Made by a program: the position numbers and the translations under genes
Part shown: positions 1-64,000 of the stretch, one piece after another
How positions within the stretch are numbered: position 1 is the first letter of the stretch
Layout: every line of letters begins with the position of its first letter
Notes under the pieces: generated by a model
The model's input: the letters and a program-made list of their open reading frames with translations, nothing else
Database searches by the model: none
What the model was told of the DNA's origin: nothing
DNA from: Clostridiaceae bacterium
GTDB lineage: Bacteria; Bacillota; Clostridia; Saccharofermentanales; DTU023
Direction of reading: 5' to 3'
DNA length: 64,000 nucleotides
NCBI GenBank assembly: GCA_012518845.1
Contig: JAAYRJ010000052.1
Coordinates: 14,381 to 78,380, forward strand

Positions 1-140
1 AAGAGATTTAAACACTCTAAAACTCTTGCTAATTAAGCAATAAATATAACAAAATCAATATAATAATTTTACGAATTTACATTTCACATTTTTGACTATA
101 TCAAGTATCATAAAAGTGTATTGCCCATAAATAAATATGT

Positions 141-240
141 GAAAGCGTACCTAGGGATCTAAGATTAATTTCCAGGACCAAGCGGTACCGATATGATAAT
201 CAATAATTCGTATTACACCCGAGGGATAAAAGCCCAGATG
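141..240 (+). promoter_or_regulatory. ykkC-family (subtype 2, probably PRPP-sensing) riboswitch aptamer in the purC leader
   Basis: Contains CTAGGGATC (151-159), GGACCAAGCGG (175-185) and ACACCCGAGGGATAAAAGCCC (215-235). These match the three conserved ykkC cores (CUAGGGUUCCG / GGUCCGAGAG / ACACGGAGGGAnAAAAGCCCGGGAG) with pocket-segment changes. It sits directly upstream of the purine operon and overlaps a terminator. Confidence 0.6.
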
Positions 241-280
241 GACAGGTTTCACAGACTGTTCATAGGCTTTTTTTGTTTTT
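232..280 (+). terminator. Intrinsic terminator acting as the riboswitch expression platform
   Basis: GCC(232-234)/GGC(265-267) plus ATGGACAG(238-245)/CTGTTCAT(256-263) form the stem, followed by T7-G-T5 (268-280). The 5' arm reuses the GCCC of the aptamer 3' core. Confidence 0.6.
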
Positions 281-311
281 AGAAATATATTGTCAAAATC
301 TGGGAGGGAAA

Positions 312-992
312 ATGAAACTACTATACAAAGGCAAAACCAAAGATGTTTATGAGCTAGACGCCGAAACAGTACGTTTGCAGTTTAAGGATGATGTAACTGG
401 TAAAGATGGTATCTTTGATCCTGGGGCAAATGAAATAGCACTGTCAATCGAAGGAATTGGCAAAAGAAATTTAGCTGTCTCAACTTTGTTTTTTGAAAAA
501 TTAGCTACTAACAATATTCCTACCCACTTTATAAGTTCAGATCTTGAAGCAGGTACAATGGATGCAAAAAAATGTACGCCATTTGGCAAAGGCATTGAGA
601 TCATTCAAAGAAAATATGCGGTCGGCTCTTTTTTGCGTCGTTATGGTCTTTATGCAACAGAAATGATGCCACTTAACAATTATGTAGAGATAACCTTAAA
701 AGATGACAAGAGACAAGATCCACTTATAACCGAAGATGGCTTAGTTGCGTTAAATATTTTAACTCATACACAATACGACTCTTTAATAAACCAAACTAAA
801 CAAATTGTCGATATAATAGATAAGTTTTTAGAAGCTAAAAACTTACAATTGATTGATATTAAATTGGAATTTGGTATTGATACTGAGGATAATGTCCTCT
901 TAACTGACGAAATTTCTAGTGGTAATATGAGAGTTTACCGAAATGGAGAAAAACTAGAGCCAGCAGAATTGACAGATTTAATTCTTGCTTAG
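312..992 (+). CDS. purC: SAICAR synthase (phosphoribosylaminoimidazole-succinocarboxamide synthase)
   Basis: MKLLYKGKTKDVYE N-terminus typical of PurC. The ATG at 312 is preceded by GGGAGGG (302-308). The ORF-track TTG start at 273 lies inside the terminator T-tract. Confidence 0.93.
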   Translation: MKLLYKGKTKDVYELDAETVRLQFKDDVTGKDGIFDPGANEIALSIEGIGKRNLAVSTLFFEKLATNNIPTHFISSDLEAGTMDAKKCTPFGKGIEIIQRKYAVGSFLRRYGLYATEMMPLNNYVEITLKDDKRQDPLITEDGLVALNILTHTQYDSLINQTKQIVDIIDKFLEAKNLQLIDIKLEFGIDTEDNVLLTDEISSGNMRVYRNGEKLEPAELTDLILA

Positions 993-1015
993 TTTTATCA
1001 TAAAAGGAGATCGCA

Positions 1016-1498
1016 ATGAAAGTTGCTATTATAATGGGCAGTAGTTCAGATTATGAGATTGCTCAAAAAGCTTTTCCGCTTTTAGAAAAATTTAACATCC
1101 CATATTTTGTTAGAGTTATTTCAGCTCATCGAGCTCTTGAGATGCTACAAGAATGTGTATCAGAGTTTGAACAAGAAAATGTAAAATGCGTCATTGCTTT
1201 AGCAGGTAAGGCTGCTCATTTACCAGGTGTAGTAGCTGGAATGACAGTTTTACCAGTGATTGGTGTACCAATCAAGGGCTCAGCTTTTTTAGGACTTGAT
1301 TCATTAATGTCTATTGTTCAAATGCCTAAAGGGGTACCGGTTGCTACAGTTGCGGTTGACGCAGCAGACAATGCTGCTATTTTAGCAGCTCAAATCCTTG
1401 CTATTAACTCCAACGACATTACACAAAAATTAAAAGTTTACAAACAAGAATTAGCTGAACATGTCGTTCAACAAGACAAGGAAATCAATACTATATGA
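1016..1498 (+). CDS. purE: N5-CAIR mutase, class I PurE
   Basis: SAHR and AGKAAHLPGV motifs are class I type rather than the class II SAHK/AGRSNGLG type. RBS AAGGAGA lies upstream. Confidence 0.92.
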   Translation: MKVAIIMGSSSDYEIAQKAFPLLEKFNIPYFVRVISAHRALEMLQECVSEFEQENVKCVIALAGKAAHLPGVVAGMTVLPVIGVPIKGSAFLGLDSLMSIVQMPKGVPVATVAVDAADNAAILAAQILAINSNDITQKLKVYKQELAEHVVQQDKEINTI

Positions 1499-2793
1499 GT
1501 GGAATAGTAGGTGTGAGTACTGATAAATCAGTTGTAGCTGCCCATCCTATTATTTATGGGGTATATGCATTACAGCATCGTGGACAGGTAAATACAGGTG
1601 TTGCTTTGTTAGATAATAATCAGTTGGTTGTTAGAAAAGGCTCTGGACAGATTAATGCTTTATTTCCAGATAATATTTCAATGAATATACCAGGAGATAG
1701 GGGTCTAGGTCACGTCAAATATGGCGAGTATTTACAATATGATATTGAACAACCGATATTGCCAAAAGAATATAAAATTAATGGAACAAATTGTCTGATT
1801 ACAATAGATGGCAATATTTTAAACAAAGACTTTTCTTTACACGATTTGGCTCTAGCTTTAAATTCATCTTTGCAAACAGGCAAAGAATATCTGAGTAAAT
1901 TGCAAGGTGCTTTTGCAGGAGTTTATCTGGATCCTTATAAAATGATAGGTTTTCGAGATCCGGTTGGTTTAAAACCACTGTATGCAGGTAAGTTTGATCA
2001 TGGTTATATTTTAGCCTCGGAAACTTGTGCAATTGATTCTACGGGTGCAGATTTAATTCAATCCGTAGACAATGGTGAAATGGTTGTAATTCAAAAAGAC
2101 AAGATTGATTTTTATCGTTACACAGAAAAATTACCAAAGAAAAAATGTATCTTTGAACTTGTTTATATCTCAAGACCGGATAGCTATTTTGATGGATTAT
2201 CTGTCTATCAAGCTAGAAGTCAGATGGGCAAGATTTTATATGAAGAATATCCAACAAGTGCTGATATTGTTATGGGTGCACCAGACTCAGGTCTAATAGC
2301 AGCTGTAGGATATGCTGAAGAATCTAAAATTCCCTATAAAGATGGTATTATAAAAAACAGATATGTAGGTAGAACCTTTTTAACTACAGATGAAAGTGAA
2401 CGCAAAACAGATATTTTTATTAAATTTAATCCAATTAAGGAAGTATTAAGAGATAAAGAAATTGTTTTAGTTGATGATTCAATAATCAAAGGTTCAACTA
2501 TCAAACGAACTATAAAAATGTTAAGAAATGCTGGCGCAAAAAAAATTCATGTTCGAATTTCTTCACCAATTTTGAGGTTCCCTTGCAATTTATCTATGGA
2601 TATTCCAAATGTTAATGACCTAATGGCACATCAAAAAGATGTTGAAGAAATTCGCCAAGAAATTAACGCAGATTCACTTTATTATCTTTCGATGGAGGGT
2701 TTACTTAAAGCTTGTGGACAAGATGATTTTTGTGATCACTGTTTTACAAATAATTATCCAATCAAACCATATGAGGAGGGACTATGGGTTTAA
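1495..2793 (+). CDS. purF: Amidophosphoribosyltransferase (Fe-S type) with a degenerate Ntn glutaminase site
   Basis: LQHRGQ, RDPxGxxPL, PRTase loop VLVDDSIIKGST, and cluster Cys residues (KKC, FPC, CDHC) are present. The start ATG overlaps the purE stop (ATATGA). The protein begins MSGIVG, not MCGIVG. Confidence 0.9.
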   Translation: MSGIVGVSTDKSVVAAHPIIYGVYALQHRGQVNTGVALLDNNQLVVRKGSGQINALFPDNISMNIPGDRGLGHVKYGEYLQYDIEQPILPKEYKINGTNCLITIDGNILNKDFSLHDLALALNSSLQTGKEYLSKLQGAFAGVYLDPYKMIGFRDPVGLKPLYAGKFDHGYILASETCAIDSTGADLIQSVDNGEMVVIQKDKIDFYRYTEKLPKKKCIFELVYISRPDSYFDGLSVYQARSQMGKILYEEYPTSADIVMGAPDSGLIAAVGYAEESKIPYKDGIIKNRYVGRTFLTTDESERKTDIFIKFNPIKEVLRDKEIVLVDDSIIKGSTIKRTIKMLRNAGAKKIHVRISSPILRFPCNLSMDIPNVNDLMAHQKDVEEIRQEINADSLYYLSMEGLLKACGQDDFCDHCFTNNYPIKPYEEGLWV

Positions 2794-3836
2794 CATATAA
2801 GGATTCTGGTGTAGATAAAGAAGCTGGCTATAAACAAGTTAAATTAATCAAAGACATGCTCAAGTCGACTTATACTTCTGGTGTTATTACTGACATAGGT
2901 GGATTTGGTGGTATGTTTCGTTCACCTCAATCAGAGTATGAAAAACCAATTTTGGTTTCGGGTACAGATGGGGTTGGTACAAAATTAGATTTAGCTTTTA
3001 GGACCGATATTCATAATACAGTTGGTATTGATTGCGTTGCCATGTGTGTTAACGATATTTTATGCCAAGGGGCAAAACCATTGTTTTTCCTAGATTATAT
3101 TGCAACAGGCAAATTAATTCCTACAAAGATGGCAGAAATTGTTTCTGGTGTAGTTGAAGGTTGCAAGCAATCAGGCATGGCTTTAATTGGTGGTGAAACT
3201 GCTGAAATGCCGGGCATATACCAAGAAAATCATTATGATTTAGCTGGTTTTGCAGTTGGAATGGTTGATGAAGCAAAAGTTATCGTACCAGAGCGGGTAC
3301 AGGCCGGTGACAAATTAATAGGTCTCCCATCTAGTGGTATTCACTCTAATGGTTTTTCGCTCGTAAGAAAAATAATTTTTGAGCTGCAAAATAAGAGTTT
3401 AGAAGAGTATATACCGGAATTAGATCAAACTTTGGGCAAAAATCTTTTGACGCCAACTAAAATTTATGTAGATGCTGTTTTACCATTAATTGATAAATTT
3501 GATTTGCATGGTATCTGTCATATTACAGGCGGTGGTATTATCGAAAATTTACCAAGAGCTTTAGGACAAAATCAAACAGCTCTTGTAGATCTTTCAGATT
3601 TTGAAATTCCAGCCATATTTAAGCTACTAGCCAAGTGGGGCAAGATAGAAACTAAAGAAATGTTTAATACATTTAACATGGGTATTGGTATGATTTTGAT
3701 TGTAGGAGAGGAAGATTATTCTGCCGTAACTGACGATCTAAATGAACGTCAACAGGATTTCGTTGAAATGGGAGAAGTACTATTAGGTGACGAAGATATC
3801 GAAATTAAATATTCTGACGATTGCTTAGAAATTTAA
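2784..3836 (+). CDS. purM: AIR synthase (phosphoribosylformylglycinamidine cyclo-ligase)
   Basis: YKDSGVDKEAGY, GTDGVGTK and GGETAEMP motifs. The start overlaps the purF end, after GAGGAGGGA. Confidence 0.93.
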   Translation: MGLTYKDSGVDKEAGYKQVKLIKDMLKSTYTSGVITDIGGFGGMFRSPQSEYEKPILVSGTDGVGTKLDLAFRTDIHNTVGIDCVAMCVNDILCQGAKPLFFLDYIATGKLIPTKMAEIVSGVVEGCKQSGMALIGGETAEMPGIYQENHYDLAGFAVGMVDEAKVIVPERVQAGDKLIGLPSSGIHSNGFSLVRKIIFELQNKSLEEYIPELDQTLGKNLLTPTKIYVDAVLPLIDKFDLHGICHITGGGIIENLPRALGQNQTALVDLSDFEIPAIFKLLAKWGKIETKEMFNTFNMGIGMILIVGEEDYSAVTDDLNERQQDFVEMGEVLLGDEDIEIKYSDDCLEI

Positions 3837-3853
3837 TAAAGAAAGTCATTATT

Positions 3854-4474
3854 ATGAAAAAAATTGCCGTGTTGCTTTCGGGTGGTGGATCTAATTTACA
3901 AAGTTTAATTGACAGTCAAAAAGTTGGCTATTTTAAAGGTGAAATAAAACTTGTAATCTCAAATAATAAAAATGCTTTTGGGCTCGAAAGGGCCAGCAAT
4001 AACAACATAGAAGCTATCTATCTCAACAAAGAAGATTATCCGAATAATGAACAATATGATCGTCAAATTTTGAGCCTATTTAAGCAGTATAAAATTGATC
4101 TGGTTGTATTAGCAGGATATCTAAGATATGTAACGCCTGTTTTGCTTGAAGCCTATCCCAATCGTATTATTAATATCCATCCTTCTTTATTACCAGCCTT
4201 TGGAGGCAAGAATTTTTATGGCTCTAAAGTACATGAAGCTGTTTATCAAAGAGGTGCAAAAATTTCTGGAGCAACTGTTCATTTTATTGATGAGGGCCAA
4301 GATACTGGACCGATTATTATTCAAGAGAGTTTGCCGTTAGATCAAGATTGGCAACCAGAAGAAATCGGTCAAGCAGTACTAAAAATAGAACATAAAATAC
4401 TACCTTTAGCAGTTAAATATTTTTGTGATGAGAAATTAACAGTTAAAAATAAGCGTGTTTATATCAAAGCTTAA
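3854..4474 (+). CDS. purN: GAR formyltransferase
   Basis: KIAVLLSGGGSNLQ, HPSLLPAFGG and GATVHFIDEGQDTGPII. The ATG at 3854 is preferred over the TTG at 3821, which overlaps the purM end. Confidence 0.92.
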   Translation: MKKIAVLLSGGGSNLQSLIDSQKVGYFKGEIKLVISNNKNAFGLERASNNNIEAIYLNKEDYPNNEQYDRQILSLFKQYKIDLVVLAGYLRYVTPVLLEAYPNRIINIHPSLLPAFGGKNFYGSKVHEAVYQRGAKISGATVHFIDEGQDTGPIIIQESLPLDQDWQPEEIGQAVLKIEHKILPLAVKYFCDEKLTVKNKRVYIKA

Positions 4475-4529
4475 TTTCATAATTTAAACAATAAATCACT
4501 GAGCAAATGATCAAAAATCGGAGGCAAAA

Positions 4530-5786
4530 ATGAAAGTATTAATAATAGGGAGTGGTGGGCGTGAACACGCTATAGCGGATAGTTTGATTAAAAATGACAG
4601 AATAGAAACTGTTTATTTTTTAACTCATAATGGTGCTGCAAAAGGCAAATTAAAAAATGCCAATTTCCCTGATAATAGTAAAAATTCGATTGATCAATTT
4701 TTGTTGAAGTATCCAGTAGAGCTTGTGATAGTGGGTCCAGAACAACCACTTTCTGAAGGCATAGTTGATTATATTCAAGAAAAAGGTATTAAAGTTTTTG
4801 GTCCACATAAAAAGGCTGCCAGATTAGAAGCGAGTAAAGCTTTTGCCAAACGATTTATGGAGGAACAAAATATTCCAACTGCTAAATATATTGAGTATGA
4901 CAATTATGAATCAGCTCTTAATGGTCTAGATAATTTTGAATTTCCTTTAGTAATTAAAGCCGATGGCCTTTGTGCAGGCAAAGGTGTTGTTATTTGCCAA
5001 AATTATTCTGAGGCCAAAAAAGCTTTAGCCGATATGTTTAAAGAAAAGATTTTTGGTGACCAAGCCCAAACAGTTATTATAGAGGAATTTTTGTCTGGAT
5101 TTGAAGCCTCTTTACTTTGTTTTGTTTCAGGTTCCAAAATATACCCTTTAGACACTGCTATGGATTATAAGAAAATTTATGAAAATGATCTTGGACCAAA
5201 TACTGGTGGTGTAGGGATGATATCACCTAATCCATACTGGAACAGTAATTTACAATCTCAATCGGATATTATTATTAAAAAAATAGAAAATGGTCTAAGC
5301 CAGAGAGGTCTTGAGTATAGTGGAATATTATTTATTGGATATTTGATTGAAGATGGAAAAATCTATGTTCTAGAATTTAATGTGCGTTTTGGTGATCCTG
5401 AAACAGAAGCTCTTTTGCCACGTCTTCATTCTGATTTATTAGAGAATATAGAAGAATCAATTAATCGTTTGCCTGTTAATTTAAAGTTTGATAATAAAGT
5501 AGCATTGGCAACTTTATTAGTTTCAAAAGGTTATCCCGCTTCATTTGAGAAAGGCAAAGTTATTTCAGGCTTAGAAGATTGTGACCCTGATATTAAGATT
5601 TATCACAATGGGACAAAAAATATTGATGATAAAATTTTAAGTAACGGTGGACGAGTACTGTCTATAGTCGCAGTTAAAGATACATTAGAAGAGGCAAGAG
5701 AAGCTGTTTATCAAAATATTCCTAAAATTTCATTTGAAAATATGAGCTATCGAACAGACATTGGCCAACTCAAAAATTATGATTAA
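4530..5786 (+). CDS. purD: Phosphoribosylamine-glycine ligase (GAR synthetase)
   Basis: MKVLIIGSGGREHA N-terminus, ATP-grasp core and GDPETE motif. Confidence 0.94.
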   Translation: MKVLIIGSGGREHAIADSLIKNDRIETVYFLTHNGAAKGKLKNANFPDNSKNSIDQFLLKYPVELVIVGPEQPLSEGIVDYIQEKGIKVFGPHKKAARLEASKAFAKRFMEEQNIPTAKYIEYDNYESALNGLDNFEFPLVIKADGLCAGKGVVICQNYSEAKKALADMFKEKIFGDQAQTVIIEEFLSGFEASLLCFVSGSKIYPLDTAMDYKKIYENDLGPNTGGVGMISPNPYWNSNLQSQSDIIIKKIENGLSQRGLEYSGILFIGYLIEDGKIYVLEFNVRFGDPETEALLPRLHSDLLENIEESINRLPVNLKFDNKVALATLLVSKGYPASFEKGKVISGLEDCDPDIKIYHNGTKNIDDKILSNGGRVLSIVAVKDTLEEAREAVYQNIPKISFENMSYRTDIGQLKNYD

Positions 5787-5798
5787 TTTTTGAGTTGG
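5765..5798. terminator. Perfect 14-bp hairpin between convergent purD and the acyltransferase gene
   Basis: CCAACTCAAAAATT (5765-5778), 6-nt loop, AATTTTTGAGTTGG (5785-5798). It includes the purD stop codon. The flanking U-tracts are poor. Confidence 0.5.
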
Positions 5799-5808
5799 TT
5801 ATTAGCTT

Positions 5809-7677
5809 TTATTTTACTGATCTTTCTTTAGCTCTCTCAATAGTTTCTAAAATGAAATTGCTATAAGCTTCATAGGTTTCTGGTATTCCATAAAAATGGA
5901 CAAGGTCAGTTCCCGCATAATACTGTGGATTGTCTTCTGCTACTGCAAACCAATCACCGACCGTAACAAAGTCATATTTGTCTTCTAAAGTTAAAAGATA
6001 TTCGCGGTATTGCCAAGATCCCAACGAAGAATCTCCTCTTCCATCATAAGGGGTTATGAATATCAAGCGATGTTTTTCAGGAAAGTCAGCAATGATTTCT
6101 TCTGTGAACTCTACATCATTTGAGCTAGTATTAGTACCAAGAGCAAGAATAACAAATTCTTTCAAATCACCACTCTCCTTAAGATCTTGAATTAATTCAT
6201 TTACACTATCAAGCTTTCTATATTGTGCAGCATCGACAGAAGAGTCTGGAATTGTTTCTAGTAAGTAGTCTCTTGGACCTACCATGACACTATCACCAAA
6301 TATTGTTGCTCCTTTAATATCTTCGTAAAAAAGTCTTTCTTTTTCATCAAGTTCTTGAACTTCGGCTTTTACTATTAAATTATTAGCCTCATCTTTACTT
6401 TGCATTAAAGCATTACGCATCAAGGTTTCTTCCATGGAAGTCAACCAAGGAGCTTTAAATAAAGTAATTATCAGGATTATAGCAAAAATACCCGCAATAC
6501 CTGGAAATAAATATTTTTTCTTATTAAGGAATTGTAGGTTTGGTATTTGAACTTTTCCTTGCCAAGCTGGTTCCCAAATGTATGAAGCAAAATTAGCCAA
6601 TAATATCGAAGCAAACAAAGAGATTAGTGCGCTTATGATAGGTGAAAAATGTTGTTTAGCTAAAACAAATAATGGCCAATGAAAGAGATAGATAGGATAG
6701 CTTATTTTATTAAAATATGCAGTAAATCTATCAATTCCAGATTTTAAATCAGGAAAAATTTTAATTTTGGTAGCAGCATGAAAAAGAATTGCATAATAAA
6801 TTAATACACCAGTTGCAATGCTAGTAGTTAAGATACCAAAGTAATATGTCAATGAGCTTTCGTATGATAGTAGAAATGCCAAAAATAAAACAACAAAAGT
6901 AGCAATTAGACTACCTCTAAGTACATTCTCTCTTAATTTTTTAGGCTTAAAGGATGCTGCAAGTCTGATAAAGCGCTTATCACTATGAAATAAGCAAGCA
7001 AGTAGAGATCCTATGAAGAGTGGATAACTACGTGTAAAATTAGAAAAATACAAAGTAGCAATATTTTCTTTTCTAATTATGCCAATTAGCATTAAAATAT
7101 ATCCAATTAGGGCGAAGACAAAACTAGCAATTAATACTTGGTTTCTTAATTTTAGGAATAATTGTAAATTTCTCTTATTCGTTTGAGCTTTAACCCGTTT
7201 TTGATTTGACTTTACAAGGATTAAAATAAAAAGTGCCCAAATTATGTAAAAGACAATTTCTAAGCTTAAATACCAGGTGTGTAAAAATAAATGCTCTATG
7301 AATTGAGCTTCATAGCTGCCGCCTGTCAATATTTCATACCAATTTGTTACAAAACCGAGGGTTGCCGCAACTTGTTTGCCAATGTCTACTAAAAAGTCAG
7401 GATTACTAAACAAGGAGAAAAATAATGTGATAATAATAGCTAAAAGTAAAGTTGGAAAAATACGATAAAATCGTTTTTTAAAGAAATTTTTGCTGTCAAA
7501 ATCTCCTGTTTTTTGAACTTCTGTGAAAATTGATCTTGTAATCAAAAAACCAGATAGTACTAATAGCATGTCAACGCCAAGAAAACCAGCTGCTAAAAAT
7601 TTAGGGAAAAAATGGTAAACAATTATAAGCAAAAATGCTACAAACCGGATAATATCAAAACCTTTAATATATGTCAT
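5809..7677 (-). CDS. Acyltransferase-3 family membrane protein with a C-terminal SGNH domain (OatA-like O-acetyltransferase)
   Basis: The N-terminal 400 aa or so are polytopic with the FDIIRFVAFLLIIVYHF start typical of the AT3 family. The C-terminal soluble domain has a GDSVMVG (SGNH block I-like) motif. Confidence 0.8.
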   Translation of the reverse strand: MTYIKGFDIIRFVAFLLIIVYHFFPKFLAAGFLGVDMLLVLSGFLITRSIFTEVQKTGDFDSKNFFKKRFYRIFPTLLLAIIITLFFSLFSNPDFLVDIGKQVAATLGFVTNWYEILTGGSYEAQFIEHLFLHTWYLSLEIVFYIIWALFILILVKSNQKRVKAQTNKRNLQLFLKLRNQVLIASFVFALIGYILMLIGIIRKENIATLYFSNFTRSYPLFIGSLLACLFHSDKRFIRLAASFKPKKLRENVLRGSLIATFVVLFLAFLLSYESSLTYYFGILTTSIATGVLIYYAILFHAATKIKIFPDLKSGIDRFTAYFNKISYPIYLFHWPLFVLAKQHFSPIISALISLFASILLANFASYIWEPAWQGKVQIPNLQFLNKKKYLFPGIAGIFAIILIITLFKAPWLTSMEETLMRNALMQSKDEANNLIVKAEVQELDEKERLFYEDIKGATIFGDSVMVGPRDYLLETIPDSSVDAAQYRKLDSVNELIQDLKESGDLKEFVILALGTNTSSNDVEFTEEIIADFPEKHRLIFITPYDGRGDSSLGSWQYREYLLTLEDKYDFVTVGDWFAVAEDNPQYYAGTDLVHFYGIPETYEAYSNFILETIERAKERSVK

Positions 7678-7683
7678 AATCTA

Positions 7684-8220
7684 CTACTCCGCTCCCTCTG
7701 TTTCATTTTCACTTGAATCGCTCATCTCATCTGGATCAGACTCCTCTGATATATTTTGGCTGGGATCACTGGAATCTGGATCTGTTTCCTCTAAATTTTT
7801 GTTCTCAACTATAGACGAGGATTTATTTATCCAGGTATTATCAGGACCAAGCTGCCAAGATTTGCCAGGTTCAATTTCGACGATACTATTGGTTCCCGCT
7901 TTACCAGTTTCAAAATTGCCCTCTATCTTTTGATTTTGGCTATTGATAAAAATTCCTTCACCTTCAAATTTATTGTCTTTGAAATTACCTTCGTAAATTT
8001 CGCCATCTGGAAAAACGATTTTTCCTTCACCCTCAATTAATTTGCCTTTGATTTCACCAGTATATTCAAGATCATCAATACTTAAGTTTTTAACGTTTCT
8101 TTTTCCACTAGGTAATAAGGCGAAAATAATACAAATTATCCAGATAAACAAAAATAGATAGTATTTAAAATTAGGTATTGAATTAATTTTTAGCCAGATG
8201 TTATTTACAAATTTTTTCAT
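7684..8220 (-). CDS. Membrane-anchored MORN-repeat protein with an acidic tail
   Basis: One N-terminal TM helix, then YxGExxxGxxxGxG-type repeats (YTGEIKGKLIEGEGKIVFPDGEIYEGNFKDNKFEGEGIF). The C-terminus is D/E/S-rich. Confidence 0.7.
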   Translation of the reverse strand: MKKFVNNIWLKINSIPNFKYYLFLFIWIICIIFALLPSGKRNVKNLSIDDLEYTGEIKGKLIEGEGKIVFPDGEIYEGNFKDNKFEGEGIFINSQNQKIEGNFETGKAGTNSIVEIEPGKSWQLGPDNTWINKSSSIVENKNLEETDPDSSDPSQNISEESDPDEMSDSSENETEGAE

Positions 8221-8267
8221 ATAGTCTCCTGTTATAAAAAATATTTGTTAATTATTCCTGATATTAT

Positions 8268-9290
8268 TTATAATGCTTCAGCTATTTCATAAATTAATCT
8301 TTCAGATTTTTCCCAGCCAAGACAAGGATCGGTAATTGATTTACCGAATGTGTTTTCCCCAATTTTTTGGGCACCATCCTCTAGATAACTTTCGATCATG
8401 AGACCTTTGACCAGTTGTCTAATATCATCAGAAAGACGACAACTATGCAAAATTTCTTTAGTGATACGGATTTGTTCTAAATAATTTTTATTAGAGTTTG
8501 CATGATTTGTATCGACTATCAGGGCAGGGTTCTGCAAATTACTTTCTTGATATAAATTAAACAAACTCATTAGATCTTCATAATGATAATTTGCCAGAGA
8601 TTGCTGAAATTTATCTTGATAGCCACGTAAAATAGCATGTGCATATGGATTGCCTTGGCTTGCACATTCCCAACCACGATATTCAAATACTTGTTCTTGC
8701 TGAGCTGCATAGATAGCATTCATCATCACATCTAAGTCACCGCTGGTTGGGTTTTTCATACCTACAGGTAAATCTACACCACTTGCGACAAGACGATGTT
8801 GCTGATCTTCAACTGATCTTGCACCAACTGCGACATAGGATAAAAGATCATCTAAATATGAATGATTTTGTGGGTATAACATTTCATCAGCAGAACTAAA
8901 GCCATAATCTTTTAAGGCTCTATGATGTAACTTACGGATCGAAATTAAGCCCTTAATAATATTTGGATTTTGTTTAGGATCGGGTGAGTAGAGCATTCCC
9001 TTATAACCAACGCCTAAGGTTCTGGGTTTATTTGTATAGATACGAGGAATAATGATAATTTTATCTTTGACCTTATCTGCCACTACCTTTAATCTGGAAA
9101 GATATTCGAGAACAGAATCTTCATTGTCAGCTGAACAAGGACCAATTACTAATATAAAACGCGAATCTTTACCGGTAAACACGTCTTTTATTTCTTGATC
9201 TCGCTCTTTTTTGACAAGAGCATCTTTTTCATCAATAGAATATTGTGCTTTTATCTCACTTGGTGAAGGTAATTTACTTATAAATTGCAT
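8268..9290 (-). CDS. aroG: DAHP synthase, class I-alpha (AroG/F/H-like)
   Basis: LVIGPCSADNEDSVLEY..., IYTNKPRT and GYKGMLYSPDP correspond to E. coli AroG VVIGPCSIHD / YFEKPRT / WKGLINDP. Confidence 0.88.
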   Translation of the reverse strand: MQFISKLPSPSEIKAQYSIDEKDALVKKERDQEIKDVFTGKDSRFILVIGPCSADNEDSVLEYLSRLKVVADKVKDKIIIIPRIYTNKPRTLGVGYKGMLYSPDPKQNPNIIKGLISIRKLHHRALKDYGFSSADEMLYPQNHSYLDDLLSYVAVGARSVEDQQHRLVASGVDLPVGMKNPTSGDLDVMMNAIYAAQQEQVFEYRGWECASQGNPYAHAILRGYQDKFQQSLANYHYEDLMSLFNLYQESNLQNPALIVDTNHANSNKNYLEQIRITKEILHSCRLSDDIRQLVKGLMIESYLEDGAQKIGENTFGKSITDPCLGWEKSERLIYEIAEAL

Positions 9291-9374
9291 TTAAAACTCC
9301 ATTTTGTAACAAATATGTAATAATAATACCATAAATTGATGTTTATTTATTTTTATATTTTTTTATTATATTGA

Positions 9375-10235
9375 TTATTTATTTTTATCAAATTGCGAAC
9401 GACGAATAGTCGATTTTTGCATCATTTTTCTTAAGCCATCTTGATCATTTTCGATTAAGGTAACTTTTATTTTATCTAATTCATTTTCGAATTCATTTAT
9501 ATGTTTTAATAAAAAATCCTTATTTAATAAAAATAGTTCTGACCACATTTGATCATTTATTTTTGCAATTCTTGTTAAATCACGGAAAGAATCACCTGTA
9601 TATGCTTTTAGATGCTCTTCATCATTACAATTCATCAATGCAATAGCAATACAATGTGTTAATTGTGAAAGAAAAGCAATGACATCGTCGTGATCTTCTG
9701 GTGTAATAAAGGCAATATTGGCAAAACCTAAGATTTCACCTAATTCTTGACAAATCTCTTTAGCCTTTTGCGTGTTGTTTTGAGTTGGCGTAATTAAAAA
9801 ATTAGCTTCACCAAATATTGAGTCATCACTATTCTCAATTCCATATTTTTCTTTACCTGCCATAGGATGCGAGGCGATAAATTCCACTTCCTGTGGTAAG
9901 GCTGTTTGAATTTTTTCAATAATTGGTATTTTTACACCCGTAACATCTGTAATAATAGTTCCAGGAGAGATAAGACTAGCATTCTCTTTAATCCAATCTA
10001 AAAATGTTAGTGGGTAGAGGGCAAAAATAATAATATCTGCATCCCCAATTAACTTTTGATCTATCTCTATGCTACCTTTATCGATATATTTATGTTTTAG
10101 AGCATAATCGAGCGGCTGTTGTTTATCGGAGAGAGCATAAACAGTATAACCTTTTTTACTCAAAGCCATAGCATAGCTGCCACCCATCAAGCCAAGTCCT
10201 ACTATCAAAAACTTTGTATCTTTTTTTATATGCAT
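9375..10235 (-). CDS. tyrA: Prephenate dehydrogenase
   Basis: Rossmann motif FLIVGLGLMGGSYA and SHPMAG motif. The ATG at 10235, with GAGGA 8 nt upstream, is preferred over the TTG at 10250. Confidence 0.88.
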   Translation of the reverse strand: MHIKKDTKFLIVGLGLMGGSYAMALSKKGYTVYALSDKQQPLDYALKHKYIDKGSIEIDQKLIGDADIIIFALYPLTFLDWIKENASLISPGTIITDVTGVKIPIIEKIQTALPQEVEFIASHPMAGKEKYGIENSDDSIFGEANFLITPTQNNTQKAKEICQELGEILGFANIAFITPEDHDDVIAFLSQLTHCIAIALMNCNDEEHLKAYTGDSFRDLTRIAKINDQMWSELFLLNKDFLLKHINEFENELDKIKVTLIENDQDGLRKMMQKSTIRRSQFDKNK

Positions 10236-10239
10236 AACA

Positions 10240-11520
10240 TCATTCCTCAACTATTTCTATATCAATCCCACAATTAGCTAGAACCTTGAAAAAATCTGGG
10301 AAACTTTTGTTGATAGCTGCTGCGCCTTCAATTGTTCCACCGTACAAACTAGCTAAGATTGCCAAAGACATTACTATTCGATGATCGTTATGGCCAAAAA
10401 GGGCTTGTTTTGGTTTGCTTAAGTTTGCCCTTTTTATTGTTACTTGATTTTCCTCAACTAAAATCTTTGCCCCAAATTTTTCTAATTCCATAGCCATAAC
10501 TTTAGCTCGATCACTTTCTTTGATGGCAAGACGTTTTGTATCTGTAAAAATAGCTCCATTTAAAGCTGCAGCAACAGTAAATGCTATAGGTGCTAAATCA
10601 GGACAATCAGCTAGTGAAATTATAGTATTTTCATCTTTTGCAGATGCTAGTTTATTAAAAATTTCTGGAAAAACTTTATCACCTTGTAAACTACTTTCTC
10701 TTAAATTCGTTACTTCAACTTTATTGTCAGACCTCAGGTAATTTAAAGCAGAAAAAAATGCTGCATTAGAGTAATCACCTTCAACTGTATGAATTCCAGC
10801 TTGATATTTTTGTCTGCCAGGAATCGTTAGCAATAAATCTTTATCTGGATTTATTTTATTCGGTTCAAGCTCAATCTGGATTCCGAAGGCTTTTAGAGCA
10901 TCTAAGGTTAGTAATAAATATGAAAGACTTTCAATTGGTGCTTTTATTTGAATACTGCTTGAATTATTATTCAAGGTTGGTAGAGCAAATAAAAGACCAG
11001 TAATGAATTGACTGCTAATATCACCTGGTATTTTATAATCATCAGATTTTAAATAACCTTTGACGAAGATTTCATTTTCTGACTTATTAAATTGAATTTC
11101 TGGATCTTTTAAAAAAATATCTTCATACACTGATAATGGGCGTTCAAATAGGCGTTTTTTACCTTGAAAAATAACAGGTTTATTAAATAATAAAGCAATG
11201 GGGATCAAAAATCGTAGTGTGCTTCCACTTTCATTGCAGTCTAGTTTTTGTGGTTGTGTCTCTTTATTTAAGTTATAAGCAGAATTGGTATCTAATTTAA
11301 TACCCCGAATTTTGATCACATCATTTTCCAAAGAGTATTGCGCACCCAATCCTTCAAGACAATTTAAGGTTGCTCTAATATCTTCACTTAAATCAATTTG
11401 CTTGATTTGACTTTTTCCCTCACTCAAAGCAGCAGAGATCAAAAGTCGATGGGCCATACTTTTAGATGGTGGAGCTTTAATTTTGCCGTTCGCAATACTT
11501 GGTGAAATTTTTACTATCAT
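10240..11520 (-). CDS. aroA: EPSP synthase (3-phosphoshikimate 1-carboxyvinyltransferase)
   Basis: PPSKSMAHR, GSTLRFL and DHRIVMSLAI motifs. The ATG at 11520 follows AAGGAAGGA; the TTG at 11526 is an alternative. Confidence 0.92.
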   Translation of the reverse strand: MIVKISPSIANGKIKAPPSKSMAHRLLISAALSEGKSQIKQIDLSEDIRATLNCLEGLGAQYSLENDVIKIRGIKLDTNSAYNLNKETQPQKLDCNESGSTLRFLIPIALLFNKPVIFQGKKRLFERPLSVYEDIFLKDPEIQFNKSENEIFVKGYLKSDDYKIPGDISSQFITGLLFALPTLNNNSSSIQIKAPIESLSYLLLTLDALKAFGIQIELEPNKINPDKDLLLTIPGRQKYQAGIHTVEGDYSNAAFFSALNYLRSDNKVEVTNLRESSLQGDKVFPEIFNKLASAKDENTIISLADCPDLAPIAFTVAAALNGAIFTDTKRLAIKESDRAKVMAMELEKFGAKILVEENQVTIKRANLSKPKQALFGHNDHRIVMSLAILASLYGGTIEGAAAINKSFPDFFKVLANCGIDIEIVEE

Positions 11521-11587
11521 TAACAATCCTTCCTTAATATTTTAATGATATGTTTGTTTTGTAGGGTAGCTAATAGAGATATATAAT

Positions 11588-12076
11588 TTATTGGCTATTT
11601 AGCTTTAAATATTCTTCTAATTCATAAAGAGCGTCTAAATAACCTTTAAAGCCTTGACCTGCGATAGTCTTGATACAAGCTGTCTCAACATAACTAATTT
11701 TCCTAAAATCTTCGCGTTCTTTTGGATTTGATATATGAACTTCAACTGTAGGAATAGCAACTGCTTTTAAAGCATCTAAGATGGCGACACTAGAATGAGT
11801 ATATGCAGCTGGATTAATCACGATACCATCATATTTAGCAAAATAGGCTTCTTGTATTTTATCAACAATATCTCCTTCATGGTTTGATTGATAAAAATCG
11901 ACCTGCCAATGTTTTTCTTTGGCAGTATCATTTATTAATTGAATTAAATCTTGATAAGTTTCTGAGCCGTAAATATTTTTCTCACGTATGCCTAAAAAAT
12001 TAATATTTGGTCCATTTATGATTAAAAAATGGAAATGTTCATGTTTGTTTTGTTCTTGAGATTTAGATATTGTCAT
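11588..12076 (-). CDS. aroQ: 3-dehydroquinate dehydratase, type II
   Basis: INGPNINFLGIRE, SNHEGDIVDKIQ and INPAAYTHSSVA motifs. The ATG at 12076 overlaps the end of the upstream fusion gene by 14 nt. Confidence 0.9.
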   Translation of the reverse strand: MTISKSQEQNKHEHFHFLIINGPNINFLGIREKNIYGSETYQDLIQLINDTAKEKHWQVDFYQSNHEGDIVDKIQEAYFAKYDGIVINPAAYTHSSVAILDALKAVAIPTVEVHISNPKEREDFRKISYVETACIKTIAGQGFKGYLDALYELEEYLKLNSQ

Positions 12077-13331
12077 TAAAATGTATTTCCTTAATCTTTT
12101 CTGCAAGTTGATCAGCTAAGTCATTTACAATAATAACTTCATTAGCTAAGTGTTGATAAATAGGATAGCGTTCTTGATATTTTTCTTCTAGATCTTCAAT
12201 TGAAGCAGTCAAAGGTCTGTCTTTTGTAGGTGTTAATTCTTCTAAAGCTCGGTCTAGAAAGTATATTTTAGAGTTTGCTTGTAAAGCCATCTGATTTTCT
12301 TTAGCTAGAATACTTCCACCTCCAGTTGCAATGATTTGACCTGATTGAGATGCAACTTCCTTAATAACTTCAGTTTCTTTTGCTCGAAAATATGCTTCTC
12401 CTTTTTTCTCGATGATTTTTGAAGGATGCATTTTTTCCTTTTCTTCAATCAAGTGATCAGTATCGATAAAAGAACGGTTTGTGATTTCAGCCAGCTTTAA
12501 ACCAACGGTGGTTTTGCCACTCGAGGGCATCCCGATTAAGACAATATTAGCCATTTGGGCTAAAAGCCTTTGATAAGCCTCGTCTTGTAGATCATTGGTT
12601 TTAAGATTAATTTTATTTTTTAGAAACAATTGTGAAGCATAATAAGCCTGCATAACTAGCATATAAAGTCCATTACAAGTTTTGATCCCTTTTTTTTCAG
12701 CTTCAAACATTAATTTAGTTTTTAATGGATTGTAAATTACGTCTACAACAGCTTCTAGATTTGAAAAAGAATCTAAAGATATGGGTGATTGATCGATATT
12801 TTCACCATACATACCAACAGGAGTGGTGTTGATGATCACTTGAATATCTTTTAGCTTCTCTGCCTCGGCGTAACTTATAGAATCGTCTGATTTAACTCGA
12901 CTAACTAAATAAACTTTTTTTGCTTTTAGTTTTTGGCATAAAACTTTTGCAGTCTTTGAAGTACCACCCGTACCAAGTATCAATACTTTTTTAGCTTCTA
13001 TTTCTATGTTGTTTTTCTCTAGTAGTGCGTTGAGACCTAATATGTCTGTATTGTAGCCAATTAATTTTTCGCCTGTTTTTACGATTGTGTTTATAGCCCC
13101 AATTTCTTTTGCTAAAGGATCAATCTCATCAAGGTAGGGTATCACCATTTCTTTATAGGGGATTGTGACATTAATTCCTTTAAAATTGGGCGTTCTAAAA
13201 AAATCTAACAGCTCTGATTTCTCTAATTGACAAAGCTGATAATCATAATCACCAAACATTTTATGTAAAACAGGTGAATAACTTTGTCCTAAGGGATTGC
13301 CAATAAGTCCATATTTAATTTTTTTTGACAT
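12063..13331 (-). CDS. aroE: Bifunctional shikimate dehydrogenase (N-terminal) / shikimate kinase (C-terminal)
   Basis: The N-terminal part has GLIGNPLGQSYSP, NVTIPYK, GYNTD and GTGGTSK. The C-terminal part has Walker A IGMPSSGKTTVG plus DTD and GGG motifs of AroK. It is one uninterrupted ORF. The ATG at 13331 follows GAGG; the ATG at 13343 is also possible. Confidence 0.88.
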   Translation of the reverse strand: MSKKIKYGLIGNPLGQSYSPVLHKMFGDYDYQLCQLEKSELLDFFRTPNFKGINVTIPYKEMVIPYLDEIDPLAKEIGAINTIVKTGEKLIGYNTDILGLNALLEKNNIEIEAKKVLILGTGGTSKTAKVLCQKLKAKKVYLVSRVKSDDSISYAEAEKLKDIQVIINTTPVGMYGENIDQSPISLDSFSNLEAVVDVIYNPLKTKLMFEAEKKGIKTCNGLYMLVMQAYYASQLFLKNKINLKTNDLQDEAYQRLLAQMANIVLIGMPSSGKTTVGLKLAEITNRSFIDTDHLIEEKEKMHPSKIIEKKGEAYFRAKETEVIKEVASQSGQIIATGGGSILAKENQMALQANSKIYFLDRALEELTPTKDRPLTASIEDLEEKYQERYPIYQHLANEVIIVNDLADQLAEKIKEIHFNDNI

Positions 13332-13358
13332 TTGTTGCCTCATAATTAATTTGTTGGT

Positions 13359-14477
13359 TTAATTTTTCAGATAATCAGTACCATATCTTAAAGCTAAAAA
13401 ATCGCAGATCACAAAAGCTGAGATAGAATTGACAACTTGTCTGATTCTATGAATTATTGCGGGATCATGTCTTCCCACTATTTCTAAATCTGTTGTCTCT
13501 AGAGTTTTGATATTTACAGTTTTTTGTTTTTGAGCAATTGAAGGAGTAGGTTTTATCACGGTAGAGAAAAGAATTGGCATACCGTTACTGATACCACCAT
13601 TAATACCTCCATTATTGTTAGAAGCAAACTTGATTTGGTCAATTCTATCAGCACTAGCGTCAATAGTAGGTGAATCATTTGCCTCACTTCCTTTGATTCT
13701 AGCAAATTGAAAGCCAGCTCCAAAAGCAATGGCTTTGACTGCTGGAATCGAAAATACAGCATGTGATAATAGACTTTCTATGCTATCGAAATAAGGTTCA
13801 CCTATACCTGCTTCAAGACCAAAGATAATGGTTTCTAAAATGCCACCGACACTGTCTTTTTGCGATTTTGCTTTTAAAATTTCAGCCTGCATTTTTTCGC
13901 CTTTAGCATCATCAATAACAGCAAATTGTTTGTTATTCAATTCTTCTAAAATATCTGCATGGTTTTCTTGCCCCAAAATAGTCTCGAAATCGCTATCAAC
14001 GATCCCAGCACATTCTTTAATATGTGATGCTATAATAATATTTTTTTCTTGCAAAACTTGTTCACAAATAGAACAGGCAGCAACTATTGCAGCAGTTACT
14101 CTACCAGAAAATTGCCCACCACCACGCCAATCCTGAAAGCCATGATATTTAGCATAGGCAGAATAATCAGCATGGCCAGGTCTTAAATACTCTTTTTGAT
14201 AATCTTTACTTCGCGTATTTTTATTAGGAATTATTATTGCTATTGGCGTACCAGTCGTCTTTCCTTCGAATACACCACTTAAGATTTGAAATTGATCTTT
14301 TTCTTTTCTTGATGTGGAAATCTGACCATGTGGTGCTCGCATAGCAAGTCTCATTTTGATAAAATCTTCGTCTATTTTTATTCCTGGTGCCATGCCTGTT
14401 AAAACAGCACCAATTGCTGGTCCATGACTTTCACCAAAAATTGTCAGATTAAGACTATTACCAAATGTGTTCTTCAT
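13359..14477 (-). CDS. aroC: Chorismate synthase
   Basis: FGESHGPAIG, RPGHADY and GRHDP motifs. Confidence 0.94.
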   Translation of the reverse strand: MKNTFGNSLNLTIFGESHGPAIGAVLTGMAPGIKIDEDFIKMRLAMRAPHGQISTSRKEKDQFQILSGVFEGKTTGTPIAIIIPNKNTRSKDYQKEYLRPGHADYSAYAKYHGFQDWRGGGQFSGRVTAAIVAACSICEQVLQEKNIIIASHIKECAGIVDSDFETILGQENHADILEELNNKQFAVIDDAKGEKMQAEILKAKSQKDSVGGILETIIFGLEAGIGEPYFDSIESLLSHAVFSIPAVKAIAFGAGFQFARIKGSEANDSPTIDASADRIDQIKFASNNNGGINGGISNGMPILFSTVIKPTPSIAQKQKTVNIKTLETTDLEIVGRHDPAIIHRIRQVVNSISAFVICDFLALRYGTDYLKN

Positions 14478-14487
14478 AATTTTTCTT

Positions 14488-15516
14488 TCAAATATTTTGT
14501 AATAAGGAAGCGATTTTTTGCTGAGATTCTTCTAATTTAGCTTTACATTCATCTAAGGTTAGATCTATTAACTGATACGAACCAATTTCTGGTACATAAA
14601 CAATTGTAATTTCATCACCACTCGTTTTTTTATCATGCAAGATAGCAGAAAAAATTTTATCTACACTTAAATTTGATTTAAGTGGTAAGTTAAATTGTTT
14701 TAAAATTTCAATTAATTTAGTTCGCACCTGATCTGAACAAAAATATAGCATACCCATGCCGATACATTCACCATGTAAATAATTACTTTGAACTTCAATT
14801 GCATGTCCAACTGTATGACCAAAGTTTAATACTTTACGCAAGTTTTTTTCTTTTACATCATTTTGGACAATATCTATTTTAATAGCCAAACTATCTGCAA
14901 TAATTTGCTTGATGTTTTCTTTCAAAGGATTATTTTTGATCAAATCAAATAAATTAGCATCAGAAGTAGCAGCCATTTTAATTGCTTCAACTAAGCCTGC
15001 GTTTGTCTCACGTCTTGATAAAGTTTCTAATACTAATGGATCAATAATAACTTTTTTAGGTTGATGAAAGGCACCGACTATATTTTTTAAATTGCAAAAG
15101 TCAATTGCAGTTTTACCGCCAACCGAAGAGTCAACTTGAGCCAAAAGGGTAGTTGGAATGTTATAAAAATCAATACCTCGCATATATGAAGCTGCTACAA
15201 AACCGGCTAAATCACCAACTACTCCACCACCTAGAGCAATGATGGCATCGCTTCTTGTAAATTGGTTTTTTACGAGTAATTTAAGTAGACTTTTATATTC
15301 AGCAAATGATTTGCTAGCTTCTCCTTGTTTAACAATTGCCAAGAAAACTGGATCACATTGTTGCATTACTTTATCCACGTACTGTTTTGGGATTCCATCA
15401 TCTGTGACCAACAATATTTTTCTTTTAACGTTTATGGCTTGATTAATGTTGGCTAAAGCATTATCTTCTAATAAAATTTCATAACTATCTTGAGCCAAAT
15501 TTACAGGAATTATCAT
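14488..15516 (-). CDS. aroB: 3-dehydroquinate synthase
   Basis: ALGGGVVGDLAGF, VDSSVGGKT and FGHTVGHAIE motifs. Confidence 0.93.
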   Translation of the reverse strand: MIIPVNLAQDSYEILLEDNALANINQAINVKRKILLVTDDGIPKQYVDKVMQQCDPVFLAIVKQGEASKSFAEYKSLLKLLVKNQFTRSDAIIALGGGVVGDLAGFVAASYMRGIDFYNIPTTLLAQVDSSVGGKTAIDFCNLKNIVGAFHQPKKVIIDPLVLETLSRRETNAGLVEAIKMAATSDANLFDLIKNNPLKENIKQIIADSLAIKIDIVQNDVKEKNLRKVLNFGHTVGHAIEVQSNYLHGECIGMGMLYFCSDQVRTKLIEILKQFNLPLKSNLSVDKIFSAILHDKKTSGDEITIVYVPEIGSYQLIDLTLDECKAKLEESQQKIASLLQNI

Positions 15517-15521
15517 TGTTT

Positions 15522-16634
15522 TTACTTTCTATATTCAACAAATGAGCCTACTACTTTGATATTGCGACAAGTCAATTGTAAGGCTTCTAACATTTCTTGA
15601 CCTTCATTGGAGTAGACATTGCCTTCTGATTCGGCATAAAAATAATATTGCCAGAGCAAATCTTTTTGTGGTCTGCTTCTTAAAGTTCTTAAGTTAAACC
15701 CATGTGCACCGATAATATTTAAAGCTCTGCCTAAGGAACCAGCTTCATTAGCAACAGTGAACATTAATGAAAAGTTCAACTCGGCATCTTTTTGCGTTGC
15801 TATATTTTGAGAAGCAGAAACAACTGCAAAGCGAGTAGTATTTGTTTTTCTTGTATTTATTCCAGAGGCAATAATCTCTAAACCAAATAAATTTGCACTA
15901 TCATCACTGGCAATTGCTGCGAGACTAGGATCGTTTTGCTCTGCCACATATTTCGCAGCAAAGGCGGTGTTTTCTGAATTTAATGTTTTTAAATTGTATT
16001 TATCAATAAATTCTGCACATTGACTCAATGCTTGAGGATGACTCATTACAGTTTTGATATCTGCTAATTTAGCACCAGGAACAGCAAGTAAATCATGTCC
16101 AATTTCTAATGAATAGGTGGCGTTAATAAATAAATTTCCAGAAAATAATAAATCGGCTACTTGTCCAACTTCTCCGGTTGAGCTATTTTCTAATGGTAAA
16201 ATAACAGCTTCACATTCGCCATTTTCTACTGCTTCATAAGCTAATCTAAAGTTTGGGTAGGAAACTTTTTTTGCAACAGGGAATAAATGATCAGCAGCAA
16301 TATAGGCAAAAGCACCTTCGGTTCCACAATACGCGACTCTCATACCTTCAAACAATAAAGTTTGGTAATTGCGTGAAATTCGCATAGTCTGTCTTAGAAA
16401 ATCTGCATAATAGCCTTGAAAATCAGAATGATTAAGCCAGGCGATATTCTCTTTTAAGACATAATCCTCACGTTTAGCATCTTTTACAGGTAGTCCGTGT
16501 GCTTGTTTATATTCTGCAATATCTTTAGATATCAACATTCTTTTTTCAAAAAGTTTAGCCATCTCACGATCAATTTTATTTATTTCTTGACGACTTTCTT
16601 TGATATCTTTTATATTCGTAATATCTTTTTTCAT
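15522..16634 (-). CDS. pheA: Chorismate mutase / prephenate dehydratase (P-protein) with a C-terminal ACT domain
   Basis: An N-terminal AroQ-class CM helix region (REEINKIDREMAKLFEKRM) is followed by a PDT domain (VAYCGTEGAF..., TRF) and an ACT-like tail (GSLGRALNI, ESEG). Confidence 0.88.
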   Translation of the reverse strand: MKKDITNIKDIKESRQEINKIDREMAKLFEKRMLISKDIAEYKQAHGLPVKDAKREDYVLKENIAWLNHSDFQGYYADFLRQTMRISRNYQTLLFEGMRVAYCGTEGAFAYIAADHLFPVAKKVSYPNFRLAYEAVENGECEAVILPLENSSTGEVGQVADLLFSGNLFINATYSLEIGHDLLAVPGAKLADIKTVMSHPQALSQCAEFIDKYNLKTLNSENTAFAAKYVAEQNDPSLAAIASDDSANLFGLEIIASGINTRKTNTTRFAVVSASQNIATQKDAELNFSLMFTVANEAGSLGRALNIIGAHGFNLRTLRSRPQKDLLWQYYFYAESEGNVYSNEGQEMLEALQLTCRNIKVVGSFVEYRK

Positions 16635-16736
16635 GATTCTCTCTTCTCTAATTTTATTTATTCCATACGACTTTTTTTAAACTTTAGATAAATTAATAAA
16701 GTATAATGAATAATTATACTTATTTTAGCGTAAAAA

Positions 16737-17936
16737 TTAAGTAATTTCAGATAATTGATAATAATTAGCTAATTTTGTAAAGGAATCTAGAGATTTCTCA
16801 ATTTGATCTGTTGAAACACAATAGCCAATTCTTACAAAACCTGGATGGCCAAAGCTATTACTGGGAACAAAATATAATTCAAAATCTCTTGCTTTTTCAC
16901 AAAATTCTTCTGCATCAGCAATAGGTGACTCCATGAACAAATAAAAAGCACCATCCGGATATACACAATTAAAGCCAATTTTAATCAAATGTTCATATAA
17001 TAAATTACGATTTTTTTCATAAATTGAAAAATCTGAAGTTAAGCCAATACAATCTTCAATCACCCTTTGAAACATTGATGATGCACAGACATAACCTAAA
17101 GCTCTGCCAGCTCCACAAATGGTTTTATAGACCATATCTGCATTTTTTGCTTTTGTTGAAACTAAAATATAACCAATTCTTTCGCCAGCTAAAGATAAAG
17201 ATTTGCTAAATGAATAAATTACAATAGAATTTTTATAATAATGTGTTACAAAGGGGACATCTTTACCATAGCTAATCTCACGATATGGCTCATCACTAAC
17301 CAAGAAGATCGGATGTCCATATTCATTTTCTTTTTTCTTCAATAGTTCAGCTAATTTTTGAATAGTTTTTTCAGAGTAAATTACACCGGTCGGATTATTA
17401 GGCGAATTGATTAAAACGATTTTTGTTTTAGGATTAATTGCTTTTTCTAGAAGATCAAAGTCAGGTAAGAAATTCTCTGGCTGGGTTTTTAGAGCTATTA
17501 ACTTTGCATTTGTGCTTTCAACAAAAACTTTATAATCTGGAAAAAATGGGGCAAAGGTAATTACTTCATCATCTTCATTTAAAAAAGCTTTAAAAGTAAT
17601 AGCTAGTGCTGCAGCAGCACCAGATGTAATATAAATTAGATCACTTTTGGCATCGCAAGAAAAAGTTTTATTCAAATAATTAGCAATGGCCTTTTTGGTC
17701 GTGGGGGCACCTGGACCGCTGGTATAGCCATGTAATTTCTCTGGAGGTATAGTATTTACTAATTCCTTAATCTTTTCTGTTACTTGTTTGTGAGTCGGTA
17801 TATTAGGATTGCCAATACTAAAGTCAAAAACATTTTCATCACCAATTTGTTGTTTTCTTTTTAAACCATATTCAAAAATTTCACGAATTACTGAGCTTTC
17901 TTGCCCGTATCCTAACATTCTCTTTGATAAAAACAT
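16737..17936 (-). CDS. Class I PLP-dependent aminotransferase (aspartate/aromatic type), first gene of the aromatic cluster
   Basis: SPNNPTG and SFSKSLSLAGERIGY (PLP-lysine motif). Specificity is inferred only from its position ahead of pheA. Confidence 0.8.
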   Translation of the reverse strand: MFLSKRMLGYGQESSVIREIFEYGLKRKQQIGDENVFDFSIGNPNIPTHKQVTEKIKELVNTIPPEKLHGYTSGPGAPTTKKAIANYLNKTFSCDAKSDLIYITSGAAAALAITFKAFLNEDDEVITFAPFFPDYKVFVESTNAKLIALKTQPENFLPDFDLLEKAINPKTKIVLINSPNNPTGVIYSEKTIQKLAELLKKKENEYGHPIFLVSDEPYREISYGKDVPFVTHYYKNSIVIYSFSKSLSLAGERIGYILVSTKAKNADMVYKTICGAGRALGYVCASSMFQRVIEDCIGLTSDFSIYEKNRNLLYEHLIKIGFNCVYPDGAFYLFMESPIADAEEFCEKARDFELYFVPSNSFGHPGFVRIGYCVSTDQIEKSLDSFTKLANYYQLSEIT

Positions 17937-18023
17937 ATTTAACCTTTCTATAACGTTCTATAATTAGATATAATTGTGATATGCTATTTGTTAATTGTAG
18001 CTAAAAAGGGAGAAAAGTAACAG

Positions 18024-18689
18024 ATGATCGATGCCGTAATTTTTGATTTGGATGGAACTATTTTAGATTCAATGCCAATGTGGAATAATTTTGGTAGAAA
18101 ATATTTAAAATCATTGGGAATTAAGGCAAGAAAAGGAATAGATGATGATCTTTTCACTTTGACACCAGAACAATCTGCTGAATACTTTATCTCTGAATAT
18201 GGTGTAAAAAAGACAGTTTCAGAAATGTTAGAAGAAATGAAAGCTATTTCTTACGGCTATTATCAAAATGAAGTAGAAATAAAAGCTGGTATCAGAGAGT
18301 TTCTTCAAGTACTATCAGAACAAGAAATTCCATTAGGTGTGGCCACTGTAACTAATCAAGCTTCAACTCGGGCAGGATTAACCCGAAACAATTTAATACA
18401 ATATTTTTCTACAATAATGACAGTAGATGATGTTGGTATAGGAAAGGAAAACCCTGCCGTTTTTTTAGAGGCAGCCAGATTACTGAAGGCGGATCCTCAA
18501 AAAAGTATTGTGGTAGAAGATGCACTACACGCAGTTAAAACAGCAAAATCAGCTGATTTTATAACAGTTGGTATCTATGATGAGGGTAATGAAAGTTTTC
18601 AAGCAGAGTTAAAAAATGCTTGTGATTTATATCTTAAAGACTATTCAAATCCCCGCGAAATTTTTGAATTATTAACTAGATTGTTTTAA
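18024..18689 (+). CDS. HAD-IA family hydrolase (beta-phosphoglucomutase/phosphatase-like)
   Basis: DAVIFDLDGTILDS motif I, a T/S motif and a VVEDA motif IV-like element. Confidence 0.8.
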   Translation: MIDAVIFDLDGTILDSMPMWNNFGRKYLKSLGIKARKGIDDDLFTLTPEQSAEYFISEYGVKKTVSEMLEEMKAISYGYYQNEVEIKAGIREFLQVLSEQEIPLGVATVTNQASTRAGLTRNNLIQYFSTIMTVDDVGIGKENPAVFLEAARLLKADPQKSIVVEDALHAVKTAKSADFITVGIYDEGNESFQAELKNACDLYLKDYSNPREIFELLTRLF

Positions 18690-18714
18690 AATGGTATGAA
18701 TTAAAGGTTGTAAC

Positions 18715-19914
18715 ATGAATGTTGGAATTTTTAAGAATAGAGATTTTACATTACTCTCAATAGGTCAATCAATTTCTAATTTGGCTCAATCCATGATTGT
18801 TTTAGCACAGTCACTCTTTGTACTAAAACTGGAAAGACCAGTTGTTGGTTTAGGAACTCTTTTGATTTTAATGGCTTTGCCGTGGATTATTTTTGGTCCA
18901 GTAGCTGGTTATCTTTCTGACAACTATAAGAAAAGAACATTTATTATTTTAAGTGATTTTTGTTTTGCTATATTAGCACTTGGCTTGATCGTAACTTCGT
19001 CAATTACGGTTTTTTATATAATTACATTTTTAAAAACTTGTGTTGATGTTTTCTTTAAACCAGCTTCAGGCAGTTATTTGCCGCATATCTTTGCCGGGGA
19101 CGAAAATCTTACTCAGGCAAATTCTATATATGCAATAATTGTTAACTTTGGTGTGCTATTAGGTCCTGTTCTTAGTGGATTTATTATTTCAAAATACACT
19201 GAACAAACCGTTTTTTTTATTGCAGCGATATTATTTGTCATTGCTTTTATTTCTCAATTGTTTTTACGTGAACCAGGTTTATCAGCAGATGACAAAAAGG
19301 AAAGAGGAAGTGTTTTTAGCAATATTAAATCAGGTCTAAAATTTTTAGTGGGTTATAAGGAATTACTTTACATTGTCTCTTTTGTTTGTCTTTCAGCTTT
19401 TGGTTTTGGTGCAATAAGTGTTATCTATCCTAATTATTTAAGAATAGACCTTGGTATCAGCGAAAGTTTGTATGGTACTTATACTGCTTTAATTAATTTT
19501 GGTGCACTGCTATCAGGGCTTTTATTAATTAGATTAGTAAGAAGATTAGGAGATATTAATGTTATCTTCCTTAGTTCGCTCTTATCAGGAGTCTTTTACT
19601 TTATACTTAGTTTTGGTATGAATTCCGGCATAATGGCAGTTATAATTTTATTGTTAGGTATAAGTAATGCAATGCTCTCTATTTGTAATGATATTCATCT
19701 TCAAATAGCAGTACCGCGTGAGAAATTAGGGAGAGTATATAGCATTGACACAGCTATATATCAAATAATTATGACTGCAGGTATTCTTTTTGCTACACTT
19801 CTTGGTGAATCAGCAGATAATTCATTTTTCCTGCGCTGGACTGCATTTGGTTTAATCATCTTTACGATTATAAGTACAGCTTATTATTTTAGAAAAAAAT
19901 ATTCTACCACCTAA
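18715..19914 (+). CDS. MFS transporter
   Basis: About 12 predicted hydrophobic helices with MFS-type loop composition. Substrate unknown. Confidence 0.7.
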   Translation: MNVGIFKNRDFTLLSIGQSISNLAQSMIVLAQSLFVLKLERPVVGLGTLLILMALPWIIFGPVAGYLSDNYKKRTFIILSDFCFAILALGLIVTSSITVFYIITFLKTCVDVFFKPASGSYLPHIFAGDENLTQANSIYAIIVNFGVLLGPVLSGFIISKYTEQTVFFIAAILFVIAFISQLFLREPGLSADDKKERGSVFSNIKSGLKFLVGYKELLYIVSFVCLSAFGFGAISVIYPNYLRIDLGISESLYGTYTALINFGALLSGLLLIRLVRRLGDINVIFLSSLLSGVFYFILSFGMNSGIMAVIILLLGISNAMLSICNDIHLQIAVPREKLGRVYSIDTAIYQIIMTAGILFATLLGESADNSFFLRWTAFGLIIFTIISTAYYFRKKYSTT

Positions 19915-19931
19915 ATTTAAAGGATCGGTAT

Positions 19932-20213
19932 ATGAAAAAAATCAGATTGGATTTTAAAGATATTACCAGTAACGTAGCATTGCATAATTTGCTCAAAGAC
20001 AAATTAGATTTGGCAAGTGAATATGCAAGTAATTTAGATTCACTTTGGGATTGCCTGTTAGAGATTGATAATTATATGTTGGTAGAGTTGATAAATATAA
20101 ATTATCTATACCAAAACTTAGGTTCTTATGGAGCAAAGGTATTAGGGATTTTGGATGATATGACTCAAGAAAATCCCTGTTTTTGGCTTAAGCTTTTGCA
20201 GGAAAGGCTATAG
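19932..20213 (+). CDS. Barstar-family ribonuclease inhibitor-like protein
   Basis: NLDSLWDCLLE matches the barstar core ENLDALWDCLTG. Its size (93 aa) fits. Confidence 0.65.
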   Translation: MKKIRLDFKDITSNVALHNLLKDKLDLASEYASNLDSLWDCLLEIDNYMLVELININYLYQNLGSYGAKVLGILDDMTQENPCFWLKLLQERL

Positions 20214-20225
20214 AACCTAAATTCT

Positions 20226-21548
20226 TTAATCTTCATCATCAGATTCGGAGTCAGGTTCTTCGGATTCAGTTTTTGCTTTTCTTTCTTGTAGTTCTTCAGC
20301 GGTTAAAATATGGAGAAGAATTGTTTGAATTCGGTTTTTATTCATTTCAGTTATTTCGAAGCGCAAATCCTCATAGTAAATGAAATCATTTTCCTCAGGT
20401 ACACGGTCAAATTCACCATAAAGAAAACCACCAATTGAATCAAAGTTATCATCTGGAATTTCAAAATCAAAATATTCATTTACTTCTTCGATGTTTAGAC
20501 TAGCATCAATGAGATGATCATGTTCATTGATTGTTACAATTTTTTGATCTTTTTCATCATACTCATCCTCAATTTCTCCAATGATTTCTTCGACTAAATC
20601 TTCAATCGTCACTAACCCAGCAGTTCCGCCATATTCATCTAAAACAATTGCTATATGAATGTGCTTTTGACGCATAGTTTTGAGTAAGTTGGTAACGTTT
20701 TGCAACTCATATGTGAAATAAGGTTTAAACATGATCTCATTCAAATCGAAGTCGCGACCGTTTAGCTCTAAAGTTGCAAAATCACGTACATGGATAAATC
20801 CTATAACTTTGTCTATATTACCATCACACACTGGAATTCTGGAGTAAGCAACTTCACGGAACAATTGCTTTAATTCAGAATAAGAAATATCCGAATTGAT
20901 TGAAATAATATCTGGACGCGGGGTCATTATAGTTCTTACTGGAGTATCTTTGAAATCAAAAACATTTTCCAACATTTCTTTTTCGTCTTCTTCAAGTACA
21001 CCCTCTTCATGACCTACATTTAGGAGTGTAATTAGTTCCTCCTGGGTAACAAAAGGCTTATGCTCATCTTTTGAACTGTCTAATAATTTAGCCAAAAAAT
21101 TGGTTATTTTTAAAAGTAAAAAAGTGAGGGGTGTCAATAGCCTGACTATAAATTGCACACTAGGAGCTACTGACAATGCGATATTTTCAGAATTTTTTAC
21201 CGCGACTGACTTGGGGGTAATTTCACCAAAAATTAAGACTAACAATGTAACTATACCAGTTGCAATCCCAACCCCAGTATTACCAAATAATTCAATGCTT
21301 AAAGAAGTTGCGATTGAAGAAGCCAAAATATTTACTAAATTGTTACCTACTAAAATTGAACTTAATAGTTTATTTGGATCTTCAATTAAAGATAGAACAA
21401 TTTTAGCTTTTTTATTACCATCTTCTGATAAATGTTTCATTCGGATGATATTAACAGATGTTAAGGCTGTCTCTGAAGATGAAAAAAATGCAGATAGTAC
21501 AAGGCAAATAATGAAAATAATTAGCTGTACCGTATGAGAAGTTTCCAG
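20226..21548 (-). CDS. CorC/HlyC-family protein (DUF21 - CBS pair - CorC_HlyC) with a probable CTG start
   Basis: CBS pair and C-terminal transporter-associated domain are present. The in-frame sequence upstream of the first ATG (21440) encodes LIIFIICLVLSAFFSSSETALTSVNIIR, the canonical first DUF21 helix. GGAG (21556-21559) lies 7 nt before CTG (21546-21548). There is no ATG/GTG/TTG between the upstream stop and 21440. Confidence 0.75.
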   Translation of the reverse strand: METSHTVQLIIFIICLVLSAFFSSSETALTSVNIIRMKHLSEDGNKKAKIVLSLIEDPNKLLSSILVGNNLVNILASSIATSLSIELFGNTGVGIATGIVTLLVLIFGEITPKSVAVKNSENIALSVAPSVQFIVRLLTPLTFLLLKITNFLAKLLDSSKDEHKPFVTQEELITLLNVGHEEGVLEEDEKEMLENVFDFKDTPVRTIMTPRPDIISINSDISYSELKQLFREVAYSRIPVCDGNIDKVIGFIHVRDFATLELNGRDFDLNEIMFKPYFTYELQNVTNLLKTMRQKHIHIAIVLDEYGGTAGLVTIEDLVEEIIGEIEDEYDEKDQKIVTINEHDHLIDASLNIEEVNEYFDFEIPDDNFDSIGGFLYGEFDRVPEENDFIYYEDLRFEITEMNKNRIQTILLHILTAEELQERKAKTESEEPDSESDDED

Positions 21549-21742
21549 ATATATGCTCCTTTTCGAGCCAAAATAATTCTATTTAACTTAATCTAGATTA
21601 ATATTTAAGCAAAGCAGAACTTCAGTATAATCAATGTTAAAATCAAATTATTAAGGCATTTTGTTACTTTCTATTATTTAGCTTAATTTTTTTCTGTTAT
21701 TTTTGTCAAGTTTCGTGCATTTTTTAATTTTTATTAGAAGGG

Positions 21743-21771
21743 TTGAATAGTAATACAAATTCTGATAGTAT
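21743..21771 (+). promoter_or_regulatory. Putative sigma-A promoter of the his operon
   Basis: TTGAAT (21743-21748), 17-nt spacer, TAGTAT (21766-21771), about 95 nt upstream of hisZ. Confidence 0.35.
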
Positions 21772-21867
21772 TCTTTTATCGCTTTACCACTTTAGCGAGA
21801 TAAAGTAAAATTGTTATCAGAAAACATTTGTTATAGATTAATGCTATTATTTTTATTGGAGAAAAAG

Positions 21868-22680
21868 ATGTCTAATCAAGTAATTTTAGAAAAATTTAAT
21901 TTGGCGATTGAGTATATGACTTTGCTTGCTGAGTATAACTATAAATTAATCGATCTTAATATGATTGAACCTTTTCGAATTGAGGACAAAGAATTTCAAC
22001 CTAGTAGTCTTGTATTTGAGAGAAATGAAACTATGTATGCTATTCGAAGTGACTGGACAAGGTCACTGTTAAATTATAATGATAGTTATTTTCTTGATGA
22101 TCGTATGTTTTGTTATTTTGGAACTGTTATTCGTGATTATCAATCTTTTTATCAGGCGGGTGTTGAACTTTACGAACCAAGCGAAGTAGAAATGCTAAAA
22201 AGTATTCAAATTCATTTAGACTTTGTTAAAAATAAAATAAGAAATCAAGGTAAAAATATAACGGCTTTAATTCTAAATAATGATCGATTTATTGATTTGT
22301 TTATTGAAAAATATGATTTGTCGGAAAGTATTCGTACTTTGATTTATGAAAAAAATCTGAGTGAATTAAAAAATCAGCTTGAGCCTGATAATCCTCTCTT
22401 AAAAATTCTACAAGCAAGAGTTAGCGAGCAGTATACTTTGCTAGCGAGCGAATTTTCGAATACAGAAGAATTGCAAACTATTGAAAAAATCAAAAAAATA
22501 GCAGATCAAGAAAATCTTAAGTTTATGATAGACTTGTCGTTTAAATCACCTCAGGGCTATTACAATGGTTTATATTTTCAGGCTTTCATAAATTATCATA
22601 CCCCAATTTTAAGTGGTGGTGAGTACGATAATCGGGCTTTTGGTATTGCCCTCAATATTGAAGATGGAGGACTTTTATGA
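21868..22680 (+). CDS. hisZ: ATP phosphoribosyltransferase regulatory subunit (short HisZ)
   Basis: HisRS-like motifs (IRSDWTRS, YQAGVELY, GGEYDN). It is translationally coupled to the short-form hisG. The ATG at 21868 follows GGAG. Confidence 0.75.
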   Translation: MSNQVILEKFNLAIEYMTLLAEYNYKLIDLNMIEPFRIEDKEFQPSSLVFERNETMYAIRSDWTRSLLNYNDSYFLDDRMFCYFGTVIRDYQSFYQAGVELYEPSEVEMLKSIQIHLDFVKNKIRNQGKNITALILNNDRFIDLFIEKYDLSESIRTLIYEKNLSELKNQLEPDNPLLKILQARVSEQYTLLASEFSNTEELQTIEKIKKIADQENLKFMIDLSFKSPQGYYNGLYFQAFINYHTPILSGGEYDNRAFGIALNIEDGGLL

Positions 22681-23282
22681 TTACTGTTGCCTTGCCTAAA
22701 GGTAGATTATTAAAAGAAGTTATTGCATATTTAGAGTCCTGTGACCTAAAAAAATATGCAGATAAACTTGATCCAAAATCACGACTACTCTTTACGGATG
22801 TTGATGGAATCCGTTTTGTTTATGCTAAAGGCAGAGATGTGCCTACCTATGTTGAATCAGGAATAGCCGATTTAGGTTTTATTGGTTCTGACATTATTAC
22901 TGAAAACAAATTTGAATTGTTAAATGTGTCGCAACTGCCATTTGGCTATTGTCGTTTTTCATTATGTGGTTTACCAGGTGTTAAGCAATTTAAGAGTGTA
23001 GCCACAAGCTTTTACAATATTTCTTTTCAATATTTTAAAAAGAAAAAACAGCAAGTTTCATTTATCCATTTACACGGCTCGGTTGAGCTTGCACCTTTAT
23101 TAGGTTTAGCAGACGGAATCGTCGATATTGTCCAAACAGGTAGCACTTTAAAAGCAAATGGTTTGATTGAGTATGAAACGATTATGGATGTCCAGGCTTG
23201 TTTAATTGCTAATAGGCAAACATTTTATACAAAAGAAGCTGAAGTTTATCCTTTTTTGAAAAAGTTAGGAGTTTTTGAATAA
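22677..23282 (+). CDS. hisG: ATP phosphoribosyltransferase, short form
   Basis: ITVALPKGRL N-terminus and DIVQTGSTLKANGL motif. At 201 aa it is the HisZ-dependent type. Confidence 0.92.
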   Translation: MITVALPKGRLLKEVIAYLESCDLKKYADKLDPKSRLLFTDVDGIRFVYAKGRDVPTYVESGIADLGFIGSDIITENKFELLNVSQLPFGYCRFSLCGLPGVKQFKSVATSFYNISFQYFKKKKQQVSFIHLHGSVELAPLLGLADGIVDIVQTGSTLKANGLIEYETIMDVQACLIANRQTFYTKEAEVYPFLKKLGVFE

Positions 23283-24541
23283 TGAAATTAGAGTTACCTG
23301 AAATTCAGGCTGCTAGAGAATATCTTGCTCAGTTTTCCCAAGTTAAAGAAGCCGAAGATCAAGAATCTTTAAGCCAAGTAATGGATATTCTGCAAAATGT
23401 TCGCAAGTATGGTGATAACGCTTTATTTGAATATACAGAGAAATTTGATGGTCAGAAATTAGAGAAGTTTAAAGTTCCAGAAACGTGGCTCGAGCAAAGT
23501 TATCTTGCACTGGAGCCAGAGTTGCGTCAAGCATTGGAATTTATTAAGCAGCGAATTCAAAAGTACGAAGAACAAATAAAATATAAAGACAAAGAATTAA
23601 CTGAATTTAAATATGTCTATCATCCGATTGAAAAAGTAGGTTTCTATGTCCCAGGCGGCACAGCTTTATATCCATCATCTGTACTTATGAGTATTATTGC
23701 TGCTCAGGTAGCCGGCGTGCCCAAGATCTATGCAGTTACACCAACTTTTGAAGAAAATAATATTACATTTGCAACTCTTTATATTTGCGGCGTGACGAAT
23801 GTTTATCAAATAGGTGGAGCTCAAGCAATTGCAGCTTTAGCCTATGGCACCGAGAGCATTCCTAAAGTCGATAAAATTGTAGGCCCAGGAAATCGTTATG
23901 TAGCTTTAGCAAAACGATTAGTCTTTGGTGAAGTTGGAATTGATTCTATAGCTGGACCTAGTGAAATTTTGCTTTATATTGATGAAAATGTTGATCCAGA
24001 ATCAATTACATTAGATATTTTTGCTCAAGCAGAACATGATCCAGATGCTAAAACTTTTTTATTAGCAGAAAATAAAAAGATTTTGAAAGATATACATGCT
24101 TTGATTGTGAAAAAACTGCCTGAGCAAAAACGTAGTGATATTATTACTCAGTCAATTAATAATAATCATTATTCCATTATTGGTGAAGCAAAAGATTTAA
24201 TTGCTATTATTAATCAGATAGCACCAGAGCATGTTTCGATCCAACATGCAAATTCAGACGAAATAATTTCAAAAATCCATTATGCTGGTGCAATTTTTAA
24301 GGGCAATTACTCGCCAGAGGCCATAGGCGATTATGTGGCAGGACCATCCCATGTCTTACCAACAAGTGGTAGTGCCAGATTTAGTCATGGTCTTAATGTA
24401 AATGATTTTTTGACTAGTCATGCAATTATAGATATTGAACCTGAAACTTATCAGCAAATTGCTCCGTATGGGATCAAAGTCGCATATGCGGAAGGACTTT
24501 ACGCACATGCCGAAAGTTTAGAGGCAAGATTAAAAGAATAA
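23282..24541 (+). CDS. hisD: Histidinol dehydrogenase
   Basis: IAGPSEIL, QAEHD and PEHV motifs. Confidence 0.94.
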   Translation: MKLELPEIQAAREYLAQFSQVKEAEDQESLSQVMDILQNVRKYGDNALFEYTEKFDGQKLEKFKVPETWLEQSYLALEPELRQALEFIKQRIQKYEEQIKYKDKELTEFKYVYHPIEKVGFYVPGGTALYPSSVLMSIIAAQVAGVPKIYAVTPTFEENNITFATLYICGVTNVYQIGGAQAIAALAYGTESIPKVDKIVGPGNRYVALAKRLVFGEVGIDSIAGPSEILLYIDENVDPESITLDIFAQAEHDPDAKTFLLAENKKILKDIHALIVKKLPEQKRSDIITQSINNNHYSIIGEAKDLIAIINQIAPEHVSIQHANSDEIISKIHYAGAIFKGNYSPEAIGDYVAGPSHVLPTSGSARFSHGLNVNDFLTSHAIIDIEPETYQQIAPYGIKVAYAEGLYAHAESLEARLKE

Positions 24542-24582
24542 TATTTTATTGAATAAAATACCTAGTGAAAGAGAAGAACAAT

Positions 24583-25572
24583 ATGATAATCATGAATCGT
24601 AATACCAGTCCCATCAAGCCTTTGACAGATGAACAAATTTTTAATGCTGTGAAAAAAACAAATTATAATCAATATCCAGATCAGGAACGAATAAATTTTA
24701 TTAATTTATATGCCGATTATTTTGGCTTTAATCCAGACAATATAGAAGTAGCTAATGGCTCTGATGAATGGATTCAAAAATTGATTATAACGCTTGGTAA
24801 AAACGGGGTAATGTCTTTAAATCCCGATTTTGTGATGTATCAAATCTATACAGAACAATTTTTGCCAGAAATTTATTTTGTTAATGCTGAGCCTGATTTT
24901 ACCTTTGATTTTGATAAAGTAATTGTTGCCATCAAAGCTAAAAAACCTTCATTATTTTTAATATCTAATCCACAAAATCCAACCGGTACGATGTTTAGTA
25001 CCCAAGATTTGCAACGTTTAGCTGATGCTATGGCAGAGGTTGATGGTTATCTTGGCTTAGACGAGTGTTATATTGATTTTGCTAAAGATTACGAACGACC
25101 AAAGGGAAAAAATATTATTATTCTCAGAACTTTAAGTAAAGTTTATGGGATGGCAGGCTTGCGTGTAGGGATGGCAATTGCGGAAAAAGAAACTTTGGAT
25201 ATAATCACTCAAATAAATCATCCTTACCCTTTAAATTCACTAGCGTTAAATTTAGCCAGTGAATTGTTTTCGGATAAAAAAGCTTTACAAAAATTCAAAA
25301 ATTATCAATTTGAGAGTAAAGCTAGATTAGAGACAGCCTTAGATCAAGTTTCAGATTTAATGGAAATAAAAGAATCTTATACTAATTATATTTTTACTTA
25401 TGGTGATGCTGCAATAGATATGGCAAACTTTTTATTGGATAAAGGATTTTTGAGTCGCATCTATGATGTACCGATCTTACAAAATGCAGCTCGTTATTCA
25501 ATTATCAAATTAGAAGAATATCAAGCATTAAATGAGGCAATTATAGAATGGAGAAATCAGTATGTTGAGTAG
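24583..25572 (+). CDS. hisC: Histidinol-phosphate aminotransferase
   Basis: SNPQNPTG and LSKVYGMAGLRVG motifs. The start is uncertain (GTG 24565, ATG 24583 or ATG 24592). Confidence 0.88.
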   Translation: MIIMNRNTSPIKPLTDEQIFNAVKKTNYNQYPDQERINFINLYADYFGFNPDNIEVANGSDEWIQKLIITLGKNGVMSLNPDFVMYQIYTEQFLPEIYFVNAEPDFTFDFDKVIVAIKAKKPSLFLISNPQNPTGTMFSTQDLQRLADAMAEVDGYLGLDECYIDFAKDYERPKGKNIIILRTLSKVYGMAGLRVGMAIAEKETLDIITQINHPYPLNSLALNLASELFSDKKALQKFKNYQFESKARLETALDQVSDLMEIKESYTNYIFTYGDAAIDMANFLLDKGFLSRIYDVPILQNAARYSIIKLEEYQALNEAIIEWRNQYVE

Positions 25573-26143
25573 GAAAAGAGAAACGCTAGAAACTAAAATC
25601 GAATTGAAATTAGCCGAGCAAACAGATACAAATGAAAGATCGGAAATAGATACAGGTATAGGTTTTTTTGATCATATGCTTACTTTGTTGGCATTTCACT
25701 CCAATTTATTTTTATCGGTTAAGGCTGATGGTGATTTAGAAGTAGATTTTCACCATACAGTTGAAGATACTGGTATTGTTCTTGGTGAATTAATTTATGA
25801 GCTATATCAAAGCAAAAAGTCTTTTGGACGTTATGGTTTTTTCTACTTGCCGATGGATGAATCTTTAGCAAGAGTCACACTTGATTTATCTGGACGACCA
25901 GGTTTTTATTTTAACTGTAATTTTGCTAGTGAAAAAGTTGGAGAGTTTGATACGGAACTTGTTAAAGAGTTCTTCAATGCGGTGGCAATGAATGCGAAAA
26001 TGACTTTGCATATTGATTTGTTAAAAGGTGGAAATAGCCATCATGAAATTGAAGCTGTCTTTAAGGCATTTGGTCGTAGCCTGGCTATTGCCTTAGAAAC
26101 CAAAACAGGTGGAGTGCCATCTTCCAAAGGGGTGATTGCATGA
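25562..26143 (+). CDS. hisB: Imidazoleglycerol-phosphate dehydratase
   Basis: GIGFFDHML, HHTVEDTGI and GGNSHHEIEA motifs. Monofunctional (193 aa). Confidence 0.94.
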   Translation: MLSRKRETLETKIELKLAEQTDTNERSEIDTGIGFFDHMLTLLAFHSNLFLSVKADGDLEVDFHHTVEDTGIVLGELIYELYQSKKSFGRYGFFYLPMDESLARVTLDLSGRPGFYFNCNFASEKVGEFDTELVKEFFNAVAMNAKMTLHIDLLKGGNSHHEIEAVFKAFGRSLAIALETKTGGVPSSKGVIA

Positions 26144-26847
26144 TTGATATTATTCCAGCAATAGATTTAATCGAAGGTCAAAGTGTTAGATTAGAACAAG
26201 GCGATTATCAAACAAAATCCTTAATGCCAAGAACAGCTAAAGAAGCGATAAAATTTTACAATCAATTTGAACAAGTTAAAGGGATTCATATTATTGATCT
26301 TCTAGCAGCTAAGGAAAAAAAGGCAAAAGAGATGGATTTGATTTCAGAACTTAGGGCTTTGACAGATTTGCCAATACAAATTGGTGGTGGTTTGAGAAAT
26401 GAAGAAACAATTCGGTTTTACGATAGTAAAGGCATTGACTACTTTATTTTAGGTACAAAAGCAATAACAGATTTTGCTTGGCTAGAAGAGATGACAAACT
26501 TATTTCCAGCCCGAATTATAGTTGGCATTGATGCTAGAGACGATTATATTTATATAAATGGCTGGACAGAGAATTCCGGTATTCAAATTCCAGATCATTT
26601 AGCAAAAATTGAAAAACTTAATTTGCAAGGAATTATTTATACAGATATCGCTAAAGATGGGATGAATAAAGGTCCCAATTTTGAAAAAACTGCCGCCTTA
26701 GCTAAAAATACAAGACATAAAGTAATTGCTAGCGGTGGAGTACGTGATAATTCAGATTTGAAAAAGTTAGCAGCACTTGAAATACCAGCGGCAATTGTTG
26801 GTAAAGCAGCTAACACAGATGCTTTTTGGCAATCAATTGTTGATTAG
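26140..26847 (+). CDS. hisA: ProFAR isomerase
   Basis: IIPAIDL, QIGGGLR and ASGGV motifs. Its ATG overlaps the hisB stop (ATGA), leaving no room for hisH. Confidence 0.92.
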   Translation: MIDIIPAIDLIEGQSVRLEQGDYQTKSLMPRTAKEAIKFYNQFEQVKGIHIIDLLAAKEKKAKEMDLISELRALTDLPIQIGGGLRNEETIRFYDSKGIDYFILGTKAITDFAWLEEMTNLFPARIIVGIDARDDYIYINGWTENSGIQIPDHLAKIEKLNLQGIIYTDIAKDGMNKGPNFEKTAALAKNTRHKVIASGGVRDNSDLKKLAALEIPAAIVGKAANTDAFWQSIVD

Positions 26848-26856
26848 AGGGCAGAC

Positions 26857-27624
26857 ATGATAGAGAAAACAAGAAAAATTCTTCCTTGTCTTGATATAAG
26901 AAATGGGAAAGTAGTTAAAGGTGTAAATTTTGAAAATATTAGAGAAATGGGCGATCCAGTCGAGTTGGCAACCAAATATGGAGCGGCAGGAGCTGATGCC
27001 CTAGCTTTTTTAGATATAACAAAAACTAAAGAGAAGCATGGATTTTATCTAGATCTAATTTCTGAAATTACAAGCAACATTGAGATTCCGCTATTTGTGG
27101 GTGGAGGTATTAGCACGCTTAAAGATATTAATTTAATATTAAATGCTGGTGCCAGCAAAGTTAGTATTGCTTCTGCAGCTCTAACAAATCCTAACTTTAT
27201 CTCAGATGCAGCTTCTGAATTTGGACACGACAAAATAATTATTGCATTAGATGTTGCCCAAGATTTAGCTGACAATAAATATTATGCTTATACTCATGGA
27301 GGTCAGAAAAAAACAGATTTTGAAGTGTTTGAACTAATTGAAAAATTTGACCAAATTGGAGTGTCAGCATTTTTGATTACGGGAATTTCATTTGATGGCT
27401 CAAAATCTGGCTTTGACCTTGCTTTTTTTAAAGAAGCAGGAAAAAGAACAAATACAACTTTAATCGCAAGTGGTGGTGCTGGAAAAATTGAAGATTTCGT
27501 TGATTTATTTCAAAAAACAAATGTTGAATATAGTTTAGCAGCTTCTATTTTTCATCAAAACACAGTAAATATTAGAGAGCTAAAACAAAATTTAGCTTCG
27601 AAAAACATTAATGTTAATCTGTAA
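26857..27624 (+). CDS. hisF: Imidazole glycerol phosphate synthase cyclase subunit
   Basis: ILPCLDIRNGKVVKG, VGGGI and ASGGAG motifs. The catalytic Asp equivalents (D13, D132) are present. Confidence 0.93.
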   Translation: MIEKTRKILPCLDIRNGKVVKGVNFENIREMGDPVELATKYGAAGADALAFLDITKTKEKHGFYLDLISEITSNIEIPLFVGGGISTLKDINLILNAGASKVSIASAALTNPNFISDAASEFGHDKIIIALDVAQDLADNKYYAYTHGGQKKTDFEVFELIEKFDQIGVSAFLITGISFDGSKSGFDLAFFKEAGKRTNTTLIASGGAGKIEDFVDLFQKTNVEYSLAASIFHQNTVNIRELKQNLASKNINVNL

Positions 27625-27679
27625 TTTCTCTCTAGAAAAAAGCAAAATTTCCAAACTAATTAAAAGCGAAAGGATTATT

Positions 27680-28303
27680 ATGCAACCTGATTTTACAAAA
27701 AATAATGGCTTGTTATCTGTTATTTTACAGGACTTTGATACAAAACAAGTTTTAATGAATGGCTTTATGAATGAAGAAGCCTATAAATTAACCAAACAAG
27801 AAAATGTTGTTTGGTTTTATTCTAGATCAAAACAACGTCTTTGGAAAAAAGGGGAATCAAGTGGCCATGTTCAACATGTTGTAGAAATGACACTTGATTG
27901 TGATCAAGATGCCCTTCTAATTCAAGTTGTTCCGGCTGGACCAACTTGCCATCTTGGCAATACCAGTTGTTTTGATGATCCTTATTTTAATCTGGAAATT
28001 CTAGAAAAAACTATTCAAGATCGCATAAAAAATCCTAAAGAGGGTTCCTATACAAAATATTTGTTGGAACAAGGTTTAGATAAAATTTTGAAAAAAAGCA
28101 GTGAAGAAATGACCGAAACTATAATCGCTAGTAAAAATCAGGATAAAAATGAGATAATAGCAGAAGCATCGGATTTACTTTACCATGTAATTTTATTGTT
28201 AAATTCTCAAAAAATTTCTTTGAATGATGTCAAAGAAAATTTAGCAAAAAGACATGGCAAGGTACAGTCTTACAAGCGTCGAAAAGAAATTACAAATTGG
28301 TAA
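27680..28303 (+). CDS. hisI: Bifunctional PR-AMP cyclohydrolase / PR-ATP pyrophosphatase
   Basis: WFYSRSKQRLWKKGESSGH and DCDQDALL (HisI part), and a C-terminal HisE helix bundle (EASDLLYHVILLL). The ATG at 27680 follows AAAGGA. Confidence 0.9.
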   Translation: MQPDFTKNNGLLSVILQDFDTKQVLMNGFMNEEAYKLTKQENVVWFYSRSKQRLWKKGESSGHVQHVVEMTLDCDQDALLIQVVPAGPTCHLGNTSCFDDPYFNLEILEKTIQDRIKNPKEGSYTKYLLEQGLDKILKKSSEEMTETIIASKNQDKNEIIAEASDLLYHVILLLNSQKISLNDVKENLAKRHGKVQSYKRRKEITNW

Positions 28304-28398
28304 TCTTTATTTATTATATTTGAAAAATTGATAATAAATATTTCATCATCAACATTTCTATATTATAATGGGCGAGTATCTGTTTTTTACTTAACTTG

Positions 28399-28424
28399 TA
28401 GATAGTTAATTTAGATAGTTAATT
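28399..28424. repeat. Perfect tandem 13-bp direct repeat (TAGATAGTTAATT x2) directly upstream of the PII-like gene
   Basis: 28399-28411 and 28412-28424 are identical, followed by a T-run and the ORF start. Confidence 0.9.
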
Positions 28425-28428
28425 TTTT

Positions 28429-29091
28429 TTGAAAGCGAGAATTTTGGTGAACAATCAAAGTTTATTCATAAGTGTCTTAAATCGAGGTAAAGCTGAGGAA
28501 TTCTTGAATGAGATGCGTATTTTTGATCTGACAGGTGGCATTGTCATGTTAGGCGAAGGAACAGCGACTAATCGGCTATTACAAATTCTTGGCTTAGCAG
28601 AAACTCAAAAAGAAATAATCATTCTTCCCATTTTTGATTCCAAGTTTGAAGATCCAATCCATGAGATGATGTTACATCATTTTCAAGTGGATAAAAGAAG
28701 AAAAGGAATTGCATTTTCAATTCCAATAAGTTATTTAGGTGCAGAAAGTGTATTACCAAAAGATAAAATGTATGACCCAGCCTGCTTTTTTTCTCAATGT
28801 ATTTTTGCTGTTGTTGATGAAGGTCAAGGTCAGCAGGTAATGAAACATGTTCAAGCAACCGGACAAACGGGTGGCACAATCATTCATGCGCGTGGTGCAG
28901 GAGTTCCAAGTGATTCTTACTTTCCTTTCAAAATAGAACCTCAAAAGGATATAGTCATGATTTTAGTAAAAACAGAGCGAGTAAAAACAGTCCAAAATTA
29001 CTTGAACGAAAAAATGAATTTTTCTGATCCAAGAAAAGGTATTATTTTTACCTTGCCAGTATCTAGAGTGACAGGTATCTTTCAAGGTTAG
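28429..29091 (+). CDS. Tandem PII-like (two P-II fold modules) protein
   Basis: Two copies of the pattern hhhxVVxxGxxxxVhxxhxxxGxxGGTIhxxxG ... GIxFxhPh: SLFISVLNRGKAEE...GIAFSIPIS and CIFAVVDEGQGQQ...GIIFTLPVS. The start is uncertain (TTG 28429, or GTG 28447). Confidence 0.65.
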   Translation: MKARILVNNQSLFISVLNRGKAEEFLNEMRIFDLTGGIVMLGEGTATNRLLQILGLAETQKEIIILPIFDSKFEDPIHEMMLHHFQVDKRRKGIAFSIPISYLGAESVLPKDKMYDPACFFSQCIFAVVDEGQGQQVMKHVQATGQTGGTIIHARGAGVPSDSYFPFKIEPQKDIVMILVKTERVKTVQNYLNEKMNFSDPRKGIIFTLPVSRVTGIFQG

Positions 29092-29099
29092 GGGTTAAA

Positions 29100-30980
29100 A
29101 TGAATTTATTACAATCCAAAACGAAAGAAGTAGCGCAATCTATTTTACCTATAGTTATTTTTGTAGGGATATTATCAATGGCTTTTGTTCGGGTAGACTT
29201 TCCCGTCGTCCAAAGATTTTTTATCGCTTCAATTTTAGTCTTTTTAGGTTTATCTATTTTTCTTTGGGGCATTGATCAAAGTATGGAACCAATTGGTTAC
29301 CATATGGCACATGAAATAGCTACGTCTAAAAGCCTAGGTAAAACCGTTATTTTGAGCTTTTTACTAGGGTTTTTGATCACAATTGCAGAACCAGATATTT
29401 TGATTTTAGCAAATCAGGTTGAAAGTGCTTCTGGAGGTACTCTAGCTGCAGATTTTTTAGTCCGAATGATTTCAGTTGGAGTTGGTGTGATGATTTCCAT
29501 TGCCTCTATTAGACTATTATCTGGTTTTAAATATAATGTTATGATGACCATAGTCTATATCATTATCTTTATACTTGGTCTAAAAGTATCTGAAGAATTT
29601 TTGGCTATCTCAGTTGATGCCTCTGGTGCAACTACTGGTGCTTTAACTACACCCTTTGTGCTTGCAATTTCTGTAGGCCTATCAAGAATTAAAGGTGGAA
29701 AATCATCCGAAGAAGATTCTTTTGGGATGGTTGGTGCAATGAGTGCAGGTCCAATCCTTGCAGTCATGTTAATTTCTATTATCTCTGGGCAAACTAATAT
29801 TCATGGACAGGCAGAACCTTTTATTTTGTCAGATCAAGTTTTTGCTCCATTTATTGCAGACTTTAAAGTGACTTTTGTGGACTCAATATTTGCTTTATTA
29901 CCAATCACAGCCTTGTTTTTTATCTTTAATGCTTTCAAGTTTAAAGTTAGTCGTTCAGAGCTGATTCGAATAATTCGTGGTTTAGTATATACATTATTAG
30001 GTTTAACTTTGTTCTTAGTTGGTGCCCATACTGGTTTTATGGATATGGGGCGTGTGCTTGGAGCTAGTCTTGCTGATTCATATCTTCCCTATATGCCTTT
30101 CATAGGCTTATTGCTTGGAATGTTTGTTGTTTTAGCCGAACCGGCAGTTCATGTTTTAGGGGAGCAGGTAGAAGATGTCACAGCTGGTAATATCAAAGAC
30201 AGTGTTTTGAGGACGACTTTGTCAATGGGGGTGGGTGTAGCCATTGCCTTATCTATGATAAAAATTATGGTTCCTGAAGTCAGACTTTGGTATTTTCTTT
30301 TACCAGGCTTTGCAATCTCTATCATTCTTTCTTATTTCGTTGATCCTGTTTTTGTTGGGATTGCATTTGATGCCGGTGGTGTTGCATCTGGTCCTATGGC
30401 AGCAACATTTGTCATGGCGTTTGCTCAGGGTGCAGCAGATAGTGTGCCAACTGCCGATGTTCTTAAAGATGGCTTTGGAGTTATTGCCATGATCGCAATG
30501 ACGCCAGTATTAAGTGTTATGGTTTTAGGCTCAATTAATAAGATTCAAATGATTCGCACCCAAAAAGTTAAGGATGAAGTCGATCATTCTGAAATCTTTG
30601 AGGTATGTACGATCGATAAAGATTCCGATCAAAAACTCCATGATTTAATTTTTTGTGTAATTGATCGTGGTTTTACAGAAGAAGTGATTGATCTTGCTCG
30701 TTCAGTAGGAGCAAGAGGTGCAACCATTTTACATGGACGTGATGCTAGGACAGGTACTTGGCTTAGTTCCTCTTTGAATATAGAGAAAGAAAAAGAAATT
30801 ATTTGGTTAATTGTTGATGGCGATTTAACTAGAAAAGTCAGCAAAACTTTATTGGAAGCCTCAGAAGAAGAAGACAGCCATATTGTATCAATCTTTTCAT
30901 TGCCTATTACTGATGTAAAAGGTATACCAACCGAAAACTTAAAAACAAATAATGAAAATGTAGACATAATCGTCCAATAA
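29100..30980 (+). CDS. Fused double DUF1538 membrane domain with a C-terminal PII-like domain
   Basis: There is an internal duplication: LGLSIFLWG...FLITIAEPDILILANQVE versus LGLTLFLVG...FVVLAEPAVHVLGEQVE. The C-terminal module is LIFCVIDRGFTEEVIDLARSVGARGATILHGRD...IVSIFSLPI. Confidence 0.65.
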   Translation: MNLLQSKTKEVAQSILPIVIFVGILSMAFVRVDFPVVQRFFIASILVFLGLSIFLWGIDQSMEPIGYHMAHEIATSKSLGKTVILSFLLGFLITIAEPDILILANQVESASGGTLAADFLVRMISVGVGVMISIASIRLLSGFKYNVMMTIVYIIIFILGLKVSEEFLAISVDASGATTGALTTPFVLAISVGLSRIKGGKSSEEDSFGMVGAMSAGPILAVMLISIISGQTNIHGQAEPFILSDQVFAPFIADFKVTFVDSIFALLPITALFFIFNAFKFKVSRSELIRIIRGLVYTLLGLTLFLVGAHTGFMDMGRVLGASLADSYLPYMPFIGLLLGMFVVLAEPAVHVLGEQVEDVTAGNIKDSVLRTTLSMGVGVAIALSMIKIMVPEVRLWYFLLPGFAISIILSYFVDPVFVGIAFDAGGVASGPMAATFVMAFAQGAADSVPTADVLKDGFGVIAMIAMTPVLSVMVLGSINKIQMIRTQKVKDEVDHSEIFEVCTIDKDSDQKLHDLIFCVIDRGFTEEVIDLARSVGARGATILHGRDARTGTWLSSSLNIEKEKEIIWLIVDGDLTRKVSKTLLEASEEEDSHIVSIFSLPITDVKGIPTENLKTNNENVDIIVQ

Positions 30981-31001
30981 ATTCAAGAAATATTTATCTG
31001 A

Positions 31002-31040
31002 TTAGAAAAGGCTCTCTTAAAATGGAGAGCCTATTTCTAA
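31002..31040. terminator. Hairpin between the convergent DUF1538 gene and purL
   Basis: TTAGAAAAGGCTCTC / GAGAGCCTATTTCTAA pair with one bulge around an 8-nt loop. Confidence 0.45.
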
Positions 31041-31074
31041 AATGCAATTAAAATATAATTAGAAAAAATATAAT

Positions 31075-34000
31075 CTACTTAAAGTAATCAACAGCGGATT
31101 TAAATAATCCAAGATCATATTCACCGACGACATTTTTATACAAATGCTTGCCAATTCTTTCGCTATGTCCCATCTTTCCAAAAATTCTACCATCTGGTGA
31201 AGTAATACCTTCAATAGCATAAATGGAGCCGCTTGGATTGTATTCTATTTCATAAGATGGTTTACCAGCCATATCTACATATTGTGTGGCAATTTGACCG
31301 TTTTTGATTAATTCATTTAATGTTGCTTCATCTGCTATAAATCTTCCCTCGCTATGAGCTATTGGTACTTGATAAATTTTGCCAAGCTCCGCATTTGCTA
31401 ACCAAGCTGACTTATTTGAGACAACTTTTGTTCGCACAATTTTTGATTGATGGCGCTGGATTGTATTATAGGTGAGAGTAGGTGCGTTAGGTTTTAGGTC
31501 AACAAATTTACCATAGGGGAGTAAACCCAGTTTGATTAAAGCTTGAAAGCCGTTGCCAATTCCCAAAATTAGGCCATCTCTATTTTCTAATAAATCTTCT
31601 ATTGCCAACCTTATTTGAGGTTTACGTAGGAAGGTTGTAATAAATTTTGCTGCACCTTCAGGTTCGTCACCTGCAGATGCCCCGCCAGAAAGAAAAATAA
31701 TTTGACTTTCCTTAATTTTTTGAGTCAGTTTTTGCACAGATTCTTGAATAGAGTTAGGTTTTAAGTTTTTGATAATGAAAATCTCAGGTTCAGCACCTGC
31801 TTGAAGCCAAGCTTTTGCAGCTTCATATTCACCATTTGTACCTGGAAATACAGGTAATAATACTTTTGGATTTTCAATTGTTACATTAGCTTTTAAAGTT
31901 TCATTTAGCTTGCAAGAGATCTCTGGAATGGATGTTTTGTTTTCTGGAGCTTTTGTCCTAAACACAGATTCTAATTTATTTTCATACAGTTTTTCTAACT
32001 CATCGATTTCCAGAATTGTGTTTTGGAAGCTGAGCTGATATTTGCCCGTTGTTTGTCCTAGCTTTTTTACAACAAATTGCTCACTGTTGAAAGCAGATAA
32101 ATCTAATGTGTCTTTGAGCTCTATCACAAAAGATCCATAATTATATTTAAATAGCTCTGTTTGACAAATGTCTTGCTCAAATTCAAAACCAACTCGGTTC
32201 CCAAGTGTCATTTTAAAAATTGCTTCAGCAATACCGCCATGTCCAGGCGTATATGCCGCTAAAACTTCACCATCCCTAATTGCATTGACTATATATTCAA
32301 ACAATGCTAATTGTGAAATTTTTTCAGGTAAATTATTATTTTCAAATGGTTCTAATACATAGACTTGATGCTCTGGCTTTTTAAATTCTGGCGATATAAT
32401 ATTTTTAGAATAATCTGTTGTCACAGCAAAGGAAACTAATGTAGGTGGAACGTCTAAATGCTCAAATGAGCCACTCATGGAGTCTTTACCGCCAATAGCC
32501 GCAATTTTATAATCCATTTGCGCTTGGAAAGCACCTAGCAAGGCAGCAAAAGGCTTACCCCAACGTTTGGGATCATTTTCTAGTCGTTCAAAATATTCTT
32601 GAAAGGTTAGGTAAATTTCATTAAGATCTGAACCTGCCGCTATCAGCTTAGCTATTGATTCCACTACAGCTAAGTAAGCACCGTGATAGGGACTTTTTTC
32701 TGATATATAAGGATTAAAGCCAAAGGCCATTAAAGAACAATTTTCTGTTTCATGGTTTTCAACTGAAATTTGATGTGCCATTGCTTGAATGGGAGTTCTT
32801 TGGTATTTCCCTCCATAAGGCATCAAAATTGTACCAGCCCCTGCAGTAGAATCAAATTGTTCTGCCAGACCACGTTTTGAGCAAACATTTAAATCAGTTA
32901 CTAAACCTTCCATATTTGCTTTAAAATCAGATTGGGGTGCAGATTTTTGATAAGTCTGAGGCTTAACAGTTTCAATCTGAATATGTTTTTGAGCACCGTT
33001 GGAATCCATAAATTCACGTGAAAGATCAACTATTTTTTGATCGCGCCAATGCATTACTAGGCGTGGCTCTTCAGTAACTACTGCAATTACTGTTGCTTCA
33101 ACATTTTCACTTTCTGCTAACTTAATAAAACGATCTGCATCTTCTGGAGCTACGACAACAGCTAACCTTTCTTGGGATTCGCTAATTGCTAATTCGGTCC
33201 CATCTAAACCTTTGTATTTTGTTGGAACCAGATCCAAATTAATTTTCAGCCCAGCTGCTAGTTCACCAACTGCCACCGAGACACCACCTGCTCCAAAGTC
33301 ATTGCAACGTTTTATTAATTGTGAAACTTGTTTATTTCTAAACAATCTTTGCAATTTTCTTTCTTCTGGCGCATTACCTTTTTGTACTTCTGCACCTGAA
33401 GTTTCAAATGAGTCGACAGTATGTGATTTTGAAGAGCCTGTAGCTCCACCAAGACCATCACGTCCTGTTCTGCCACCTATTAAAATTACGACATCATCTG
33501 CAACTGGAGTTTCGCGTCTGACATTTTCTGCTGGGGTTGCAGCTACAACAGCACCAATTTCCATTCTTTTAGCCGCATAGCCAGGATGATATAATTCAGC
33601 AACTTTGCCGGTAGCAAGACCAATTTGGTTACCGTAGGAACTGTAGCCATCGGCAGCAACGGTGGTAATTTTTCTTTGTGGTAACTTTCCTTCAAATACA
33701 GGTTTATTATCTAAGGGATTAGCTGCCCCAGTTACACGCATGGCAGCGTAAACATATGAACGTCCAGATAAAGGATCTCTAATAGCACCACCCAGACAAG
33801 TTGCTGCTCCACCAAAAGGCTCAATTTCGGTTGGGTGATTATGGGTTTCATTTTTAAATAATAATAGCCATTCTTCTAGCTCACCATTTATTTCAATATC
33901 GATTTTCACCGTACAAGCATTAATTTCATCAGAAACATCAAGCTTGTCTAATTGACCATTTTCTCTTAAGAATTTTGCTACAATCGTACCAAGATCCATT

Positions 34001-34791
34001 AAAGTAATAGGTTTTTCACGCTTTAATTTTGATCTAACCTCAAGGTATTCTTGATAAGAATTTTCAAGCAGCTCATCTTCGAAAGTAACTTTATCAATAT
34101 TTGTCAAAAAGGTAGTATGACGACAATGATCAGACCAGTAGGTATCGATAACTCTAATTTCAGTTAGAGTAGGATTGCGTTTTTCATTCTTAAAATAATC
34201 TTGACAGAATAACAAATCGTCAAGGTCCATTGCTAATTCATATTTGTCCAAAAACTGATTTAAACCTGTTTTGTCTAAATTAATAAAATCTTGTAAAACT
34301 TCGACATTTGCCGGTTCTTCGTACTTAAGTTGTAGAGTTTCATACTCTCCTAGTCTAGCTTCTCTAGATTCGATAGGATTAATAATATGTTCTTTAATAG
34401 CGACGAGGTTTTCTTGTGTAAGATCACCACTCAATACATAAACTTTTGCAAACCGAACTAGCGGTTTTTCTGTTTGAGTTACAAGTTGTATACACTCAGC
34501 AGCAAAATCAGCTCTTTGATCATATTGACCCGGTAATAGTTCTACTACAAAAACATAATCCGTATGATCATACTCTAACGTTTCATATACCATATCAACA
34601 GGTGCTTCGGAAAATATTGTTGTTTTTATTGATTCAAAGACTTCCTCTGAGATGTTTTCTACATCATATCGATTGATGATTCGTAAGTTATTGATACCAT
34701 CAATCTCAAGAAGTGATATAATTTCTGATTTAAGAAGTAAAGCTTCTGTAGCTAATTCTTGTTTTTTTTCGGAATATACACGATAGACCAT
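31075..34791 (-). CDS. purL: Large single-chain FGAM synthase (PurS-like + PurL + PurQ-like domains) with a mutated glutaminase nucleophile
   Basis: 1238 aa. ETHNHPT, DFGAGG and GGKDSMSG are synthetase motifs. The C-terminal class I GATase-like domain (about 31075-31869) has GIGNGFQ, AHSEGRF and GHSER. Confidence 0.92.
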   Translation of the reverse strand: MVYRVYSEKKQELATEALLLKSEIISLLEIDGINNLRIINRYDVENISEEVFESIKTTIFSEAPVDMVYETLEYDHTDYVFVVELLPGQYDQRADFAAECIQLVTQTEKPLVRFAKVYVLSGDLTQENLVAIKEHIINPIESREARLGEYETLQLKYEEPANVEVLQDFINLDKTGLNQFLDKYELAMDLDDLLFCQDYFKNEKRNPTLTEIRVIDTYWSDHCRHTTFLTNIDKVTFEDELLENSYQEYLEVRSKLKREKPITLMDLGTIVAKFLRENGQLDKLDVSDEINACTVKIDIEINGELEEWLLLFKNETHNHPTEIEPFGGAATCLGGAIRDPLSGRSYVYAAMRVTGAANPLDNKPVFEGKLPQRKITTVAADGYSSYGNQIGLATGKVAELYHPGYAAKRMEIGAVVAATPAENVRRETPVADDVVILIGGRTGRDGLGGATGSSKSHTVDSFETSGAEVQKGNAPEERKLQRLFRNKQVSQLIKRCNDFGAGGVSVAVGELAAGLKINLDLVPTKYKGLDGTELAISESQERLAVVVAPEDADRFIKLAESENVEATVIAVVTEEPRLVMHWRDQKIVDLSREFMDSNGAQKHIQIETVKPQTYQKSAPQSDFKANMEGLVTDLNVCSKRGLAEQFDSTAGAGTILMPYGGKYQRTPIQAMAHQISVENHETENCSLMAFGFNPYISEKSPYHGAYLAVVESIAKLIAAGSDLNEIYLTFQEYFERLENDPKRWGKPFAALLGAFQAQMDYKIAAIGGKDSMSGSFEHLDVPPTLVSFAVTTDYSKNIISPEFKKPEHQVYVLEPFENNNLPEKISQLALFEYIVNAIRDGEVLAAYTPGHGGIAEAIFKMTLGNRVGFEFEQDICQTELFKYNYGSFVIELKDTLDLSAFNSEQFVVKKLGQTTGKYQLSFQNTILEIDELEKLYENKLESVFRTKAPENKTSIPEISCKLNETLKANVTIENPKVLLPVFPGTNGEYEAAKAWLQAGAEPEIFIIKNLKPNSIQESVQKLTQKIKESQIIFLSGGASAGDEPEGAAKFITTFLRKPQIRLAIEDLLENRDGLILGIGNGFQALIKLGLLPYGKFVDLKPNAPTLTYNTIQRHQSKIVRTKVVSNKSAWLANAELGKIYQVPIAHSEGRFIADEATLNELIKNGQIATQYVDMAGKPSYEIEYNPSGSIYAIEGITSPDGRIFGKMGHSERIGKHLYKNVVGEYDLGLFKSAVDYFK

Positions 34792-34850
34792 ATTTGTCTC
34801 CAGTCTTCATAAAATGTCTGAGCTTACTAAGTATTAGTAATTGCAGTACA

Positions 34851-34879
34851 AATATAACAAACTTTGATAGTGTGAACAA
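34851..34879 (-). promoter_or_regulatory. Putative purL promoter
   Basis: On the minus strand: TTGTTC (34879-34874), 17-nt spacer, TATATT (34856-34851). The leader is about 50 nt with no obvious riboswitch. Confidence 0.3.
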
Positions 34880-34997
34880 TTAAAAAAATTGTTTATAGAG
34901 TTGGATAAATTCAAAAAAACTGTTTAGATTTTTGCTGTTTGGGCAGAAAATAGAAAAGAAAATAGTCTCAAAGCTAAAAAACAGCTAATATACAAAA

Positions 34998-35999
34998 ATG
35001 GGAAAAATAGCACAAAAGTCAAATAAAAGTGGTTTTCAATTGCGACAAGATGCTTCTAAAGCAGAATTCTGGCAAAAGCCGGTTGTATGGCTAACGTGTA
35101 CTTTTATTTGTATTTTTCTCTGGGGGACAGCATTTCCAGCAGTAAAAACTGGCTATGATTTATTTCAAATTGATCAATCAGTGGATAATTCGATAGCCTC
35201 TCTTTTACTTTTTGCTGGTATGAGATTTTCTTTAGCAGGACTTTTAACTATTGTTTTTACAGTAGTATCAGAAAAAAGAAATCCACTACCGCAAAATAGT
35301 AGACAAATAAGAGCAGTATTAATTTTAGCTATCCCTCAAACTATTTTACAATATGGTTTTTTCTTCGTGGGCTTAGCTAATACTTCAGGAACAATTGGTT
35401 CGATTTTGGCTAGCACATCTTCGTTTATAGCCGTTATTTTGGCTAGTTTTTTCTTTAAAGATGAAAAATTAACGAATTATGTAGTATTAGGTTGTGTAGT
35501 AGGATTTGCAGGTGTAGTAACAATTGATTTTCAAGCCGGCGACAATCTTGGTTTCAGTATGATAGGTGATGGAATGATGTTGTTGTCATCAGTAGCGTCA
35601 GCGATTGCAACTAATCTTAGCAAAAAATTAACAGAATTTTCACATCCACGCTTGTTAAGCGGTTGGAATTTTTTAGTTGGTGGAATTGTATTAATGTCGG
35701 TAGGTAAAGGTTTTAATGGTGAAGTTAGACCAATCAATATTAGTGCATGGTTAATCCTATTATATTTAGCATTTTTATCTGCAACAGCTTTTTCCTTATG
35801 GACAACCATGCTAAAATACCATGAAGTTGCCAAATTAAGTGTTTTTAAGAGTTTAATTCCAGTTGTTGGAGCGGTTGGCTCTGCTCTAATTTTGAAAGAA
35901 AACATTTTACAACCACGGATAATAATTGCATTAATATTAGTAGTATTAGGGATTTTCTTAGTTAATTATAAAAAGCCAAGTGCAGGAGGAGAAAGATGA
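34998..35999 (+). CDS. EamA/DMT-family transporter (10-TM), first gene of the ask-hom-thrC operon
   Basis: Two EamA-like halves. Its stop overlaps the ask start (ATGA at 35996). Confidence 0.75.
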   Translation: MGKIAQKSNKSGFQLRQDASKAEFWQKPVVWLTCTFICIFLWGTAFPAVKTGYDLFQIDQSVDNSIASLLLFAGMRFSLAGLLTIVFTVVSEKRNPLPQNSRQIRAVLILAIPQTILQYGFFFVGLANTSGTIGSILASTSSFIAVILASFFFKDEKLTNYVVLGCVVGFAGVVTIDFQAGDNLGFSMIGDGMMLLSSVASAIATNLSKKLTEFSHPRLLSGWNFLVGGIVLMSVGKGFNGEVRPINISAWLILLYLAFLSATAFSLWTTMLKYHEVAKLSVFKSLIPVVGAVGSALILKENILQPRIIIALILVVLGIFLVNYKKPSAGGER

Positions 36000-37309
36000 A
36001 AGTAACAAAATTTGGTGGTAGCTCGTGTGCCGAAGCCTCTCAATTCACCAAAGTAAAAGCTATAATTGAAGCAGATCCAGAACGTAAAATAGTTGTGGTT
36101 TCTGCGCCTGGTAAGAGATTTGATGCAGACCATAAGGTAACAGATATGCTCTATCTATGTCATCAGTTTATGGGAATTGGTATTGGTGGGGATGAGGTTT
36201 TTGATTCCATTTGTGAAAGATTTTTATCTATTCAAAATGATTTGGACTTAGATATTGACTTGACTGAGGAATTAGAATCAACACGTAGTATCTTGCAAGC
36301 AGGTGCCTCAGTAGACTACACGGCGAGTCGAGGTGAATATTTCTCTGCAAAACTAATGGCAGCTTATTTGGGTTATCAATTTATTGATGCTGCCGATATA
36401 ATCCGTTTCGATACAAAAAACCAATATGATGAGATAAAAACCAAAGAATTAATCAGGGAAAAAATAGCAGAAGGTAATTATGTGGTGCCAGGTTTCTACG
36501 GTTCAAAGGAAAATGGTGAAATAGTTACTTTTCCTAGGGGTGGTTCAGATATTACTGGATCTATTCTAGCTTCTGCCTTGGGTGTAGACGAATATGAAAA
36601 CTGGACAGATGTTTCAGGATTTTTAGCAGCTGATCCCCGTATTGTTGATAACCCCAAACCACTGAGAATAGTAACTTATGAGGAATTAAGAGAACTAAGT
36701 TATATGGGAGCAAATGTTTTACAAGAAGAATCAATCTTGCCCGCAAGGAAAAGAAACATTCCTATCCATATTTTGAATACTAATTCACCAAGTGATCCAG
36801 GCACTTTGATTTTACCCAGGGCAAAGAGACAAGAAGAGGATTTTGTTGTTACTGGCATTGCAGGTTTGAAAGACTTTATGGTCATAGATGTTGAAAAATA
36901 TCACATGACAGAGGATTTAAGTTTTTTCCGCAAATTATTTTCTGTCTTTGAAGCAAATCGTATTCCAATTCATCATATGCCATCTTCGATTGACCGTGTA
37001 TCTATCATTGTCAAAGAAGAAAATATGAAAGGTCTGGAAAAAAAGATATTAGAAGAAATTGACATTTATTGTTCACCAGATATGATAGAAATCACGGGTG
37101 GCTTGTCACTACTAGCTGTTGTTGGTCAAAACATGGCCTTGCGCTCAGGTGTTGCGGGTAGAGTATTTGGCACTTTAGCTAATGCAGATGTAAACATCCG
37201 GATGATTTCACAAGGTTCTAGTGAACTCAATATTATTGTAGGAGTAGCGAATGAGGATTTCGAAAAATCCATCAGAGCAATTTATAATGAATTTTTTGAG
37301 GAAGATTAA
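35996..37309 (+). CDS. Aspartate kinase (monofunctional, two C-terminal ACT domains)
   Basis: KFGGSS and VVSAPG N-terminus, GGSD motif, ACT-like C-terminus. Confidence 0.9.
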   Translation: MKVTKFGGSSCAEASQFTKVKAIIEADPERKIVVVSAPGKRFDADHKVTDMLYLCHQFMGIGIGGDEVFDSICERFLSIQNDLDLDIDLTEELESTRSILQAGASVDYTASRGEYFSAKLMAAYLGYQFIDAADIIRFDTKNQYDEIKTKELIREKIAEGNYVVPGFYGSKENGEIVTFPRGGSDITGSILASALGVDEYENWTDVSGFLAADPRIVDNPKPLRIVTYEELRELSYMGANVLQEESILPARKRNIPIHILNTNSPSDPGTLILPRAKRQEEDFVVTGIAGLKDFMVIDVEKYHMTEDLSFFRKLFSVFEANRIPIHHMPSSIDRVSIIVKEENMKGLEKKILEEIDIYCSPDMIEITGGLSLLAVVGQNMALRSGVAGRVFGTLANADVNIRMISQGSSELNIIVGVANEDFEKSIRAIYNEFFEED

Positions 37310-38548
37310 ATGAAAATAGCAATACTTGGTTTTGGAACAGTTGGTCAAGGGGTATACAACATACTCACAAAGAGCAAAAAAAATTATCAAGAAAAATTTG
37401 GTGAAGCTGTTGAAGTAGCAAAAATTTTGGTCTACGACGATAACGAAAAAAATGCAATCATCGAAAAACAGATTGTGGAAAATGCAGAACAAGTTTTGAC
37501 ACCAGATTTTGATGAAATTTTAACAGATCCAGAAATAGATCTAACGGTCGAAGTTACAAGCTCAAAAGATAAGGCGATTGAATATATAAGACAAAGTTTA
37601 GCAGCTGGTAAACATGTAACCACTGCAAATAAATCAGCAATTGCAGCAGATTTTATGAATTTACAAGAACTTGCTATCAAGAACAATGTTCATCTTAAAT
37701 TTGAAGCTTCGGTTGGAGGTGGAATTCCAGTATTGGCACCTTTAAGTAGAGTTGTTGCATTTAATGAAATTTCGAAATTGCATGGTATTATCAATTCTTC
37801 TACCAACTATGTCTTAACTGAATTATGTAAAGGTAGAGACCTAGATGAAGTTATGGTCGAGGCACGAGAGCTAGGTATTTTAGAAGCTGATCCAACAGAT
37901 GATGTTGCTGGTTACGATGCTAGGAGAAAATTAGCAATTTTGGCAATGATGATTTTACAAATCGACATTGCAGAAGAAAATGTTTCAAGCTTTGGTATTA
38001 CTCAGGTCGATAGTCATGACACCGAAATTTTACGTGAGCAGGGCTATGACCTTAAATTAATTGCTGAATTATTAAGTGGTGAAGAAGCGGGACTTAAAGA
38101 AAATCAGTTTGCGATTTCTGTGTTCCCAACAGCCATAAAAGACAGTAAGTTTAGCCGTGTTAACGGTATGATGAACGAAGTAGCATTTTTTGGTTCACAC
38201 AGTGGCGAATTACGTTTTTATGGTGCTGGCGGTTCTATGTATCCAACGGCTAATGCTATTGTTTCTGATATTTATGAAATATTAACTACAGAACCGATCT
38301 ACTTTCCAGCTTTGGAAAACTCCTATGAGGATGTCTCAGAAGATATTGAATCATCTTTTTATATTCGTATTCCGGAAAAATTGATGGATGACAAGTCTAT
38401 ATTAGATGAAATTAATAGTCTTGCAGAAAAAGTTATCCAAAATGATAAAGAAGTTATAATCTTTTCTAAAGCAATTTCTAATCAAAAAGCAATAGAGCTT
38501 TTTGAATGTGGTTTACATATCATTCGGATTAATAAAGCGATAGACTAA
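37310..38548 (+). CDS. hom: Homoserine dehydrogenase
   Basis: IAILGFGTVGQGV, ANK, FEASVGGGIP and a C-terminal ACT-like region. Confidence 0.92.
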   Translation: MKIAILGFGTVGQGVYNILTKSKKNYQEKFGEAVEVAKILVYDDNEKNAIIEKQIVENAEQVLTPDFDEILTDPEIDLTVEVTSSKDKAIEYIRQSLAAGKHVTTANKSAIAADFMNLQELAIKNNVHLKFEASVGGGIPVLAPLSRVVAFNEISKLHGIINSSTNYVLTELCKGRDLDEVMVEARELGILEADPTDDVAGYDARRKLAILAMMILQIDIAEENVSSFGITQVDSHDTEILREQGYDLKLIAELLSGEEAGLKENQFAISVFPTAIKDSKFSRVNGMMNEVAFFGSHSGELRFYGAGGSMYPTANAIVSDIYEILTTEPIYFPALENSYEDVSEDIESSFYIRIPEKLMDDKSILDEINSLAEKVIQNDKEVIIFSKAISNQKAIELFECGLHIIRINKAID

Positions 38549-38584
38549 GTACATTAAACAGCACTAGCATGAAGTGGAGAGATT

Positions 38585-40048
38585 ATGCGTTATCATAGCA
38601 CGAGAAACAGCCAAAAGTTTGTTCAACCTTCAGAAGCTGTTTTGCAAGGATTGGCTGAAGATGGTGGCTTATTTGTACCAGAGTATTTGCCACAACTTAA
38701 TTTTGAGAACTGGCTTGATTATAGCTATCAACAAATTGCACAAAGTATTTTCGAAATATTTTTCTCTGATTTAGGTAAAGAAACAATTTCTAAGATTTTA
38801 GAAAATAGTTACGGTAGTAATTTTGATCATTTGGAAATTGTACCAACTCATTGGCTTAATGATGAAAAAGGTTTTTTAGAACTATGGCATGGTCCAACTC
38901 TGGCTTTTAAAGACATTGCTTTACAATTTTTACCACATTTAATGCAAGCTGCTAAACAATTAAGAAATGATCAGAGTAAAATTTTAATTTTAACTGCAAC
39001 ATCTGGCGATACTGGTAAAGCTGCCATGGAGGGTTTTAGCGCTGTTGAAGATTTCGAAGTGCTTGTTTTCTATCCTTATCAGGGTGTTAGTTCATTTCAA
39101 AAAAGACAGATGCTAACTAGAGAAGCAGATAATGTCAGAGCGATTGCTGTAAAAGGTGATTTTGATACTTGTCAGCGTGGTGTAAAAGATATCTTTGTTG
39201 ATCAAAATTTTAATCTAAAAATGGCTGAACAAGGTTATGAATTGTCTTCAGCCAACTCGATTAATATCGGCCGTTTAGTTCCACAGATGAACTATTATAT
39301 TTATAGCTATTTGCAAGCAGTTAAGACGAACAAGATTAGCTACGGGGAACCATTAAATGTGGTTGTTCCTACAGGTAATTTTGGTAACATTTTAGCTGCT
39401 TGCTACACTAAGGAAATGGGACTACCTTTAGGCGAAATTCTATTAGCAGCCAACCAGAATAACGTTTTGGCAGATTTTCTTTTTGATGGTACATATAATG
39501 CTAATCGTGATTTAGTCAAAACATCATCGCCTTCAATGGATATTTTAGTTGCGAGCAATCTAGAGCGTTATCTCTATCTTAAAAATCCTGATAGTAGCTG
39601 GATTAACACAATCATGGCAGATTTGACTAACAACGGTCAATTTTCTGTGCCAGAACAGTTTTTAGATATTAAAGCGGCTTGGGCTGATGAAACAGAAACA
39701 AGTAAAGCAATTGCTGATGTATATAATTCTTACAATTATTTAATAGATCCACATACCGCAGTCGCCTATGTGGTCGCAGAAAAACTAGTCAAAAATCATA
39801 AAACATTGATAGCTTCAACCGCTAGTCCTTATAAATTTATTACTAAAGTTTTAGATTCTTTACAGTTAGAAACTCCAGAGAGTGACCGGGAGGCAATTAA
39901 TAAAATTGCTAAAGTTATTGATGCAGAAAATCCTACAATTCCCGCAACAGTTGAAAAATTATGGAATTTAAATCAGGATGAAGAAATAATTATTGAAAAG
40001 AAAAACATGATTCAAGCTATTAATGAACAAATTTTTGGAAATTTATAG
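38585..40048 (+). CDS. thrC: Threonine synthase (long form)
   Basis: YHSTRN N-terminus, GPTLAFKD PLP-lysine motif and TSGDTG. Confidence 0.93.
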   Translation: MRYHSTRNSQKFVQPSEAVLQGLAEDGGLFVPEYLPQLNFENWLDYSYQQIAQSIFEIFFSDLGKETISKILENSYGSNFDHLEIVPTHWLNDEKGFLELWHGPTLAFKDIALQFLPHLMQAAKQLRNDQSKILILTATSGDTGKAAMEGFSAVEDFEVLVFYPYQGVSSFQKRQMLTREADNVRAIAVKGDFDTCQRGVKDIFVDQNFNLKMAEQGYELSSANSINIGRLVPQMNYYIYSYLQAVKTNKISYGEPLNVVVPTGNFGNILAACYTKEMGLPLGEILLAANQNNVLADFLFDGTYNANRDLVKTSSPSMDILVASNLERYLYLKNPDSSWINTIMADLTNNGQFSVPEQFLDIKAAWADETETSKAIADVYNSYNYLIDPHTAVAYVVAEKLVKNHKTLIASTASPYKFITKVLDSLQLETPESDREAINKIAKVIDAENPTIPATVEKLWNLNQDEEIIIEKKNMIQAINEQIFGNL

Positions 40049-40162
40049 TTAATCATATTTTTATATAAATCGCATAATAAAATCAAAAGACATTCAGTAA
40101 TAATTCACAAAAATCTTATGACTGTTTGATATCTAATTTGGGAAAAAATATTCTCGAATTTC

Positions 40163-40191
40163 TTGTGGTTTTTCTGTAATATGACTATAAT
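40163..40191 (+). promoter_or_regulatory. Putative promoter of the opp operon
   Basis: TTGTGG (40163-40168), 17-nt spacer, TATAAT (40186-40191). Confidence 0.4.
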
Positions 40192-40254
40192 TAACATTTA
40201 TGCAATGCATCATTATTATACAGTAGAATGCGTTTAGATCTTCAGGAGGAGACG

Positions 40255-41184
40255 ATGGGATCAAAAACATGGGGCTACATTTTAAAACGAATCTTATTGG
40301 GTTTATTGACAATTTGGATCGTAATCACAATTACATTTTTTGTAATGCATTCGGTTCCAGGTGGTCCTTTTCTAAGTGAAAAAGCTTTATCAGAAGCTGC
40401 TACCAAAGCTTTAGAAGCAAAATATGGGATGGATAAACCTTTATTTGAACAATATACTACTTATCTGTCTGATATTGTGACTAGGTTTGATTTTGGACCT
40501 TCTCTAAAGCAAAGAGGTAGGGATGTTATGACAGTAATTATGGATGGACTTAAAACTTCTGCCAAGTTAGGAGTGACGGCCGCTGTGATTGCTTTAATTA
40601 CGGGAACTGTTTTAGGTGCTGTTGCTGCCCTGAAGCGTAATACGTGGATAGAAAAAACGATTATGGTATTTACAACAGCTTTTGTTTCGATACCGTCGTT
40701 TATTATGGGTGCTTTGCTTTTAATAGCTTTTAGTTTGAAATTGGGCTGGTTTCCTGCAAATGGTGCTGCAGAGGGTGGTTTCGTACTACCGATTATTACT
40801 TTAGCTTTATATCCTATGGCATATATAACTAGACTTACAAGATCTTCAATGCTAGATGTTCTAGGTCAAGATTATATTCGAACCGCTAGAGCTAAAGGTG
40901 TAAAAAATTATAAAATTATTTTTGGCCATGCTCTAAAAAATTCTTTGTTACCTGTAATTACCTATTTTGGTCCAATGCTTGCCTATATAGTTACAGGTTC
41001 ACTTGTTGTCGAAAAAATATTTGCAGTACCTGGTATAGGTAGAGCATTCGTTGATAGTATCAATGATAGGGACTATCCACTGATTATGGGGACTACGATT
41101 GTTTTAGCAACATTTATTGTAGTCATGAATTTAATCAGCGATATTCTGTATAAAGTTGTTGATCCTAGAATTAAATTTGAATAG
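40255..41184 (+). CDS. oppB: Oligopeptide ABC transporter permease
   Basis: BPD-transport permease with the YIRTARAKG EAA loop. The ATG at 40255 follows AGGAGGA. Confidence 0.9.
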   Translation: MGSKTWGYILKRILLGLLTIWIVITITFFVMHSVPGGPFLSEKALSEAATKALEAKYGMDKPLFEQYTTYLSDIVTRFDFGPSLKQRGRDVMTVIMDGLKTSAKLGVTAAVIALITGTVLGAVAALKRNTWIEKTIMVFTTAFVSIPSFIMGALLLIAFSLKLGWFPANGAAEGGFVLPIITLALYPMAYITRLTRSSMLDVLGQDYIRTARAKGVKNYKIIFGHALKNSLLPVITYFGPMLAYIVTGSLVVEKIFAVPGIGRAFVDSINDRDYPLIMGTTIVLATFIVVMNLISDILYKVVDPRIKFE

Positions 41185-41193
41185 GAGTTTGCT

Positions 41194-42252
41194 GTGAAAA
41201 AAAATCCTTTAAGCATGCACATTGATGCTGATAAATTTTTACCAGCGACTGATGAGGAAAAAGAATATTTAGTTAAAATGAGGCCATCCTCAACCTTTTT
41301 TAAAGATAGTATCAGACGCTTAAAGAAAAATAAAATTGCTATGTTAGCTTTCTTTACTATAGTAATAATCATATTAGCTACGATCTTTGTTCCTCTGTTT
41401 TGGCCTTATAGTTATGAACAACAGCTCGGCTTAACACCAGGTAAACCTGTTGATGCATCATATTTAAATCTTTCACCTTTTGAATATGGAACTACAGAAC
41501 TGGAAAAAATAGAAGCGGGTGAAAGAGTATTCCCACATGTTTTTGGTACAGATGGACAAGGCCGTGATTATTTTATCAGAGTTATCTATGGAGCCAGAAT
41601 TTCTTTACTAGTAGGTTTCTTTGCTAGTATTATCGTTTTAGTTATTGGTTTAACTGTCGGTTCTATTGCTGGTTATGTAGGTGGAAAAGTTGATTTGGTT
41701 ATCATGCGGATTGTTGATGTTATTTATTCATTACCTGAGATGCTGATGGTCATTTTGATTGCATCTGTATTAAGAGTAACGTTAGCTCCAATAATTGAAG
41801 GAACAGTATTAGCTAAAATAGGTAGTAATATAATTAGCTTATTCATTGTTTTTGCGATCTTGTATTGGGTTTCTATGGCAAGGCTTGTCAGAGGTCAGAT
41901 CTTATCGTTACGAGAGCAAGAATATGTTTTGGCTGCTAGAGCAGCTGGTGCAAAAGGTAGCTGGATTATCAGAAAACACTTAATACCCAATACGATTAGT
42001 GTTATCTTTATTTCTACTGCTTTGCAAATACCTAGCGCTATTTTTACTGAGAGCTATTTATCGTTTCTTGGACTTGGTGTAAATGCACCAATGCCTTCAC
42101 TTGGTTCGTTAGCATCAGATGCCTTGAATGGTATTAATTCATATCCATATCGTCTAATCATCCCAGCAGTTGTAATTTCCTTAATTGTTTTATCACTCAA
42201 TCTGTTTGGCGATGGTTTACGTGATGCATTTGATCCAAAGTTATCAGAATAA
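41194..42252 (+). CDS. oppC: Oligopeptide ABC transporter permease
   Basis: OppC-type N-terminus and EAA loop (EYVLAARAAGA). GTG start after AGGAG. Confidence 0.88.
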   Translation: MKKNPLSMHIDADKFLPATDEEKEYLVKMRPSSTFFKDSIRRLKKNKIAMLAFFTIVIIILATIFVPLFWPYSYEQQLGLTPGKPVDASYLNLSPFEYGTTELEKIEAGERVFPHVFGTDGQGRDYFIRVIYGARISLLVGFFASIIVLVIGLTVGSIAGYVGGKVDLVIMRIVDVIYSLPEMLMVILIASVLRVTLAPIIEGTVLAKIGSNIISLFIVFAILYWVSMARLVRGQILSLREQEYVLAARAAGAKGSWIIRKHLIPNTISVIFISTALQIPSAIFTESYLSFLGLGVNAPMPSLGSLASDALNGINSYPYRLIIPAVVISLIVLSLNLFGDGLRDAFDPKLSE

Positions 42253-42267
42253 GCAAGGAGCAAATAT

Positions 42268-43314
42268 ATGTCTTTATTAGAAGTAAAAAATCTAGAAACC
42301 TCCTTTTTTACTGATCAGGGCGAAGTAAAGGCTCTTAATGGTATTAGTTTTAATGTTGAGTCAGGTAAGATTTTAGGAATTGTTGGTGAATCAGGTTCTG
42401 GTAAATCCGTTACTGCTTATTCAATTATGCAAATCCTAGAAAAGAACGGCAAGATTGTTAACGGTTCGATTAAGTTTAATGATCAAGAACTAGTGGATGC
42501 TGGCGAAGAAGTTATGCAAGGTATTCGCGGCAATAAAATAAGTATTATTTTCCAAGATCCAATGACTTCTTTAAATCCAACTTATACAATTGGCAAACAG
42601 TTAACCGAAGGTATCCTTCTCCATACTAATCGAAATAAAAAAGAAGCAGAGGCAAGGGCATTGGAAATGCTTGAAATGGTTAATGTAAATGAGCCTAGAA
42701 AGCGTTTAAAACAATATCCATTTGAATTGTCAGGTGGTATGCGTCAAAGAGTTATGATTGCAATGGCATTGGCTTGTGAGCCAGACATATTAATAGCTGA
42801 TGAACCAACAACAGCTTTAGATGTGACGATTCAAGCTCAGATTCTTGATGTTATGCAGCAATTGCAACAAGAGATTGGTATGGCTATCATCATGATTACA
42901 CATGACCTAGGTGTAATCGCTCAAATTTGTGATGAAGTCATCGTTATGTATGCAGGACGGATATGTGAACAAGGTACTGCTGATGAAATTTTCTACAATC
43001 CAAAACATGAATATACAAAAGGTCTTCTTAAGTCGTTACCAAGTGTAACTACTGTGGGCAAACAATTAGAATCAATTAAAGGTACACCCATAGACCTACT
43101 AAATTTGCCAAAAGGTTGTGCCTTTGCACCACGTTGTGACCGTGCTTTAAAAATTTGTTTAGAGCAAGTACCTGATCGTTTAAGAATTAATGATTACCAT
43201 CAAGCCGCTTGTTGGTTAAATGTTAAAGATCGGATCGAAGAAGGTTCAATTGTTTTAACAGGTGATTCCAAAGATGATGGAGCAGTAATAATAGAAGAAG
43301 GAGGAGAAGCATAA
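42268..43314 (+). CDS. oppD: Oligopeptide ABC transporter ATPase
   Basis: Walker A GESGSGKS, signature LSGGMRQR, Walker B ILIADEPTT and a C-terminal oligopeptide-type Cys-rich extension. Confidence 0.92.
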   Translation: MSLLEVKNLETSFFTDQGEVKALNGISFNVESGKILGIVGESGSGKSVTAYSIMQILEKNGKIVNGSIKFNDQELVDAGEEVMQGIRGNKISIIFQDPMTSLNPTYTIGKQLTEGILLHTNRNKKEAEARALEMLEMVNVNEPRKRLKQYPFELSGGMRQRVMIAMALACEPDILIADEPTTALDVTIQAQILDVMQQLQQEIGMAIIMITHDLGVIAQICDEVIVMYAGRICEQGTADEIFYNPKHEYTKGLLKSLPSVTTVGKQLESIKGTPIDLLNLPKGCAFAPRCDRALKICLEQVPDRLRINDYHQAACWLNVKDRIEEGSIVLTGDSKDDGAVIIEEGGEA

Positions 43315-44333
43315 TGAAAAAGAAAATTAAATCTCAAAATATTATTAAGTCAAAAGAAACTTCGACTCCTTTAGTAGATGTAAGAAATTTAAAGCAATAT
43401 TTTGACATTCAAATGGGATTATTTAGATCTAAGCCCTTAAAAGCTGTGGATGATGTTTCATTTACGATTGGACATGGTGAAACTTTGGGCTTAGTTGGAG
43501 AGTCTGGTTGTGGTAAAACTACAGTAGGACGTAGTGTTCTGCATTTATACGACATCACAGATGGTGAAATTTATTTTAATGGTAAAGAGATTAAAGGAAA
43601 AACCTCAATCGAGAAATTCAGAAAAGAATCAACGATGGTTTTTCAAGATCCATACTCATCCTTAAATCCAAGAATGACAGTTGCAGATATTATTGGTGAA
43701 CCACTTGATATCCACAAAATGTATAAAGACGAAAAAGAGCGTAATGAAAAAATTCTTGAGCTAATGGATTATGTAGGCTTGAATAGTGAACATGCTGCCC
43801 GCTATGCTCATGAATTTTCCGGTGGACAAAGACAAAGAATTGGTATTGCAAGAGCATTAGCTATTAATCCTAGCTTTATTGTCGCAGATGAACCTGTGTC
43901 GGCTTTAGATGTTTCGATTCAAGCTCAAGTAATCAATATGTTTGAGGAATTACAAAACAGCTTACACTTATCATATTTATTTATTGCACATGATTTGTTA
44001 GTTGTAAGACATATTAGTGATCGGATTGCTGTTATGTATTTAGGAAAAATTGTGGAAATGGGTAGCACTGAGGATCTTTATAATAAGCCACTTCATCCGT
44101 ATTCACAGTCATTAATTTCCGCAGTTCCAGTTCCTGATCCAAATTATGCCAGAAAACATAAACGGATTATTTTAGAAGGAGATATTCCAAGTCCACTTAA
44201 TGCGCCATCTGGTTGTCCATTTAGAACTAGATGTCCTTATGCAAAAGATATTTGCGCTGAGAGTATGCCGGAATTTGAAGAAGCTTCAACCGAGCACTTT
44301 ATTGCTTGCCACAGATGGCAAGATATTAATTAG
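43314..44333 (+). CDS. oppF: Oligopeptide ABC transporter ATPase
   Basis: [17 protein letters not shown] and [12 protein letters not shown]. Confidence 0.92.
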
Positions 44334-44397
44334 TTTTTTACACGATTTATCGTGTTAAGAAAATATTATTCTAAAGAATAAACAAAAGGAGAAAAAG

Positions 44398-46308
44398 ATG
44401 AAAAGAATAATAGCATTATTATTAATGGTTTCTATGCTAATTTCTTTAGCTGCTTGTGGTGGTGGATTTAGTGATGAACCAGCAGATACAGATGCTGCTA
44501 AAGAGGATGTAGAAACAGTAGATTCTGATGAAGATGTTGAACCTGCTGATGAGGCTGCTGATTCTGACACTAGTTCAGAAGGTGGTACCTCAATTGCAGT
44601 TAGTTTAGCTTCTGAACCAGATACAATTGATCCAGCTTTAAACTCTGCCGTTGACGGTGGTACAATGATTGTTCATCTATTTGCAGGTTTAGCAAAATGG
44701 GATATTGATGAAGAAGGTACAGCTGTTATTAAGCCTGATTTAGCCGAAGAATTAGTTGAACCTGAAATAAACGATGATGGAACAGCAACCTATACATACA
44801 CAATCCGTGAAGGTGCTACCTGGACTGATGGCGAACCTGTAACAGCACATGATTTTGCTTTTGCATGGCAACGTGCTGCTTCACCAGAATTATCTGCTGA
44901 CTATAACTATATGTTTGATTTAGTTGTTGGTTATGATGAAATGTGGGAAATGGATGAAGCAGGCGAAGAGTTTGTTAATCCAGACGCAAAATTAGCCGTT
45001 GAAGCATTAGATGATAGTACACTTACAGTAACAACAACAAATCCTGCTACATATTGGGATGAGTTATTGGCTTTCCCAACCTTATTCCCTGTGCGTGAAG
45101 ATGTTGTTGCTGATGAAGCCTGGGCTACAGATCCTGCTACATATGTTTCAAATGGTGCATACAAATTAACTGGTTGGGAACATGACAGTGTTATTACAGT
45201 AGAAAAGAACCCTGATTATCTTGATGCTGATGAAATCAAAATGGAAAAAATCGAGTTCTATCTTTCCAATGATGCTAATAATATGCTCACTAACTTCCAA
45301 AATGGTGCATGGCAATTGATTGATGACGTTCCAACTAATGAAATCGCAGCTTTAGAAGAATCTAATCCTGATGAATTCTTTGTTGAAGGTCAAATTGGTA
45401 CTTACTATGTTTGTTACAACATTAATGAAAGCTTATTGCCTGCAGATAGTGATTTAACTGGCGAAGAAGCAGAAAAAGCGAATGAAGAAATTAGAAAAGG
45501 CTTGTCCTTATTAATCGATCGTACCTACATTGTTGAAAGTGTAGCTCAAGGTGGTCAAATACCTGCAGCTTCTTTTGTAGCTATGGGTATGACAGAGCCA
45601 GATGGTTCTCAATTCTATGAAAATGCTGGTCCTGAAGATTATGCTGGTTACTTTGACACAGACAGAGACGCATACGAATCAGTTTATGCAGAAGGTTTTG
45701 AACTTCTTAAAAAGCATTATGATTTAGATGAAGGAACAGGGCAATTTACAAATGTTCCAGCAATGACTTATCTTTATAACACAAGTGAAGGTCATCAAGC
45801 CATTGGTGAATATATTCAAGGTGTATATGCCTCTGTTGGTCTTGATATGAGTCTTGAAAATCAAGAATGGAATACATTCCTCAATACACGTAAAGATGGT
45901 GATTATACAGTTGCACGTAATGGCTGGATTGCAGACTACAATGATCCTATTTCTTTCTTAGATATGTGGACAACTGTTTCTGGTAACAATGATGTTCAAT
46001 TTGGTAAAGGGCCACATGCTGAATTAGCTATTTATAGTATTGATTTCTCAGACTTAGGTTCTGATCTCAACGTTGAAAATGGTACTTGGGCTCAAACATA
46101 TGATGAGGCAATTAGATTAATCAAACTTGAAGAAGATGCAGAAGTTCGTTATGAAATGATGCATAGAGTAGAAGATTTGTTAATGTCAACTGGTGCAATT
46201 GTACCTATTTACTATTACACAGATCTATTTATGCTCAGCAAAGATGTTGATGGATTCTTCAGCACACCTTTAGGCTGGAAATTCTTCAAATACTGTGAAG
46301 TTAAGTAA
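44398..46308 (+). CDS. oppA: Oligopeptide-binding lipoprotein (SBP family 5)
   Basis: Lipobox LSLAAC-GG, an acidic linker, then family-5 SBP body. Confidence 0.88.
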   Translation: MKRIIALLLMVSMLISLAACGGGFSDEPADTDAAKEDVETVDSDEDVEPADEAADSDTSSEGGTSIAVSLASEPDTIDPALNSAVDGGTMIVHLFAGLAKWDIDEEGTAVIKPDLAEELVEPEINDDGTATYTYTIREGATWTDGEPVTAHDFAFAWQRAASPELSADYNYMFDLVVGYDEMWEMDEAGEEFVNPDAKLAVEALDDSTLTVTTTNPATYWDELLAFPTLFPVREDVVADEAWATDPATYVSNGAYKLTGWEHDSVITVEKNPDYLDADEIKMEKIEFYLSNDANNMLTNFQNGAWQLIDDVPTNEIAALEESNPDEFFVEGQIGTYYVCYNINESLLPADSDLTGEEAEKANEEIRKGLSLLIDRTYIVESVAQGGQIPAASFVAMGMTEPDGSQFYENAGPEDYAGYFDTDRDAYESVYAEGFELLKKHYDLDEGTGQFTNVPAMTYLYNTSEGHQAIGEYIQGVYASVGLDMSLENQEWNTFLNTRKDGDYTVARNGWIADYNDPISFLDMWTTVSGNNDVQFGKGPHAELAIYSIDFSDLGSDLNVENGTWAQTYDEAIRLIKLEEDAEVRYEMMHRVEDLLMSTGAIVPIYYYTDLFMLSKDVDGFFSTPLGWKFFKYCEVK

Positions 46309-46338
46309 TATTATCCTTTAACTAAACAAATTACTAAG

Positions 46339-46368
46339 ACTGCCTGTGAATTTCATAGGCAGTTTTTG
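46339..46368 (+). terminator. Intrinsic terminator after oppA
   Basis: ACTGCCTGTGA / TCATAGGCAGT stem with one G-U pair and a 3-nt loop, followed by TTTTTG. Confidence 0.7.
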
Positions 46369-46463
46369 ATTTGTGTAACATAGTCATATTAATTAGGCTA
46401 AGCTCAACATTATTTTCTAATAATTGCTATAATAGAAACATTATTTTTTAGGTTGGAGTATGT

Positions 46464-47462
46464 ATGCAAGAATTAACAGTACGTGTGCCAGGTACAAGTG
46501 CTAACTTAGGACCTGGTTTTGATTGTTTAGGAATCGCTTTTCAAATATATAATTGGTTTACTTTTCGTTGGCAAAATATCGAAGAAGTAGTAAGCCCCAA
46601 GGAACAACATGATAAACTTGCAGTTACTAGTATTGAGCAACTGCCAATGACAGAGGCTTATGTACAGTATGCCACTTTATTTGACGTAGATTTACCCTTG
46701 CTTGAATCAGTTGAATCTTTAGCAAGTGAAGTACCTGTCGCAAGGGGACTTGGCTCATCAGCAACATGTTATACAGCTGGTGCTATGGCAGCAGCTTGGG
46801 TTGCTGAACAGCTTTATGATAAAGAAACTATCTTGAGAGAAATTGAGGATAAACTTGCAGATTTTACGATCGATCCTTTCTCGAAAGAGGCAGCTTTGGC
46901 TATCGCCGCCACAATAGAAAGACATCCAGATAATTTAAGTCCAGCTGTTTTTGGAGGCTTACAAATTGCCCGTATTTTAAATCATGATAATATTCCAAAT
47001 GTTTTGAATCAAAAAATAACGGTCGATCCTAATGTGAAATTTATTGTTTCTTATCCTAATTACAGCTTAAAAACAAAAAGTGCAAGAGCTATTTTGCCAG
47101 AAAAAATTAGTCGAGAAGATGCAATTTTCAATTTGAGTGCACTAACATTCTTAACCCAAGGATTAGAAAATGGAAATCCAAATTTAATTGAAAATGGGTT
47201 GAAAGATCGCTTACATCAACCTTATAGGGCAGAATTAATTGATGGTTTTTATGATATTTTAGCTATAGGTAAACAAGCGGGTGCTTTGGGAAGTGTCTTA
47301 TCTGGTGCTGGTCCAGCTATATTAACTGTTTATCTTAATTCCGAAGATGGTAATTTAATTTGTGAAAAAATTAAGAAAGAACTTGGCAAAAACTGGCATG
47401 TAAAACAAATGGAATTAGACGATTCTGGCTTAATAGCTAAATCAGGAAGAATTAAGTTTTAA
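46464..47462 (+). CDS. thrB: Homoserine kinase
   Basis: VPGTSANLGPGFD N-terminus and GHMP motif GLGSSA. Confidence 0.9.
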   Translation: MQELTVRVPGTSANLGPGFDCLGIAFQIYNWFTFRWQNIEEVVSPKEQHDKLAVTSIEQLPMTEAYVQYATLFDVDLPLLESVESLASEVPVARGLGSSATCYTAGAMAAAWVAEQLYDKETILREIEDKLADFTIDPFSKEAALAIAATIERHPDNLSPAVFGGLQIARILNHDNIPNVLNQKITVDPNVKFIVSYPNYSLKTKSARAILPEKISREDAIFNLSALTFLTQGLENGNPNLIENGLKDRLHQPYRAELIDGFYDILAIGKQAGALGSVLSGAGPAILTVYLNSEDGNLICEKIKKELGKNWHVKQMELDDSGLIAKSGRIKF

Positions 47463-47470
47463 AACAAAAA

Positions 47471-47507
47471 ACTCTGCAAAAGCCTTGTTTAATAGATTTT
47501 GCAGAGT
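47471..47507. terminator. Bidirectional terminator between thrB and the convergent ABC operon
   Basis: ACTCTGCAAAA / TTTTGCAGAGT is a perfect 11-bp stem. An A-run lies on one side, giving a T-run for the minus-strand transcript. Confidence 0.65.
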
Positions 47508-47540
47508 AAAATAATTTAATTACAAATAATTACAAATTTT

Positions 47541-48266
47541 CTAAAGTACTTTGGAAAGAAATTGCTGGGTTCTGATTTCTTTAGGATTTTCAAAGAAATC
47601 TGCAGGGTTATAACTTTCTTCTACGATTTGACCTTCATCCATAAACATGATTCTATTTGCAACTTGTTTGGCAAAACCCATCTCATGTGAAACAACAATC
47701 ATCGTCATGCCTGACTCAGCTAATTCTGTCATTAAATCTAAAACTTCGCCAACCATCTCTGGATCAAGTGCAGACGTAGGTTCATCAAATAGTAATACCT
47801 TGGGGTCCATCATCATCGCCCGAATGATTGCAATTCTTTGTTGTTGCCCACCAGATAATTGTCTTGGATAAGCATTAGCCTTATCTGCCAAATCAATTCT
47901 ATTTAATAAATTATAAGCTCTCTCTTCAGCTTCTTGTTTTTTTAGCTTATCGCGTTTAAGAGGTGCTAAGATCAAATTATCTAAAACATTTAAATTTGAA
48001 AACAAATTAAATTGTTGAAAAACCATTCCCATTTGTTCACGTATTAGATTTAGATCAATTTTAGGTTTTGTAATCTCTTGATCTTCAAAAAAGATTTCAC
48101 CCGAAGTTGGTTGTTCAAGTAAATTCAAGCATCGCAACAAAGTAGATTTACCTGAACCTGAGGGACCAACAACCACAACCTTTTCACCTGATTTAATTTC
48201 TAGATTAACATTTTTTAAGACTTTTAAATCGCCAAAATCTTTATATAATTTGTTCACTTTAAGCAT
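47541..48266 (-). CDS. Polar amino-acid ABC transporter ATPase (GlnQ-like)
   Basis: [17 protein letters not shown] and [11 protein letters not shown]. Confidence 0.92.
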
Positions 48267-48978
48267 GTAAATATCTCTTTTCTATGAAATTAAATAAATG
48301 CTCTAAACCATAAACAACAATCAAATAAATCATTGCCGCTGCAAAATAAGGAGGAGCAGCTTTGAAGGTGTTGCTTACTAATATATTTGCACCTCTGGTT
48401 AAATCAATTAAGCCAATGAAGCCACTAATCGATGTTTCTTTAAATAAAGTGATAACTTCATTACCAAAAGCTGGTAAACAGTTGCGGAATGCTTGTGGTA
48501 AAACAACATGACGCATCGATTGTAAGTAGTTTAGACCTAATGACCTAGCAGCTTCTTTCTCACCTTTACTGACAGCTTGAATACCACTTCTAAAAATTTC
48601 TGCCATGTAGGCGGCAGAGTTAAGACCAAAGGTTAAAATAGCAACCAATGGCAAGTTATCTAGGCTAATCAAAATTACATTGAACATAATCAATAATTGA
48701 ATTGTAGTTGGGGTTCCTCTGATAACTGTAATGTAAATGTTAGCAATTTTATTGAGCAAATTAAGTAGAAAACCTGAAGGATTTCTCCAGCTGGGTTTAA
48801 GATCTTTATGTGCTACCCGAATAACAGCCAGGATAATACCAAAAACTAAACCGATCAGGAAAGCAAAGAACGTAACTTGGATTGTAATTTTAAAACCATT
48901 TGCTAAGTATTTCCAATTTTCGCCAGTAAAAAAAACAGATTGAAAATCTTCAAGAAATTTTGCTGTTAGCATCGGCAT
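48259..48978 (-). CDS. Polar amino-acid ABC transporter permease (HisM/GlnP-like)
   Basis: His/Glu/Gln/Arg-type permease with the EAARSLG EAA loop. Confidence 0.88.
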
Positions 48979-48997
48979 AGATTATCCTTTCTCTTTA

Positions 48998-49035
48998 GAC
49001 AGAAAAACCAGCTATTATTGAGCTGGTTTTGTCTG
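48998..49035 (-). terminator. Intercistronic hairpin between the SBP and permease genes (possible partial terminator or stabiliser)
   Basis: On the minus strand, CAGACAAAACCAGCT / AGCTGGTTTTTCTG flank a 7-nt loop. Confidence 0.35.
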
Positions 49036-49042
49036 AATTATA

Positions 49043-49903
49043 TTATTTAGCAGGGATATATTTTTCAATGATTGCTGGAATCGTACCATCATCTGTTAAA
49101 ACTTCTAAAGCATAATTAACTTCCTCTAACAAAGTATCATTATCTTTTGTTAAGGCAATAGCATAATCTTCTTCAGTATAGTTTGTATCTAATAATTGTA
49201 AATTGTCATCTGCTTCAACAAAACTTTGTGCTGGAGCGCTGTCTATGATGACACAATCTACATTACCTGCTAATAGAGCAACGACAGCATCTGCACCTTT
49301 ATCAAAAGCCTGAACATTGTCTATGCCAAAATCATCTTGAGCATACATATCACCAGTAGTACCAAATTGAGTACCAATTTTCTTTCCTTCTAAATCATCA
49401 ATTGATCCTATTTCACTGTCTTTGGTAACAATAATGGATTGAATGCCGGTTGCATATGAATTAGAGAAGTTGACACTTTCTAAACGATCTGCTGTAACAG
49501 TCATGCCGGCAATACCGCCGTCTAACTTGCCACTTTCGATCGAAGCAATAATATTGCTAAATTCCATATCATGAATTTTAACTTCATAGCCTAAATAGTC
49601 AGCAATTGCTTTGGCTATATCAATATCAATACCAACCATTTGATCGCCATCATAAAATTCGTATGGTGGGAAAGCAGCATTTGTACCAAGGTCGAGAACG
49701 CCGTCATCCAAAGCATTGCCTTCTAAACCGGCTGCTGATTCTGATTCGTCTGCGTCTGTTTCTTCAGCTTCAGCTTCTTCAACTACCGTATCTGTTTCTG
49801 GGGTTTCATCTTCCGCACCATTACCTCCACATGCAACGCTAACTAACATTGCAAGAATTAGCATTAATGAGATTAAAACTTTTGTGGTTTTTTTATTTTT
49901 CAT
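49043..49903 (-). CDS. Polar amino-acid-binding lipoprotein (SBP family 3)
   Basis: Lipobox LVSVAC-GG, an acidic linker, then family-3 SBP motifs (PPYEF, GFDIDIAKAIA-like). Confidence 0.88.
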   Translation of the reverse strand: MKNKKTTKVLISLMLILAMLVSVACGGNGAEDETPETDTVVEEAEAEETDADESESAAGLEGNALDDGVLDLGTNAAFPPYEFYDGDQMVGIDIDIAKAIADYLGYEVKIHDMEFSNIIASIESGKLDGGIAGMTVTADRLESVNFSNSYATGIQSIIVTKDSEIGSIDDLEGKKIGTQFGTTGDMYAQDDFGIDNVQAFDKGADAVVALLAGNVDCVIIDSAPAQSFVEADDNLQLLDTNYTEEDYAIALTKDNDTLLEEVNYALEVLTDDGTIPAIIEKYIPAK

Positions 49904-50034
49904 AATTTTCTCCTTTATATTCTGAAAATAATGTATGTTTATTCATTGATTTCTTTAGGATTCAACAATCCATGCATTATTTTTGTAAAAAAATCTATAC
50001 TAATATTGATCTTTACCAAGCTGATAACGTGGTT

Positions 50035-50063
50035 ATTATATGGATCCAGTACTTTTTTGTCAA
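50035..50063 (-). promoter_or_regulatory. Consensus sigma-A promoter for the amino-acid ABC operon
   Basis: On the minus strand: TTGACA (50063-50058), exactly 17 nt, TATAAT (50040-50035). This predicts a leader of about 125 nt. Confidence 0.6.
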
Positions 50064-50316
50064 AATAATATTACATGAAAATGAATAATTATAAGCATTT
50101 CCACAAATTGACTGAAATGCCAAAATAATTAATTGAATATTGTTCAAATTGCAGGAATACAAAAAGTGACTTTAAATATATTCAATTTTATATAAAATAT
50201 AATGTATGATAGTTTAGTTTAGATATTATTAATGAAGTAAAGAGTTTATAATCACATTAAAATCCCAAGACGTTTTAATAATAGATGTTGAATGTTTACA
50301 AAGGAGTATACTTTAA

Positions 50317-51879
50317 ATGAACAAGAGAAATAAGTTCTTATCTGTTTTTTTGAGTTTTATTTTGCTTTTTTCAGTAGCGTGTCAAGACTCATCCGATTCT
50401 GAAGCAAATATCTCCGAAGAAGATTCTGAGGTTACAGAAGATCTCAGCCAAGGAGAGTCTCAGCAAGGTGGTTCTGTTATCTTAGGAATTACCCAAGAAC
50501 CGGATTCTTTTGACCCTCATTTAGCTGCAGCTGCTGGTACTAAAGAGATAATTTATAATTTTTTTGATGGTTTAGTAAAATTGATGCCAGATAGCACCTT
50601 CGAACCTGCTTTGGCCGAGAGCTATGATGTTTCAGATGATGCAAAGATCTTTACTTTTAAAATTCGAGAAAATGTAACCTTTCATAATGGTAAAGAACTG
50701 ACAGTAGATGATGTTGTCTATTCTTTAGAAAATGCAGCAGGGATAAATGACGGAACTCTAAAAGTTCCCCAATTGAGTATTATTGATTCTGTTGAAGCTG
50801 ATCCAGAACAAAATGAGGTATCTGTAACTTTAAAAGAATCCGATGCAGATTTTATAACGTATATGACTTTAGCTATTGTACCTGAAGATTATTCAGAACA
50901 AGCGACTGAACCGATAGGTACAGGACCTTTTGTCTTTACAGAATATCAGCCACAACAACATGTAAAAATGGAAAAGAATGAAAACTATTGGCGTGAGCGT
51001 ATAGCCTACTTAGATGAAGTTACCTTTTTGATCGTCCCATCTGCAGATGCAGCTATTGTAGATTTACAAGCTGGTAATATAGATATTTTCCCATATCTAA
51101 CAGCAGATAAAAAGGATTTGCTCAAAGATCAATATAACTTTGTTACTGCTGATTCAAATATGGTTCAAGTATGGGGTTTAAACAATCAAGAAGAGCCATT
51201 TGATGATCCGATCGTAAGAAAAGCAATGGATATGGCAGTAGATAAACAAATGATAGTTGAAGCTGTTACTTTTGGTGAAGGTAAAGTCTTGGAATCTGGT
51301 ATGGCACCATCTATGGGGCAGTATTACAATTCAAATTTAGAAAGCCAATATAATCCTGAAGAAGCAAAAAAACTCTTAGAAGAAAATGGTTACTCTGATT
51401 TAAATATTACCATCACTGTACCAGGCAATTATGTTATTCACGTACAAACAGCAGAAGTCATAGCTGAAAATCTTGATGCAATTGGCGTTCAAGCAGATAT
51501 TAAATCTGTAGATTGGGGTACCTGGCTTTCTGATGTTTTTCAAGGACGTAACCATCAGTCAACAGTTATTGCCTTGACTTTTGATCATGTGGCTCCAGCT
51601 ACTGTACTCAGTTATTACTATAGCCCAAGCGATATGAATTTTATTAATTATAGCAATCCGGAGTTTGATGCTTTGTTTGAAGAAGCTCAATCTATTACGA
51701 ATGAAGACCAACGTGTTAAGCTATATCATGAAATGCAACAAATGCTACAAACAGATGCTGCCTCGGTATTTATCCAGAATCCAGGCGTGCAAACTGCAAT
51801 CAGCAAAAAATTAGGTGGTTACACAACTTATCCACAATACGTTCAAGATATGTATGAAGTGTATTTTGTAGCTGAATAA
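50317..51879 (+). CDS. ABC transporter substrate-binding lipoprotein, family 5 (peptide/nickel type)
   Basis: Lipobox LFSVAC-QD, an acidic linker and a family-5 SBP body. Confidence 0.85.
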   Translation: MNKRNKFLSVFLSFILLFSVACQDSSDSEANISEEDSEVTEDLSQGESQQGGSVILGITQEPDSFDPHLAAAAGTKEIIYNFFDGLVKLMPDSTFEPALAESYDVSDDAKIFTFKIRENVTFHNGKELTVDDVVYSLENAAGINDGTLKVPQLSIIDSVEADPEQNEVSVTLKESDADFITYMTLAIVPEDYSEQATEPIGTGPFVFTEYQPQQHVKMEKNENYWRERIAYLDEVTFLIVPSADAAIVDLQAGNIDIFPYLTADKKDLLKDQYNFVTADSNMVQVWGLNNQEEPFDDPIVRKAMDMAVDKQMIVEAVTFGEGKVLESGMAPSMGQYYNSNLESQYNPEEAKKLLEENGYSDLNITITVPGNYVIHVQTAEVIAENLDAIGVQADIKSVDWGTWLSDVFQGRNHQSTVIALTFDHVAPATVLSYYYSPSDMNFINYSNPEFDALFEEAQSITNEDQRVKLYHEMQQMLQTDAASVFIQNPGVQTAISKKLGGYTTYPQYVQDMYEVYFVAE

Positions 51880-52895
51880 TGACAAGATATATTGTTAAAA
51901 AAATTATAGATATGATAATTACGATTTTTATTATCGTATTAATCGTTTTTGCCATGTTTGAATTAATTCCTGGCAATCCAGCTCGGATCATGTTGGGGAT
52001 GAATGCTAGTAATGCTCAAGTAGCTGCTTTAGAAGCAGAACTTGGTCTAGATAAGTCAATTTTTGTCAAAATATATACTTATTTTTCAGATTTATTTAAC
52101 GGCGATTTAGGTTTTTCCTTCCGTTTTCAAAGACCTGTCATAGAGCTAATAACTGAAGCCCTACCTTATACGTTGTTTCTGGCTTTATATGCCTTCTTTT
52201 TTATCATTATTTTGGCTATTCCTTTAGCAATTTTGGCAGCAAGAAAACCAAATTCTAAATTAGACAATTTTATCAGAATATCATCAGAAACATGTCTTGC
52301 CATTCCACCTTTTTTTATGGCTATTATCTTGATGTTAATTTTTAGAACATCACAATTGGCTTTACAAGGTGGAAGTGTTGATTTTGATCTTAACAATGCC
52401 TTCCAAAGTTATTGGATGCCAGCTCTAGCTATTGCTTTATCGAGGCTTGCTATGGCAATGGAATTTTTACGTGATTCAATTATTGAACAAAGGGAATCAG
52501 ATTATGTAAAAACAGCAATTGGTAAAGGAGCTTCAAGATCCAGAGTTATGTTCTTTCATATTTTTCGAAATAGCTTAGTTCCTTTTATAACTGCACTGGG
52601 CTTAATCCTGGCTGAGGTTTTTAGTGGCAGTATCATCATTGAGCAAGTTTTCTTAATACCTGGTCTTGGTCGTTCATTAGTAACAGCTGTAGAGGCAAGA
52701 GACTTTCAACTGACTCAAGGTATTGTTTTACTTATTGCTTTTATTGTCGTCTTTGTGAATTTTTGCGTTGATCTTATTAATCAATTTATTGACCCTAGAA
52801 TCCGTGAGCAAAATAAAAAACTTTACAAAAGCAGAAATACATTTTTCTTAAGAATGAAAAATCAAGCTAATTTAGATTCACAAAAAAAGAGGTGA
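51879..52895 (+). CDS. ABC transporter permease (DppB/NikB-like)
   Basis: BPD-transport permease with the YVKTAIGKGAS EAA loop. Confidence 0.85.
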   Translation: MTRYIVKKIIDMIITIFIIVLIVFAMFELIPGNPARIMLGMNASNAQVAALEAELGLDKSIFVKIYTYFSDLFNGDLGFSFRFQRPVIELITEALPYTLFLALYAFFFIIILAIPLAILAARKPNSKLDNFIRISSETCLAIPPFFMAIILMLIFRTSQLALQGGSVDFDLNNAFQSYWMPALAIALSRLAMAMEFLRDSIIEQRESDYVKTAIGKGASRSRVMFFHIFRNSLVPFITALGLILAEVFSGSIIIEQVFLIPGLGRSLVTAVEARDFQLTQGIVLLIAFIVVFVNFCVDLINQFIDPRIREQNKKLYKSRNTFFLRMKNQANLDSQKKR

Positions 52896-52898
52896 ATC

Positions 52899-53798
52899 AT
52901 GAAATTGACTACCGGAAAACTAAACAATAATCTCGATCAAATTCGTAATCCTAAGCTTAAACGTGATCTTTATACAGATAGTTCAGTGTTAAATTCTGCT
53001 CGCAAGCAATTTTTTATTGGAGTTATTTTATTGGGGATACCATTAATACTATATTTAATTTCCCTAATTTATAAACCATATGGTGTTACCGAAATGAATC
53101 CATTAGACCGCTTTCAAGGCCCCAGTGTAAAACACTGGTTTGGTACTGACAATTACGGGCGAGATGTTTTTGTAAGGGCAATGTCAGCCTTTCCTATTAC
53201 CATATTTGTATCGCTAGGAATAAATTTTATCGGTTGTTTCTTTGGGTCAATTATAGGAGCGTTGAGTGGTTATTTTGCCGGTGTATTAGACTATATTTTT
53301 AGTCGTTTAACTGAAGCCTTATTATCAATTCCTATGATCTTAATGGGCTTACTTTTTGTTTCTAGCTTTGGTAATGGTGTCATTCAAGTTATTGTAGCTT
53401 TAGGTATTATGTTCATCCCTTCTTATGCAAGAATTGTTAGAAGTGGTTTTTTGGAATACCGTCAACGTAACTTCGTTAAGAGGTTGCAACTTTTAGGATC
53501 TTCTTCGGGGAGAATAATATTTAAACATCTTTTTCCTTTAATAAAATCGAGATTATTGTCAGCTCTGGCTTTGGGTTTTTCTAATGCAATTTTAGCTGAA
53601 TCTTCGCTTAGTTTTTTAGGTCTTGGCGTGCCAACTGATCAGATCACTTGGGGACGAATGTTAAAAGACGCCCAAGGCTTTGTTTTCCAAGGAGTATCCG
53701 CCGCAATATTTCCTGGCATTTTAATTGTGGTGATAGTACTTGGCTCATTTTTTGTCAGTCATTCCTTTAAACTAAGAGATCAAGAAAATAAACTTTAA
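52899..53798 (+). CDS. ABC transporter permease (DppC/NikC-like)
   Basis: Contains the N-terminal GTDNYGRDVF motif typical of DppC/OppC-type permeases. Confidence 0.85.
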   Translation: MKLTTGKLNNNLDQIRNPKLKRDLYTDSSVLNSARKQFFIGVILLGIPLILYLISLIYKPYGVTEMNPLDRFQGPSVKHWFGTDNYGRDVFVRAMSAFPITIFVSLGINFIGCFFGSIIGALSGYFAGVLDYIFSRLTEALLSIPMILMGLLFVSSFGNGVIQVIVALGIMFIPSYARIVRSGFLEYRQRNFVKRLQLLGSSSGRIIFKHLFPLIKSRLLSALALGFSNAILAESSLSFLGLGVPTDQITWGRMLKDAQGFVFQGVSAAIFPGILIVVIVLGSFFVSHSFKLRDQENKL

Positions 53799-53821
53799 TA
53801 TAAACTTAAAATGGTGATAAA

Positions 53822-54862
53822 ATGACTCGACGATTAGGACATTCATTAGTTAATAAATCAGATATCTTGCGGGTAGAAAATCTCAAAGTAACCTCAGCCA
53901 ATGGTGCAGAATTAGTAAGAGATATTTCACTAAATGTTAAACGAGGTGAAATTGTTGGTCTGGTCGGTGAATCAGGTAGTGGTAAAAGCATAACGATTAT
54001 GTCTATTGCAGGACTTTTACCGAAAGGAATTTCAATAGCTTCAGGTAGAGTGTTTTTTGAGGGAAGAGATATTACTAAATTAACAAATAATCAGCGCCAA
54101 ACAATTAATGGCAGTCGCTTAGGTGTTATTTATCAAGATGCTGCTCAGGCTTTAAATCCTTTGATGACAATTGGTAAACAAATTGGTGAAGTATTACAGA
54201 TCCACACTAAAATGCCTAGAAAAGAAATTAAATATCGAATTTTGGCAGCGATGCGTGCTGTAAACTTGCCAGATCCTGAAAAAACTTATAAAAGTTATCC
54301 ACACGAATTATCTGGCGGACAAAGACAAAGAGTTTTGATAGCAATGGCAATTATTAACAACCCGGAATTACTAATAGCAGATGAGCCAACTACAGCTTTA
54401 GATGTTAATGTTAAGATCCAAGTATTAGAATTAATAAAAATCATTAATGAAAGCAAAAATTTGTCAGTTCTATATATTTCGCATGATTTATCTACGATAC
54501 AACATATTTGTGATCGAGTTTATGTACTTTATGCTGGAATTCCGGTCGAGGTAGGAAGGACAGAGCAAATTATCCACGAACCTAAACATCCATATACCAG
54601 TTTGTTAATTGATTCTGCCCCAACCAAAGAAAAGCGTGGAAAAAAATTAGCAGTAATGAAACCCCGTGTACAGGATCAAAGGGGTCCTGCTACTAACTGT
54701 CAATTTGCTAGTCGTTGTCCTTTTGCCTTTAAAAAATGTTATCAGAAAATTCCTCATATGATTTCTGCAGGTAAAAATCATGAAGTAGCATGTTTTTTAT
54801 ATAATAAGAATTTTTCCGAGTCTGAAAAGATAAGAACGAGTGAGCAACCCGATGAAAAATAA
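53822..54862 (+). CDS. ABC transporter ATPase (DppD-like)
   Basis: GESGSGKS, LSGGQRQR and LLIADEPTT. Confidence 0.9.
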   Translation: MTRRLGHSLVNKSDILRVENLKVTSANGAELVRDISLNVKRGEIVGLVGESGSGKSITIMSIAGLLPKGISIASGRVFFEGRDITKLTNNQRQTINGSRLGVIYQDAAQALNPLMTIGKQIGEVLQIHTKMPRKEIKYRILAAMRAVNLPDPEKTYKSYPHELSGGQRQRVLIAMAIINNPELLIADEPTTALDVNVKIQVLELIKIINESKNLSVLYISHDLSTIQHICDRVYVLYAGIPVEVGRTEQIIHEPKHPYTSLLIDSAPTKEKRGKKLAVMKPRVQDQRGPATNCQFASRCPFAFKKCYQKIPHMISAGKNHEVACFLYNKNFSESEKIRTSEQPDEK

Positions 54863-55631
54863 CATTTTGGAAGTTAAGCATTTATTTGTAGATTATTCTG
54901 TTAGCAAGCAAAAAACAGATTATGTACTTAGAGATTTGTCGCTAAATATTGTTGAACATGAGTTTCTGGGTTTAGTTGGTGAGTCGGGTTCAGGTAAATC
55001 TACTTTAGCCAATACCATTGCTGGATTTTTAGAACCAGTAGAAGGTGAAATATTTTTTAGAAGAAATTCTTTACAAAACTTGTCCTTTAAAGAAAAAATA
55101 AAGACAACTAATGCAGGCATCCAAATGGTTTTTCAAGATCCTTATGATTCATTTGACCCAATTATGACTATAGGAGAGCAATTAGAAGAACCACTAATTA
55201 TCCAAGATAAGCTAAACAAACAAAATAGAAAAAATAAAGTTTTCGAAATGTTACACAATATAGGCTTGGTAGAAGAATATGCGAATCGATATCCTAGACA
55301 ATTATCGGGAGGACAATTGCAAAGAGTGGCAATTGGTTCTGCACTTATTACAGAACCAGATTTATTGTTAGCTGATGAACCTGTTTCATCATTAGATGTC
55401 TCCGTTCAAGCACAAGTCTTGGATCTTTTACAAGATTTAAGAAAAAAAATAGGTTTTGCTTGTCTATTTATATCACATGATTTATCTGTAATTCAGTTTT
55501 TATGCGATCGAATTGCAGTTTTAAATCAGGGTACGATTGTCGAAGTAGGTAAAGTGGATGAAATTTTTGACAATCCACAAAATCCGTATACTAGACAACT
55601 AATAGAAGATTCGGAATTTTTATCCATATAG
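54852..55631 (+). CDS. ABC transporter ATPase (DppF-like)
   Basis: [17 protein letters not shown] and LLLADEPVS. The ATG at 54852 is preferred over the GTG at 54840. Confidence 0.88.
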   Translation: MKNNILEVKHLFVDYSVSKQKTDYVLRDLSLNIVEHEFLGLVGESGSGKSTLANTIAGFLEPVEGEIFFRRNSLQNLSFKEKIKTTNAGIQMVFQDPYDSFDPIMTIGEQLEEPLIIQDKLNKQNRKNKVFEMLHNIGLVEEYANRYPRQLSGGQLQRVAIGSALITEPDLLLADEPVSSLDVSVQAQVLDLLQDLRKKIGFACLFISHDLSVIQFLCDRIAVLNQGTIVEVGKVDEIFDNPQNPYTRQLIEDSEFLSI

Positions 55632-55658
55632 ACACATTTTGTAGTGTTATATTTATTA

Positions 55659-55687
55659 TTGACAAATTAAGCTATTATATGAATATT
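55659..55687 (+). promoter_or_regulatory. Putative promoter of lysA-ask
   Basis: TTGACA (55659-55664), 17-nt spacer, AATATT (55682-55687). The remaining leader is too short for an L-box. Confidence 0.35.
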
Positions 55688-55714
55688 CTTTATATTTGAA
55701 TAGGGAGTGAGCTT

Positions 55715-57025
55715 ATGAAATTACATGGCACAATGACAGTGAAAAATAACAAGCTTAACATCGGTGGAATTGTTGTTAATGAATTAGCTAAGGAGTTTGG
55801 TACCCCTTTATATGTTTTTGACGAAGCTGATTTTATTGAACGAGCACATCTATTTCTTGATAATTTTGTATCAGAAAGATTTGATACCACAGTTTATTAT
55901 GCAGGAAAAACTTTCTCGAATCTTTACATTTTTGGTCTAATTAAAGAATTGGGACTTGCTTTAGATGTAGTTAGTGAAGGTGAGTTATTTACTGCAATCA
56001 AAGCAGGGGTTAACCCAGAAAGTATTATTTTGCATGGTAACAACAAATTGCAAAGAGAGCTTGAAATGGCTTTAGATTACAAGATCAGTCGTATTGTTAT
56101 TGACCATCCAACTGAATATCAATTATTATCAAAACTCTGCCAGGAACGACAGCAAACAATCAAGGTTTTATTACGCATTAATCCTGGGATTGAGGCAGAT
56201 ACACATGCCTTTATCAAAACTAGTACCGAAGATTCTAAATTTGGTATGAATACTGCTGATCAAGCAACTTATACATTGCTAAATGAAATTGCTCAAGATC
56301 CTTATATTGATTTGGTGGGTATCCATTGCCATATTGGCTCTCAAGTCCTAAACAAAAAATTCTTTTTTGAAGAAGCAGAAATAGTTCTAGATTTTGTTCA
56401 TCAAATTAGAGAAGAACATAATATCTCTTTGCCAGAAATTAATTTGGGTGGTGGCTTTGGTGTATATTATACGTCAGAAGATCAACCTTTTAATCTGGAG
56501 ACATTTTTGCCCACTTATATAGAAATAATTGAAAAAAAGATTGAAGAGTATAATTTAGAAATAAAAAATATTGCGATTGAACCAGGCAGAGCATTGATTA
56601 ATGACAGTGGTAGCCTCATTTATAAAATCGGAGCTGTTAAATATCCTTATCGTGGCAATCCCTATATTTTTGTAGATGGTGGTATGAGCGACAATATTAG
56701 GCCTGCATTATATGGTGCAAAATATGAAGCCGCTTTACCAAATCGAATCAATGATGAACCAGAAGCAGTTTTTAAAGTTGCTGGAAAATTGTGCGAATCT
56801 GGAGATGTTTTAATCGAAGAAGCAAAACTACCAATGCCTGATCAAAATGATTTACTTATCATTCCTGCTGCCGGAGCTTATACTTTTTCCATGAGTTCAA
56901 ATTACAATCGCTTACCTAAACCTGCAGTCGTTTTTGTTAATGATGGTCAAGCAAAGCTGGCTGTCAAAAGAGAAGATTATAATGATCTAATCCGTAATGA
57001 CTTACCTTACACAGAAAGTGAATAA
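55715..57025 (+). CDS. lysA: Diaminopimelate decarboxylase
   Basis: FGTPLYVFDE, YAGKTFSN (PLP lysine), GGGFG, CESGD and GAY motifs. Confidence 0.93.
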   Translation: MKLHGTMTVKNNKLNIGGIVVNELAKEFGTPLYVFDEADFIERAHLFLDNFVSERFDTTVYYAGKTFSNLYIFGLIKELGLALDVVSEGELFTAIKAGVNPESIILHGNNKLQRELEMALDYKISRIVIDHPTEYQLLSKLCQERQQTIKVLLRINPGIEADTHAFIKTSTEDSKFGMNTADQATYTLLNEIAQDPYIDLVGIHCHIGSQVLNKKFFFEEAEIVLDFVHQIREEHNISLPEINLGGGFGVYYTSEDQPFNLETFLPTYIEIIEKKIEEYNLEIKNIAIEPGRALINDSGSLIYKIGAVKYPYRGNPYIFVDGGMSDNIRPALYGAKYEAALPNRINDEPEAVFKVAGKLCESGDVLIEEAKLPMPDQNDLLIIPAAGAYTFSMSSNYNRLPKPAVVFVNDGQAKLAVKREDYNDLIRNDLPYTESE

Positions 57026-57064
57026 TTTTGGTGATAATTTAGCAGATGTTAAGAAGGACATTTT

Positions 57065-58270
57065 ATGAATACATTAGTTATGAAATTTGGTGGTAGTTCT
57101 GTCTCAACTACAGATAAAATCAAAGATGTAGCAGAACTAATTTTGCATCGCAAATCAGCAGGACATAAGGTTGTAGTTGTTGTTTCGGCCATGGGCGATA
57201 CGACTGACAATTTATTATTTTTAGCAAATAGACTGGCAAAAAAGCCATATGAAAAAGAACTTGATATGCTTTTATCTAGCGGAGAAATTGTTTCTGCTTC
57301 ATTATTAGCTATGCATTTAATTGATTTAGGCCATCCAGCTCAAAGCTTTACAGGTTTTCAAGCAGGTTTCAAGACGCGTGGTCAACATTTAAGCAGTCAA
57401 ATAGAAACTATCGATCCCCATAGAATTTTGGAGTCACTCAATTTAGATAAAATTGTTATTGTTGCAGGCTTTCAAGGTATGAATGCCGAAGGTGAAATTA
57501 CTACTTTAGGTAGAGGCGGCTCTGATACTTCGGCAGTTGCTTTAGCTGCAAAGCTGAAAGCAAAATGCGAAATATATACAGATGTAGCTGGTATTTATAC
57601 AGTCGATCCACGTATTAGACCTTACGCAAAAAAATTAAGTCAAGTTACCTATGAGGAAGCTGTTGAAATGGCAAATTTAGGGGCAAAAATCATTGCTGCT
57701 AGAAGTGTGGAGTTAGCATCAAAGTATCAAGTTCCACTTTATGTCGCTTTAAATACAGGTGAGGTAGAAGGCACATACATCAACAATGAACAGGAGAATT
57801 CTATGATTGAGAATATGGAAGAAATTCGTTTGACCAATATTTCAAAGATCGATGATGTTTTATTAGTAAATTTGGAAAAGCTAGAAAAAATAGATGAAAA
57901 GGTGACAAAATGTTTTTTAGCTTTGGCAAACGCAAATATAAATATTGATATTTTAAATCAAATCCTATTAAAAGATAATCATTCTGCCGTTTCTTTTACT
58001 GCTAATAAAAGCGATAAAGCCGGAATTATTGAAATTCTGAATGAATTGAATTTTTCTTATAAAATAAAAGAAGATTTAACAAAAGTTTCGATAATTGGTT
58101 CTGCAATGCGTCATCAAGCAGGTGTTGCTGCGGAAGCATTTCGAGTTTTTGTTGACCAAAATATTCCTTATTATATGATTTCTACTTCGGACATTAGCAT
58201 CTCTTATGTAGTAGATACAGCAAATACAAAGCAAATTGTAAATGCTCTGGCAGATAAGTTTAATTTGTAA
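57065..58270 (+). CDS. Aspartate kinase (second paralogue, lysine-cluster copy)
   Basis: KFGGSSV, VVVVSAMGDTTD, LGRGGSDTSA and two C-terminal ACT domains. Confidence 0.9.
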   Translation: MNTLVMKFGGSSVSTTDKIKDVAELILHRKSAGHKVVVVVSAMGDTTDNLLFLANRLAKKPYEKELDMLLSSGEIVSASLLAMHLIDLGHPAQSFTGFQAGFKTRGQHLSSQIETIDPHRILESLNLDKIVIVAGFQGMNAEGEITTLGRGGSDTSAVALAAKLKAKCEIYTDVAGIYTVDPRIRPYAKKLSQVTYEEAVEMANLGAKIIAARSVELASKYQVPLYVALNTGEVEGTYINNEQENSMIENMEEIRLTNISKIDDVLLVNLEKLEKIDEKVTKCFLALANANINIDILNQILLKDNHSAVSFTANKSDKAGIIEILNELNFSYKIKEDLTKVSIIGSAMRHQAGVAAEAFRVFVDQNIPYYMISTSDISISYVVDTANTKQIVNALADKFNL

Positions 58271-58350
58271 GTTGTTTTGATTTGATATATAGAAAGTTGG
58301 TAATAATCCGACAATTAAAAATAGGAATTGAACAATTACGGATCAATTTA

Positions 58351-58380
58351 TTGTAATAATTAATCTAAATTATGTATAAT
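58351..58380 (+). promoter_or_regulatory. Putative promoter of dapA-dapB-ddh
   Basis: TTGTAA (58351-58356), 18-nt spacer, TATAAT (58375-58380). Confidence 0.35.
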
Positions 58381-58454
58381 TAATTTTATCTATCGTAAAA
58401 CACATTAAATCATAACGTTTGAAAACGATGATTGTAATTAAATAGGAGGTAGCT

Positions 58455-59339
58455 ATGTTATTTCAAGGTTCGGGCGTTGCTCTAGTCACACCTTTTACTG
58501 ATCAAGGAGAAGTAGATTACTCTGCATTGGATAAGTTAATCGATTTTCATTTAGAAAATAAGACGGATGCGATTATCTCTATGGGAACTACTGGTGAAGC
58601 ATCTACAGTTTCAGATCAAGAACAGATCGAAGTGATTGAATATACAGTTAAACGTGTTGCGGGCAAAATTCCTGTCATTGCTGGTACTGGCATTAATCAT
58701 ACTGATCATGCTATAGGACTTAGCGTAGAAGCAGAAGCAGTTGGTGCAGATGGCTTGTTACTTGTAACACCGTATTATAATAAAGCCACTAAACGTGGTT
58801 TGTATGAGCATTACAAAGCAATTGCGGAAAGTGTCAAAATACCATCTATTTTATATACTGTTCCAGGACGAACTGCTGTTGAAATTCCAGTTGGTCTAGC
58901 TAAAGAATTATCTGAAATTGATAATATTGTCGGCATAAAAGATGCAACTGGTAATCTTGCTTATACTGTTGCCCTTAGAAACGCAGTCCCAGAGGATTTT
59001 GCTATCTATTCAGGCAATGATGATGTTATAGTTCCATTAATGTCTGTTGGTGGTAATGGTGTAATTTCTGTTTTAGCAAATGTATTGCCTGAAGAAACAC
59101 ATAATATGGTTCAAGCATGTTTAGATGGAGACTTTGGAGCAGGTGCTGAAATTCAGGTTAAACTTTATCCTTTTATTAATGCACTCTTCCATGAAGTTAA
59201 TCCTGTCCCTGTTAAAGCTGCATTAGAACTTTTAGGTATGTGTGACAGCAACTTACGCCTTCCTTTAACATCCGCAGAGCCGGCAACATATGATTTACTC
59301 AAAAAACACTTGATTGATTTAGGTTACCTAGAGTCATAA
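58455..59339 (+). CDS. dapA: 4-hydroxy-tetrahydrodipicolinate synthase
   Basis: GTTGE, TPYYNK and IVGIKDATG (Schiff-base lysine) motifs. Confidence 0.94.
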   Translation: MLFQGSGVALVTPFTDQGEVDYSALDKLIDFHLENKTDAIISMGTTGEASTVSDQEQIEVIEYTVKRVAGKIPVIAGTGINHTDHAIGLSVEAEAVGADGLLLVTPYYNKATKRGLYEHYKAIAESVKIPSILYTVPGRTAVEIPVGLAKELSEIDNIVGIKDATGNLAYTVALRNAVPEDFAIYSGNDDVIVPLMSVGGNGVISVLANVLPEETHNMVQACLDGDFGAGAEIQVKLYPFINALFHEVNPVPVKAALELLGMCDSNLRLPLTSAEPATYDLLKKHLIDLGYLES

Positions 59340-59413
59340 TCTGTTTCTTATTACTATAGGTTTTATTTTTTCATAACATAATGAATATGATGATTAGAAA
59401 ATAGGGGAATAAG

Positions 59414-60163
59414 ATGAAAATACTGATGTCGGGTGCAACTGGCAAAATGGGTCGGATGATTTTTCAGATGTTAGAACAATCTAAGCAACATCAGATTATT
59501 GCTGGTTTTGCTGTAGAGTTAGATGAAAAATTACCATTTCCTATATATCTAAATTTAGAAGAATGTCAGGAAACGGATGAGATTGAGATGATTATTGATT
59601 TTTCATCTCCTAATTCTTTAGCTGATTTATTGAATTTTGCTTTAGCAAACAAAAAGCCAATTATTTTAGCTTCGACTGGTTATTCTGCGGAGCAAGAAGA
59701 ACAAATAAAAAAGGCTTCAAAAAGCATTCCCATTTTACATTCCAAGAATATGAGTCTTGGCATTAATGTGATGCAAATGCTGGTCGAAAGAATGGCAGCT
59801 GCTTTAAGTGATTTTGATATAGAAATTATCGAAAAACATCATCGCTATAAAAAGGATTCACCTAGTGGTACTGCAAAAATGCTTTTTGAATCTGTCAATA
59901 AAGGCAGGGATAACAAGCTAACAGAATTGGATGGGCGTGCGGGCATGTATGATAGCAGAGAAATTAATGAAGTTGGTGTTTCTGCTCTCAGAGGTGGCAC
60001 GATCGTCGGTGAACATTCGGTTATTTTTGCTGGTGAAGATGAAATATTAGAAATTAAACATACAGCTAATTCAAGAGCAATTTTTGCAAATGGTGCTATT
60101 AAAGCTGCAGAGTTTTTGCTAGATCAAAAGCCAGGTTTTTATACAATGAATGATGTACTTTAA
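59414..60163 (+). CDS. dapB: 4-hydroxy-tetrahydrodipicolinate reductase
   Basis: GATGKMG and EKHHRYKKDSPSGTA motifs. Confidence 0.92.
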   Translation: MKILMSGATGKMGRMIFQMLEQSKQHQIIAGFAVELDEKLPFPIYLNLEECQETDEIEMIIDFSSPNSLADLLNFALANKKPIILASTGYSAEQEEQIKKASKSIPILHSKNMSLGINVMQMLVERMAAALSDFDIEIIEKHHRYKKDSPSGTAKMLFESVNKGRDNKLTELDGRAGMYDSREINEVGVSALRGGTIVGEHSVIFAGEDEILEIKHTANSRAIFANGAIKAAEFLLDQKPGFYTMNDVL

Positions 60164-60225
60164 TTGTTGGATAAATACTTTTTAGCTTGATAGTTATGTG
60201 ACAAACAAAAATATATGAGGTTTAG

Positions 60226-61194
60226 ATGGTAAACATAGGAATTGTTGGTTTTGGCAATTTAGGAGCAAGTATTGAAAAATGTCTGGAAAATTTTCCAGAC
60301 ATTAATTTAATTACAGTTTTTACAAGACGTAAACCAGATTCAATAAATAGCAAAGTTAAAGTAGATAAATTTGAGAATATTGATCAATATGAAACAGAGA
60401 TTGATGTTTTGATTTTAGCCGGTGGGTCACAAAAAGATATTCCGGAACAAGGCCCACAATTAATAAGAAATTTCAACACGGTTGATGTTTTTGATAATCA
60501 TGCTGAAGTAAAACAATATTATACAAAAATGAATAAAATTGCCTTGGAAAATAATAAGGTTGCTGTTGTTTCTACTGGCTGGGATCCAGGTTTATTTTCT
60601 TTGGAGCGAACTTTGGCTGATGCAATTTTGCCAAAAGGTAATACACATACTTTTTGGGGCCCTGGTTTAAGCCAAGGTCATAGTGATGTAGTACGTCGTG
60701 TTCCTGGCGTAAAGTATGGTGCTCAATATACAATTCCTAATAAAAAGATGTTGGACGAAGCAAGGCAAGGCAAAAAAATTGAATATAGTACTGCAACCGC
60801 CCATCAAAGAGATGTCTATGTTGTTCTTGAAGAAACTGCTGATTCAGAAGAAGTTAGTGATACAATCAAGAATATTCCTGACTATTTTGCACCGTATCAA
60901 ACAAATGTATATATTATTTCTGAGGAAGAGTTTTTTGCTAACCACCAAGGTATGCCACATGGTGGTACAGTAATACGTTTAGGGGAAACTTCACAGCAAG
61001 TTAAAGCTAATTTTGAATTCAATCTGAATTTATCTAGCAATCCAGAATTTACAGCATCAGTTAGCTTAGCTTATGCGAGAGCAGCTGCCCGCTTAGCAGC
61101 AGAAAAAAATTATGGTGCCAAGACAGTTTTAGATATTCCTATTTCATATCTGTCTAGTAGAACTAAAAGTGAGTTACTTGCTAAATATATTTAA
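60226..61194 (+). CDS. ddh: meso-diaminopimelate D-dehydrogenase
   Basis: IGIVGFGNLGASIEKCL N-terminus and WDPGLFS and GPGLSQGHSD motifs, as in Corynebacterium Ddh. Confidence 0.85.
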   Translation: MVNIGIVGFGNLGASIEKCLENFPDINLITVFTRRKPDSINSKVKVDKFENIDQYETEIDVLILAGGSQKDIPEQGPQLIRNFNTVDVFDNHAEVKQYYTKMNKIALENNKVAVVSTGWDPGLFSLERTLADAILPKGNTHTFWGPGLSQGHSDVVRRVPGVKYGAQYTIPNKKMLDEARQGKKIEYSTATAHQRDVYVVLEETADSEEVSDTIKNIPDYFAPYQTNVYIISEEEFFANHQGMPHGGTVIRLGETSQQVKANFEFNLNLSSNPEFTASVSLAYARAAARLAAEKNYGAKTVLDIPISYLSSRTKSELLAKYI

Positions 61195-61219
61195 AGTTTC
61201 TGAATTTTCTTACTGCAGC

Positions 61220-61247
61220 TTGAATTTTTCTATAAAATACCTAGTAT
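61220..61247 (+). promoter_or_regulatory. Putative glnN promoter
   Basis: TTGAAT (61220-61225), 16-nt spacer, TAGTAT (61242-61247). I saw no TnrA/GlnR-type TGTNAN7TNACA box. Confidence 0.3.
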
Positions 61248-61290
61248 ATTACTTTAATATGATGTTTGACTAATTATGCGAGGGAAAATT

Positions 61291-63378
61291 ATGACACGTT
61301 TTGAATTAATTGAAAATTTTGGCATCAATCAATTTGGTAAATCGGTGATGCGGGATCGCTTGCCTAAACCAGTCTATGAAGCGTGGGAACAGGCAACTTA
61401 TCAAAATATTCCAATTAATCGTGAAATAGCCGATGCAATTGCTCATGCTATGAAGGTTTGGGCTCTTGAAAGAGGCGCAACCCATTTTTGCCATTGGTTT
61501 CAACCCTTAACAGGCAAAACAGCTGAAAAACATACTGCTTTTCTCAAAGAAGATAAGCATGGTTTACCGATTTCTAGATTATCTGGTAAATCATTAATGC
61601 GTGGCGAAACAGATGGTTCATCGTTTCCGCATGGTGGTCTTAGGGACACATTTGAGGCCCGAGGTTATACTTTCTGGGATGTTTCATCCTATGCTTACGT
61701 CAGACAAAATGTTTTATATATTCCTAGTGTCTATGTTAGCTATAATGGTGCCAAATTAGATATGAAAATGCCTTTGATCAAGGCTCGCGAAGCTCTAGAT
61801 CAACAAGCGACTAGGATGCTTCATCTGTTAGGAAAAACAGAGGTTAAATTTGTCAGACCGATGATTGGTTTAGAGCAAGAATTCTTTTTAGTAGATACTG
61901 AAGCTGCAATGAAAAGACCAGATTTACGCTATTGTGACAGAATGTTATTTTCAGCAGAAATGCCAAGAAATGGAGATTACGAATCACCATATTTTAGCTC
62001 AGTTAGTGAGAAAGTCAAAGCCTTTATGCATGATGTAAATCTAGAATGCTGGGCTCTTGGAATTTATACAGTTATTGAACATAATGAAGCGGCACCAGGT
62101 CAATATGAGTTTGTGACTGCATATGACGAAGCAACGACTACCATAGATCAAAATATGCTACTCATGGATGTTTTGAAAAAAGTTGCCTTAAGGCATGGAT
62201 TCACTTGCCTGCTATCTGAAAAGCCATTTGCTAAATTGAGTGGTTCAGGTAAACATAACAATGTTTCTCTAATTGATTCAACGAATGATAATCTATTTGA
62301 ACCTGGTGAAAAAGCATCAGAAGACTTACAGTTTATTGTCTTTTTATCAGCATTTATTCAAGCAGTAGACAAATATCAAGTTTTAATTCGGATGGCTGCT
62401 TCAAATGAAGGGAATGATCACCGTTTAGGTGGACATGAGGCTCCGCCGGGTGTAATTTCAATTTATTTAGGTGATAAATTACATGATCTATTTATGCAGT
62501 TGGCAGAAACTACAGAAATAAGCGCTGTAAAATTAAAAGAAATGACAGCTCCAATTGCCAATTTAGCTACTCAAAGCATTGATGCTACTGATCGTAATCG
62601 GACAGCACCTGTTAGTTTTTCTGGTAATAAGTTCGAAATCAGGATTTTAGGCGCTTCCATGAATGCCTCATCTCTTAATACATTTTTGCTTGCAGCCATG
62701 GCAGAAAGTCTTGAAAATATGGCGGACGAAATAGAGAAAATAAATCCCCAAAGCCAAGATGAACTACATAAAGCAGTAATGCAAGTTACACATGAAGTTA
62801 TGCGCGAGCATCATCATATATTATTTGCAGGCAATGGCTATGACGAAACATGGTATCAAGAAGCAGAAAAACGCGGTCTAATTAAGTTAGACAATTATAT
62901 TGATACTGTTGAAGCTCTAATTGAACCAAAAACGATTAAGCTTTTGGAAAAATTTGATGTCTTAAACAAAATTGAATTAGAAGCCCGTTATCAAGTTTTG
63001 GTTAAGGATTTTATTCATTCAGTTAAAACTCAAGCAAGAATTATTACGCGCATGGGACAAGAAGGTATTTATCCAGCCTTGTTGCGTTATCAAATTGACT
63101 TAGAAAAAGTGGCTATAAATGGCTACAGCAAATCGGCTGAAACTAGAGCGAGATTTAATGCGGATCTGATGGATAAGCTCGATGCTAAAACCAAAGAATT
63201 GGATAACATGATTAATGACATAATTAAGACAGATGATAAAAAGCAAATTATCCAAGATATGCTAGATAAATTACGACCTGCAATCGAAGAGTTAGCTGAT
63301 TTACTACGCACAATAGAGCTTTATTCTCCATATGATATTTATCCTTATCCAACAGAAGAAGATCTAATTGTGGTTTAA
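61291..63378 (+). CDS. glnN: Glutamine synthetase type III (GlnN)
   Basis: About 696 aa. It has the GSIII-type N-terminus, the EHNEAAPGQYEF catalytic block and NGSGKHNN-like SGSGKHNN. The ATG at 61291 follows GAGGGA. Confidence 0.88.
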   Translation: MTRFELIENFGINQFGKSVMRDRLPKPVYEAWEQATYQNIPINREIADAIAHAMKVWALERGATHFCHWFQPLTGKTAEKHTAFLKEDKHGLPISRLSGKSLMRGETDGSSFPHGGLRDTFEARGYTFWDVSSYAYVRQNVLYIPSVYVSYNGAKLDMKMPLIKAREALDQQATRMLHLLGKTEVKFVRPMIGLEQEFFLVDTEAAMKRPDLRYCDRMLFSAEMPRNGDYESPYFSSVSEKVKAFMHDVNLECWALGIYTVIEHNEAAPGQYEFVTAYDEATTTIDQNMLLMDVLKKVALRHGFTCLLSEKPFAKLSGSGKHNNVSLIDSTNDNLFEPGEKASEDLQFIVFLSAFIQAVDKYQVLIRMAASNEGNDHRLGGHEAPPGVISIYLGDKLHDLFMQLAETTEISAVKLKEMTAPIANLATQSIDATDRNRTAPVSFSGNKFEIRILGASMNASSLNTFLLAAMAESLENMADEIEKINPQSQDELHKAVMQVTHEVMREHHHILFAGNGYDETWYQEAEKRGLIKLDNYIDTVEALIEPKTIKLLEKFDVLNKIELEARYQVLVKDFIHSVKTQARIITRMGQEGIYPALLRYQIDLEKVAINGYSKSAETRARFNADLMDKLDAKTKELDNMINDIIKTDDKKQIIQDMLDKLRPAIEELADLLRTIELYSPYDIYPYPTEEDLIVV

Positions 63379-63388
63379 GGAACATAAT

Positions 63389-63772
63389 ATGAGTCAAGAA
63401 CTACCGCATGATCATAATCATTTTTCAGAAAAAATAATTGCGGTTATGCCTAAAGAACAAGAATTTGTTGAAGCTGCACATCTTTTCAAACAACTAGCTG
63501 ATGGGACTCGGCTTAGAATCTTATGGTTTTTGTGTCATACCGAAGAGTGTGGTATCAATATAGCCTCGGCAGTAGGTAAAAGCCAAGCTGTTGTGTCTCA
63601 TCATTTACAAGTTCTAAAGTCTGATAACTTGATTACCAGCAGACGTGAGGGAAAAGAAATTTATTATAAATTGGCTTCTACTGAACATGCCGATCTTATT
63701 CACCGAATCATAGATAGTTATTTTTCTGAAATTTGTCCTGTTGAAGAATTTGGCTTAAGTACTGATAACTAA
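63389..63772 (+). CDS. ArsR/SmtB-family metal-responsive transcriptional regulator
   Basis: LADGTRLRILWFL, wHTH SQAVVSHHLQVLK, and a Cys pair CHTEEC at the alpha3 position. His-rich N-terminus (HDHNH). Confidence 0.85.
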   Translation: MSQELPHDHNHFSEKIIAVMPKEQEFVEAAHLFKQLADGTRLRILWFLCHTEECGINIASAVGKSQAVVSHHLQVLKSDNLITSRREGKEIYYKLASTEHADLIHRIIDSYFSEICPVEEFGLSTDN

Positions 63773-63805
63773 TTTTTATTAAATATTAAAAATTAATCAA
63801 AAAAA

Positions 63806-64000
63806 TTATTTTACCATTAGAGCCCGTAATGCATTGGTAACAGCAATTATTGTTACTCCAACATCGCCAAAAACTGCCAGCCATAGGTTTGCAAATCCAA
63901 AAGTTGCAAGAATTAAAATAATAATTTTGATGGATAAAGCAATTACCAAATTCTGGATAGCAATCCGAAGAGTCTTTCTTCCCACTTTAATTGCATCGGC
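63806..64000 (-). CDS. Heavy-metal translocating P1B-type ATPase, C-terminal 64 aa (5' part lies outside the window)
   Basis: Not in the ORF track because no start lies in the window. The minus-strand translation ADAIKVGRKTLRIAIQNLVIALSIKIIILILATFGFANLWLAVFGDVGVTIIAVTNALRALMVK* matches the last two TM helices of CadA/ZntA/CopA-type pumps. Confidence 0.8.
   Translation of the reverse strand, partial: ADAIKVGRKTLRIAIQNLVIALSIKIIILILATFGFANLWLAVFGDVGVTIIAVTNALRALMVK

Follow-up and report, generated by a model that had tools for sequence, protein, structure and literature searches.

A predicted singlet PRPP riboswitch (ykkC subtype 2b) in the leader of the purCEFMND operon of an uncultured low-GC bacterium

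Which ligand does the leader of a de novo purine biosynthesis operon in an uncultured bacterium sense, and does binding switch the operon on or off? The question arose from an earlier note on a 64-kb stretch of DNA (the whole of which is referred to below as the window), where a ykkC subtype-2 ON-riboswitch of the PRPP type was read from the letters at 141-280, ahead of purCEFMND. Members of the ykkC family share most of their conserved nucleotides and differ in ligand, and the answer depends on a small number of positions, on the genes downstream and on the layout of the expression platform. The analysis presented here leaves us highly confident that positions 138-280 (+) hold a singlet PRPP riboswitch (ykkC subtype 2b) that is predicted to bind PRPP and to control transcription of purC-purE-purF-purM-purN-purD.

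Results

The purC leader carries an aptamer of the ykkC family

The three ykkC core blocks reported in the earlier note, CTAGGGATC (151-159), GGACCAAGCGG (175-185) and ACACCCGAGGGATAAAAGCCC (215-235), are all found at exactly those positions when the sequence is read again, and with them the complete ykkC scaffold (P1/P1a/P1b, P2 and P3, with the cores CUAGGG, CC-AG-G and ACACC...GGGA-AAAA-CCC). The element proposed at 141-280 is thus real, but its 5' boundary had been set too far in, the aptamer starting at 138-140 with the 5' strand of helix P0, (U)GUGAAA. Its full extent is 138-253 (+), a four-way junction of helices P0, P1, P2 and P3; together with the terminator that follows, the riboswitch occupies 138-280 (+) of the purC leader.

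A covariance-model search, which the earlier note had named as a check, was performed with a dedicated model and with Rfam. The dedicated model (R1) was built from 22 diverse PRPP aptamers taken from the published Stockholm alignment of 257 such aptamers (Sherlock 2018, PMC5912903, supplementary file 2); its structure combines the published secondary structure with the crystallographic P0 helix, projected from the T. mathranii row (alignment A1). R1 aligns full-length to 140-257 with a clearly significant score (82.5 bits, E 1e-21), and this is its single match in the 64-kb window. For comparison, one genome per species was scanned for the 3' half of the motif with position 96 left free, yielding 120 loci, and R1 aligned 101 aptamers from 99 of these, plus the one from the window (alignment A2). 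The 101 related aptamers score between 56 and 116 bits, a range that includes the window aptamer, a low scorer in the lower fifth of the family.

The Rfam 15 scan of the whole 64 kb at gathering thresholds returned no RNA family (no tRNA, rRNA or other riboswitch). At E<=10 within positions 1-400, the sole credible Rfam match is Guanidine-I (RF00442), which aligns full-length to 140-242 with 35.4 bits (E 7e-5 for 400 nt searched), the gathering cut-off of this family being 63 bits. To read this outcome we used as controls 18 loci with PRPP-type aptamers, including that of Anaerococcus rubeinfantis (NZ_LN913016, our locus L041) from the published PRPP alignment. None of the 18 was reported to match a PRPP- or ppGpp-specific Rfam 15 family, and a ykkC match at the gathering threshold was absent in 16 of them, NZ_LN913016 among these. 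The silence of Rfam therefore reflects a gap in the library, and the empty gathering scan was rejected as evidence against the aptamer.

The remaining two controls were called as Guanidine-I above the gathering score, namely L022:7864-7968 from Caldanaerobacter (78 bits) and L015:2922-3092 from Thermotalea (68.6 bits); both lie ahead of a nucleobase permease gene followed by purE. Since no PRPP-specific family was reported for any control, misannotation of purine-context aptamers as guanidine riboswitches is likely. At its curated threshold Rfam 15 misses the purC-operon aptamer and labels some of its purine-associated relatives "Guanidine-I", so that automated pipelines will miss or misname leaders of this kind.

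Secondary structure

The free minimum-energy fold of 136-256 yields P0, P1, P2 and P3 (-27.9 kcal/mol), and 24 of the 27 pairs of the model form in the window aptamer, the exceptions being C146/C189, A164/A168 in a vestigial P1b, and C220/U239. The 5' strand of P0 (138-145, +) comprises U138-A143/A144 together with A144 and G145, the equivalents of T. mathranii A5 and G6, and pairs with 247/248-253; the core of the helix is 140-143 with 248-251, extendable to 138-253. The P0 signature nGAAAG...YAGGUUUCRC is present as UGAAAG at 140-145, identical to T. mathranii positions 1-6, and CAGGUUUCAC at 243-252. P1 (region 146-189, +) pairs 147-151 with 184-188 above the C146/C189 mismatch at its base. 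Inside it lie the CUAGGG core (151-156), P1a/P1b, which is very short (159-176), and the pocket strand ACCAAGC, to which G182 and C183 belong. The P2 hairpin (190-214, +) pairs 190-196 with 208-214 around an 11-nt loop. The region 215-246 (+) runs from the ACA junction through lower P3 (C218-G241 and C219-G240 paired, C220/U239 unpaired), upper P3 (223-225 with 233-235, loop AUAAAAG) and the S-turn A236-G237-A238 to the tail with A242, A244, G245 and G246.

Across A2 the helices are well supported: standard pairs occupy 96% of the cells, against 30-45% with the partners slid, and changes on both sides occur at 20 of 27 pairs, values that none of 500 shuffles reached, with the proviso that A2 was fitted to the model and these numbers consequently lean towards it. 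Covariation is strong in P2, where all six pairs show changes on both sides. Nowhere does the window aptamer depart from a position conserved in at least 90% of the 98 aptamers that do not precede gltB, a comparison in which the search pattern itself fixed part of the 3' half and left the 5' two-thirds and position 96 unconstrained.

The published 2b consensus, nGAAAGYGYRYCU-A-GGGUUCC...GnCCRAGYGRYRCR...YACACCR-nAGGG-AYAAAAGCCCAGR-nGGR-YAGGUUUCRC (PMC5912903), reads in the window as UGAAAGCGUACCUAGGGAUCU...GACCAAGCGGUACC...UACACCCGAGGGAUAAAAGCCCAGAUGGACAGGUUUCAC. Six departures fall at generic positions: two in GGGUUCC (here GGGAUCU), C189, C220, and, within the 3' tail, A253 and C256. The combination of GGGAUCU with a tiny P1b is shared with published Anaerococcus PRPP aptamers, and a metagenome scan for closer relatives returned Anaerococcus-type aptamers only.

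The ligand pocket and the nucleotide at position 96

The residues that contact PRPP and metal have been described for the crystallised T. mathranii aptamer (Knappenberger et al. 2018, PMC6031431), where A5 and G6 contact the beta-phosphate of PRPP and metal M2. Every PRPP-contacting residue of that structure is identical in the window aptamer: A5/G6 correspond to A144/G145, G48/C49 to G182/C183, C75 to C216, C77/C78 to C218/C219, A101 to A242, A103 to A244 and G104/G105 to G245/G246. The earlier note had remarked that the leader deviates from guanidine-I in the segments lining the pocket, and this is borne out by C183, which replaces the guanidine-I marker A46 (and by the sub-threshold Rfam score). 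A pyrimidine in place of A46, C49 in T. mathranii, is the rule for subtype 2b (PMC6031431); the corresponding column of the family holds C in 55 and U in 42 cases.

The distinction between PRPP (2b) and ppGpp (2a) aptamers is carried by G96, which the primer sequences of Knappenberger et al. (PMC6031431) place as the middle G of CCCGGGAGG. More than 97% of PRPP aptamers have this G, whereas ppGpp aptamers show A, C or U in its place or lack the position, and the single change G96A flips the PRPP/ppGpp specificity by about 40,000-fold (PMC6031431). Through CCCGGGAGG, T. mathranii G96 maps to window G237, so that the S-turn holds the G of 2b and not the substitution or gap of 2a; C216, the long-range partner of this G, is present as well. 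In 2a aptamers, which lack this G, the junction C is available for pairing with the guanine of the ligand. The preference of the earlier note for a PRPP-type over a ppGpp-type aptamer is thus sustained by G237 and by a pocket otherwise identical to that of T. mathranii.

In the independent sample of A2 the column is G in 97 of the 98 non-gltB aptamers, nearly all of which have a purine context; the three that precede gltB (L002, L036 and L043) all have A. Where enough downstream sequence was available, purine-related genes follow in 92 of 95 matches, counting the window's own, and the other three precede gltB; the purine genes comprise purE, purC, purD, purL, purF, purB, purK, nucleobase permeases, xpt and codA. 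The G96 rule thus held in a set of species-representative genomes collected independently. R1 itself does not discriminate PRPP from ppGpp aptamers, the gltB-associated loci scoring 76-84 bits, and the subtype call for the window therefore relies on three things: G237, an otherwise intact pocket, and the genes downstream.

Several loci of the sample deserve mention in their own right. A 3-nt segment CCC-GAG-GG with A in the G96 column occurs in L002, L036 and L043, and also in L105; the first three, which precede the gene for the glutamate synthase large subunit, are probably ppGpp (2a) riboswitches. Two of these four records carry labels that fall beyond the usual range, the Firmicutes: Armatimonadota and "Bacillati bacterium ANGP1". 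Three MAG contigs, assigned by their labels to Sutterella, Desulfovibrio and Patescibacteria (L033, L061 and L066), combine a PRPP-type aptamer with pur genes; they may be mis-binned Firmicutes contigs or real non-Firmicutes occurrences.

The operon and its promoter

All six genes named in the earlier note were matched by NCBIfam models: purC (312-992), purE (1016-1498), purF (1495-2793), purM (2784-3836), purN (about 3854-4474) and purD (4530-5786), all on the + strand. The extent of the regulated operon, 312-5786 (+), is further based on the gene calls of an identical metagenome contig, an 86.7-kb contig from a biogas fermenter that encodes an identical PurC and for which the same protein set was called. 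De novo purine biosynthesis is, with purine transport/salvage and codA, among the gene contexts of the PRPP class. The DNA is of low GC content (33-35%); the best identities of the Pur proteins to the comparison loci are 40-62%, and the nearest pur operons are Tissierellia- or Peptoniphilaceae-like.

On the same metagenome contig, 300 nt separate purC from the end of the upstream gene, which encodes an MFS transporter; this end corresponds roughly to window position 11, and the intergenic leader accordingly covers about 12-311. It contains a candidate sigma-70-type promoter at 83-111 (+) (TTCACA, 17-nt spacer, TATCAT; 10 of 12 matches in a consensus scan), from which transcription would start near 118-120, some 20 nt ahead of the aptamer. 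A purC ribosome-binding site, GGGAGGG, can be read at 302-308 (+). Directly upstream of the candidate -35 element lies a possible PurR box: TTTTACGAATTTAC at 68-81 (+), including TTTTACGAATTT at 68-79 (+), bears a loose likeness to the PurBox consensus AWWWCCGAACWWT; no second box was seen.

The expression platform and its predicted logic

A simple terminator scan gave an empty result, now superseded by folding, which reveals an intrinsic terminator at 228-280 (+); the scan missed it because a 10-nt loop and an internal loop exceed its limits. In the lower stem AAAAGCC (228-234) pairs with GGCUUUU (265-271), and in the upper stem 238/239-245 pairs with 256-262/263; the 10-nt loop contains the 3' strand of P0, and the hairpin (-16.9 kcal/mol in the fold of 226-280) is followed by the tail UUUUUUUGUUUUU, with a U tract up to 280. 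The ribosome-binding site at 302-308 falls beyond this hairpin, which leaves it unsequestered in the folds.

The terminator shares 228-245 with the aptamer, a stretch that runs from the loop and 3' strand of P3 through the S-turn into the ligand-binding tail, and in the folds upper P3, lower P3 and the tail cannot coexist with it. It had been proposed that the 5' arm of the terminator begins with the GCCC of the aptamer; the overlap with P3, GCCC included, stands, but the arm begins at A228 in the P3 loop and not at G232. With P3 acting in silico as the anti-terminator, the ON-switch logic suggested at the outset agrees with the folds: aptamer and terminator exclude each other, and ligand binding should therefore prevent termination, which makes the purC-leader element, as modelled, an ON switch. 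The terminator state has -17.5 kcal/mol and the listed pairs of the aptamer alone have -11 kcal/mol, by nearest-neighbour energies that leave tertiary and ligand energy out of account. The same layout, in which the CCC of P3 forms part of a downstream hairpin with a U-rich tail behind it, was found in 67 of 100 relatives by a crude automated test.

The predicted course of events is as follows. At low PRPP the 3' part of the nascent leader would fold into the terminator (228-271 plus the U tract), and RNA polymerase would halt before purC. At high PRPP this substrate of PurF would bind the pocket where P0 stacks on P3, formed by A144, G145, G182, C183, C218, C219, G237, A242, A244, G245 and G246. 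Its binding would stabilise P3 and P0 and so deprive the terminator of its nucleotides, and the resulting read-through would amount to feed-forward activation. What is gained is the prediction of RNA-level PRPP feed-forward control of purCEFMND in an uncultured biogas-reactor bacterium, the value of which lies mostly in annotation.

A singlet aptamer, and purL outside its reach

About half of the published PRPP aptamers are arranged in tandem with a guanine aptamer. The earlier note had seen none here, and indeed the Rfam guanine aptamer model (Purine, RF00167) has no match at E<=10 in 1-400, an interval that reaches back to the end of the MFS gene near 11. Detection works, as the Purine aptamer was found directly upstream in 10 of the 18 PRPP-type controls (73-86 bits). 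The stretch of some 20 nt between the predicted transcription start and the aptamer would also be too short for a guanine aptamer. The leader thus has no upstream guanine aptamer sharing its expression platform, and the purC operon is left without an RNA-level guanine OFF input.

The purL gene, also said to have no comparable leader, lies apart at 31075-34791 (-) and encodes a 1238-aa single-chain FGAM synthase (TIGR01857, 1804 bits). It is monocistronic and preceded by a 206-nt AT-rich leader (34792-34997, -), in which R1, run with filters off over 34600-35200, scores at most 4 bits, and for which Rfam, run over 34750-35050, gives nothing credible and neither a PRPP nor a guanine aptamer. This places purL outside the riboswitch regulon; the pathway may thus be regulated unevenly, as the earlier note had put it.

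Other arrangements occur in the comparison set. Five Tissierellia-like relatives (L003, L011, L050, L051 and L060) carry a PRPP aptamer of their own directly before purL, and one contig of an uncultured Tissierellaceae (L079) has two PRPP aptamers 2.2 kb apart, at 2856-2967 and 5095-5206, one before a nucleobase permease gene plus purC and the other before purE-purF-purM. The window also holds a histidine operon (hisZ-G-D-C-B-A-F-IE, 21441-28303, +), whose pathway likewise consumes PRPP; an intergenic region of 370 nt lies ahead of it, and hisH was not seen between hisB and hisA within 21441-28303. The 370-nt region has no Rfam match at E<=1 and hence no T-box.

Alternative readings of the leader

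The subtype-2 consensus is almost wholly common to 2a and 2b, and R1 scores aptamers in gltB context as well as it does that of the window, so one may ask whether the leader is a ppGpp riboswitch, or a dual sensor, through which the alarmone would turn on the purine synthesis genes. A single G96A change suffices to flip the specificity, and even the wild-type T. mathranii PRPP aptamer binds ppGpp weakly (Kd 91 uM; PMC6031431). What speaks against a ppGpp switch is G237 itself, as this position is reported never to be G in 2a (PMC6031431), and the only aptamers with A at position 96 in our sample precede gltB. The operon behind the leader, moreover, serves de novo purine synthesis and not branched-chain amino acids, glutamate synthase or natA. 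Switching on purine synthesis in a stringent response would also conflict with what is known of ppGpp physiology in Firmicutes. Taken together, these points make a ppGpp-responsive leader most unlikely. The case for guanidine, which the only matching Rfam family would suggest by its full-length alignment and the common overall fold, is practically negligible: the score falls far under the gathering value, the marker A46 is C183, and the downstream genes encode purine enzymes rather than guanidine carboxylase or efflux proteins. The Rfam model also cross-matches the purine-associated aptamers of Caldanaerobacter and Thermotalea, and a weak match is therefore what one would expect of a subtype-2 member.

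It is a different matter whether the aptamer still works as a PRPP sensor. A decayed relic, or another subtype-2 variant (2c/2d-like or with some other ligand) in which mismatches impair or retune PRPP sensing, would leave the terminator to act constitutively or to respond to something other than PRPP, and the score in the lower fifth of the family, the minimal P1b and two letter combinations without precedent among the 98 non-gltB aptamers (C189, C220 and U239 being letters new to their columns) could be read in this way. Yet every invariant and ligand-contacting nucleotide is intact, pairing is also missing in about 5% of the family where P1 closes and in about 15% at the corresponding place in lower P3, and an equally small P1b is found in published Anaerococcus members; the overlap of aptamer and terminator is preserved and the operon behind them is complete. 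Published 2c contexts, in the summary given within PMC9881157, are nucleotide hydrolase genes and not pur genes. We consider such loss or change of function very unlikely. A narrower version, by which the two lineage-specific mismatches C146/C189 and C220/U239 flanking the pocket, with the singlet layout, retune the aptamer towards a much weaker PRPP threshold or towards appreciable cross-sensing of ppGpp or pGpp, strikes us as similarly far-fetched; if it were true, PRPP would not be the sole signal to which the organism couples purine synthesis. A functional singlet PRPP riboswitch accordingly remains our preferred reading.

Comparison with known systems

With Guanidine-I (subtype 1, RF00442) the window aptamer shares the P1/P2/P3 scaffold, the CUAGGG and GGGAUAAAAGCCC cores and the anti-termination ON switch. 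It differs in having C183 for A46, ACACC rather than ACACG in the junction, the P0 extensions and an unrelated regulon, and with 35.4 bits against a cut-off of 63 it falls outside that family. The ppGpp riboswitches of subtype 2a (Sherlock et al. 2018 PNAS, PMC6003355) are closer, having in common with it the fold, P0, most conserved nucleotides and the ON switch; in contrast to the G of the window, their position 96 is non-G or absent, and their gene contexts are branched-chain amino acid, glutamate synthase (gltB) and natA/ABC transporter genes (PMC6003355), not a purine operon. The tandem guanine-PRPP riboswitches, which form an IMPLY gate, share the PRPP aptamer and the terminator logic but possess the guanine aptamer that is missing here.

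The closest counterparts are the singlet PRPP riboswitches, exemplified by those upstream of F. ignava purC and H. modesticaldum purB (Sherlock et al. 2018 eLife, PMC5912903), for the second of which the mechanism proposed here, with aptamer and terminator excluding each other and the bound ligand preventing termination, has been demonstrated experimentally (PMC5912903). The window aptamer agrees with this class in the four-way junction of P0, P1, P2 and P3, in the pocket residues, in the 5' GAAAG and 3' GGUUUCAC extensions and in the ON layout with a terminator overlapping P3, and with the F. ignava example in having purC as the first gene. It differs by the C/C mismatch at the base of P1 and the C/U in lower P3, by a very short, Anaerococcus-like P1b, by a terminator with an internal loop and a 10-nt loop, and by its host, an uncultured low-GC bacterium represented in a biogas fermenter metagenome. 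Overall, the riboswitch of the purC operon is an ordinary, routine addition to the published PRPP class, and it leaves what is known of that class unchanged.

Follow-up and report, generated by a model that had tools for sequence, protein, structure and literature searches.

Glutamine amidotransferases are the textbook example of obligatory ammonia channelling. Since free NH3 is in short supply and is used inefficiently, the glutaminase halves are regarded as indispensable in vivo. In canonical PurL and HisF the NH3-dependent activity is weak at neutral pH. Naturally ammonia-dependent counterparts exist, namely the NH3-dependent NadE, AsnA and, in vitro, the small PurL alone, where the synthase chemistry runs on free ammonia when no glutaminase is attached; in these cases the glutaminase domain is wholly missing or separate families are involved.

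Several other described systems resemble the ones reported here. The E. coli PurF mutants C1S and C1A, with the same nucleophile replaced, are cited in PMC3261824 (from Mei and Zalkin 1989) as having lost glutamine activity and kept NH3-dependent PRA synthesis. In Methanocorpusculum labreanum, the PurF homologue Mlab_0150 naturally carries Ser where the nucleophile should be; it arose by recent duplication, stands beside a canonical purF and was not considered to be the enzyme of the pathway (PMC3261824). HisF by itself takes ammonium in vitro (PMC11350729), and C. glutamicum can grow on ammonium after deletion of hisH, with its histidine synthesis in vivo ascribed to ammonia-dependent HisF; for E. 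coli HisF the required ammonia was termed 'unphysiologically high' (PMC3896937). Known elements of HisH coupling include the R5/E46/K99/E167 gate and the D98-hK181 salt bridge (bioRxiv 10.64898/2026.05.29.728626; PMC8115485). The herpesvirus vFGAM-synthases (TIGR01739; PMC7605207) are PurL homologues that lost the glutaminase catalytic residues and kept the fold.

We analysed a 64-kb stretch of DNA, called the window below, which together with its contig flanks covers 86.7 kb of the genome of an uncultured anaerobe of low GC content (34%) that comes from biogas reactors. The organism is named 'Clostridiaceae bacterium' at NCBI and its relatives by PurF are Tissierellia. Our analysis indicates that, at the sequence level, the glutamine-hydrolysing function has gone from PurF, PurL and the HisF/HisH pair (Table 1). 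No further glutamine-amidotransferase domain was found in the window ORFs of at least 150 aa or in the contig flanks. The window is also rich in peptide and amino-acid ABC transporter genes.

Table 1. Features of the window, with positions counted from its first nucleotide.
Feature	Coordinates	Strand	Evidence
pur operon purC-purE-purF-purM-purN-purD	273..5786	+	NCBIfam matches
purF, 432 aa, Ser-type	1495..2793	+	TIGR01134, 340.7 bits (cut-off 350); alignments
AGT codon, Ser replacing catalytic N-terminal Cys1 of PurF	1498..1500	+	translation and homologue alignment
his operon hisZ-hisG-hisD-hisC-hisB-hisA-hisF-hisIE, without hisH	21811..28303	+	domain matches
hisB/hisA 4-bp overlap, clean junction	26140..26143	+	ORF coordinates
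hisF, 255 aa	26857..27624	+	TIGR00735, 265.9 (cut-off 294.55)
purL, large clostridial type, 1238 aa, outside the pur operon, between DUF1538 and EamA genes	31075..34791	-	TIGR01857, 1804 bits (cut-off 1057)
PurL C-terminal triad-glutaminase domain, residues 966-1238	31078..31896	-	alignment
GGC codon, Gly replacing the PurL nucleophile Cys, one base from TGC	31555..31557	-	translation
ddh, meso-diaminopimelate dehydrogenase, NH4+-using lysine step (context only)	60226..61194	+	Pfam DAPDH_C
glnN, type III glutamine synthetase (context only)	61276..63378	+	Pfam GSIII_N, Gln-synt_C, Gln-synt_C-ter

The purF gene starts ATG AGT GGA (M-S-G-I-V-G), and its Ser aligns to the Ntn Cys1 of the B. subtilis and E. 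coli enzymes. An earlier note on this DNA had recognized this Ser and understated the rest of the damage. The oxyanion Asn102 is replaced by Asp (HNGN to IDGN) and Arg73 by Lys, and some 30 residues, among them the SDTE/Asp127 loop, are absent relative to B. subtilis and E. coli PurF, so that N-terminal Cys1, the oxyanion motif and the two glutamine anchors Arg73 and Asp127 are all missing. The type I PRTase domain is kept, with the PRPP motif VDDSIIKGST, KNRYVGRTF and the 4Fe-4S ligands C218, C364, C413 and C416, which correspond to C236, C382, C437 and C440 of B. subtilis. The AlphaFold model has the expected two-domain fold with a mean pLDDT of 84 in the N-domain, and the conservation ratio between the N-domain and the PRTase domain is 0.77, compared with 0.73-0.82 for canonical pairs. 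The purF gene is flanked by purE and purM, its place in Bacillota. The operon lacks purL and purH, both of which are inside it in Tissierellia relatives (purC-purL-purE-purF-purM-purN-(purH)-purD at loci L011, L013 and L102). A mis-called start concealing a Cys was ruled out, since the Ser aligns with Cys1 right before G-I-V-G, the purF start overlaps the purE stop (ATGA), and over 110 homologues start with M-S-G.

This PurF belongs to a large family. Among its best 120 homologues, Ser1 is present in all 114 full-length non-Cys proteins, and the 117 non-Cys proteins that were aligned all show Asp or Glu, mostly Asp, in place of Asn102, the sole canonical Cys protein being P0100. Ser1 and Asp102 are invariant across a close clade of 32 sequences, where R73K and the absence of the Asp127 loop are found as well. 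The wider family retains Arg73 and Asp127, so some of its members may still bind glutamine; position 1 is Ala or Gly in some members, hence the residue is not a conserved nucleophile. The family spans Tissierellia-like anaerobes and Treponema phagedenis and persists to about 45% identity with the catalytic synthase residues invariant. We also scanned genome contigs with a 29-sequence Ser-PurF alignment, whose patterns are generic for PRTases and therefore returned mostly canonical PurFs; L011 and L013 were the only Ser-type loci among the results, and the rest provided the control set for the state of PurL.

The PurL of the window scores far above its family cut-off and has a conserved synthase domain, as the earlier note had said of the acceptor halves in general. 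The Gly which that note saw in place of the triad Cys lies in the motif GLILGIGNGFQ (ggc cta att ttg gga att GGC aac ggc ttt caa), and it is accompanied in the glutaminase domain by other replacements, the whole set being C1079G, C987G, P1035S, F1038A, G1040A, S1145A and G1147S. GGFSYGD has become GGASAGD and SHGEG has become AHSEG, so the Cys-His-Glu triad with its two motifs is no longer there, although the triad His and Glu remain. G-I-C-N-G-F-Q is present in 117 of the 120 PurL homologues listed; P0121 also has Gly, and a regular-expression search found no motif in two. Deviations from near-invariant residues occur at 20 of 131 glutaminase positions versus 24 of 369 synthase positions (Fisher p = 0.004), and they include the nucleophile, GGFSYGD and HGEG, which P0122 retains. 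Against a 96% identical strain the dN/dS of PurL is 0.13 overall, 0.17 for the glutaminase domain and 0.09 for the synthase domain. The selection on the glutaminase domain and the kept His and Glu are consistent with a structural role, though not proof of one.

Among the lineages compared, the Cys-to-Gly change is found only in the window and that strain, leaving aside Ser-PurF genomes with an older degenerate domain; the closest relative beyond the strain (71% identity) has the Cys and the motifs intact. The genomes with the older domain are T. phagedenis, Miniphocaeibacter massiliensis and two Tissierellia MAGs, where purL adjoins a Ser-type purF and the glutaminase domain is heavily degenerate (Cys to Gly, triad His lost). 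The Cys-PurF loci carry GxCNGxQ in 28 of 29 cases (Fisher p = 1e-4, with phylogeny ignored). The PurL glutaminase has thus died repeatedly against the background of an existing Ser-type PurF, at least twice in view of the long-dead domain in these four. In the closest sister lineage a Ser-type PurF goes together with a PurL that seems to be live, a pairing derived from sister samples rather than from one contig.

Neither hisH, which the earlier note had already missed beside hisF, nor a remnant of it was found between or beside the his operon genes; no hisH was found in the rest of the window or in the contig flanks, and the hisB/hisA overlap leaves no space for it. HisF keeps the cyclase residues D13 and D132 (D11 and D130 in T. 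maritima). Compared with T. maritima it carries R5K (K7), E46A (A48, codon 26998-27000), D98S (S100, 27154-27156) and E167A (A171, 27367-27369), as the earlier note had described for the acidic positions. The gate R5/E46/K99/E167 therefore reads K/A/K/A, the D98 position is Ser, and the HisH interface is not preserved. In the homologue alignment all of the other 119 HisFs have E46, and D98, K99 and E167 are nearly invariant; the replacements cluster at the HisH-docking strand ends. The his operons of the five relatives' loci examined (L002 and L004-L007, two of them NCBI MAG assemblies) have the same gene order without hisH. Such operons, with decaying HisH-contact residues, are found in the entire clade of closest HisF relatives (57-100% identity), and the catalytic synthase residues stay invariant down to about 57%. 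The outgroup locus L008 also has no hisH in its operon and keeps the gate residues, so operon absence alone proves little. A scan of genome contigs with the window HisF alone gave no matches.

Sequencing or assembly error can be ruled out as the source of these changes. The exact PurF, PurL and Ddh proteins occur on 11, 9 and 10 independent contigs, respectively, and the 96% identical strain, which comes from a different sample, has the same Gly in PurL. Both replaced codons were confirmed where the earlier note had placed them, and its view that the losses are lineage-level rather than random errors is borne out. An alternative genetic code is unsupported, as the long ORFs are open in table 11 and these proteins contain Cys codons at other positions.

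The three losses are nested in age, and not concerted as the earlier note had proposed: the PurF change is old and wide, the loss of hisH intermediate and clade-level, and the PurL change recent and species-level. Glutaminase loss is also more widespread than the note had supposed. Purifying selection has preserved the synthase domains and the operons, and also the glutaminase domains that are dead. With the glutamine-splitting parts lost and the rest intact, free ammonia probably serves in the synthesis of purines and histidine. We would give a probability of about 65% that free NH3/NH4+, rather than glutamine-derived ammonia, is used for the synthesis of phosphoribosylamine by PurF, FGAM by PurL and imidazole-glycerol phosphate by HisF. 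In PurF and PurL, NH3 would travel to the acceptor sites by way of the remains of the glutamine pocket and the channel already in place. It may enter HisF by the barrel mouth, where Ala at two of the four charged gate positions would now leave an opening. In high-ammonia digesters the ammonia released by amino-acid fermentation, both around and inside the cells, could make the glutaminase halves dispensable. The ammonia-rich niche of the earlier note fits this setting, with the gut or rumen it had suggested giving way to biogas and anaerobic-digester metagenomes as the origin of the samples. The Ddh and GlnN-type synthetase it had listed are both encoded in the window, and the presence of GlnN implies that glutamine is still made. 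The source record gives GlnN as a 695-aa product, probably with a different start call.

The glutaminases could instead be supplied in trans by a canonical PurF, a stand-alone PurQ and a HisH encoded elsewhere, with the window copies being paralogues or docking synthase subunits. The case of L008, in which hisH can lie apart from the his operon, the archaeal paralogue Mlab_0150 and the live PurL of the sister lineage all lend this some credit. We consider it unlikely, since HisF has lost precisely the coupling residues D98, E46 and E167, the PurQ docking site of the large PurL is filled by its own dead domain, the Ser-type purF occupies the purF slot of the operon in every lineage examined, and no second copy was seen on the 86.7-kb contig.

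It is more doubtful still that Ser1 works as an Ntn nucleophile, as in Ser-type Ntn hydrolases, with glutamine or some other amide as donor. Ser1 would become the N-terminal residue once Met is removed, its invariance with Asp102 in the close clade suggests a re-tuned pocket rather than decay, and the wider family keeps both glutamine anchors; yet the window clade has neither, an acid stands in place of the oxyanion-hole Asn, position 1 is Ala or Gly in part of the family, the glutaminase of the partner enzyme PurL is dead in these genomes too, and the E. coli C1S enzyme is cited as having no detectable glutamine activity (PMC3261824). Least probable to us is pathway decay, in which purines and histidine are taken up and the substitutions mark early pseudogenisation. 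The many transporters, the absence of purH and purL from the pur operon and the scores of HisF and PurF just under their cut-offs would fit such a decay. Every ORF is intact, however, identical proteins occur in many samples, PurL is under purifying selection most strongly in its synthase domain, and the Ser-type PurF and hisH-less operons have survived deep divergence with their synthase residues invariant.

Beyond the use of free ammonia in the window lineage, we tentatively speculate that a whole group of ammonia-producing anaerobes, comprising Tissierellia-like Bacillota of digesters and animal-associated sites and T. phagedenis, might make purines de novo with no use of glutamine at all. 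In such organisms the invariant Ser1, Lys72 and Asp102 of PurF could form a pocket rebuilt for ammonium capture and feeding the pre-existing channel, and the PurL glutaminase domain might be retained just as a structural plug or entry port. The window lineage would then be a natural replay, in which a live PurL was acquired or kept and inactivated again and HisH was given up, which would suggest that glutamine independence was selected for and did not arise by drift. We consider this wider scenario possible but not probable.

We found no prior description in the searchable literature of a natural Ser-type bacterial PurF, a Cys-less bacterial PurL or hisH-less operons with an altered HisF. If the natural, selected and repeated loss at two purine steps and a histidine step is true, high-ammonia anaerobes can bypass glutamine as nitrogen donor, and metabolic reconstructions and nitrogen-flux models would change for Tissierellia, digester communities and T. 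phagedenis, where automatic labels such as 'amidophosphoribosyltransferase' and 'FGAM synthase' conceal the change of substrate. In that case natural enzymes adapted to capture NH3 would also become available, for work on channel gating and for the engineering of glutamine-independent pathways. Compared with the laboratory point mutants of E. coli, the PurF change reported here is natural, is fixed in a large family and comes with Asn102 to Asp, R73K and the deletion of the Asp127 loop. Unlike Mlab_0150, the Ser-PurF of the window sits in the purF slot of its operon with no other copy visible on the contig. C. glutamicum still encodes hisH, whereas the window clade has no hisH in the operon and has replaced the coupling residues of HisF. 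The viral vFGAM-synthases no longer take part in purine synthesis, while the synthase of the bacterial PurL is strongly selected and is encoded in pur operons in relatives. In contrast to NadE, AsnA and the small PurL, the PurF and PurL of the window keep a dead glutaminase domain.

Our data show that the glutaminase functions of PurF, PurL and HisF have all been lost in the window at the level of sequence. The earlier note had claimed a Ser for Cys1 in PurF, a Gly for the Cys in PurL, and a his operon without hisH whose HisF has its acidic residues replaced, and each of these was borne out. The window has 34% GC and is part of an 86.7-kb contig from a biogas-fermenter metagenome (ENA ERZ925077). 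Its proteins are deposited at NCBI under 'MAG: Clostridiaceae bacterium', as NLJ94235.1 (PurF) and NLJ94260.1 (HisF). Biosynthetic genes are densely packed in it, and we found no other amidotransferase-related genes in the window and contig flanks.

Locations of the features in the window and in comparison contigs
Feature	Location	Strand
purC-E-F-M-N-D	window 273-5786	
Aromatic amino-acid block	window	
hisZ-G-D-C-B-A-F-IE	window 21811-28303	
P-II-like and DUF1538 genes	window 28429-30980	
Large purL	window 31075-34791	minus
Threonine and lysine genes, Ddh among them	window	
Type III glutamine synthetase	window	
PF01371 gene	L002:22901-23212	opposite to hisZ
PF01371 gene	L004:4039-4332	opposite to hisZ
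PF01371 gene	L006:4590-4880	opposite to hisZ
Stand-alone purQ	L052:4883-5662	

The purF gene overlaps the purE stop and starts with ATG AGT GGA (M-S-G-I-V-G). Alignment to the B. subtilis and E. coli PurFs places Ser at Cys1, Asp at the oxyanion Asn of HNGN and Lys at Arg73, with about 30 residues that hold the SDTE/Asp127 loop missing; the PRTase motifs and the four Fe-S cysteines are kept. Among the 120 closest proteins from a 5.8-billion-protein collection, P0100 is the sole canonical PurF, Ser1 is found in all 114 full-length non-Cys PurFs, and Asn102 is replaced by Asp or Glu in all 117 aligned ones. The non-Cys PurFs fall into a wider tier of 444-450 aa that keeps Arg73 and Asp127 and includes Schnuerera, Gudongella and Tissierellaceae, and a shorter tier of 421-434 aa with R73K and the Asp127-loop deletion. 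The latter takes in the window's close clade, with R73K and the deletion in 32/32 aligned PurFs, and more distant members, e.g. T. phagedenis and Lagierella. Among the 150 nearest PurF clusters of a library clustered at 50% identity, about 20 miss Cys1 and two of these have Ala or Gly at position 1, which argues that this position no longer acts as the nucleophile in the Cys-less family. The 50%-identity representatives P0368 and P0384 start with M-A-G or M-G-G and keep Asp at the Asn102 position. The N-domain is still conserved, as the ratio between the N-domain and PRTase-domain identities is 0.77 for the Ser-type PurF versus 0.73-0.82 in canonical pairs. Its fold is predicted confidently, and the window's clade shows no variation at Ser1, Lys72 and Asp102.

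The window's PurL reads G-I-G-N-G-F-Q, the Gly being encoded by GGC at 31557-31555. We scored this motif by regular expression in the 120 closest homologues, two of which gave no motif match. Only P0121, a protein 96% identical from another sample, has the Gly as well; P0122, next in similarity (71% identity), has G-I-C-N-G-F-Q like 116 others. Where the homologues are at least 97% conserved, the window's PurL is changed at 20 of 131 glutaminase sites versus 24 of 369 synthase sites (p = 0.004). These changes include C987G, GGFSYGD to GGASAGD and SHGEG to AHSEG; P0122 retains the original residues there. The dN/dS between the window and P0121, the two Gly-bearing strains, is 0.17 for the glutaminase domain, 0.09 for the synthase domain and 0.27 for the N-terminal domain, and the value of 0.17 indicates that the dead glutaminase domain is retained rather than drifting freely.

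The window's purL, flanked by the DUF1538 and EamA genes, lies 25 kb from the pur operon on the opposite strand. It is closest to Oscillospiraceae-like relatives (~63% identity), which suggests that the in-operon purL was replaced by a transferred gene. Contigs of Tissierellia relatives (L011, L013 and L102) have purL and purH inside the pur operon, unlike the window, whose family has lost both genes from it; neither the window nor the visible flanks of the contig hold a purH.

Dead PurLs are also found beside Ser-type PurFs in other genomes. The triad His is lost in T. phagedenis (order purC-purL-purE-purF, FGVGAGFAG), Miniphocaeibacter massiliensis (IIGLGAGFIG), a Tissierellaceae MAG (ILGIGGGFTG) and the Tissierellia MAG GCA_030529425.1 (VIGIGAGMSA). 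By comparison, the glutaminase Cys is present at 28 of the 29 Cys-type-PurF loci with a detectable PurL or PurQ glutaminase. The association between PurF type and PurL state has a Fisher p = 1e-4, with the caveat that the four in-operon dead PurLs probably descended from one event. The separately located purL is live by sequence in the sister lineage (P0122), where it was joined to the Ser-type PurF through the sister samples (ERZ794979 and ERZ794980) and not on one contig, but dead in the window's species. At least two inactivations of the PurL glutaminase have hence taken place where PurF is Ser-type. A stand-alone PurQ in the Anaerolineales MAG contig CAYOUT010000002.1 (L052) also reads GIGNGFQ (Cys to Gly), with GGFSYGD, HGEGR and HPE intact and a canonical PurF (EEAC|GVFG) adjoining; the change may be genuine but isolated, or else come from a sequencing error.

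With a 4-bp overlap between hisB and hisA, the his operon cleanly lacks hisH. The operon is hisH-less in every relative examined with a HisF 57-100% identical, including L002, GCA_012838135.1, GCA_036789255.1, and JGI and ENA digester contigs. In T. maritima numbering, the window's HisF keeps the catalytic D11 and D130 and carries R5K, E46A, D98S and E167A. The changes are graded across the hisH-less clade: most members carry R5K, one sub-lineage has lost D98 and E167, and E46 is lost in the window only, being unchanged in all other 119 HisFs. Q123 (~89% conserved elsewhere) is replaced by E or D throughout this clade (P0241-P0250), which is also changed throughout at A54K, R59H/A, T78, W156 and S172G, each at least 95% conserved elsewhere. 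By our reading of the known structure, the gate and contact positions lie mostly at strand ends facing HisH. An outgroup contig (L008, Logan SRR30801591), with a HisF 50% identical and a bifunctional HisB, likewise lacks a hisH between hisB and hisA, yet its HisF keeps E46, K99 and E167, with D98N. Either hisH is elsewhere in that genome or it was lost independently, and the absence of hisH from an operon is thus weak evidence in itself. The case for HisH loss is carried by the HisF residue losses; both the R5/E46/K99/E167 gate and the fD98-hK181 salt bridge have an established role in coupling to HisH (PMC8115485; bioRxiv 10.64898/2026.05.29.728626).

Directly after hisIE are genes for a P-II-like protein (220 aa) and a DUF1538 protein (626 aa), the latter matching the NCBIfam fused UmpA+UmpB-like monovalent-cation/H+ antiporter, and this pair is behind hisIE in every relative examined (L002, L003 and L004-L007). 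We speculate that a cation transporter under P-II control and linked to the his operon could bear on the supply of ammonium or potassium. Just upstream of hisZ, relatives' his loci carry a small gene of the Trp-repressor family (PF01371), which may be a dedicated regulator.

That PurF, PurL and HisF persist in intact operons, folded and under selection, speaks for synthase reactions that still run. The simplest candidate for their nitrogen source would be free ammonia, which is abundant in digesters and amino-acid fermenters. The earlier note had proposed one concerted shift to it, which our analysis does not support: the PurF loss is old and widespread, that of hisH intermediate and that of PurL recent. 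This staggered order suggests that the release from glutamine went step by step.

We found no description of a natural Ser-PurF, dead-PurL and hisH-less pattern in the literature searched, but mutant and paralogue precedents were found. The E. coli PurF mutants C1S and C1A lost the glutamine activity and kept the NH3 activity (Mei and Zalkin 1989, as cited in PMC3261824). HisF alone turns over with ammonium in vitro (PMC11350729), and a hisH deletion mutant of C. glutamicum grows on ammonium (PMC3896937).

What the first reader, a model, noticed from the sequence alone, without database searches (positions are those of the whole stretch)
1495..1815. PurF begins MSGIVG: Ntn nucleophile Cys1 replaced by Ser, with further glutaminase-site drift
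Class II (Ntn) amidotransferases use the N-terminal Cys (MCGIVG in E. coli; CGVFG after propeptide removal in B. subtilis). Here codon 2 is AGT (Ser).

No alternative start exists: an in-frame TGA lies at 1456-1458, and no ATG/GTG/TTG lies between it and 1495.

Other glutamine-site positions have also changed relative to E. coli as I recall its sequence.
- HVRYxTAG has become HVKYGEY.
- The oxyanion-hole motif HNGN has become IDGN (Asp105, GAT at 1807-1809).

The PRTase domain and the four Fe-S cysteines look normal. In E. coli PurF, Cys1 substitutions abolish glutamine-dependent activity but keep NH3-dependent activity.
Basis: partly seen in the sequence, partly recalled or inferred. Interest (0 to 1): 0.7.

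Follow-up and report, generated by a model that had tools for sequence, protein, structure and literature searches.

The report
Cysteine-less PurF, probably ammonia-fed
The first enzyme of purine synthesis in this biogas-reactor bacterium lacks the cysteine it would need to take nitrogen from glutamine. This is not an error: it belongs to a large, conserved, apparently undescribed group of such enzymes that most likely use free ammonia instead.

Summary
ORF 1495-2793 is an intact PurF that starts MSGIVG (Ser codon AGT at 1498-1500), and no upstream start is possible.

It is neither a sequencing error nor random drift.
- The identical protein occurs on 11 contigs.
- 118 of the 120 closest homologues start with Ser.
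- Across 239 PurFs, Ser1 is coupled to a change of the oxyanion-hole Asn to Asp/Glu: 124 Ser+Asp/Glu, 111 Cys+Asn, 4 exceptions among Ser1 or Cys1 proteins.
- Most Ser1 proteins form one old clade in Tissierellia, some Clostridia and Treponema phagedenis.

The window protein belongs to a "short" subgroup. It has also lost the loop carrying glutamine-binding Asp127 and has Arg→Lys at the other glutamine-binding residue. The PRPP site, the four Fe-S cysteines, Tyr74 and the QHRGQ motif are kept.

In 10 of 10 related loci that carry purL in the operon, that PurL has no glutaminase triad. The window's own PurL comes from a different, canonical lineage and has independently changed Cys→Gly. The window's his operon has no hisH.

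Best explanation: an ammonia-dependent PurF within an ammonia-fed purine pathway (confidence about 0.65). Biochemistry was not tested, and a second canonical purF elsewhere in the genome is not excluded. I rate it a new variant of a known kind.

The parts
1495..2793 (+). purF homologue, 432 aa, short Ser1/Asp form. It has an Ntn-type N-terminal domain and a PRTase domain. Its start overlaps the purE stop (ATGA), and its end overlaps the purM start.
   Evidence: TIGR01134 scores 340.7 bits against a cut-off of 350. The best PDB match is 1AO0, E = 1.9e-90. The AF2 model has pLDDT 90.8 and TM 0.87 to 1AO0.
1498..1500 (+). Ser2 codon AGT. Ser becomes the N-terminal residue after Met removal and stands in place of the Cys1 nucleophile.
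   Evidence: Ser is invariant in the 127 Ser1 proteins of the alignment, and the codon is AGY in all loci read.
1717..1719 (+). Lys75, in place of the glutamine-carboxylate-binding Arg (E. coli Arg73, B. subtilis Arg72). Tyr76, the coupling and channel residue equivalent to E. coli Tyr74, is kept next to it.
   Evidence: Lys in 92% of short forms, Arg in 95% of canonical PurFs.
1807..1812 (+). Asp105-Gly106, in place of the oxyanion-hole Asn-Gly (E. coli Asn101-Gly102).
   Evidence: Asp/Glu in 124 of 127 Ser1 proteins, Asn in 111 of 112 Cys1 proteins.
1822..1836 (+). Deletion junction (…DGNILN|KDFSL…). About 15 residues of the canonical domain are missing, including the SDTE motif with glutamine-amino-binding Asp127.
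   Evidence: B. subtilis positions 108-116, 119-121 and 125-127 have no counterpart in the window protein. All 49 short forms share the deletion.
2146..2742 (+). Span containing the four [4Fe-4S] ligand codons (C218 at 2146-2148, C364 at 2584-2586, C413 at 2731-2733, C416 at 2740-2742) and the PRPP-binding loop DDSIIKGS (2473-2496).
312..992 (+). purC. The probable start is the ATG at 312; the ORF is open from 273.
1016..1498 (+). purE
   Evidence: TIGR01162, 195.7 bits.
2784..3836 (+). purM
3854..4474 (+). purN. The probable start is the ATG at 3854.
4530..5786 (+). purD. It uses the phosphoribosylamine made by PurF.
31075..34791 (-). Single-chain FGAM synthase (PurL), 1238 aa, of the canonical clostridial lineage. 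The nucleophile of its glutaminase triad is replaced by Gly.
   Evidence: TIGR01857, 1804 bits.
31555..31557 (-). Gly1079 codon GGC (motif GIGNGFQ), where 119 of the 120 closest homologues have Cys (GICNGFQ). The His and Glu of the triad (GHSER) are still present.
   Evidence: The same Gly is in an independent, 96%-identical sequence (P0269) and in the NCBI MAG protein P0509.
21811..28303 (+). his operon hisZ-G-D-C-B-A-F-IE without hisH. hisB ends at 26143 and hisA starts at 26140. HisF is at 26857-27624.
   Evidence: No HisH-like sequence was found anywhere in the window by tblastn. HisF has changes at the HisH-facing gate.

Best explanation
The gene encodes the pathway's amidophosphoribosyltransferase in a form that can no longer hydrolyse glutamine. 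It makes phosphoribosylamine from PRPP and free ammonia.

The N-terminal Ntn domain is kept as a folded, constrained pseudo-glutaminase. It probably still provides the dimer and Fe-S scaffold and the ammonia channel, since Tyr76, the QHRGQ motif and Pro are retained. Its catalytic pocket, however, is remodelled.
- The nucleophile Cys is Ser.
- The oxyanion-hole Asn is Asp.
- The Arg that holds glutamine's carboxylate is Lys.
- The loop with the Asp that holds glutamine's amino group is deleted.

The protein belongs to an old clade of Ser1/Asp PurFs, which are normally encoded beside a PurL whose glutaminase triad is also dead. The whole operon therefore appears to be an ammonia-fed version of de novo purine synthesis, suited to ammonia-rich, energy-poor anaerobic habitats. 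It would save the ATP otherwise spent making glutamine.

What is shown:
- the sequence changes, their conservation and their coupling;
- the intact PRTase domain;
- the operon context;
- the dead or mutated PurL partners.

What is inferred:
- loss of glutaminase activity, from established Ntn-amidotransferase chemistry and the E. coli Cys1 mutants;
- use of free NH3;
- a possible role of Ser1/Asp105 in binding or deprotonating NH4+ at the channel mouth. This last point is speculative.
For: 1. It is a PurF. It has the two-domain match and a confident AF2 model with TM 0.87 to B. subtilis PurF. The PRPP loop and four Fe-S cysteines are intact. It sits at the canonical position purC-purE-purF-purM-purN-purD. 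It is the only PurF-like sequence in the 64 kb.

2. The changes fall on the glutaminase catalytic and glutamine-binding residues. The only positions that are conserved but different between 112 Cys1 and 127 Ser1 PurFs are C1S, N102D, R72K (short forms), R178K, V280A and the Asp127-loop deletion. Second-shell glutamine-site residues are relaxed: Thr75, Gly77, Gln85 and His101.

3. A carboxylate in the oxyanion hole is incompatible with stabilising the tetrahedral oxyanion (established mechanism). E. coli PurF with Cys1 changed to Ser or Ala has no glutamine activity but keeps ammonia activity (Mei and Zalkin 1989, as cited in PMC3261824).

4. Ala1 and Gly1 variants are nested inside the Ser1 clade, so a nucleophile is not required at that position.

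5. The partner enzyme points the same way.
- In 10 of 10 related loci with purL in the operon, PurL has Gly for Cys and no His. These include long and short PurF forms, T. phagedenis, Schnuerera and Tissierellia or Clostridiaceae MAGs.
- All 120 closest homologues of the Schnuerera PurL lack the triad.
- The window's own PurL, of the canonical lineage, has independently changed Cys→Gly.

6. The same window has a his operon with no hisH. Its HisF has lost Asp98 and two gate glutamates that face HisH.

7. The habitat is biogas fermenters and anaerobic digesters.

8. There is a precedent. Human CPS1 is ammonia-specific and has Ser in place of the glutaminase Cys (PMC4655335).
Against: - No enzyme data exist for any member.
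- Ser is a competent nucleophile in other Ntn hydrolases.
- Strict conservation of Ser1 and Asp/Glu102 shows they do something; a simple dead site would be expected to vary.
- Long-form members keep Arg72 and Asp127, which could mean they still bind an amino acid.
- The N-terminal domain is only slightly less constrained than in canonical PurFs.
- I could not search any whole genome for a second, canonical purF or for a stand-alone glutaminase partner.
- Close relatives of the window's PurL still have Cys, and I could not tell which purF form their genomes carry, so whether a Ser1 PurF always goes with a dead PurL is untested.
- The window encodes a type III glutamine synthetase, so glutamine is available in the cell.
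Confidence: 0.65

Rival explanations
1. Ser1 is a working N-terminal nucleophile, as in penicillin acylase or the Thr of the proteasome. Asp105 helps to activate it, so the enzyme is still a glutamine (or other amide) amidotransferase with altered chemistry.
For: - Ser1 and Asp/Glu102 are invariant and coupled across an old clade.
- Arg26-Gly27, Gly103 and Tyr73 are kept.
- Long forms keep Arg72 and Asp127.
- The N-terminal domain is under near-normal constraint.
- Ser after Met is a good substrate for Met removal (general knowledge).
Against: - The short form in this window has lost the Asp127 loop and has Lys for Arg72.
- A carboxylate replaces the oxyanion-hole amide.
- Thr75, Gly77 and Gln85 of the glutamine pocket are relaxed even in long forms.
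- Ala1 and Gly1 members sit inside the clade.
- The operon partner PurL has Gly at its nucleophile position, which cannot be catalytic.
- E. coli PurF with Cys1 changed to Ser has no glutamine activity (PMC3261824).
Confidence: 0.1
2. It is a paralogue that is not the cell's PRA-forming enzyme. It might be regulatory or have another substrate, while a canonical Cys1 PurF is encoded elsewhere in the genome.
For: - Methanocorpusculum labreanum has such a Ser-bearing second copy, Mlab_0150, beside a canonical one (PMC3261824).
- The window protein scores just below the curated PurF cut-off (340.7 against 350).
- Whole genomes could not be searched.
Against: - It occupies the canonical purF slot of a complete pur operon in every locus examined.
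- The PRPP site and Fe-S ligands are intact.
- There is no second PurF in the 64-kb window or in any of the 20-kb loci.
- The partner PurL is altered in the same sense, which would be odd if the operon were a spare.
Confidence: 0.12
3. The pathway is decaying: the genes are non-functional relics in an organism that salvages purines.
For: - Several glutaminase functions are lost in one window (PurF, PurL, hisH).
- The purF and purC scores are below the curated cut-offs.
Against: - All pur genes are intact ORFs with translational coupling.
- The Ser1 form is conserved over divergence as deep as that among canonical PurFs, with pairs at 40-50% C-domain identity.
- Catalytic PRTase residues are invariant.
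- The window's PurL glutaminase domain shows no accelerated change.
- Only glutaminase residues are hit.
Confidence: 0.04
4. The Ser codon is a sequencing or assembly artefact, or the start is mis-called.
For: AGT differs from TGT by one base.
Against: - An in-frame stop lies 39 nt upstream, with no alternative start.
- The identical protein is on 11 contigs.
- Of the 120 closest homologues, 118 share Ser.
- The codon is AGY in all related loci.
Confidence: 0.01

Closest known systems
Bacillus subtilis glutamine PRPP amidotransferase (PurF; PDB 1AO0, 1GPH)
   Same: - Same two-domain fold (TM 0.87, 36-38% identity).
- Same four [4Fe-4S] cysteine ligands and PRPP loop.
- QHRGQ, the Tyr74 equivalent and the Gly of the oxyanion hole are present.
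- Same position in the pur operon.
   Different: - There is no propeptide and no Cys1: Ser is exposed after Met removal.
- Asn→Asp in the oxyanion hole.
- Arg→Lys at the glutamine carboxylate site.
- The helix and loop carrying Asp127 are deleted.
- The protein is about 25 residues shorter.
- It scores below the TIGR01134 cut-off.
E. coli PurF Cys1 point mutants (Mei and Zalkin 1989, cited in PMC3261824)
   Same: A Cys1→Ser protein with an intact PRTase domain. The mutants lose glutamine-dependent activity but keep NH3-dependent activity, which is the behaviour predicted here.
   Different: Those are laboratory single mutants. Here Ser is natural, conserved in a large clade, always accompanied by Asn→Asp and, in the short form, by loss of both glutamine-anchoring residues.
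Mlab_0150, the Ser-bearing PurF paralogue of Methanocorpusculum labreanum (Brown et al. 2011, PMC3261824)
   Same: A natural PurF homologue with Ser at the nucleophile position.
   Different: That protein is a recent second copy beside a canonical PurF, and the authors judged it not to be the real PurF. The protein here sits in the pur operon as the only copy seen, and it belongs to a bacterial clade that is separate on the evidence available.
Carbamoyl-phosphate synthetase I (human CPS1; PMC4655335)
   Same: An amidotransferase that keeps a folded but inactive glutaminase domain, has Ser in place of the catalytic Cys, and takes free ammonia from the surroundings.
   Different: CPS1 has a class I (triad) glutaminase domain and an unrelated synthetase, is eukaryotic, and may admit ammonia by a side tunnel. 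Here the domain is class II (Ntn), and the entry route is unknown.
AsnB-like enzymes without Cys1 (beta-lactam synthetase 1M1Z, lasso-peptide cyclases)
   Same: A class II amidotransferase fold retained without the N-terminal Cys. They appear as weak matches.
   Different: Those enzymes have changed their reaction and need no nitrogen donor. PurF chemistry still needs one.

Membership tests
Amidophosphoribosyltransferase PurF (EC 2.4.2.14; TIGR01134) | Two-domain architecture: an N-terminal Ntn (class II) amidotransferase fold plus a type I PRTase domain. | tested here: met
   Pfam GATase_7 and Pribosyltran; full-length alignment to 1AO0; AF2 model with pLDDT 90.8 and TM 0.87 to 1AO0.
Amidophosphoribosyltransferase PurF (EC 2.4.2.14; TIGR01134) | Score at or above the curated equivalog cut-off (350 bits). 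| tested here: not met
   340.7 bits. For comparison: canonical P0100 scores 567, long Ser1 forms 479-488, and other short forms 351-388.
Amidophosphoribosyltransferase PurF (EC 2.4.2.14; TIGR01134) | N-terminal Cys nucleophile, exposed by Met or propeptide removal. | tested here: not met
   Ser (AGT at 1498-1500), with no upstream start.
Amidophosphoribosyltransferase PurF (EC 2.4.2.14; TIGR01134) | Oxyanion hole Asn-Gly and glutamine anchors Arg73 and Asp127 (E. coli numbering). | tested here: not met
   Asp105-Gly106, Lys75, and the Asp127 loop deleted.
Amidophosphoribosyltransferase PurF (EC 2.4.2.14; TIGR01134) | PRPP-binding loop and catalytic PRTase residues; for the B. subtilis type, four [4Fe-4S] cysteines. 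| tested here: met
   DDSIIKGS at residues 327-334; C218, C364, C413 and C416 aligned to C236, C382, C437 and C440.
Amidophosphoribosyltransferase PurF (EC 2.4.2.14; TIGR01134) | Genomic context in a de novo purine operon. | tested here: met
   purC-purE-purF-purM-purN-purD. The same or an extended order is found in 13 related loci.
Amidophosphoribosyltransferase PurF (EC 2.4.2.14; TIGR01134) | Catalyses PRPP + N donor → phosphoribosylamine; glutamine-dependent. | not testable with these tools
   This needs an enzyme assay with glutamine versus NH4Cl.
Ser1/Asp102 PurF clade (defined in this work) | Ser directly after Met, with Asp or Glu at the oxyanion-hole Asn position. | tested here: met
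   Ser2 and Asp105 in the window protein. The pairing is seen in 124 of 127 Ser1 proteins.
Ser1/Asp102 PurF clade (defined in this work) | Groups with the clade on a tree built from the PRTase domain alone. | tested here: met
   On the NJ tree, 63 of 69 non-redundant Ser1 sequences form one clade. I did not list its members. The window protein is placed in it because its closest homologues are short Ser1 forms (59-82% identity). It is a distance tree only, without bootstrap.
Ser1/Asp102 PurF clade (defined in this work) | Encoded in an operon with a triad-less single-chain PurL (purC-purL-purE-purF). | tested here: not met
   The window has purC-purE-purF with no purL between them, as do L004, L015 and L017. 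Its PurL lies 28 kb away, belongs to the canonical lineage, and has only the Cys→Gly change.
Ser/Thr-type Ntn hydrolases (functional class) | N-terminal Ser/Thr nucleophile together with an intact oxyanion hole and a substrate-binding pocket. | tested here: inconclusive
   The N-terminal Ser is present. However, the oxyanion Asn is replaced by a carboxylate and the glutamine anchors are lost. Activity cannot be judged from sequence.

The most novel reading that the evidence does not exclude
The Ser1/Asp PurF and the triad-less PurL together form a dedicated, glutamine-independent purine-synthesis module that has spread among Tissierellia, some Clostridia and Treponema phagedenis.

In this reading, the conserved Ser1/Asp pair is not a dead site. 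It is a purpose-built ammonium capture and deprotonation site that feeds the old ammonia channel.

The lineage in this window would be extending the same strategy across its genome, through a convergent Cys→Gly change in a canonical PurL and a HisF that works without HisH. This would be an ATP-saving adaptation to ammonia-rich anaerobic digesters.
Probability: 0.3. Interest if true: 0.78.

Novelty: new variant of a known kind. Interest (0 to 1): 0.66.

Why it matters
Textbook de novo purine synthesis takes two of its nitrogens from glutamine through PurF and PurL. A large natural group of bacteria in which both enzymes have lost their glutaminase nucleophiles would have several consequences.

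- **Pathway variant.** It would show that an ammonia-fed version of the pathway is a stable evolutionary solution, not only a laboratory mutant phenotype.
- **Enzymology.** It would give enzymologists natural proteins for studying how external ammonia enters amidotransferase channels.
- **Annotation and modelling.** These proteins are all currently labelled as ordinary glutamine-dependent enzymes. Correcting this would change metabolic models and nitrogen and ATP budgets for digester and gut anaerobes.
- **A genomic marker.** It would provide a simple marker of adaptation to high ammonia.

It also shows that annotation cut-offs (340.7 against 350 bits here) can hide functionally distinct subfamilies.

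Tried and rejected
- **Alternative start or propeptide.** Rejected: there is an in-frame TGA 39 nt upstream and no start codon between it and 1495.
- **Sequencing error.** Rejected.
- **Second PurF in the window.** None found by tblastn.
- **Relaxed selection on the N-terminal domain.** The effect is slight: 0.35-0.39 identity against 0.40-0.42 at matched C-domain identity. "Decaying domain" is therefore rejected.
- **Accelerated change in the window's PurL glutaminase domain after Cys→Gly.** Not seen.
- **PurL Cys loss as a general property of the TIGR01857 family.** Rejected: 119 of the 120 closest homologues of the window's PurL keep Cys.
- **Genome-contig scan with the single protein.** It gave only 6 close relatives, all MAGs. 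It could not be repeated with an alignment, so taxonomic breadth rests on source names.
- **Metagenome scan with HisF**, to see whether relatives also lack hisH. It found nothing.
- **Rfam scan of the whole window.** No hits, so no purine riboswitch or T-box is recognisable.
- **Literature.** Seven searches for a described Ser1 PurF clade or an ammonia-dependent PurL returned only the archaeal Mlab_0150 remark. An eighth search gave the CPS1 precedent.
- **Whole-genome check for a second purF or a stand-alone glutaminase.** Not possible with the tools.
Full report
**1. Observation check**

ORF 1495-2793 (+) encodes 432 aa and starts ATG AGT GGA ATA GTA GGT (M-S-G-I-V-G). Its ATG overlaps the purE stop (ATGA).

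An in-frame TGA lies at 1456-1458. None of the twelve codons between it and 1495 is ATG, GTG or TTG. Neither a longer protein nor a B. subtilis-style propeptide ending in Cys can exist.

- H73-V-K75-Y76-G-E-Y replaces HVRYxT.
- I-D105-G-N replaces HNGN (GAT at 1807-1809).
- The four Fe-S cysteines (C218, C364, C413, C416) and the PRPP loop (DDSIIKGS) are present.

**2. Identity of the protein**

Pfam finds a class II amidotransferase domain and a PRTase domain. The NCBI PurF equivalog model TIGR01134 aligns end to end but scores 340.7 bits, just under its 350-bit cut-off.

The best solved relative is the [4Fe-4S] PurF of B. subtilis (1AO0, E = 1.9e-90). An AlphaFold2 model built on 87 homologues is confident (pLDDT 90.8) and superposes on 1AO0 with TM 0.87.

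The gene lies in purC-purE-purF-purM-purN-purD. It is the only PurF-like sequence in the 64 kb.

**3. Not an error, and not a one-off**

The identical protein is on 11 contigs from several assemblies, including a biogas-fermenter metagenome and an NCBI MAG named 'Clostridiaceae bacterium'.

Of the 120 best homologues among 5.8 billion proteins, 118 have Ser at this position and one has Cys; the remaining one is a fragment without the N-terminus. In all related loci read at DNA level the codon is AGY.

Named carriers include Treponema phagedenis, Schnuerera sp., Gudongella sp., Lagierella massiliensis and many Tissierellia or Clostridiaceae MAGs. The nearest species-level genomes are anaerobic-digester MAGs, and the closest is named Mageeibacillus sp. 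UBA5436 (Oscillospiraceae).

**4. A coupled, conserved remodelling**

I aligned 249 PurFs to B. subtilis numbering; 239 of them have Cys or Ser at position 1.

| Position 1 + position 102 | Count |
|---|---|
| Ser + Asp/Glu | 124 |
| Cys + Asn | 111 |
| Exceptions | 4 |

Position 102 is the oxyanion-hole Asn (Asn101 in E. coli). Fisher's test gives p = 1e-63 on raw counts, which is inflated by shared ancestry.

On a neighbour-joining tree from the PRTase domain alone, 63 of 69 non-redundant Ser1 sequences form one clade. An Ala1 member and a Gly1 member are nested inside it, and six Ser1 sequences lie outside as independent events. Pairs within the clade go down to 40-50% identity in the PRTase domain, so the clade is old.

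Two forms exist.
- **Long forms (443-458 aa)** keep Arg72 and Asp127.
- **Short forms (421-434 aa)**, including the window protein, have Lys for Arg72. They lack about 15 residues (B. subtilis 108-127) that carry the SDTE motif with Asp127.

TIGR01134 scores fall stepwise: canonical 567, long 479-488, short 351-388, window 340.7.

**5. What is kept and what is lost**

Across the whole protein, few positions are conserved but different between canonical and Ser1 PurFs. They are Cys1→Ser, Asn102→Asp, Arg72→Lys (short forms), Arg178→Lys, Val280→Ala and the deletion.

Second-shell residues of the glutamine pocket are relaxed even in long forms.
- Thr75: T in 101 of 112 canonical, against T31/S20/F12 and others in long forms.
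- Gly77.
- Gln85.
- His101.

By contrast, QHRGQ (24-28), Gly32, Gly48, His70, Tyr73 (E. coli Tyr74, the coupling and channel residue), Pro86, Gly103, Arg/Asp172-173 and Ser-Glu193-194 stay invariant.

At matched PRTase-domain divergence, the N-terminal domain is only slightly less conserved than in canonical PurFs: 0.35-0.39 against 0.40-0.42. The domain is therefore maintained, but its catalytic pocket has been specifically changed.

**6. The partner enzyme**

In related loci the operon is purC-purL-purE-purF-purM-purN-(purH)-purD.

In all 10 such loci the single-chain PurL lacks its class I glutaminase triad. The nucleophile-elbow Cys is Gly, the His is Ser, Leu or another residue, and the Glu is usually Asp. 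The loci comprise:
- long forms L011 and L012;
- short forms L001-3 (T. phagedenis), L006-9, L013 and L016.

All 120 closest homologues of the Schnuerera PurL have no Cys (119 Gly, 1 Asn) and no His at these positions. They span 59-100% identity and include cultured Tissierella praeacuta, T. carlieri, T. pigra and Gudongella oleilytica. Where tested, these PurLs match the FGAM-synthase model at 1045-1552 bits against a cut-off of 1057. L012 and L001 pass it, and L009 falls just below.

The window differs. No purL lies between purC and purE. The PurL at 31075-34791 (-) belongs to the canonical clostridial lineage (TIGR01857, 1804 bits), yet it reads GIGNGFQ where 119 of its 120 closest homologues read GICNGFQ. 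The Gly codon is GGC at 31555-31557.

Only a 96%-identical sequence from another assembly shares the Gly. His and Glu are still there, and the domain shows no accelerated change. This is a recent, independent loss of the same nucleophile to the same residue.

**7. Other signs in the window**

The his operon is hisZ-G-D-C-B-A-F-IE (21811-28303), with hisB directly overlapping hisA. No hisH is found anywhere in the 64 kb.

HisF scores below its curated cut-off (266 against 294.6 bits). The result:
- the cyclase aspartates are kept;
- Asp98, which switches on HisH, is Ser;
- gate residues Glu46 and Glu167 are Ala, and Arg5 is Lys.

In locus L016, a genome with a short Ser1 PurF and a triad-less PurL, a neighbouring AsnB-like gene starts MAGIVGF, with Ala for Cys1.

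The window also encodes a type III glutamine synthetase, so glutamine itself is made.

**8. Most likely mechanism**

- **Shown:** an intact PRTase and Fe-S scaffold in the pathway's purF slot, with the glutaminase nucleophile, the oxyanion-hole amide and both glutamine anchors replaced or deleted. The partner amidotransferase is altered in the same way.
- **Established knowledge:** Ntn amidotransferases need Cys1 and the Asn/Gly oxyanion hole. E. coli PurF with Cys1 changed to Ser or Ala loses glutamine activity but retains NH3 activity (PMC3261824, citing Mei and Zalkin 1989). From my own knowledge, PurL without PurQ and HisF without HisH also work with ammonia in vitro.
- **Inferred:** this PurF makes phosphoribosylamine from PRPP and free ammonia. 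The N-terminal domain serves as scaffold and probably as channel. The Ser1/Asp105 pair may bind or deprotonate NH4+, or lock the domain in an active-like state. Using NH3 directly would save the ATP spent on glutamine, a plausible advantage in ammonia-rich digesters.

I put about 0.65 on this explanation.

**9. Rival explanations**

| Rival | Confidence | Main argument |
|---|---|---|
| Working Ser nucleophile | 0.10 | For: strict conservation of Ser and Asp. Against: carboxylate in the oxyanion hole, lost glutamine anchors, Ala1/Gly1 clade members, Gly in PurL |
| Non-PurF paralogue with a canonical copy elsewhere | 0.12 | Cannot be excluded without whole genomes. Unlikely given operon position and the altered partner |
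| Pathway decay | 0.04 | Contradicted by deep conservation and intact ORFs |
| Artefact | 0.01 | Refuted |

**10. Comparison with what is known**

The protein works like the E. coli Cys1 mutants and like CPS1. CPS1 keeps an inactive glutaminase domain with Ser for Cys and uses free ammonia (PMC4655335).

As to membership, it is a PurF by fold, PRTase site, Fe-S ligands and context. It fails the glutaminase-defining features and, marginally, the curated score.

The only published mention of a Ser-bearing PurF I found is the archaeal paralogue Mlab_0150, which its authors dismissed as not the real PurF. Seven full-text searches found no description of this bacterial clade or of triad-less PurL operons. 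The library does not cover all journals.

**11. Verdict**

The finding is real and more interesting than a single substitution. It is a new variant of a known enzyme kind and part of what looks like an ammonia-fed purine pathway.

The main gaps are the absence of biochemistry and of whole-genome checks for a second purF.

Noticed in passing
window 31075-34791 (-), codon 31555-31557: The single-chain FGAM synthase (PurL) has Gly1079 where 119 of its 120 closest homologues have the catalytic Cys of the glutaminase triad (GIGNGFQ against GICNGFQ). His and Glu are kept. A 96%-identical sequence from another assembly shares the Gly.
   Followed up: yes
window 21811-28303 (hisB/hisA junction at 26140-26143): The his operon is hisZ-G-D-C-B-A-F-IE with no hisH, the glutaminase subunit of IGP synthase. 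No HisH-like sequence occurs anywhere in the window.
   Followed up: partly
window 26857-27624: HisF scores below its curated cut-off (266 against 294.6 bits). Compared with T. maritima HisF, it has Asp98→Ser, Glu46→Ala, Glu167→Ala and Arg5→Lys at the HisH-facing gate, while the catalytic Asp11 and Asp130 are kept.
   Followed up: partly
L001-L003, L006-L009, L011-L013, L016 (purL genes between purC and purE): There is a large family of single-chain PurL proteins with no glutaminase triad (Gly for Cys, no His). It is always encoded next to Ser1 PurF. All 120 closest homologues of the Schnuerera protein share this, including cultured Tissierella and Gudongella species.
   Followed up: yes
L016 1-560 (-): In a genome with a Ser1 PurF and a triad-less PurL, a neighbouring AsnB-like gene begins MAGIVGF, with Ala in place of the Ntn Cys1.
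   Followed up: no
window 312-992: purC scores only 112.5 bits against the TIGR00081 cut-off of 189.9. This divergent SAICAR synthase type is shared with the T. phagedenis and Tissierellia operons (53-80% identity).
   Followed up: no
L001-L003 (Treponema phagedenis) 4997-11284: This spirochaete carries purC-purL-purE-purF of the same type as Tissierellia and Clostridia (PurF 45% and PurL 41% identical to the window's), with no purM, purN or purD downstream. This suggests horizontal transfer of the module.
   Followed up: no
proteins P0127, P0143, P0172, P0159, P0182, P0194: Other natural N-terminal variants exist near the family.
- Ala1 (MAGIFG) and Gly1 (MGGVFG) lie inside the Ser1 clade.
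- Propeptide-plus-Ser forms (…EESGIFG) and Ser1 forms that keep Asn lie outside it.
- One Cys1 protein has Glu at the oxyanion position.
   Followed up: partly
short-form PurF alignment: About 9 of 49 short-form Ser1 PurFs have also lost three of the four Fe-S cysteine ligands (Glu, Tyr, Tyr). In the window's subgroup the PRPP-loop Arg is Lys (DDSIIKGS).
   Followed up: no
window 1-64000: No Rfam family reaches its gathering score anywhere in the 64 kb. There is no purine riboswitch ahead of purC and no T-box ahead of the his, aro or thr genes.
   Followed up: no
window 28429-30980: A 220-aa ORF with a C-terminal P-II-like domain lies directly upstream of a 626-aa fused UmpA/UmpB-like cation/proton antiporter.
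   Followed up: no

What the first reader, a model, noticed from the sequence alone, without database searches (positions are those of the whole stretch)
26100..27624. his operon lacks hisH, and HisF has lost HisH-interface and gate acidic residues
The order hisZ-G-D-C-B-A-F-IE is complete except for hisH, which normally sits between hisB and hisA. The hisB stop and hisA start overlap (ATGA at 26140-26143), so there is no remnant.

I aligned by eye to Thermotoga maritima HisF, whose sequence I recalled from memory.
- Catalytic D11 and D130 are kept (D13, D132).
- Gate residue E46 is Ala48 (GCC, 26998-27000).
- E167 is Ala171.
- D98, the residue that salt-bridges HisH and activates its glutaminase, is Ser100.
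- K99 is kept (K101), and the R5-region basic residues are retained.

This pattern is what one would expect for a cyclase that no longer docks a glutaminase.
Basis: partly seen in the sequence, partly recalled or inferred. Interest (0 to 1): 0.65.

Follow-up and report, generated by a model that had tools for sequence, protein, structure and literature searches.

The report
Histidine operon without its glutaminase subunit
This biogas-reactor bacterium keeps a complete, selected histidine pathway but has lost hisH, and its HisF has let the HisH-docking surface decay, which points to an enzyme that runs on free ammonia, a pattern that recurs in several unrelated bacterial lineages.

Summary
Window 21868-28303 encodes hisZ-G-D-C-B-A-F-IE, and hisB and hisA overlap in ATGA (26140-26143), so hisH has left no remnant. 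Alignment to the solved T. maritima HisF gives R5>K7, E46>A48, D98>S100, Q123>D125, E167>A171 and R249>N254. Catalytic D13/D132, K21 and the phosphate-binding motifs are intact.

Five further species of the same biogas/digester clade have the identical hisH-less operon. All eight his genes there are under purifying selection (dN/dS 0.02-0.18).

All 47 comparison HisFs with an adjacent hisH, and all 16 with hisF away from the other his genes, keep R5, E46, D98, Q123, E167 and R249. Operons without hisH in other lineages (Lederbergia/Bacillus, an Oscillospiraceae MAG, an Epulopiscium MAG and others) lose the same residues. Six HisFs picked only for such substitutions all lacked hisH.

In the window HisF, 8 of 13 otherwise invariant interface positions are changed, against 12 of 66 others (p=0.003).

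Best explanation: a stand-alone HisF that uses free ammonia in an ammonia-rich habitat. Absence of hisH from the rest of the genome could not be tested. I found no paper describing natural hisH-less operons.

The parts
21868..22680 (+). hisZ, regulatory subunit of ATP phosphoribosyltransferase (the mechanical ORF starts at TTG 21811)
   Evidence: NCBIfam PRK12294 E=7e-34. Gene call 5012-5824 in L001, where window coordinate = L001 + 16856.
22677..23282 (+). hisG, short-form ATP phosphoribosyltransferase
   Evidence: TIGR00070 173.6 bits, cutoff 75.75.
23282..24541 (+). hisD, histidinol dehydrogenase
   Evidence: TIGR00069 456.9 bits, cutoff 243.8.
24565..25572 (+). hisC, histidinol-phosphate aminotransferase (the gene caller starts it at 24583)
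   Evidence: TIGR01141 202.4 bits, best family but below its cutoff. Gene call.
25562..26143 (+). hisB, monofunctional imidazoleglycerol-phosphate dehydratase
   Evidence: NF002107 267.3 bits, cutoff 267.
26140..26143 (+). ATGA overlap of the hisB stop and hisA start, at the place where hisH normally sits; no remnant of hisH
   Evidence: Sequence read. No HisH similarity in the hisB-hisA junctions of the hisH-less loci tested; the only hits (in L003 and L017) are 6-9 residue chance matches at E>1.
26140..26847 (+). hisA, ProFAR isomerase
   Evidence: PRK13587 286.6 bits and TIGR00007 226 bits.
26857..27624 (+). [quoted passage not shown] The catalytic core is intact and the HisH interface, gate and channel are degenerate. 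Kept: D13, K21, K101, D132, D180. Changed: K7 (R5), A48 (E46), F80 (T78), S100 (D98), A105 (N103), D125 (Q123), A171 (E167), N254 (R249).
   Evidence: TIGR00735 265.9 bits, below the cutoff of 294.55. PDB alignment. Codons. Model pLDDT 94.4 and TM 0.91-0.92 to HisF structures. Enrichment test.
27680..28303 (+). hisIE, bifunctional PR-AMP cyclohydrolase / PR-ATP pyrophosphatase (the mechanical ORF starts at 27611)
   Evidence: NF002747 262.8 bits, cutoff 187. Gene call.

Best explanation
The clade that includes this organism lost hisH by a clean deletion between hisB and hisA. It now makes imidazole glycerol phosphate with HisF alone, using free NH3 in place of glutamine-derived NH3.

Shown:
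- hisH is missing from the operon in six species of the clade.
- The other eight his genes are intact and under purifying selection.
- The HisF catalytic and phosphate-binding residues are unchanged.
- The residues that dock HisH (D98, Q123, R249, G166, P197), form the ammonia gate (R5, E46, E167) and line the channel (T78) are no longer conserved and differ from species to species.

Inferred:
- No HisH partner exists anywhere in the genome.
- NH3 reaches PRFAR from solvent. It could enter through the now uncovered and ungated barrel mouth. Alternatively, since F80 and I128 may fill the channel, it could enter directly at the catalytic face.
- The ammonia-rich, mildly alkaline biogas-reactor habitat supplies enough NH3 to make the glutaminase dispensable.
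For: - Operon without hisH in the window and in L010, L011, L012, L013 and L006, recovered from independent assemblies and samples.
- dN/dS is 0.02-0.18 for all eight his genes, and 0.07-0.14 for hisF.
- Forty-five conserved columns, including D11, K19, D130, D176, GGG80-82, SGG201-203 and A224/S225, are unchanged in every hisH-less lineage examined.
- All 47 HisFs with adjacent hisH and all 16 with hisF away from the other his genes keep R5/E46/D98/Q123/E167/R249.
- Independent hisH-less operons lose the same residues: D98 in 7 of 7 lineages (three of the seven were picked for a D98 substitution), Q123 in 6, R249 in 5, R5 in 4, E167 in 3.
- An NJ tree places the window clade, the Lederbergia group and L052 apart, each next to relatives that have hisH.
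- Six of six HisFs chosen by residue alone lacked hisH; the D98E control had it.
- Interface enrichment p=0.0027. Within-clade polymorphism at the interface p=0.0008.
- HisF alone catalyses the reaction with ammonium salts at basic pH in vitro (PMC11350729).
- K. pneumoniae hisH mutants are rescued by high NH4+ (PMC5919458).
- A C. glutamicum hisH deletion is prototrophic (PMC3896937).
- The clade comes from biogas fermenter and anaerobic digester metagenomes.
- The window also encodes NH4+-dependent DAP dehydrogenase.
Against: - Absence of hisH from the whole genome was not tested. These are MAGs, and only about 64 kb (the window) and 20 kb per relative were seen.
- Three clade members (L011, L012, L013) still keep D98 and E167, and L011 also keeps R249. 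Loss of the interface is therefore incomplete, so selection on part of that surface cannot be ruled out.
- P0011 and P0063 lack hisH in the operon with nearly canonical interfaces. Leaving the operon therefore does not by itself prove loss of the partner.
- E. coli and Salmonella hisH mutants are auxotrophic in ordinary ammonium medium (PMC3896937), so NH3-only function needs high NH3 or an improved enzyme. Neither was measured here.
- No in situ ammonia or pH data for the source samples were retrieved.
Confidence: 0.7

Rival explanations
1. hisH has only moved elsewhere in the genome, and a normal HisF-HisH heterodimer still forms, perhaps through a co-evolved interface.
For: The whole genome could not be searched. 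his genes are dispersed in many bacteria, as in the 16 loci where hisF lies away from the other his genes. L011 keeps D98, E46, E167 and R249. P0063 and P0011 lack hisH in the operon but have near-canonical interfaces.
Against: All 16 hisF genes that lie away from the other his genes keep the six key residues. The window HisF changes 8 of 13 invariant interface positions. These include D98, which forms the conserved salt bridge to HisH K181, and R249, the cation-pi hinge partner of HisH W123. Replacements differ between sister species (D98: S/S/D/D/D/A; R249: N/N/R/N/Q/K). That is the pattern of drift, not of a new conserved interface.
Confidence: 0.13
2. A different protein delivers ammonia to HisF. 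Candidates are a shared TrpG/PabA-type glutaminase, or the P-II-like protein and DUF1538 cation transporter encoded directly downstream.
For: The P-II-like and DUF1538 pair follows hisIE in every clade member, with no predicted terminator between them. Three of the four fixed, clade-specific changes in HisF lie at the catalytic face: A54K, N103A and S172G; the fourth is K4R.
Against: The synteny extends well beyond this pair (EamA, aspartate kinase, threonine genes), so it is not specific. Of the other hisH-less lineages, only the Epulopiscium locus was inspected downstream of hisIE, and it does not carry the pair. The only characterised DUF1538 member is a Na+(Li+,K+)/H+ antiporter (PMC5484666). 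The variable interface argues against any conserved docking partner.
Confidence: 0.07
3. The operon is a decaying remnant, the organism is a histidine auxotroph, and the HisF changes are ordinary pseudogenisation.
For: Two Lederbergia species (L016, L019) have also lost hisA, leaving a remnant with an in-frame stop.
Against: All eight genes are intact in six clade species that have diverged to 56-76% amino-acid identity from the window, with dN/dS 0.02-0.18. The catalytic residues are invariant. Even Lederbergia hisF has dN/dS 0.03-0.10.
Confidence: 0.03
4. An assembly or binning artefact removed hisH.
For: The window comes from a metagenome-assembled genome.
Against: The same junction is found in at least 10 contigs from independent samples and assemblers, and in cultured Lederbergia isolates.
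Confidence: 0.01

Closest known systems
Canonical bacterial imidazole glycerol phosphate synthase, the HisF-HisH heterodimer (T. maritima, PDB 1GPW, 2WJZ, 7AC8)
   Same: Same HisF fold (TM 0.91-0.92), the same catalytic D11/D130/K19 and phosphate-binding sites, and the same position in the his operon.
   Different: There is no hisH gene in the operon. The gate acids E46 and E167, the HisH contacts D98, Q123 and R249, and the channel residue T78 are replaced.
HisH-independent, NH4+-dependent activity of HisF seen in vitro and in hisH mutants (E. coli and T. maritima HisF in vitro; K. pneumoniae hisH mutants on high NH4+; C. glutamicum hisH deletion)
   Same: It is the proposed chemistry: PRFAR plus NH3 gives ImGP plus AICAR, catalysed by HisF alone (PMC11350729, PMC5919458, PMC3896937).
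   Different: Those are laboratory conditions or engineered mutants of organisms that keep hisH and a canonical interface. Here the glutaminase is naturally missing and the interface has decayed across a whole clade.
HisF paralogues WbuZ and AglZ/HisF2, which act in sugar amidation
   Same: HisF-like barrels. The window HisF also matches these models, at 208 and 169 bits.
   Different: Both scores are below the match to hisF proper (265.9 bits). The gene sits between hisA and hisIE in a his operon, not in a glycan cluster.
Ammonia-dependent versions of other amidotransferase reactions (NH3-dependent NAD+ synthetase NadE, AsnA versus AsnB, TrpE alone with NH3). Cited from general knowledge.
   Same: The same evolutionary logic: the synthase works with free ammonia when the glutaminase module is absent.
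   Different: Different enzyme families. For ImGP synthase, I found no paper describing a natural glutaminase-free form.

Membership tests
HisF (imidazole glycerol phosphate synthase, cyclase subunit; TIGR00735 / PF00977) | Sequence match to the family model | tested here: inconclusive
   TIGR00735 is the best hit (E=3e-79, 265.9 bits) but falls below the curated cutoff of 294.55. hisZ, hisC and hisA of the same operon also score below their cutoffs, so this is lineage-wide divergence.
HisF (imidazole glycerol phosphate synthase, cyclase subunit; TIGR00735 / PF00977) | (beta-alpha)8 barrel superposable on solved HisF structures | tested here: met
   Model pLDDT 94.4. Foldseek TM 0.91-0.93 to 4EVZ, 1GPW_A, 1THF and 1H5Y.
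HisF (imidazole glycerol phosphate synthase, cyclase subunit; TIGR00735 / PF00977) | Catalytic D11 and D130, loop-1 K19, and the two phosphate-binding sites | tested here: met
   D13, D132 and K21 are present, together with GGG82-84, D180-G181, SGG205-207 and A229-S230.
HisF (imidazole glycerol phosphate synthase, cyclase subunit; TIGR00735 / PF00977) | Genomic context within histidine biosynthesis, next to hisA and hisIE | tested here: met
HisF (imidazole glycerol phosphate synthase, cyclase subunit; TIGR00735 / PF00977) | Cyclase activity converting PRFAR to ImGP and AICAR | not testable with these tools
   Needs an enzyme assay or complementation.
Heterodimeric, glutamine-dependent HisF-HisH ImGP synthase | A hisH gene (class I glutamine amidotransferase) in the operon or genome | tested here: not met
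   No hisH in the operon or anywhere in the 64 kb window. No PF00117 domain in the 41 window ORFs scanned against Pfam-A. The rest of the genome could not be searched.
Heterodimeric, glutamine-dependent HisF-HisH ImGP synthase | HisF D98, salt bridge to HisH K181, needed for glutaminase activation | tested here: not met
   S100. The role of D98 is described in PMC8115485 and bioRxiv 10.1101/565457.
Heterodimeric, glutamine-dependent HisF-HisH ImGP synthase | The gate quartet R5, E46, K99, E167 at the channel entrance | tested here: not met
   K7, A48, K101, A171: both acidic members are lost.
Heterodimeric, glutamine-dependent HisF-HisH ImGP synthase | R249, hinge partner of HisH W123, and Q123 at the interface | tested here: not met
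   N254 and D125. Roles are given in PMC9032424.

The most novel reading that the evidence does not exclude
Stand-alone HisF enzymes may be a recurrent, naturally evolved class of monomeric, ammonia-dependent ImGP synthase. On this reading they arose independently in at least four or five bacterial lineages in NH3-rich or alkaline niches. In the window clade the enzyme would also be re-engineered: the barrel channel filled (T78>F/I, V126>I), and three of the four fixed, clade-specific changes placed at the catalytic face (A54K, N103A, S172G), so that NH3 enters from the active-site side.

These lineages would then act as a natural knockout. They would separate residues conserved for catalysis from residues conserved only for HisH docking, gating and allostery. 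N103 is one such candidate.
Probability: 0.4. Interest if true: 0.75.

Novelty: new variant of a known kind. Interest (0 to 1): 0.62.

Why it matters
HisF-HisH is a textbook model for ammonia channelling and long-range allostery. Glutamine dependence in vivo has been taken as the rule. The 2014 C. glutamicum review states that no other IGP synthase is known to work without the amidotransferase in vivo (PMC3896937).

Natural lineages that discarded HisH would show three things:
- The NH3-only route is physiologically sufficient in some habitats.
- There are living examples of the simpler ancestral pathway that Lazcano and Miller proposed (cited in PMC5919458).
- There is an evolutionary read-out of which conserved HisF residues exist only for the partnership: D98, Q123, R249, R5, E167 and, unexpectedly, N103.

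It also matters for metabolic reconstruction of MAGs. A missing hisH should not automatically be scored as histidine auxotrophy or as genome incompleteness.

Tried and rejected
- Remnant of hisH in the hisB-hisA junctions. tblastn at E<=10 on 17 junctions gave only 6-9 residue chance hits.
- hisH elsewhere in the window. Nothing was found. Pfam scans of 41 ORFs found only the GATase modules of PurF (class II). The PurL GATase_5 module appears in the precomputed annotation. No PF00117 domain was found.
- Whole-genome search for hisH. This was not possible.
- T-box or another leader RNA upstream of hisZ. Rfam gave no hit in the window at gathering thresholds.
- A terminator between hisIE and the P-II-like gene. 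None was predicted. This is uninformative, because the scan is at background level.
- A link between DUF1538 and ammonium. The literature gives only a Na+(Li+,K+)/H+ antiporter, so this was rejected as evidence.
- Lederbergia HisF as sister to the window clade, implying one shared loss or horizontal transfer. Rejected. The NJ tree without the interface columns puts Lederbergia next to Sediminibacillus, which has hisH, and far from the window clade.
- D98 as a perfect marker. It is not. D98N, D98S and D98A occur only without hisH in this sample. D98E occurs with hisH. Some hisH-less operons keep D98.
- Prior descriptions of natural hisH-less operons. Literature searches found none. The library is limited to open-access papers and bioRxiv.
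Full report
**What is there.** The window is low-GC DNA (about 33%). The HisF protein is identical to one from a MAG that NCBI labels "Clostridiaceae bacterium", found in biogas-fermenter metagenomes. Positions 21868-28303 on the + strand encode hisZ, hisG, hisD, hisC, hisB, hisA, hisF and hisIE, each identified by NCBIfam. hisB ends and hisA begins in the tetranucleotide ATGA at 26140-26143. This is where Firmicute and Bacteroidota operons carry hisH (47 comparison loci), and no space or remnant is left for it. tblastn with two HisH queries found nothing in the 64 kb window, although the same queries found hisH at E 1e-33 to 1e-54 in the comparison loci. Pfam scans of 41 window ORFs found no class I glutamine amidotransferase domain.

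**The residue claims.** The alignment has no gaps near the sites. I also checked each codon.
- Kept: D11=D13, K19=K21, K99=K101, D130=D132, D176=D180.
- R5 corresponds to K7, with R6 before it.

An AlphaFold model (pLDDT 94.4) matches solved HisF structures at TM 0.91-0.93.

**Is it more than chance?** I took the 37 HisF interface residues from an independent source, the PDBePISA analysis of 1GPW in PMC9032424 Table S1. I defined "conserved" as at least 95% identical among 48 HisFs with an adjacent hisH. In the window HisF, 8 of 13 conserved interface positions are changed, against 12 of 66 conserved non-interface positions (Fisher one-sided p=0.0027). Forty-five conserved columns, including all catalytic and phosphate-binding residues, are unchanged in every hisH-less sequence examined.

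**The clade.** Protein and genome searches found a distinct HisF clade at 56-71% identity to the window, after which identity drops to 50% or less. It includes "Mageeibacillus sp. UBA5436", three "Clostridiaceae bacterium" MAGs (AS08sgBPME_347, AS23ysBPME_19, AS21ysBPME_111), and GCA_036789255.1. Every sequenced locus has the same hisZ-G-D-C-B-A-F-IE operon without hisH. Those with a stated source come from biogas or anaerobic-digester metagenomes. All eight genes have dN/dS of 0.02-0.18. hisF is at 0.07-0.14, among the higher values in every pair. The pathway has therefore been maintained for a long time after hisH was lost, which rules out a decaying operon and an assembly artefact.

**The pattern recurs.** The same scan brought in other his operons without hisH.
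- Ten Lederbergia/Bacillus genomes, including cultured isolates: G-D-(C)-B-A-F-IE.
- An Oscillospiraceae MAG (L052), where hisB and hisA again overlap.

In all 47 loci with adjacent hisH, and in all 16 loci where hisF lies away from the other his genes, R5, E46, D98, Q123, E167 and R249 are invariant. The hisH-less operons lose them.

I then reversed the test. From the protein hit list I picked HisFs only because they carried substitutions at these positions (P0119, P0077, P0011, P0015, P0028, P0063). All six lack hisH between hisB and hisA. A D98E control, a substitution known to be compatible with HisH and even hyperactive (PMC8115485), has hisH.

Across seven hisH-less lineages the most recurrently changed conserved positions are D98 (7), Q123 (6), R249 (5), N103 (5), R5 (4) and E167 (3). 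Three of those lineages were ascertained through a D98 substitution, so the D98 count is partly built in. Mean recurrence is higher for interface than for non-interface positions (p=0.003). An NJ tree built without the interface columns places the window clade, Lederbergia and L052 apart, each beside hisH-bearing relatives. These are independent events. P0015/16 and P0028 may share the window clade's loss.

**Drift or a new interface?** Within the window clade, 10 of 13 otherwise invariant interface positions are polymorphic among eight members. For example, D98 is S/S/D/D/D/A and R249 is N/N/R/N/Q/K/E. Only 17 of 66 other positions are polymorphic (p=0.0008). This is what relaxed selection looks like. 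A conserved alternative partner would not give this pattern.

The clade-wide fixed differences are few: K4R, A54K, N103A and S172G. The last three sit at the C-terminal ends of strands 2, 4 and 6, on the catalytic face of the barrel.

The channel residue T78, listed among the conserved allosteric or channel residues in bioRxiv 10.1101/565457, is F, N, I, V or T in this clade. V126 becomes I and V48 becomes A in most clade members, including the window. The barrel interior may therefore have been repacked. This is inference only.

**Mechanism.** HisF alone converts PRFAR using ammonium salts at basic pH in vitro (PMC11350729). K. pneumoniae hisH mutants are rescued by high NH4+ (PMC5919458). 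A C. glutamicum hisH deletion grows normally, and the authors of that review noted that no other such case was known in vivo (PMC3896937).

The simplest reading is that this clade's HisF works as a stand-alone, NH3-dependent synthase. Anaerobic digesters are ammonia-rich and mildly alkaline (general knowledge; not measured for these samples). The window also encodes meso-DAP dehydrogenase (TIGR01921, 364.8 bits), the route to diaminopimelate that needs higher ammonium than the succinylase route (PMC6382763). That is consistent but weak support. PurF and PurL in the same window keep their glutaminase modules, so the organism has not given up glutamine amide transfer in general.

**What remains open.**
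- I could not search whole genomes, so a relocated hisH is not excluded. I give it about 13%.
- Some clade members keep D98 and E167, and one of them also keeps R249. Two Bacteroidota-type hisH-less operons (P0011, P0063) have nearly canonical interfaces. Departure of hisH from the operon and decay of the interface are therefore not strictly simultaneous.
- N103 co-varies with hisH loss although it is not an interface residue. I have no tested explanation for this. It could be part of the allosteric or NH3 hand-over path.
- The P-II-like gene and the fused UmpA/UmpB-like DUF1538 gene directly after hisIE are syntenic throughout the clade. The synteny extends far beyond them, and the family's only characterised member is a cation/H+ antiporter. 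I do not count them as part of the system.

**Novelty and score.** Searches of the open-access library found no description of natural hisH-less his operons or of HisF interface decay. The chemistry has been known for decades, so this is a new variant of a known kind, not a new kind of system. It is of real interest to people who use HisF-HisH as a model for channelling and allostery, and to those reconstructing amino-acid prototrophy from MAGs. Interest 0.62. Confidence in the stand-alone NH3-dependent explanation 0.7.

Noticed in passing
window 60226-61194 (+): This ORF is meso-diaminopimelate dehydrogenase (TIGR01921, 364.8 bits, cutoff 180.6). It is the one-step, NH4+-consuming route to DAP, which needs higher ammonium than the succinylase route (PMC6382763). 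That fits an ammonia-rich lifestyle.
   Followed up: partly
window 28447-29091 and 29100-30980 (+): A P-II-like protein and a 626-aa fused UmpA/UmpB-like DUF1538 membrane protein follow hisIE directly, with no predicted terminator between them. The pair is syntenic in all clade members. It is absent downstream of hisIE in the one other hisH-less lineage inspected there (the Epulopiscium locus). Its function here is unknown.
   Followed up: partly
window 27169-27171 (HisF A105, equivalent to T. maritima N103): N103 is invariant in all 63 HisFs that have an adjacent hisH or lie away from the other his genes, and it is outside the PISA interface. It is nevertheless replaced in 5 of 7 hisH-less lineages (A, G, T or S). 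It may be conserved only for communication with HisH or for handing over NH3.
   Followed up: partly
L016 9760-10010 and L019 9800-10010 (Lederbergia wuyishanensis, L. panacisoli): In these two cultured species hisA is reduced to a C-terminal remnant with an in-frame stop between hisB and hisF. hisF is nonetheless under strong purifying selection (dN/dS about 0.05).
   Followed up: partly
window 18024-18689 (+): This HAD-family hydrolase lies next to the his operon in the relatives L003 and L006. It is a candidate for the histidinol-phosphate phosphatase that the operon lacks. NCBIfam gives only generic beta-phosphoglucomutase-family matches.
   Followed up: partly
L052 8677-9977 (Oscillospiraceae MAG Emb289P1bin128): This is an independent hisH-less operon in which hisB and hisA again overlap by 4 nt. 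Its HisF carries R5K, D98S, Q123D, R249T, N103T and T171N. From memory, the isolate name suggests the alkaline P1 gut section of a termite. I did not verify this.
   Followed up: no
window 273-17936 and 31075-61194: The window is a dense biosynthetic island. It holds purCEFMND, the shikimate/Phe/Tyr genes, purL, threonine genes, two Opp-type peptide ABC transporters and lysine genes. No Rfam family, and so no T-box, was detected anywhere at gathering thresholds.
   Followed up: partly
L090 3402-9439 (Epulopiscium sp. MAG, same biogas study as the window): A second, unrelated organism from the same biogas-fermenter samples also has a hisH-less operon (hisZ-G-D-B-A-F-IE). Its HisF carries D98N, Q123E, R249K and N103G. 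The protein is indexed in 118 blocks of the collection (24 contigs read).
   Followed up: partly
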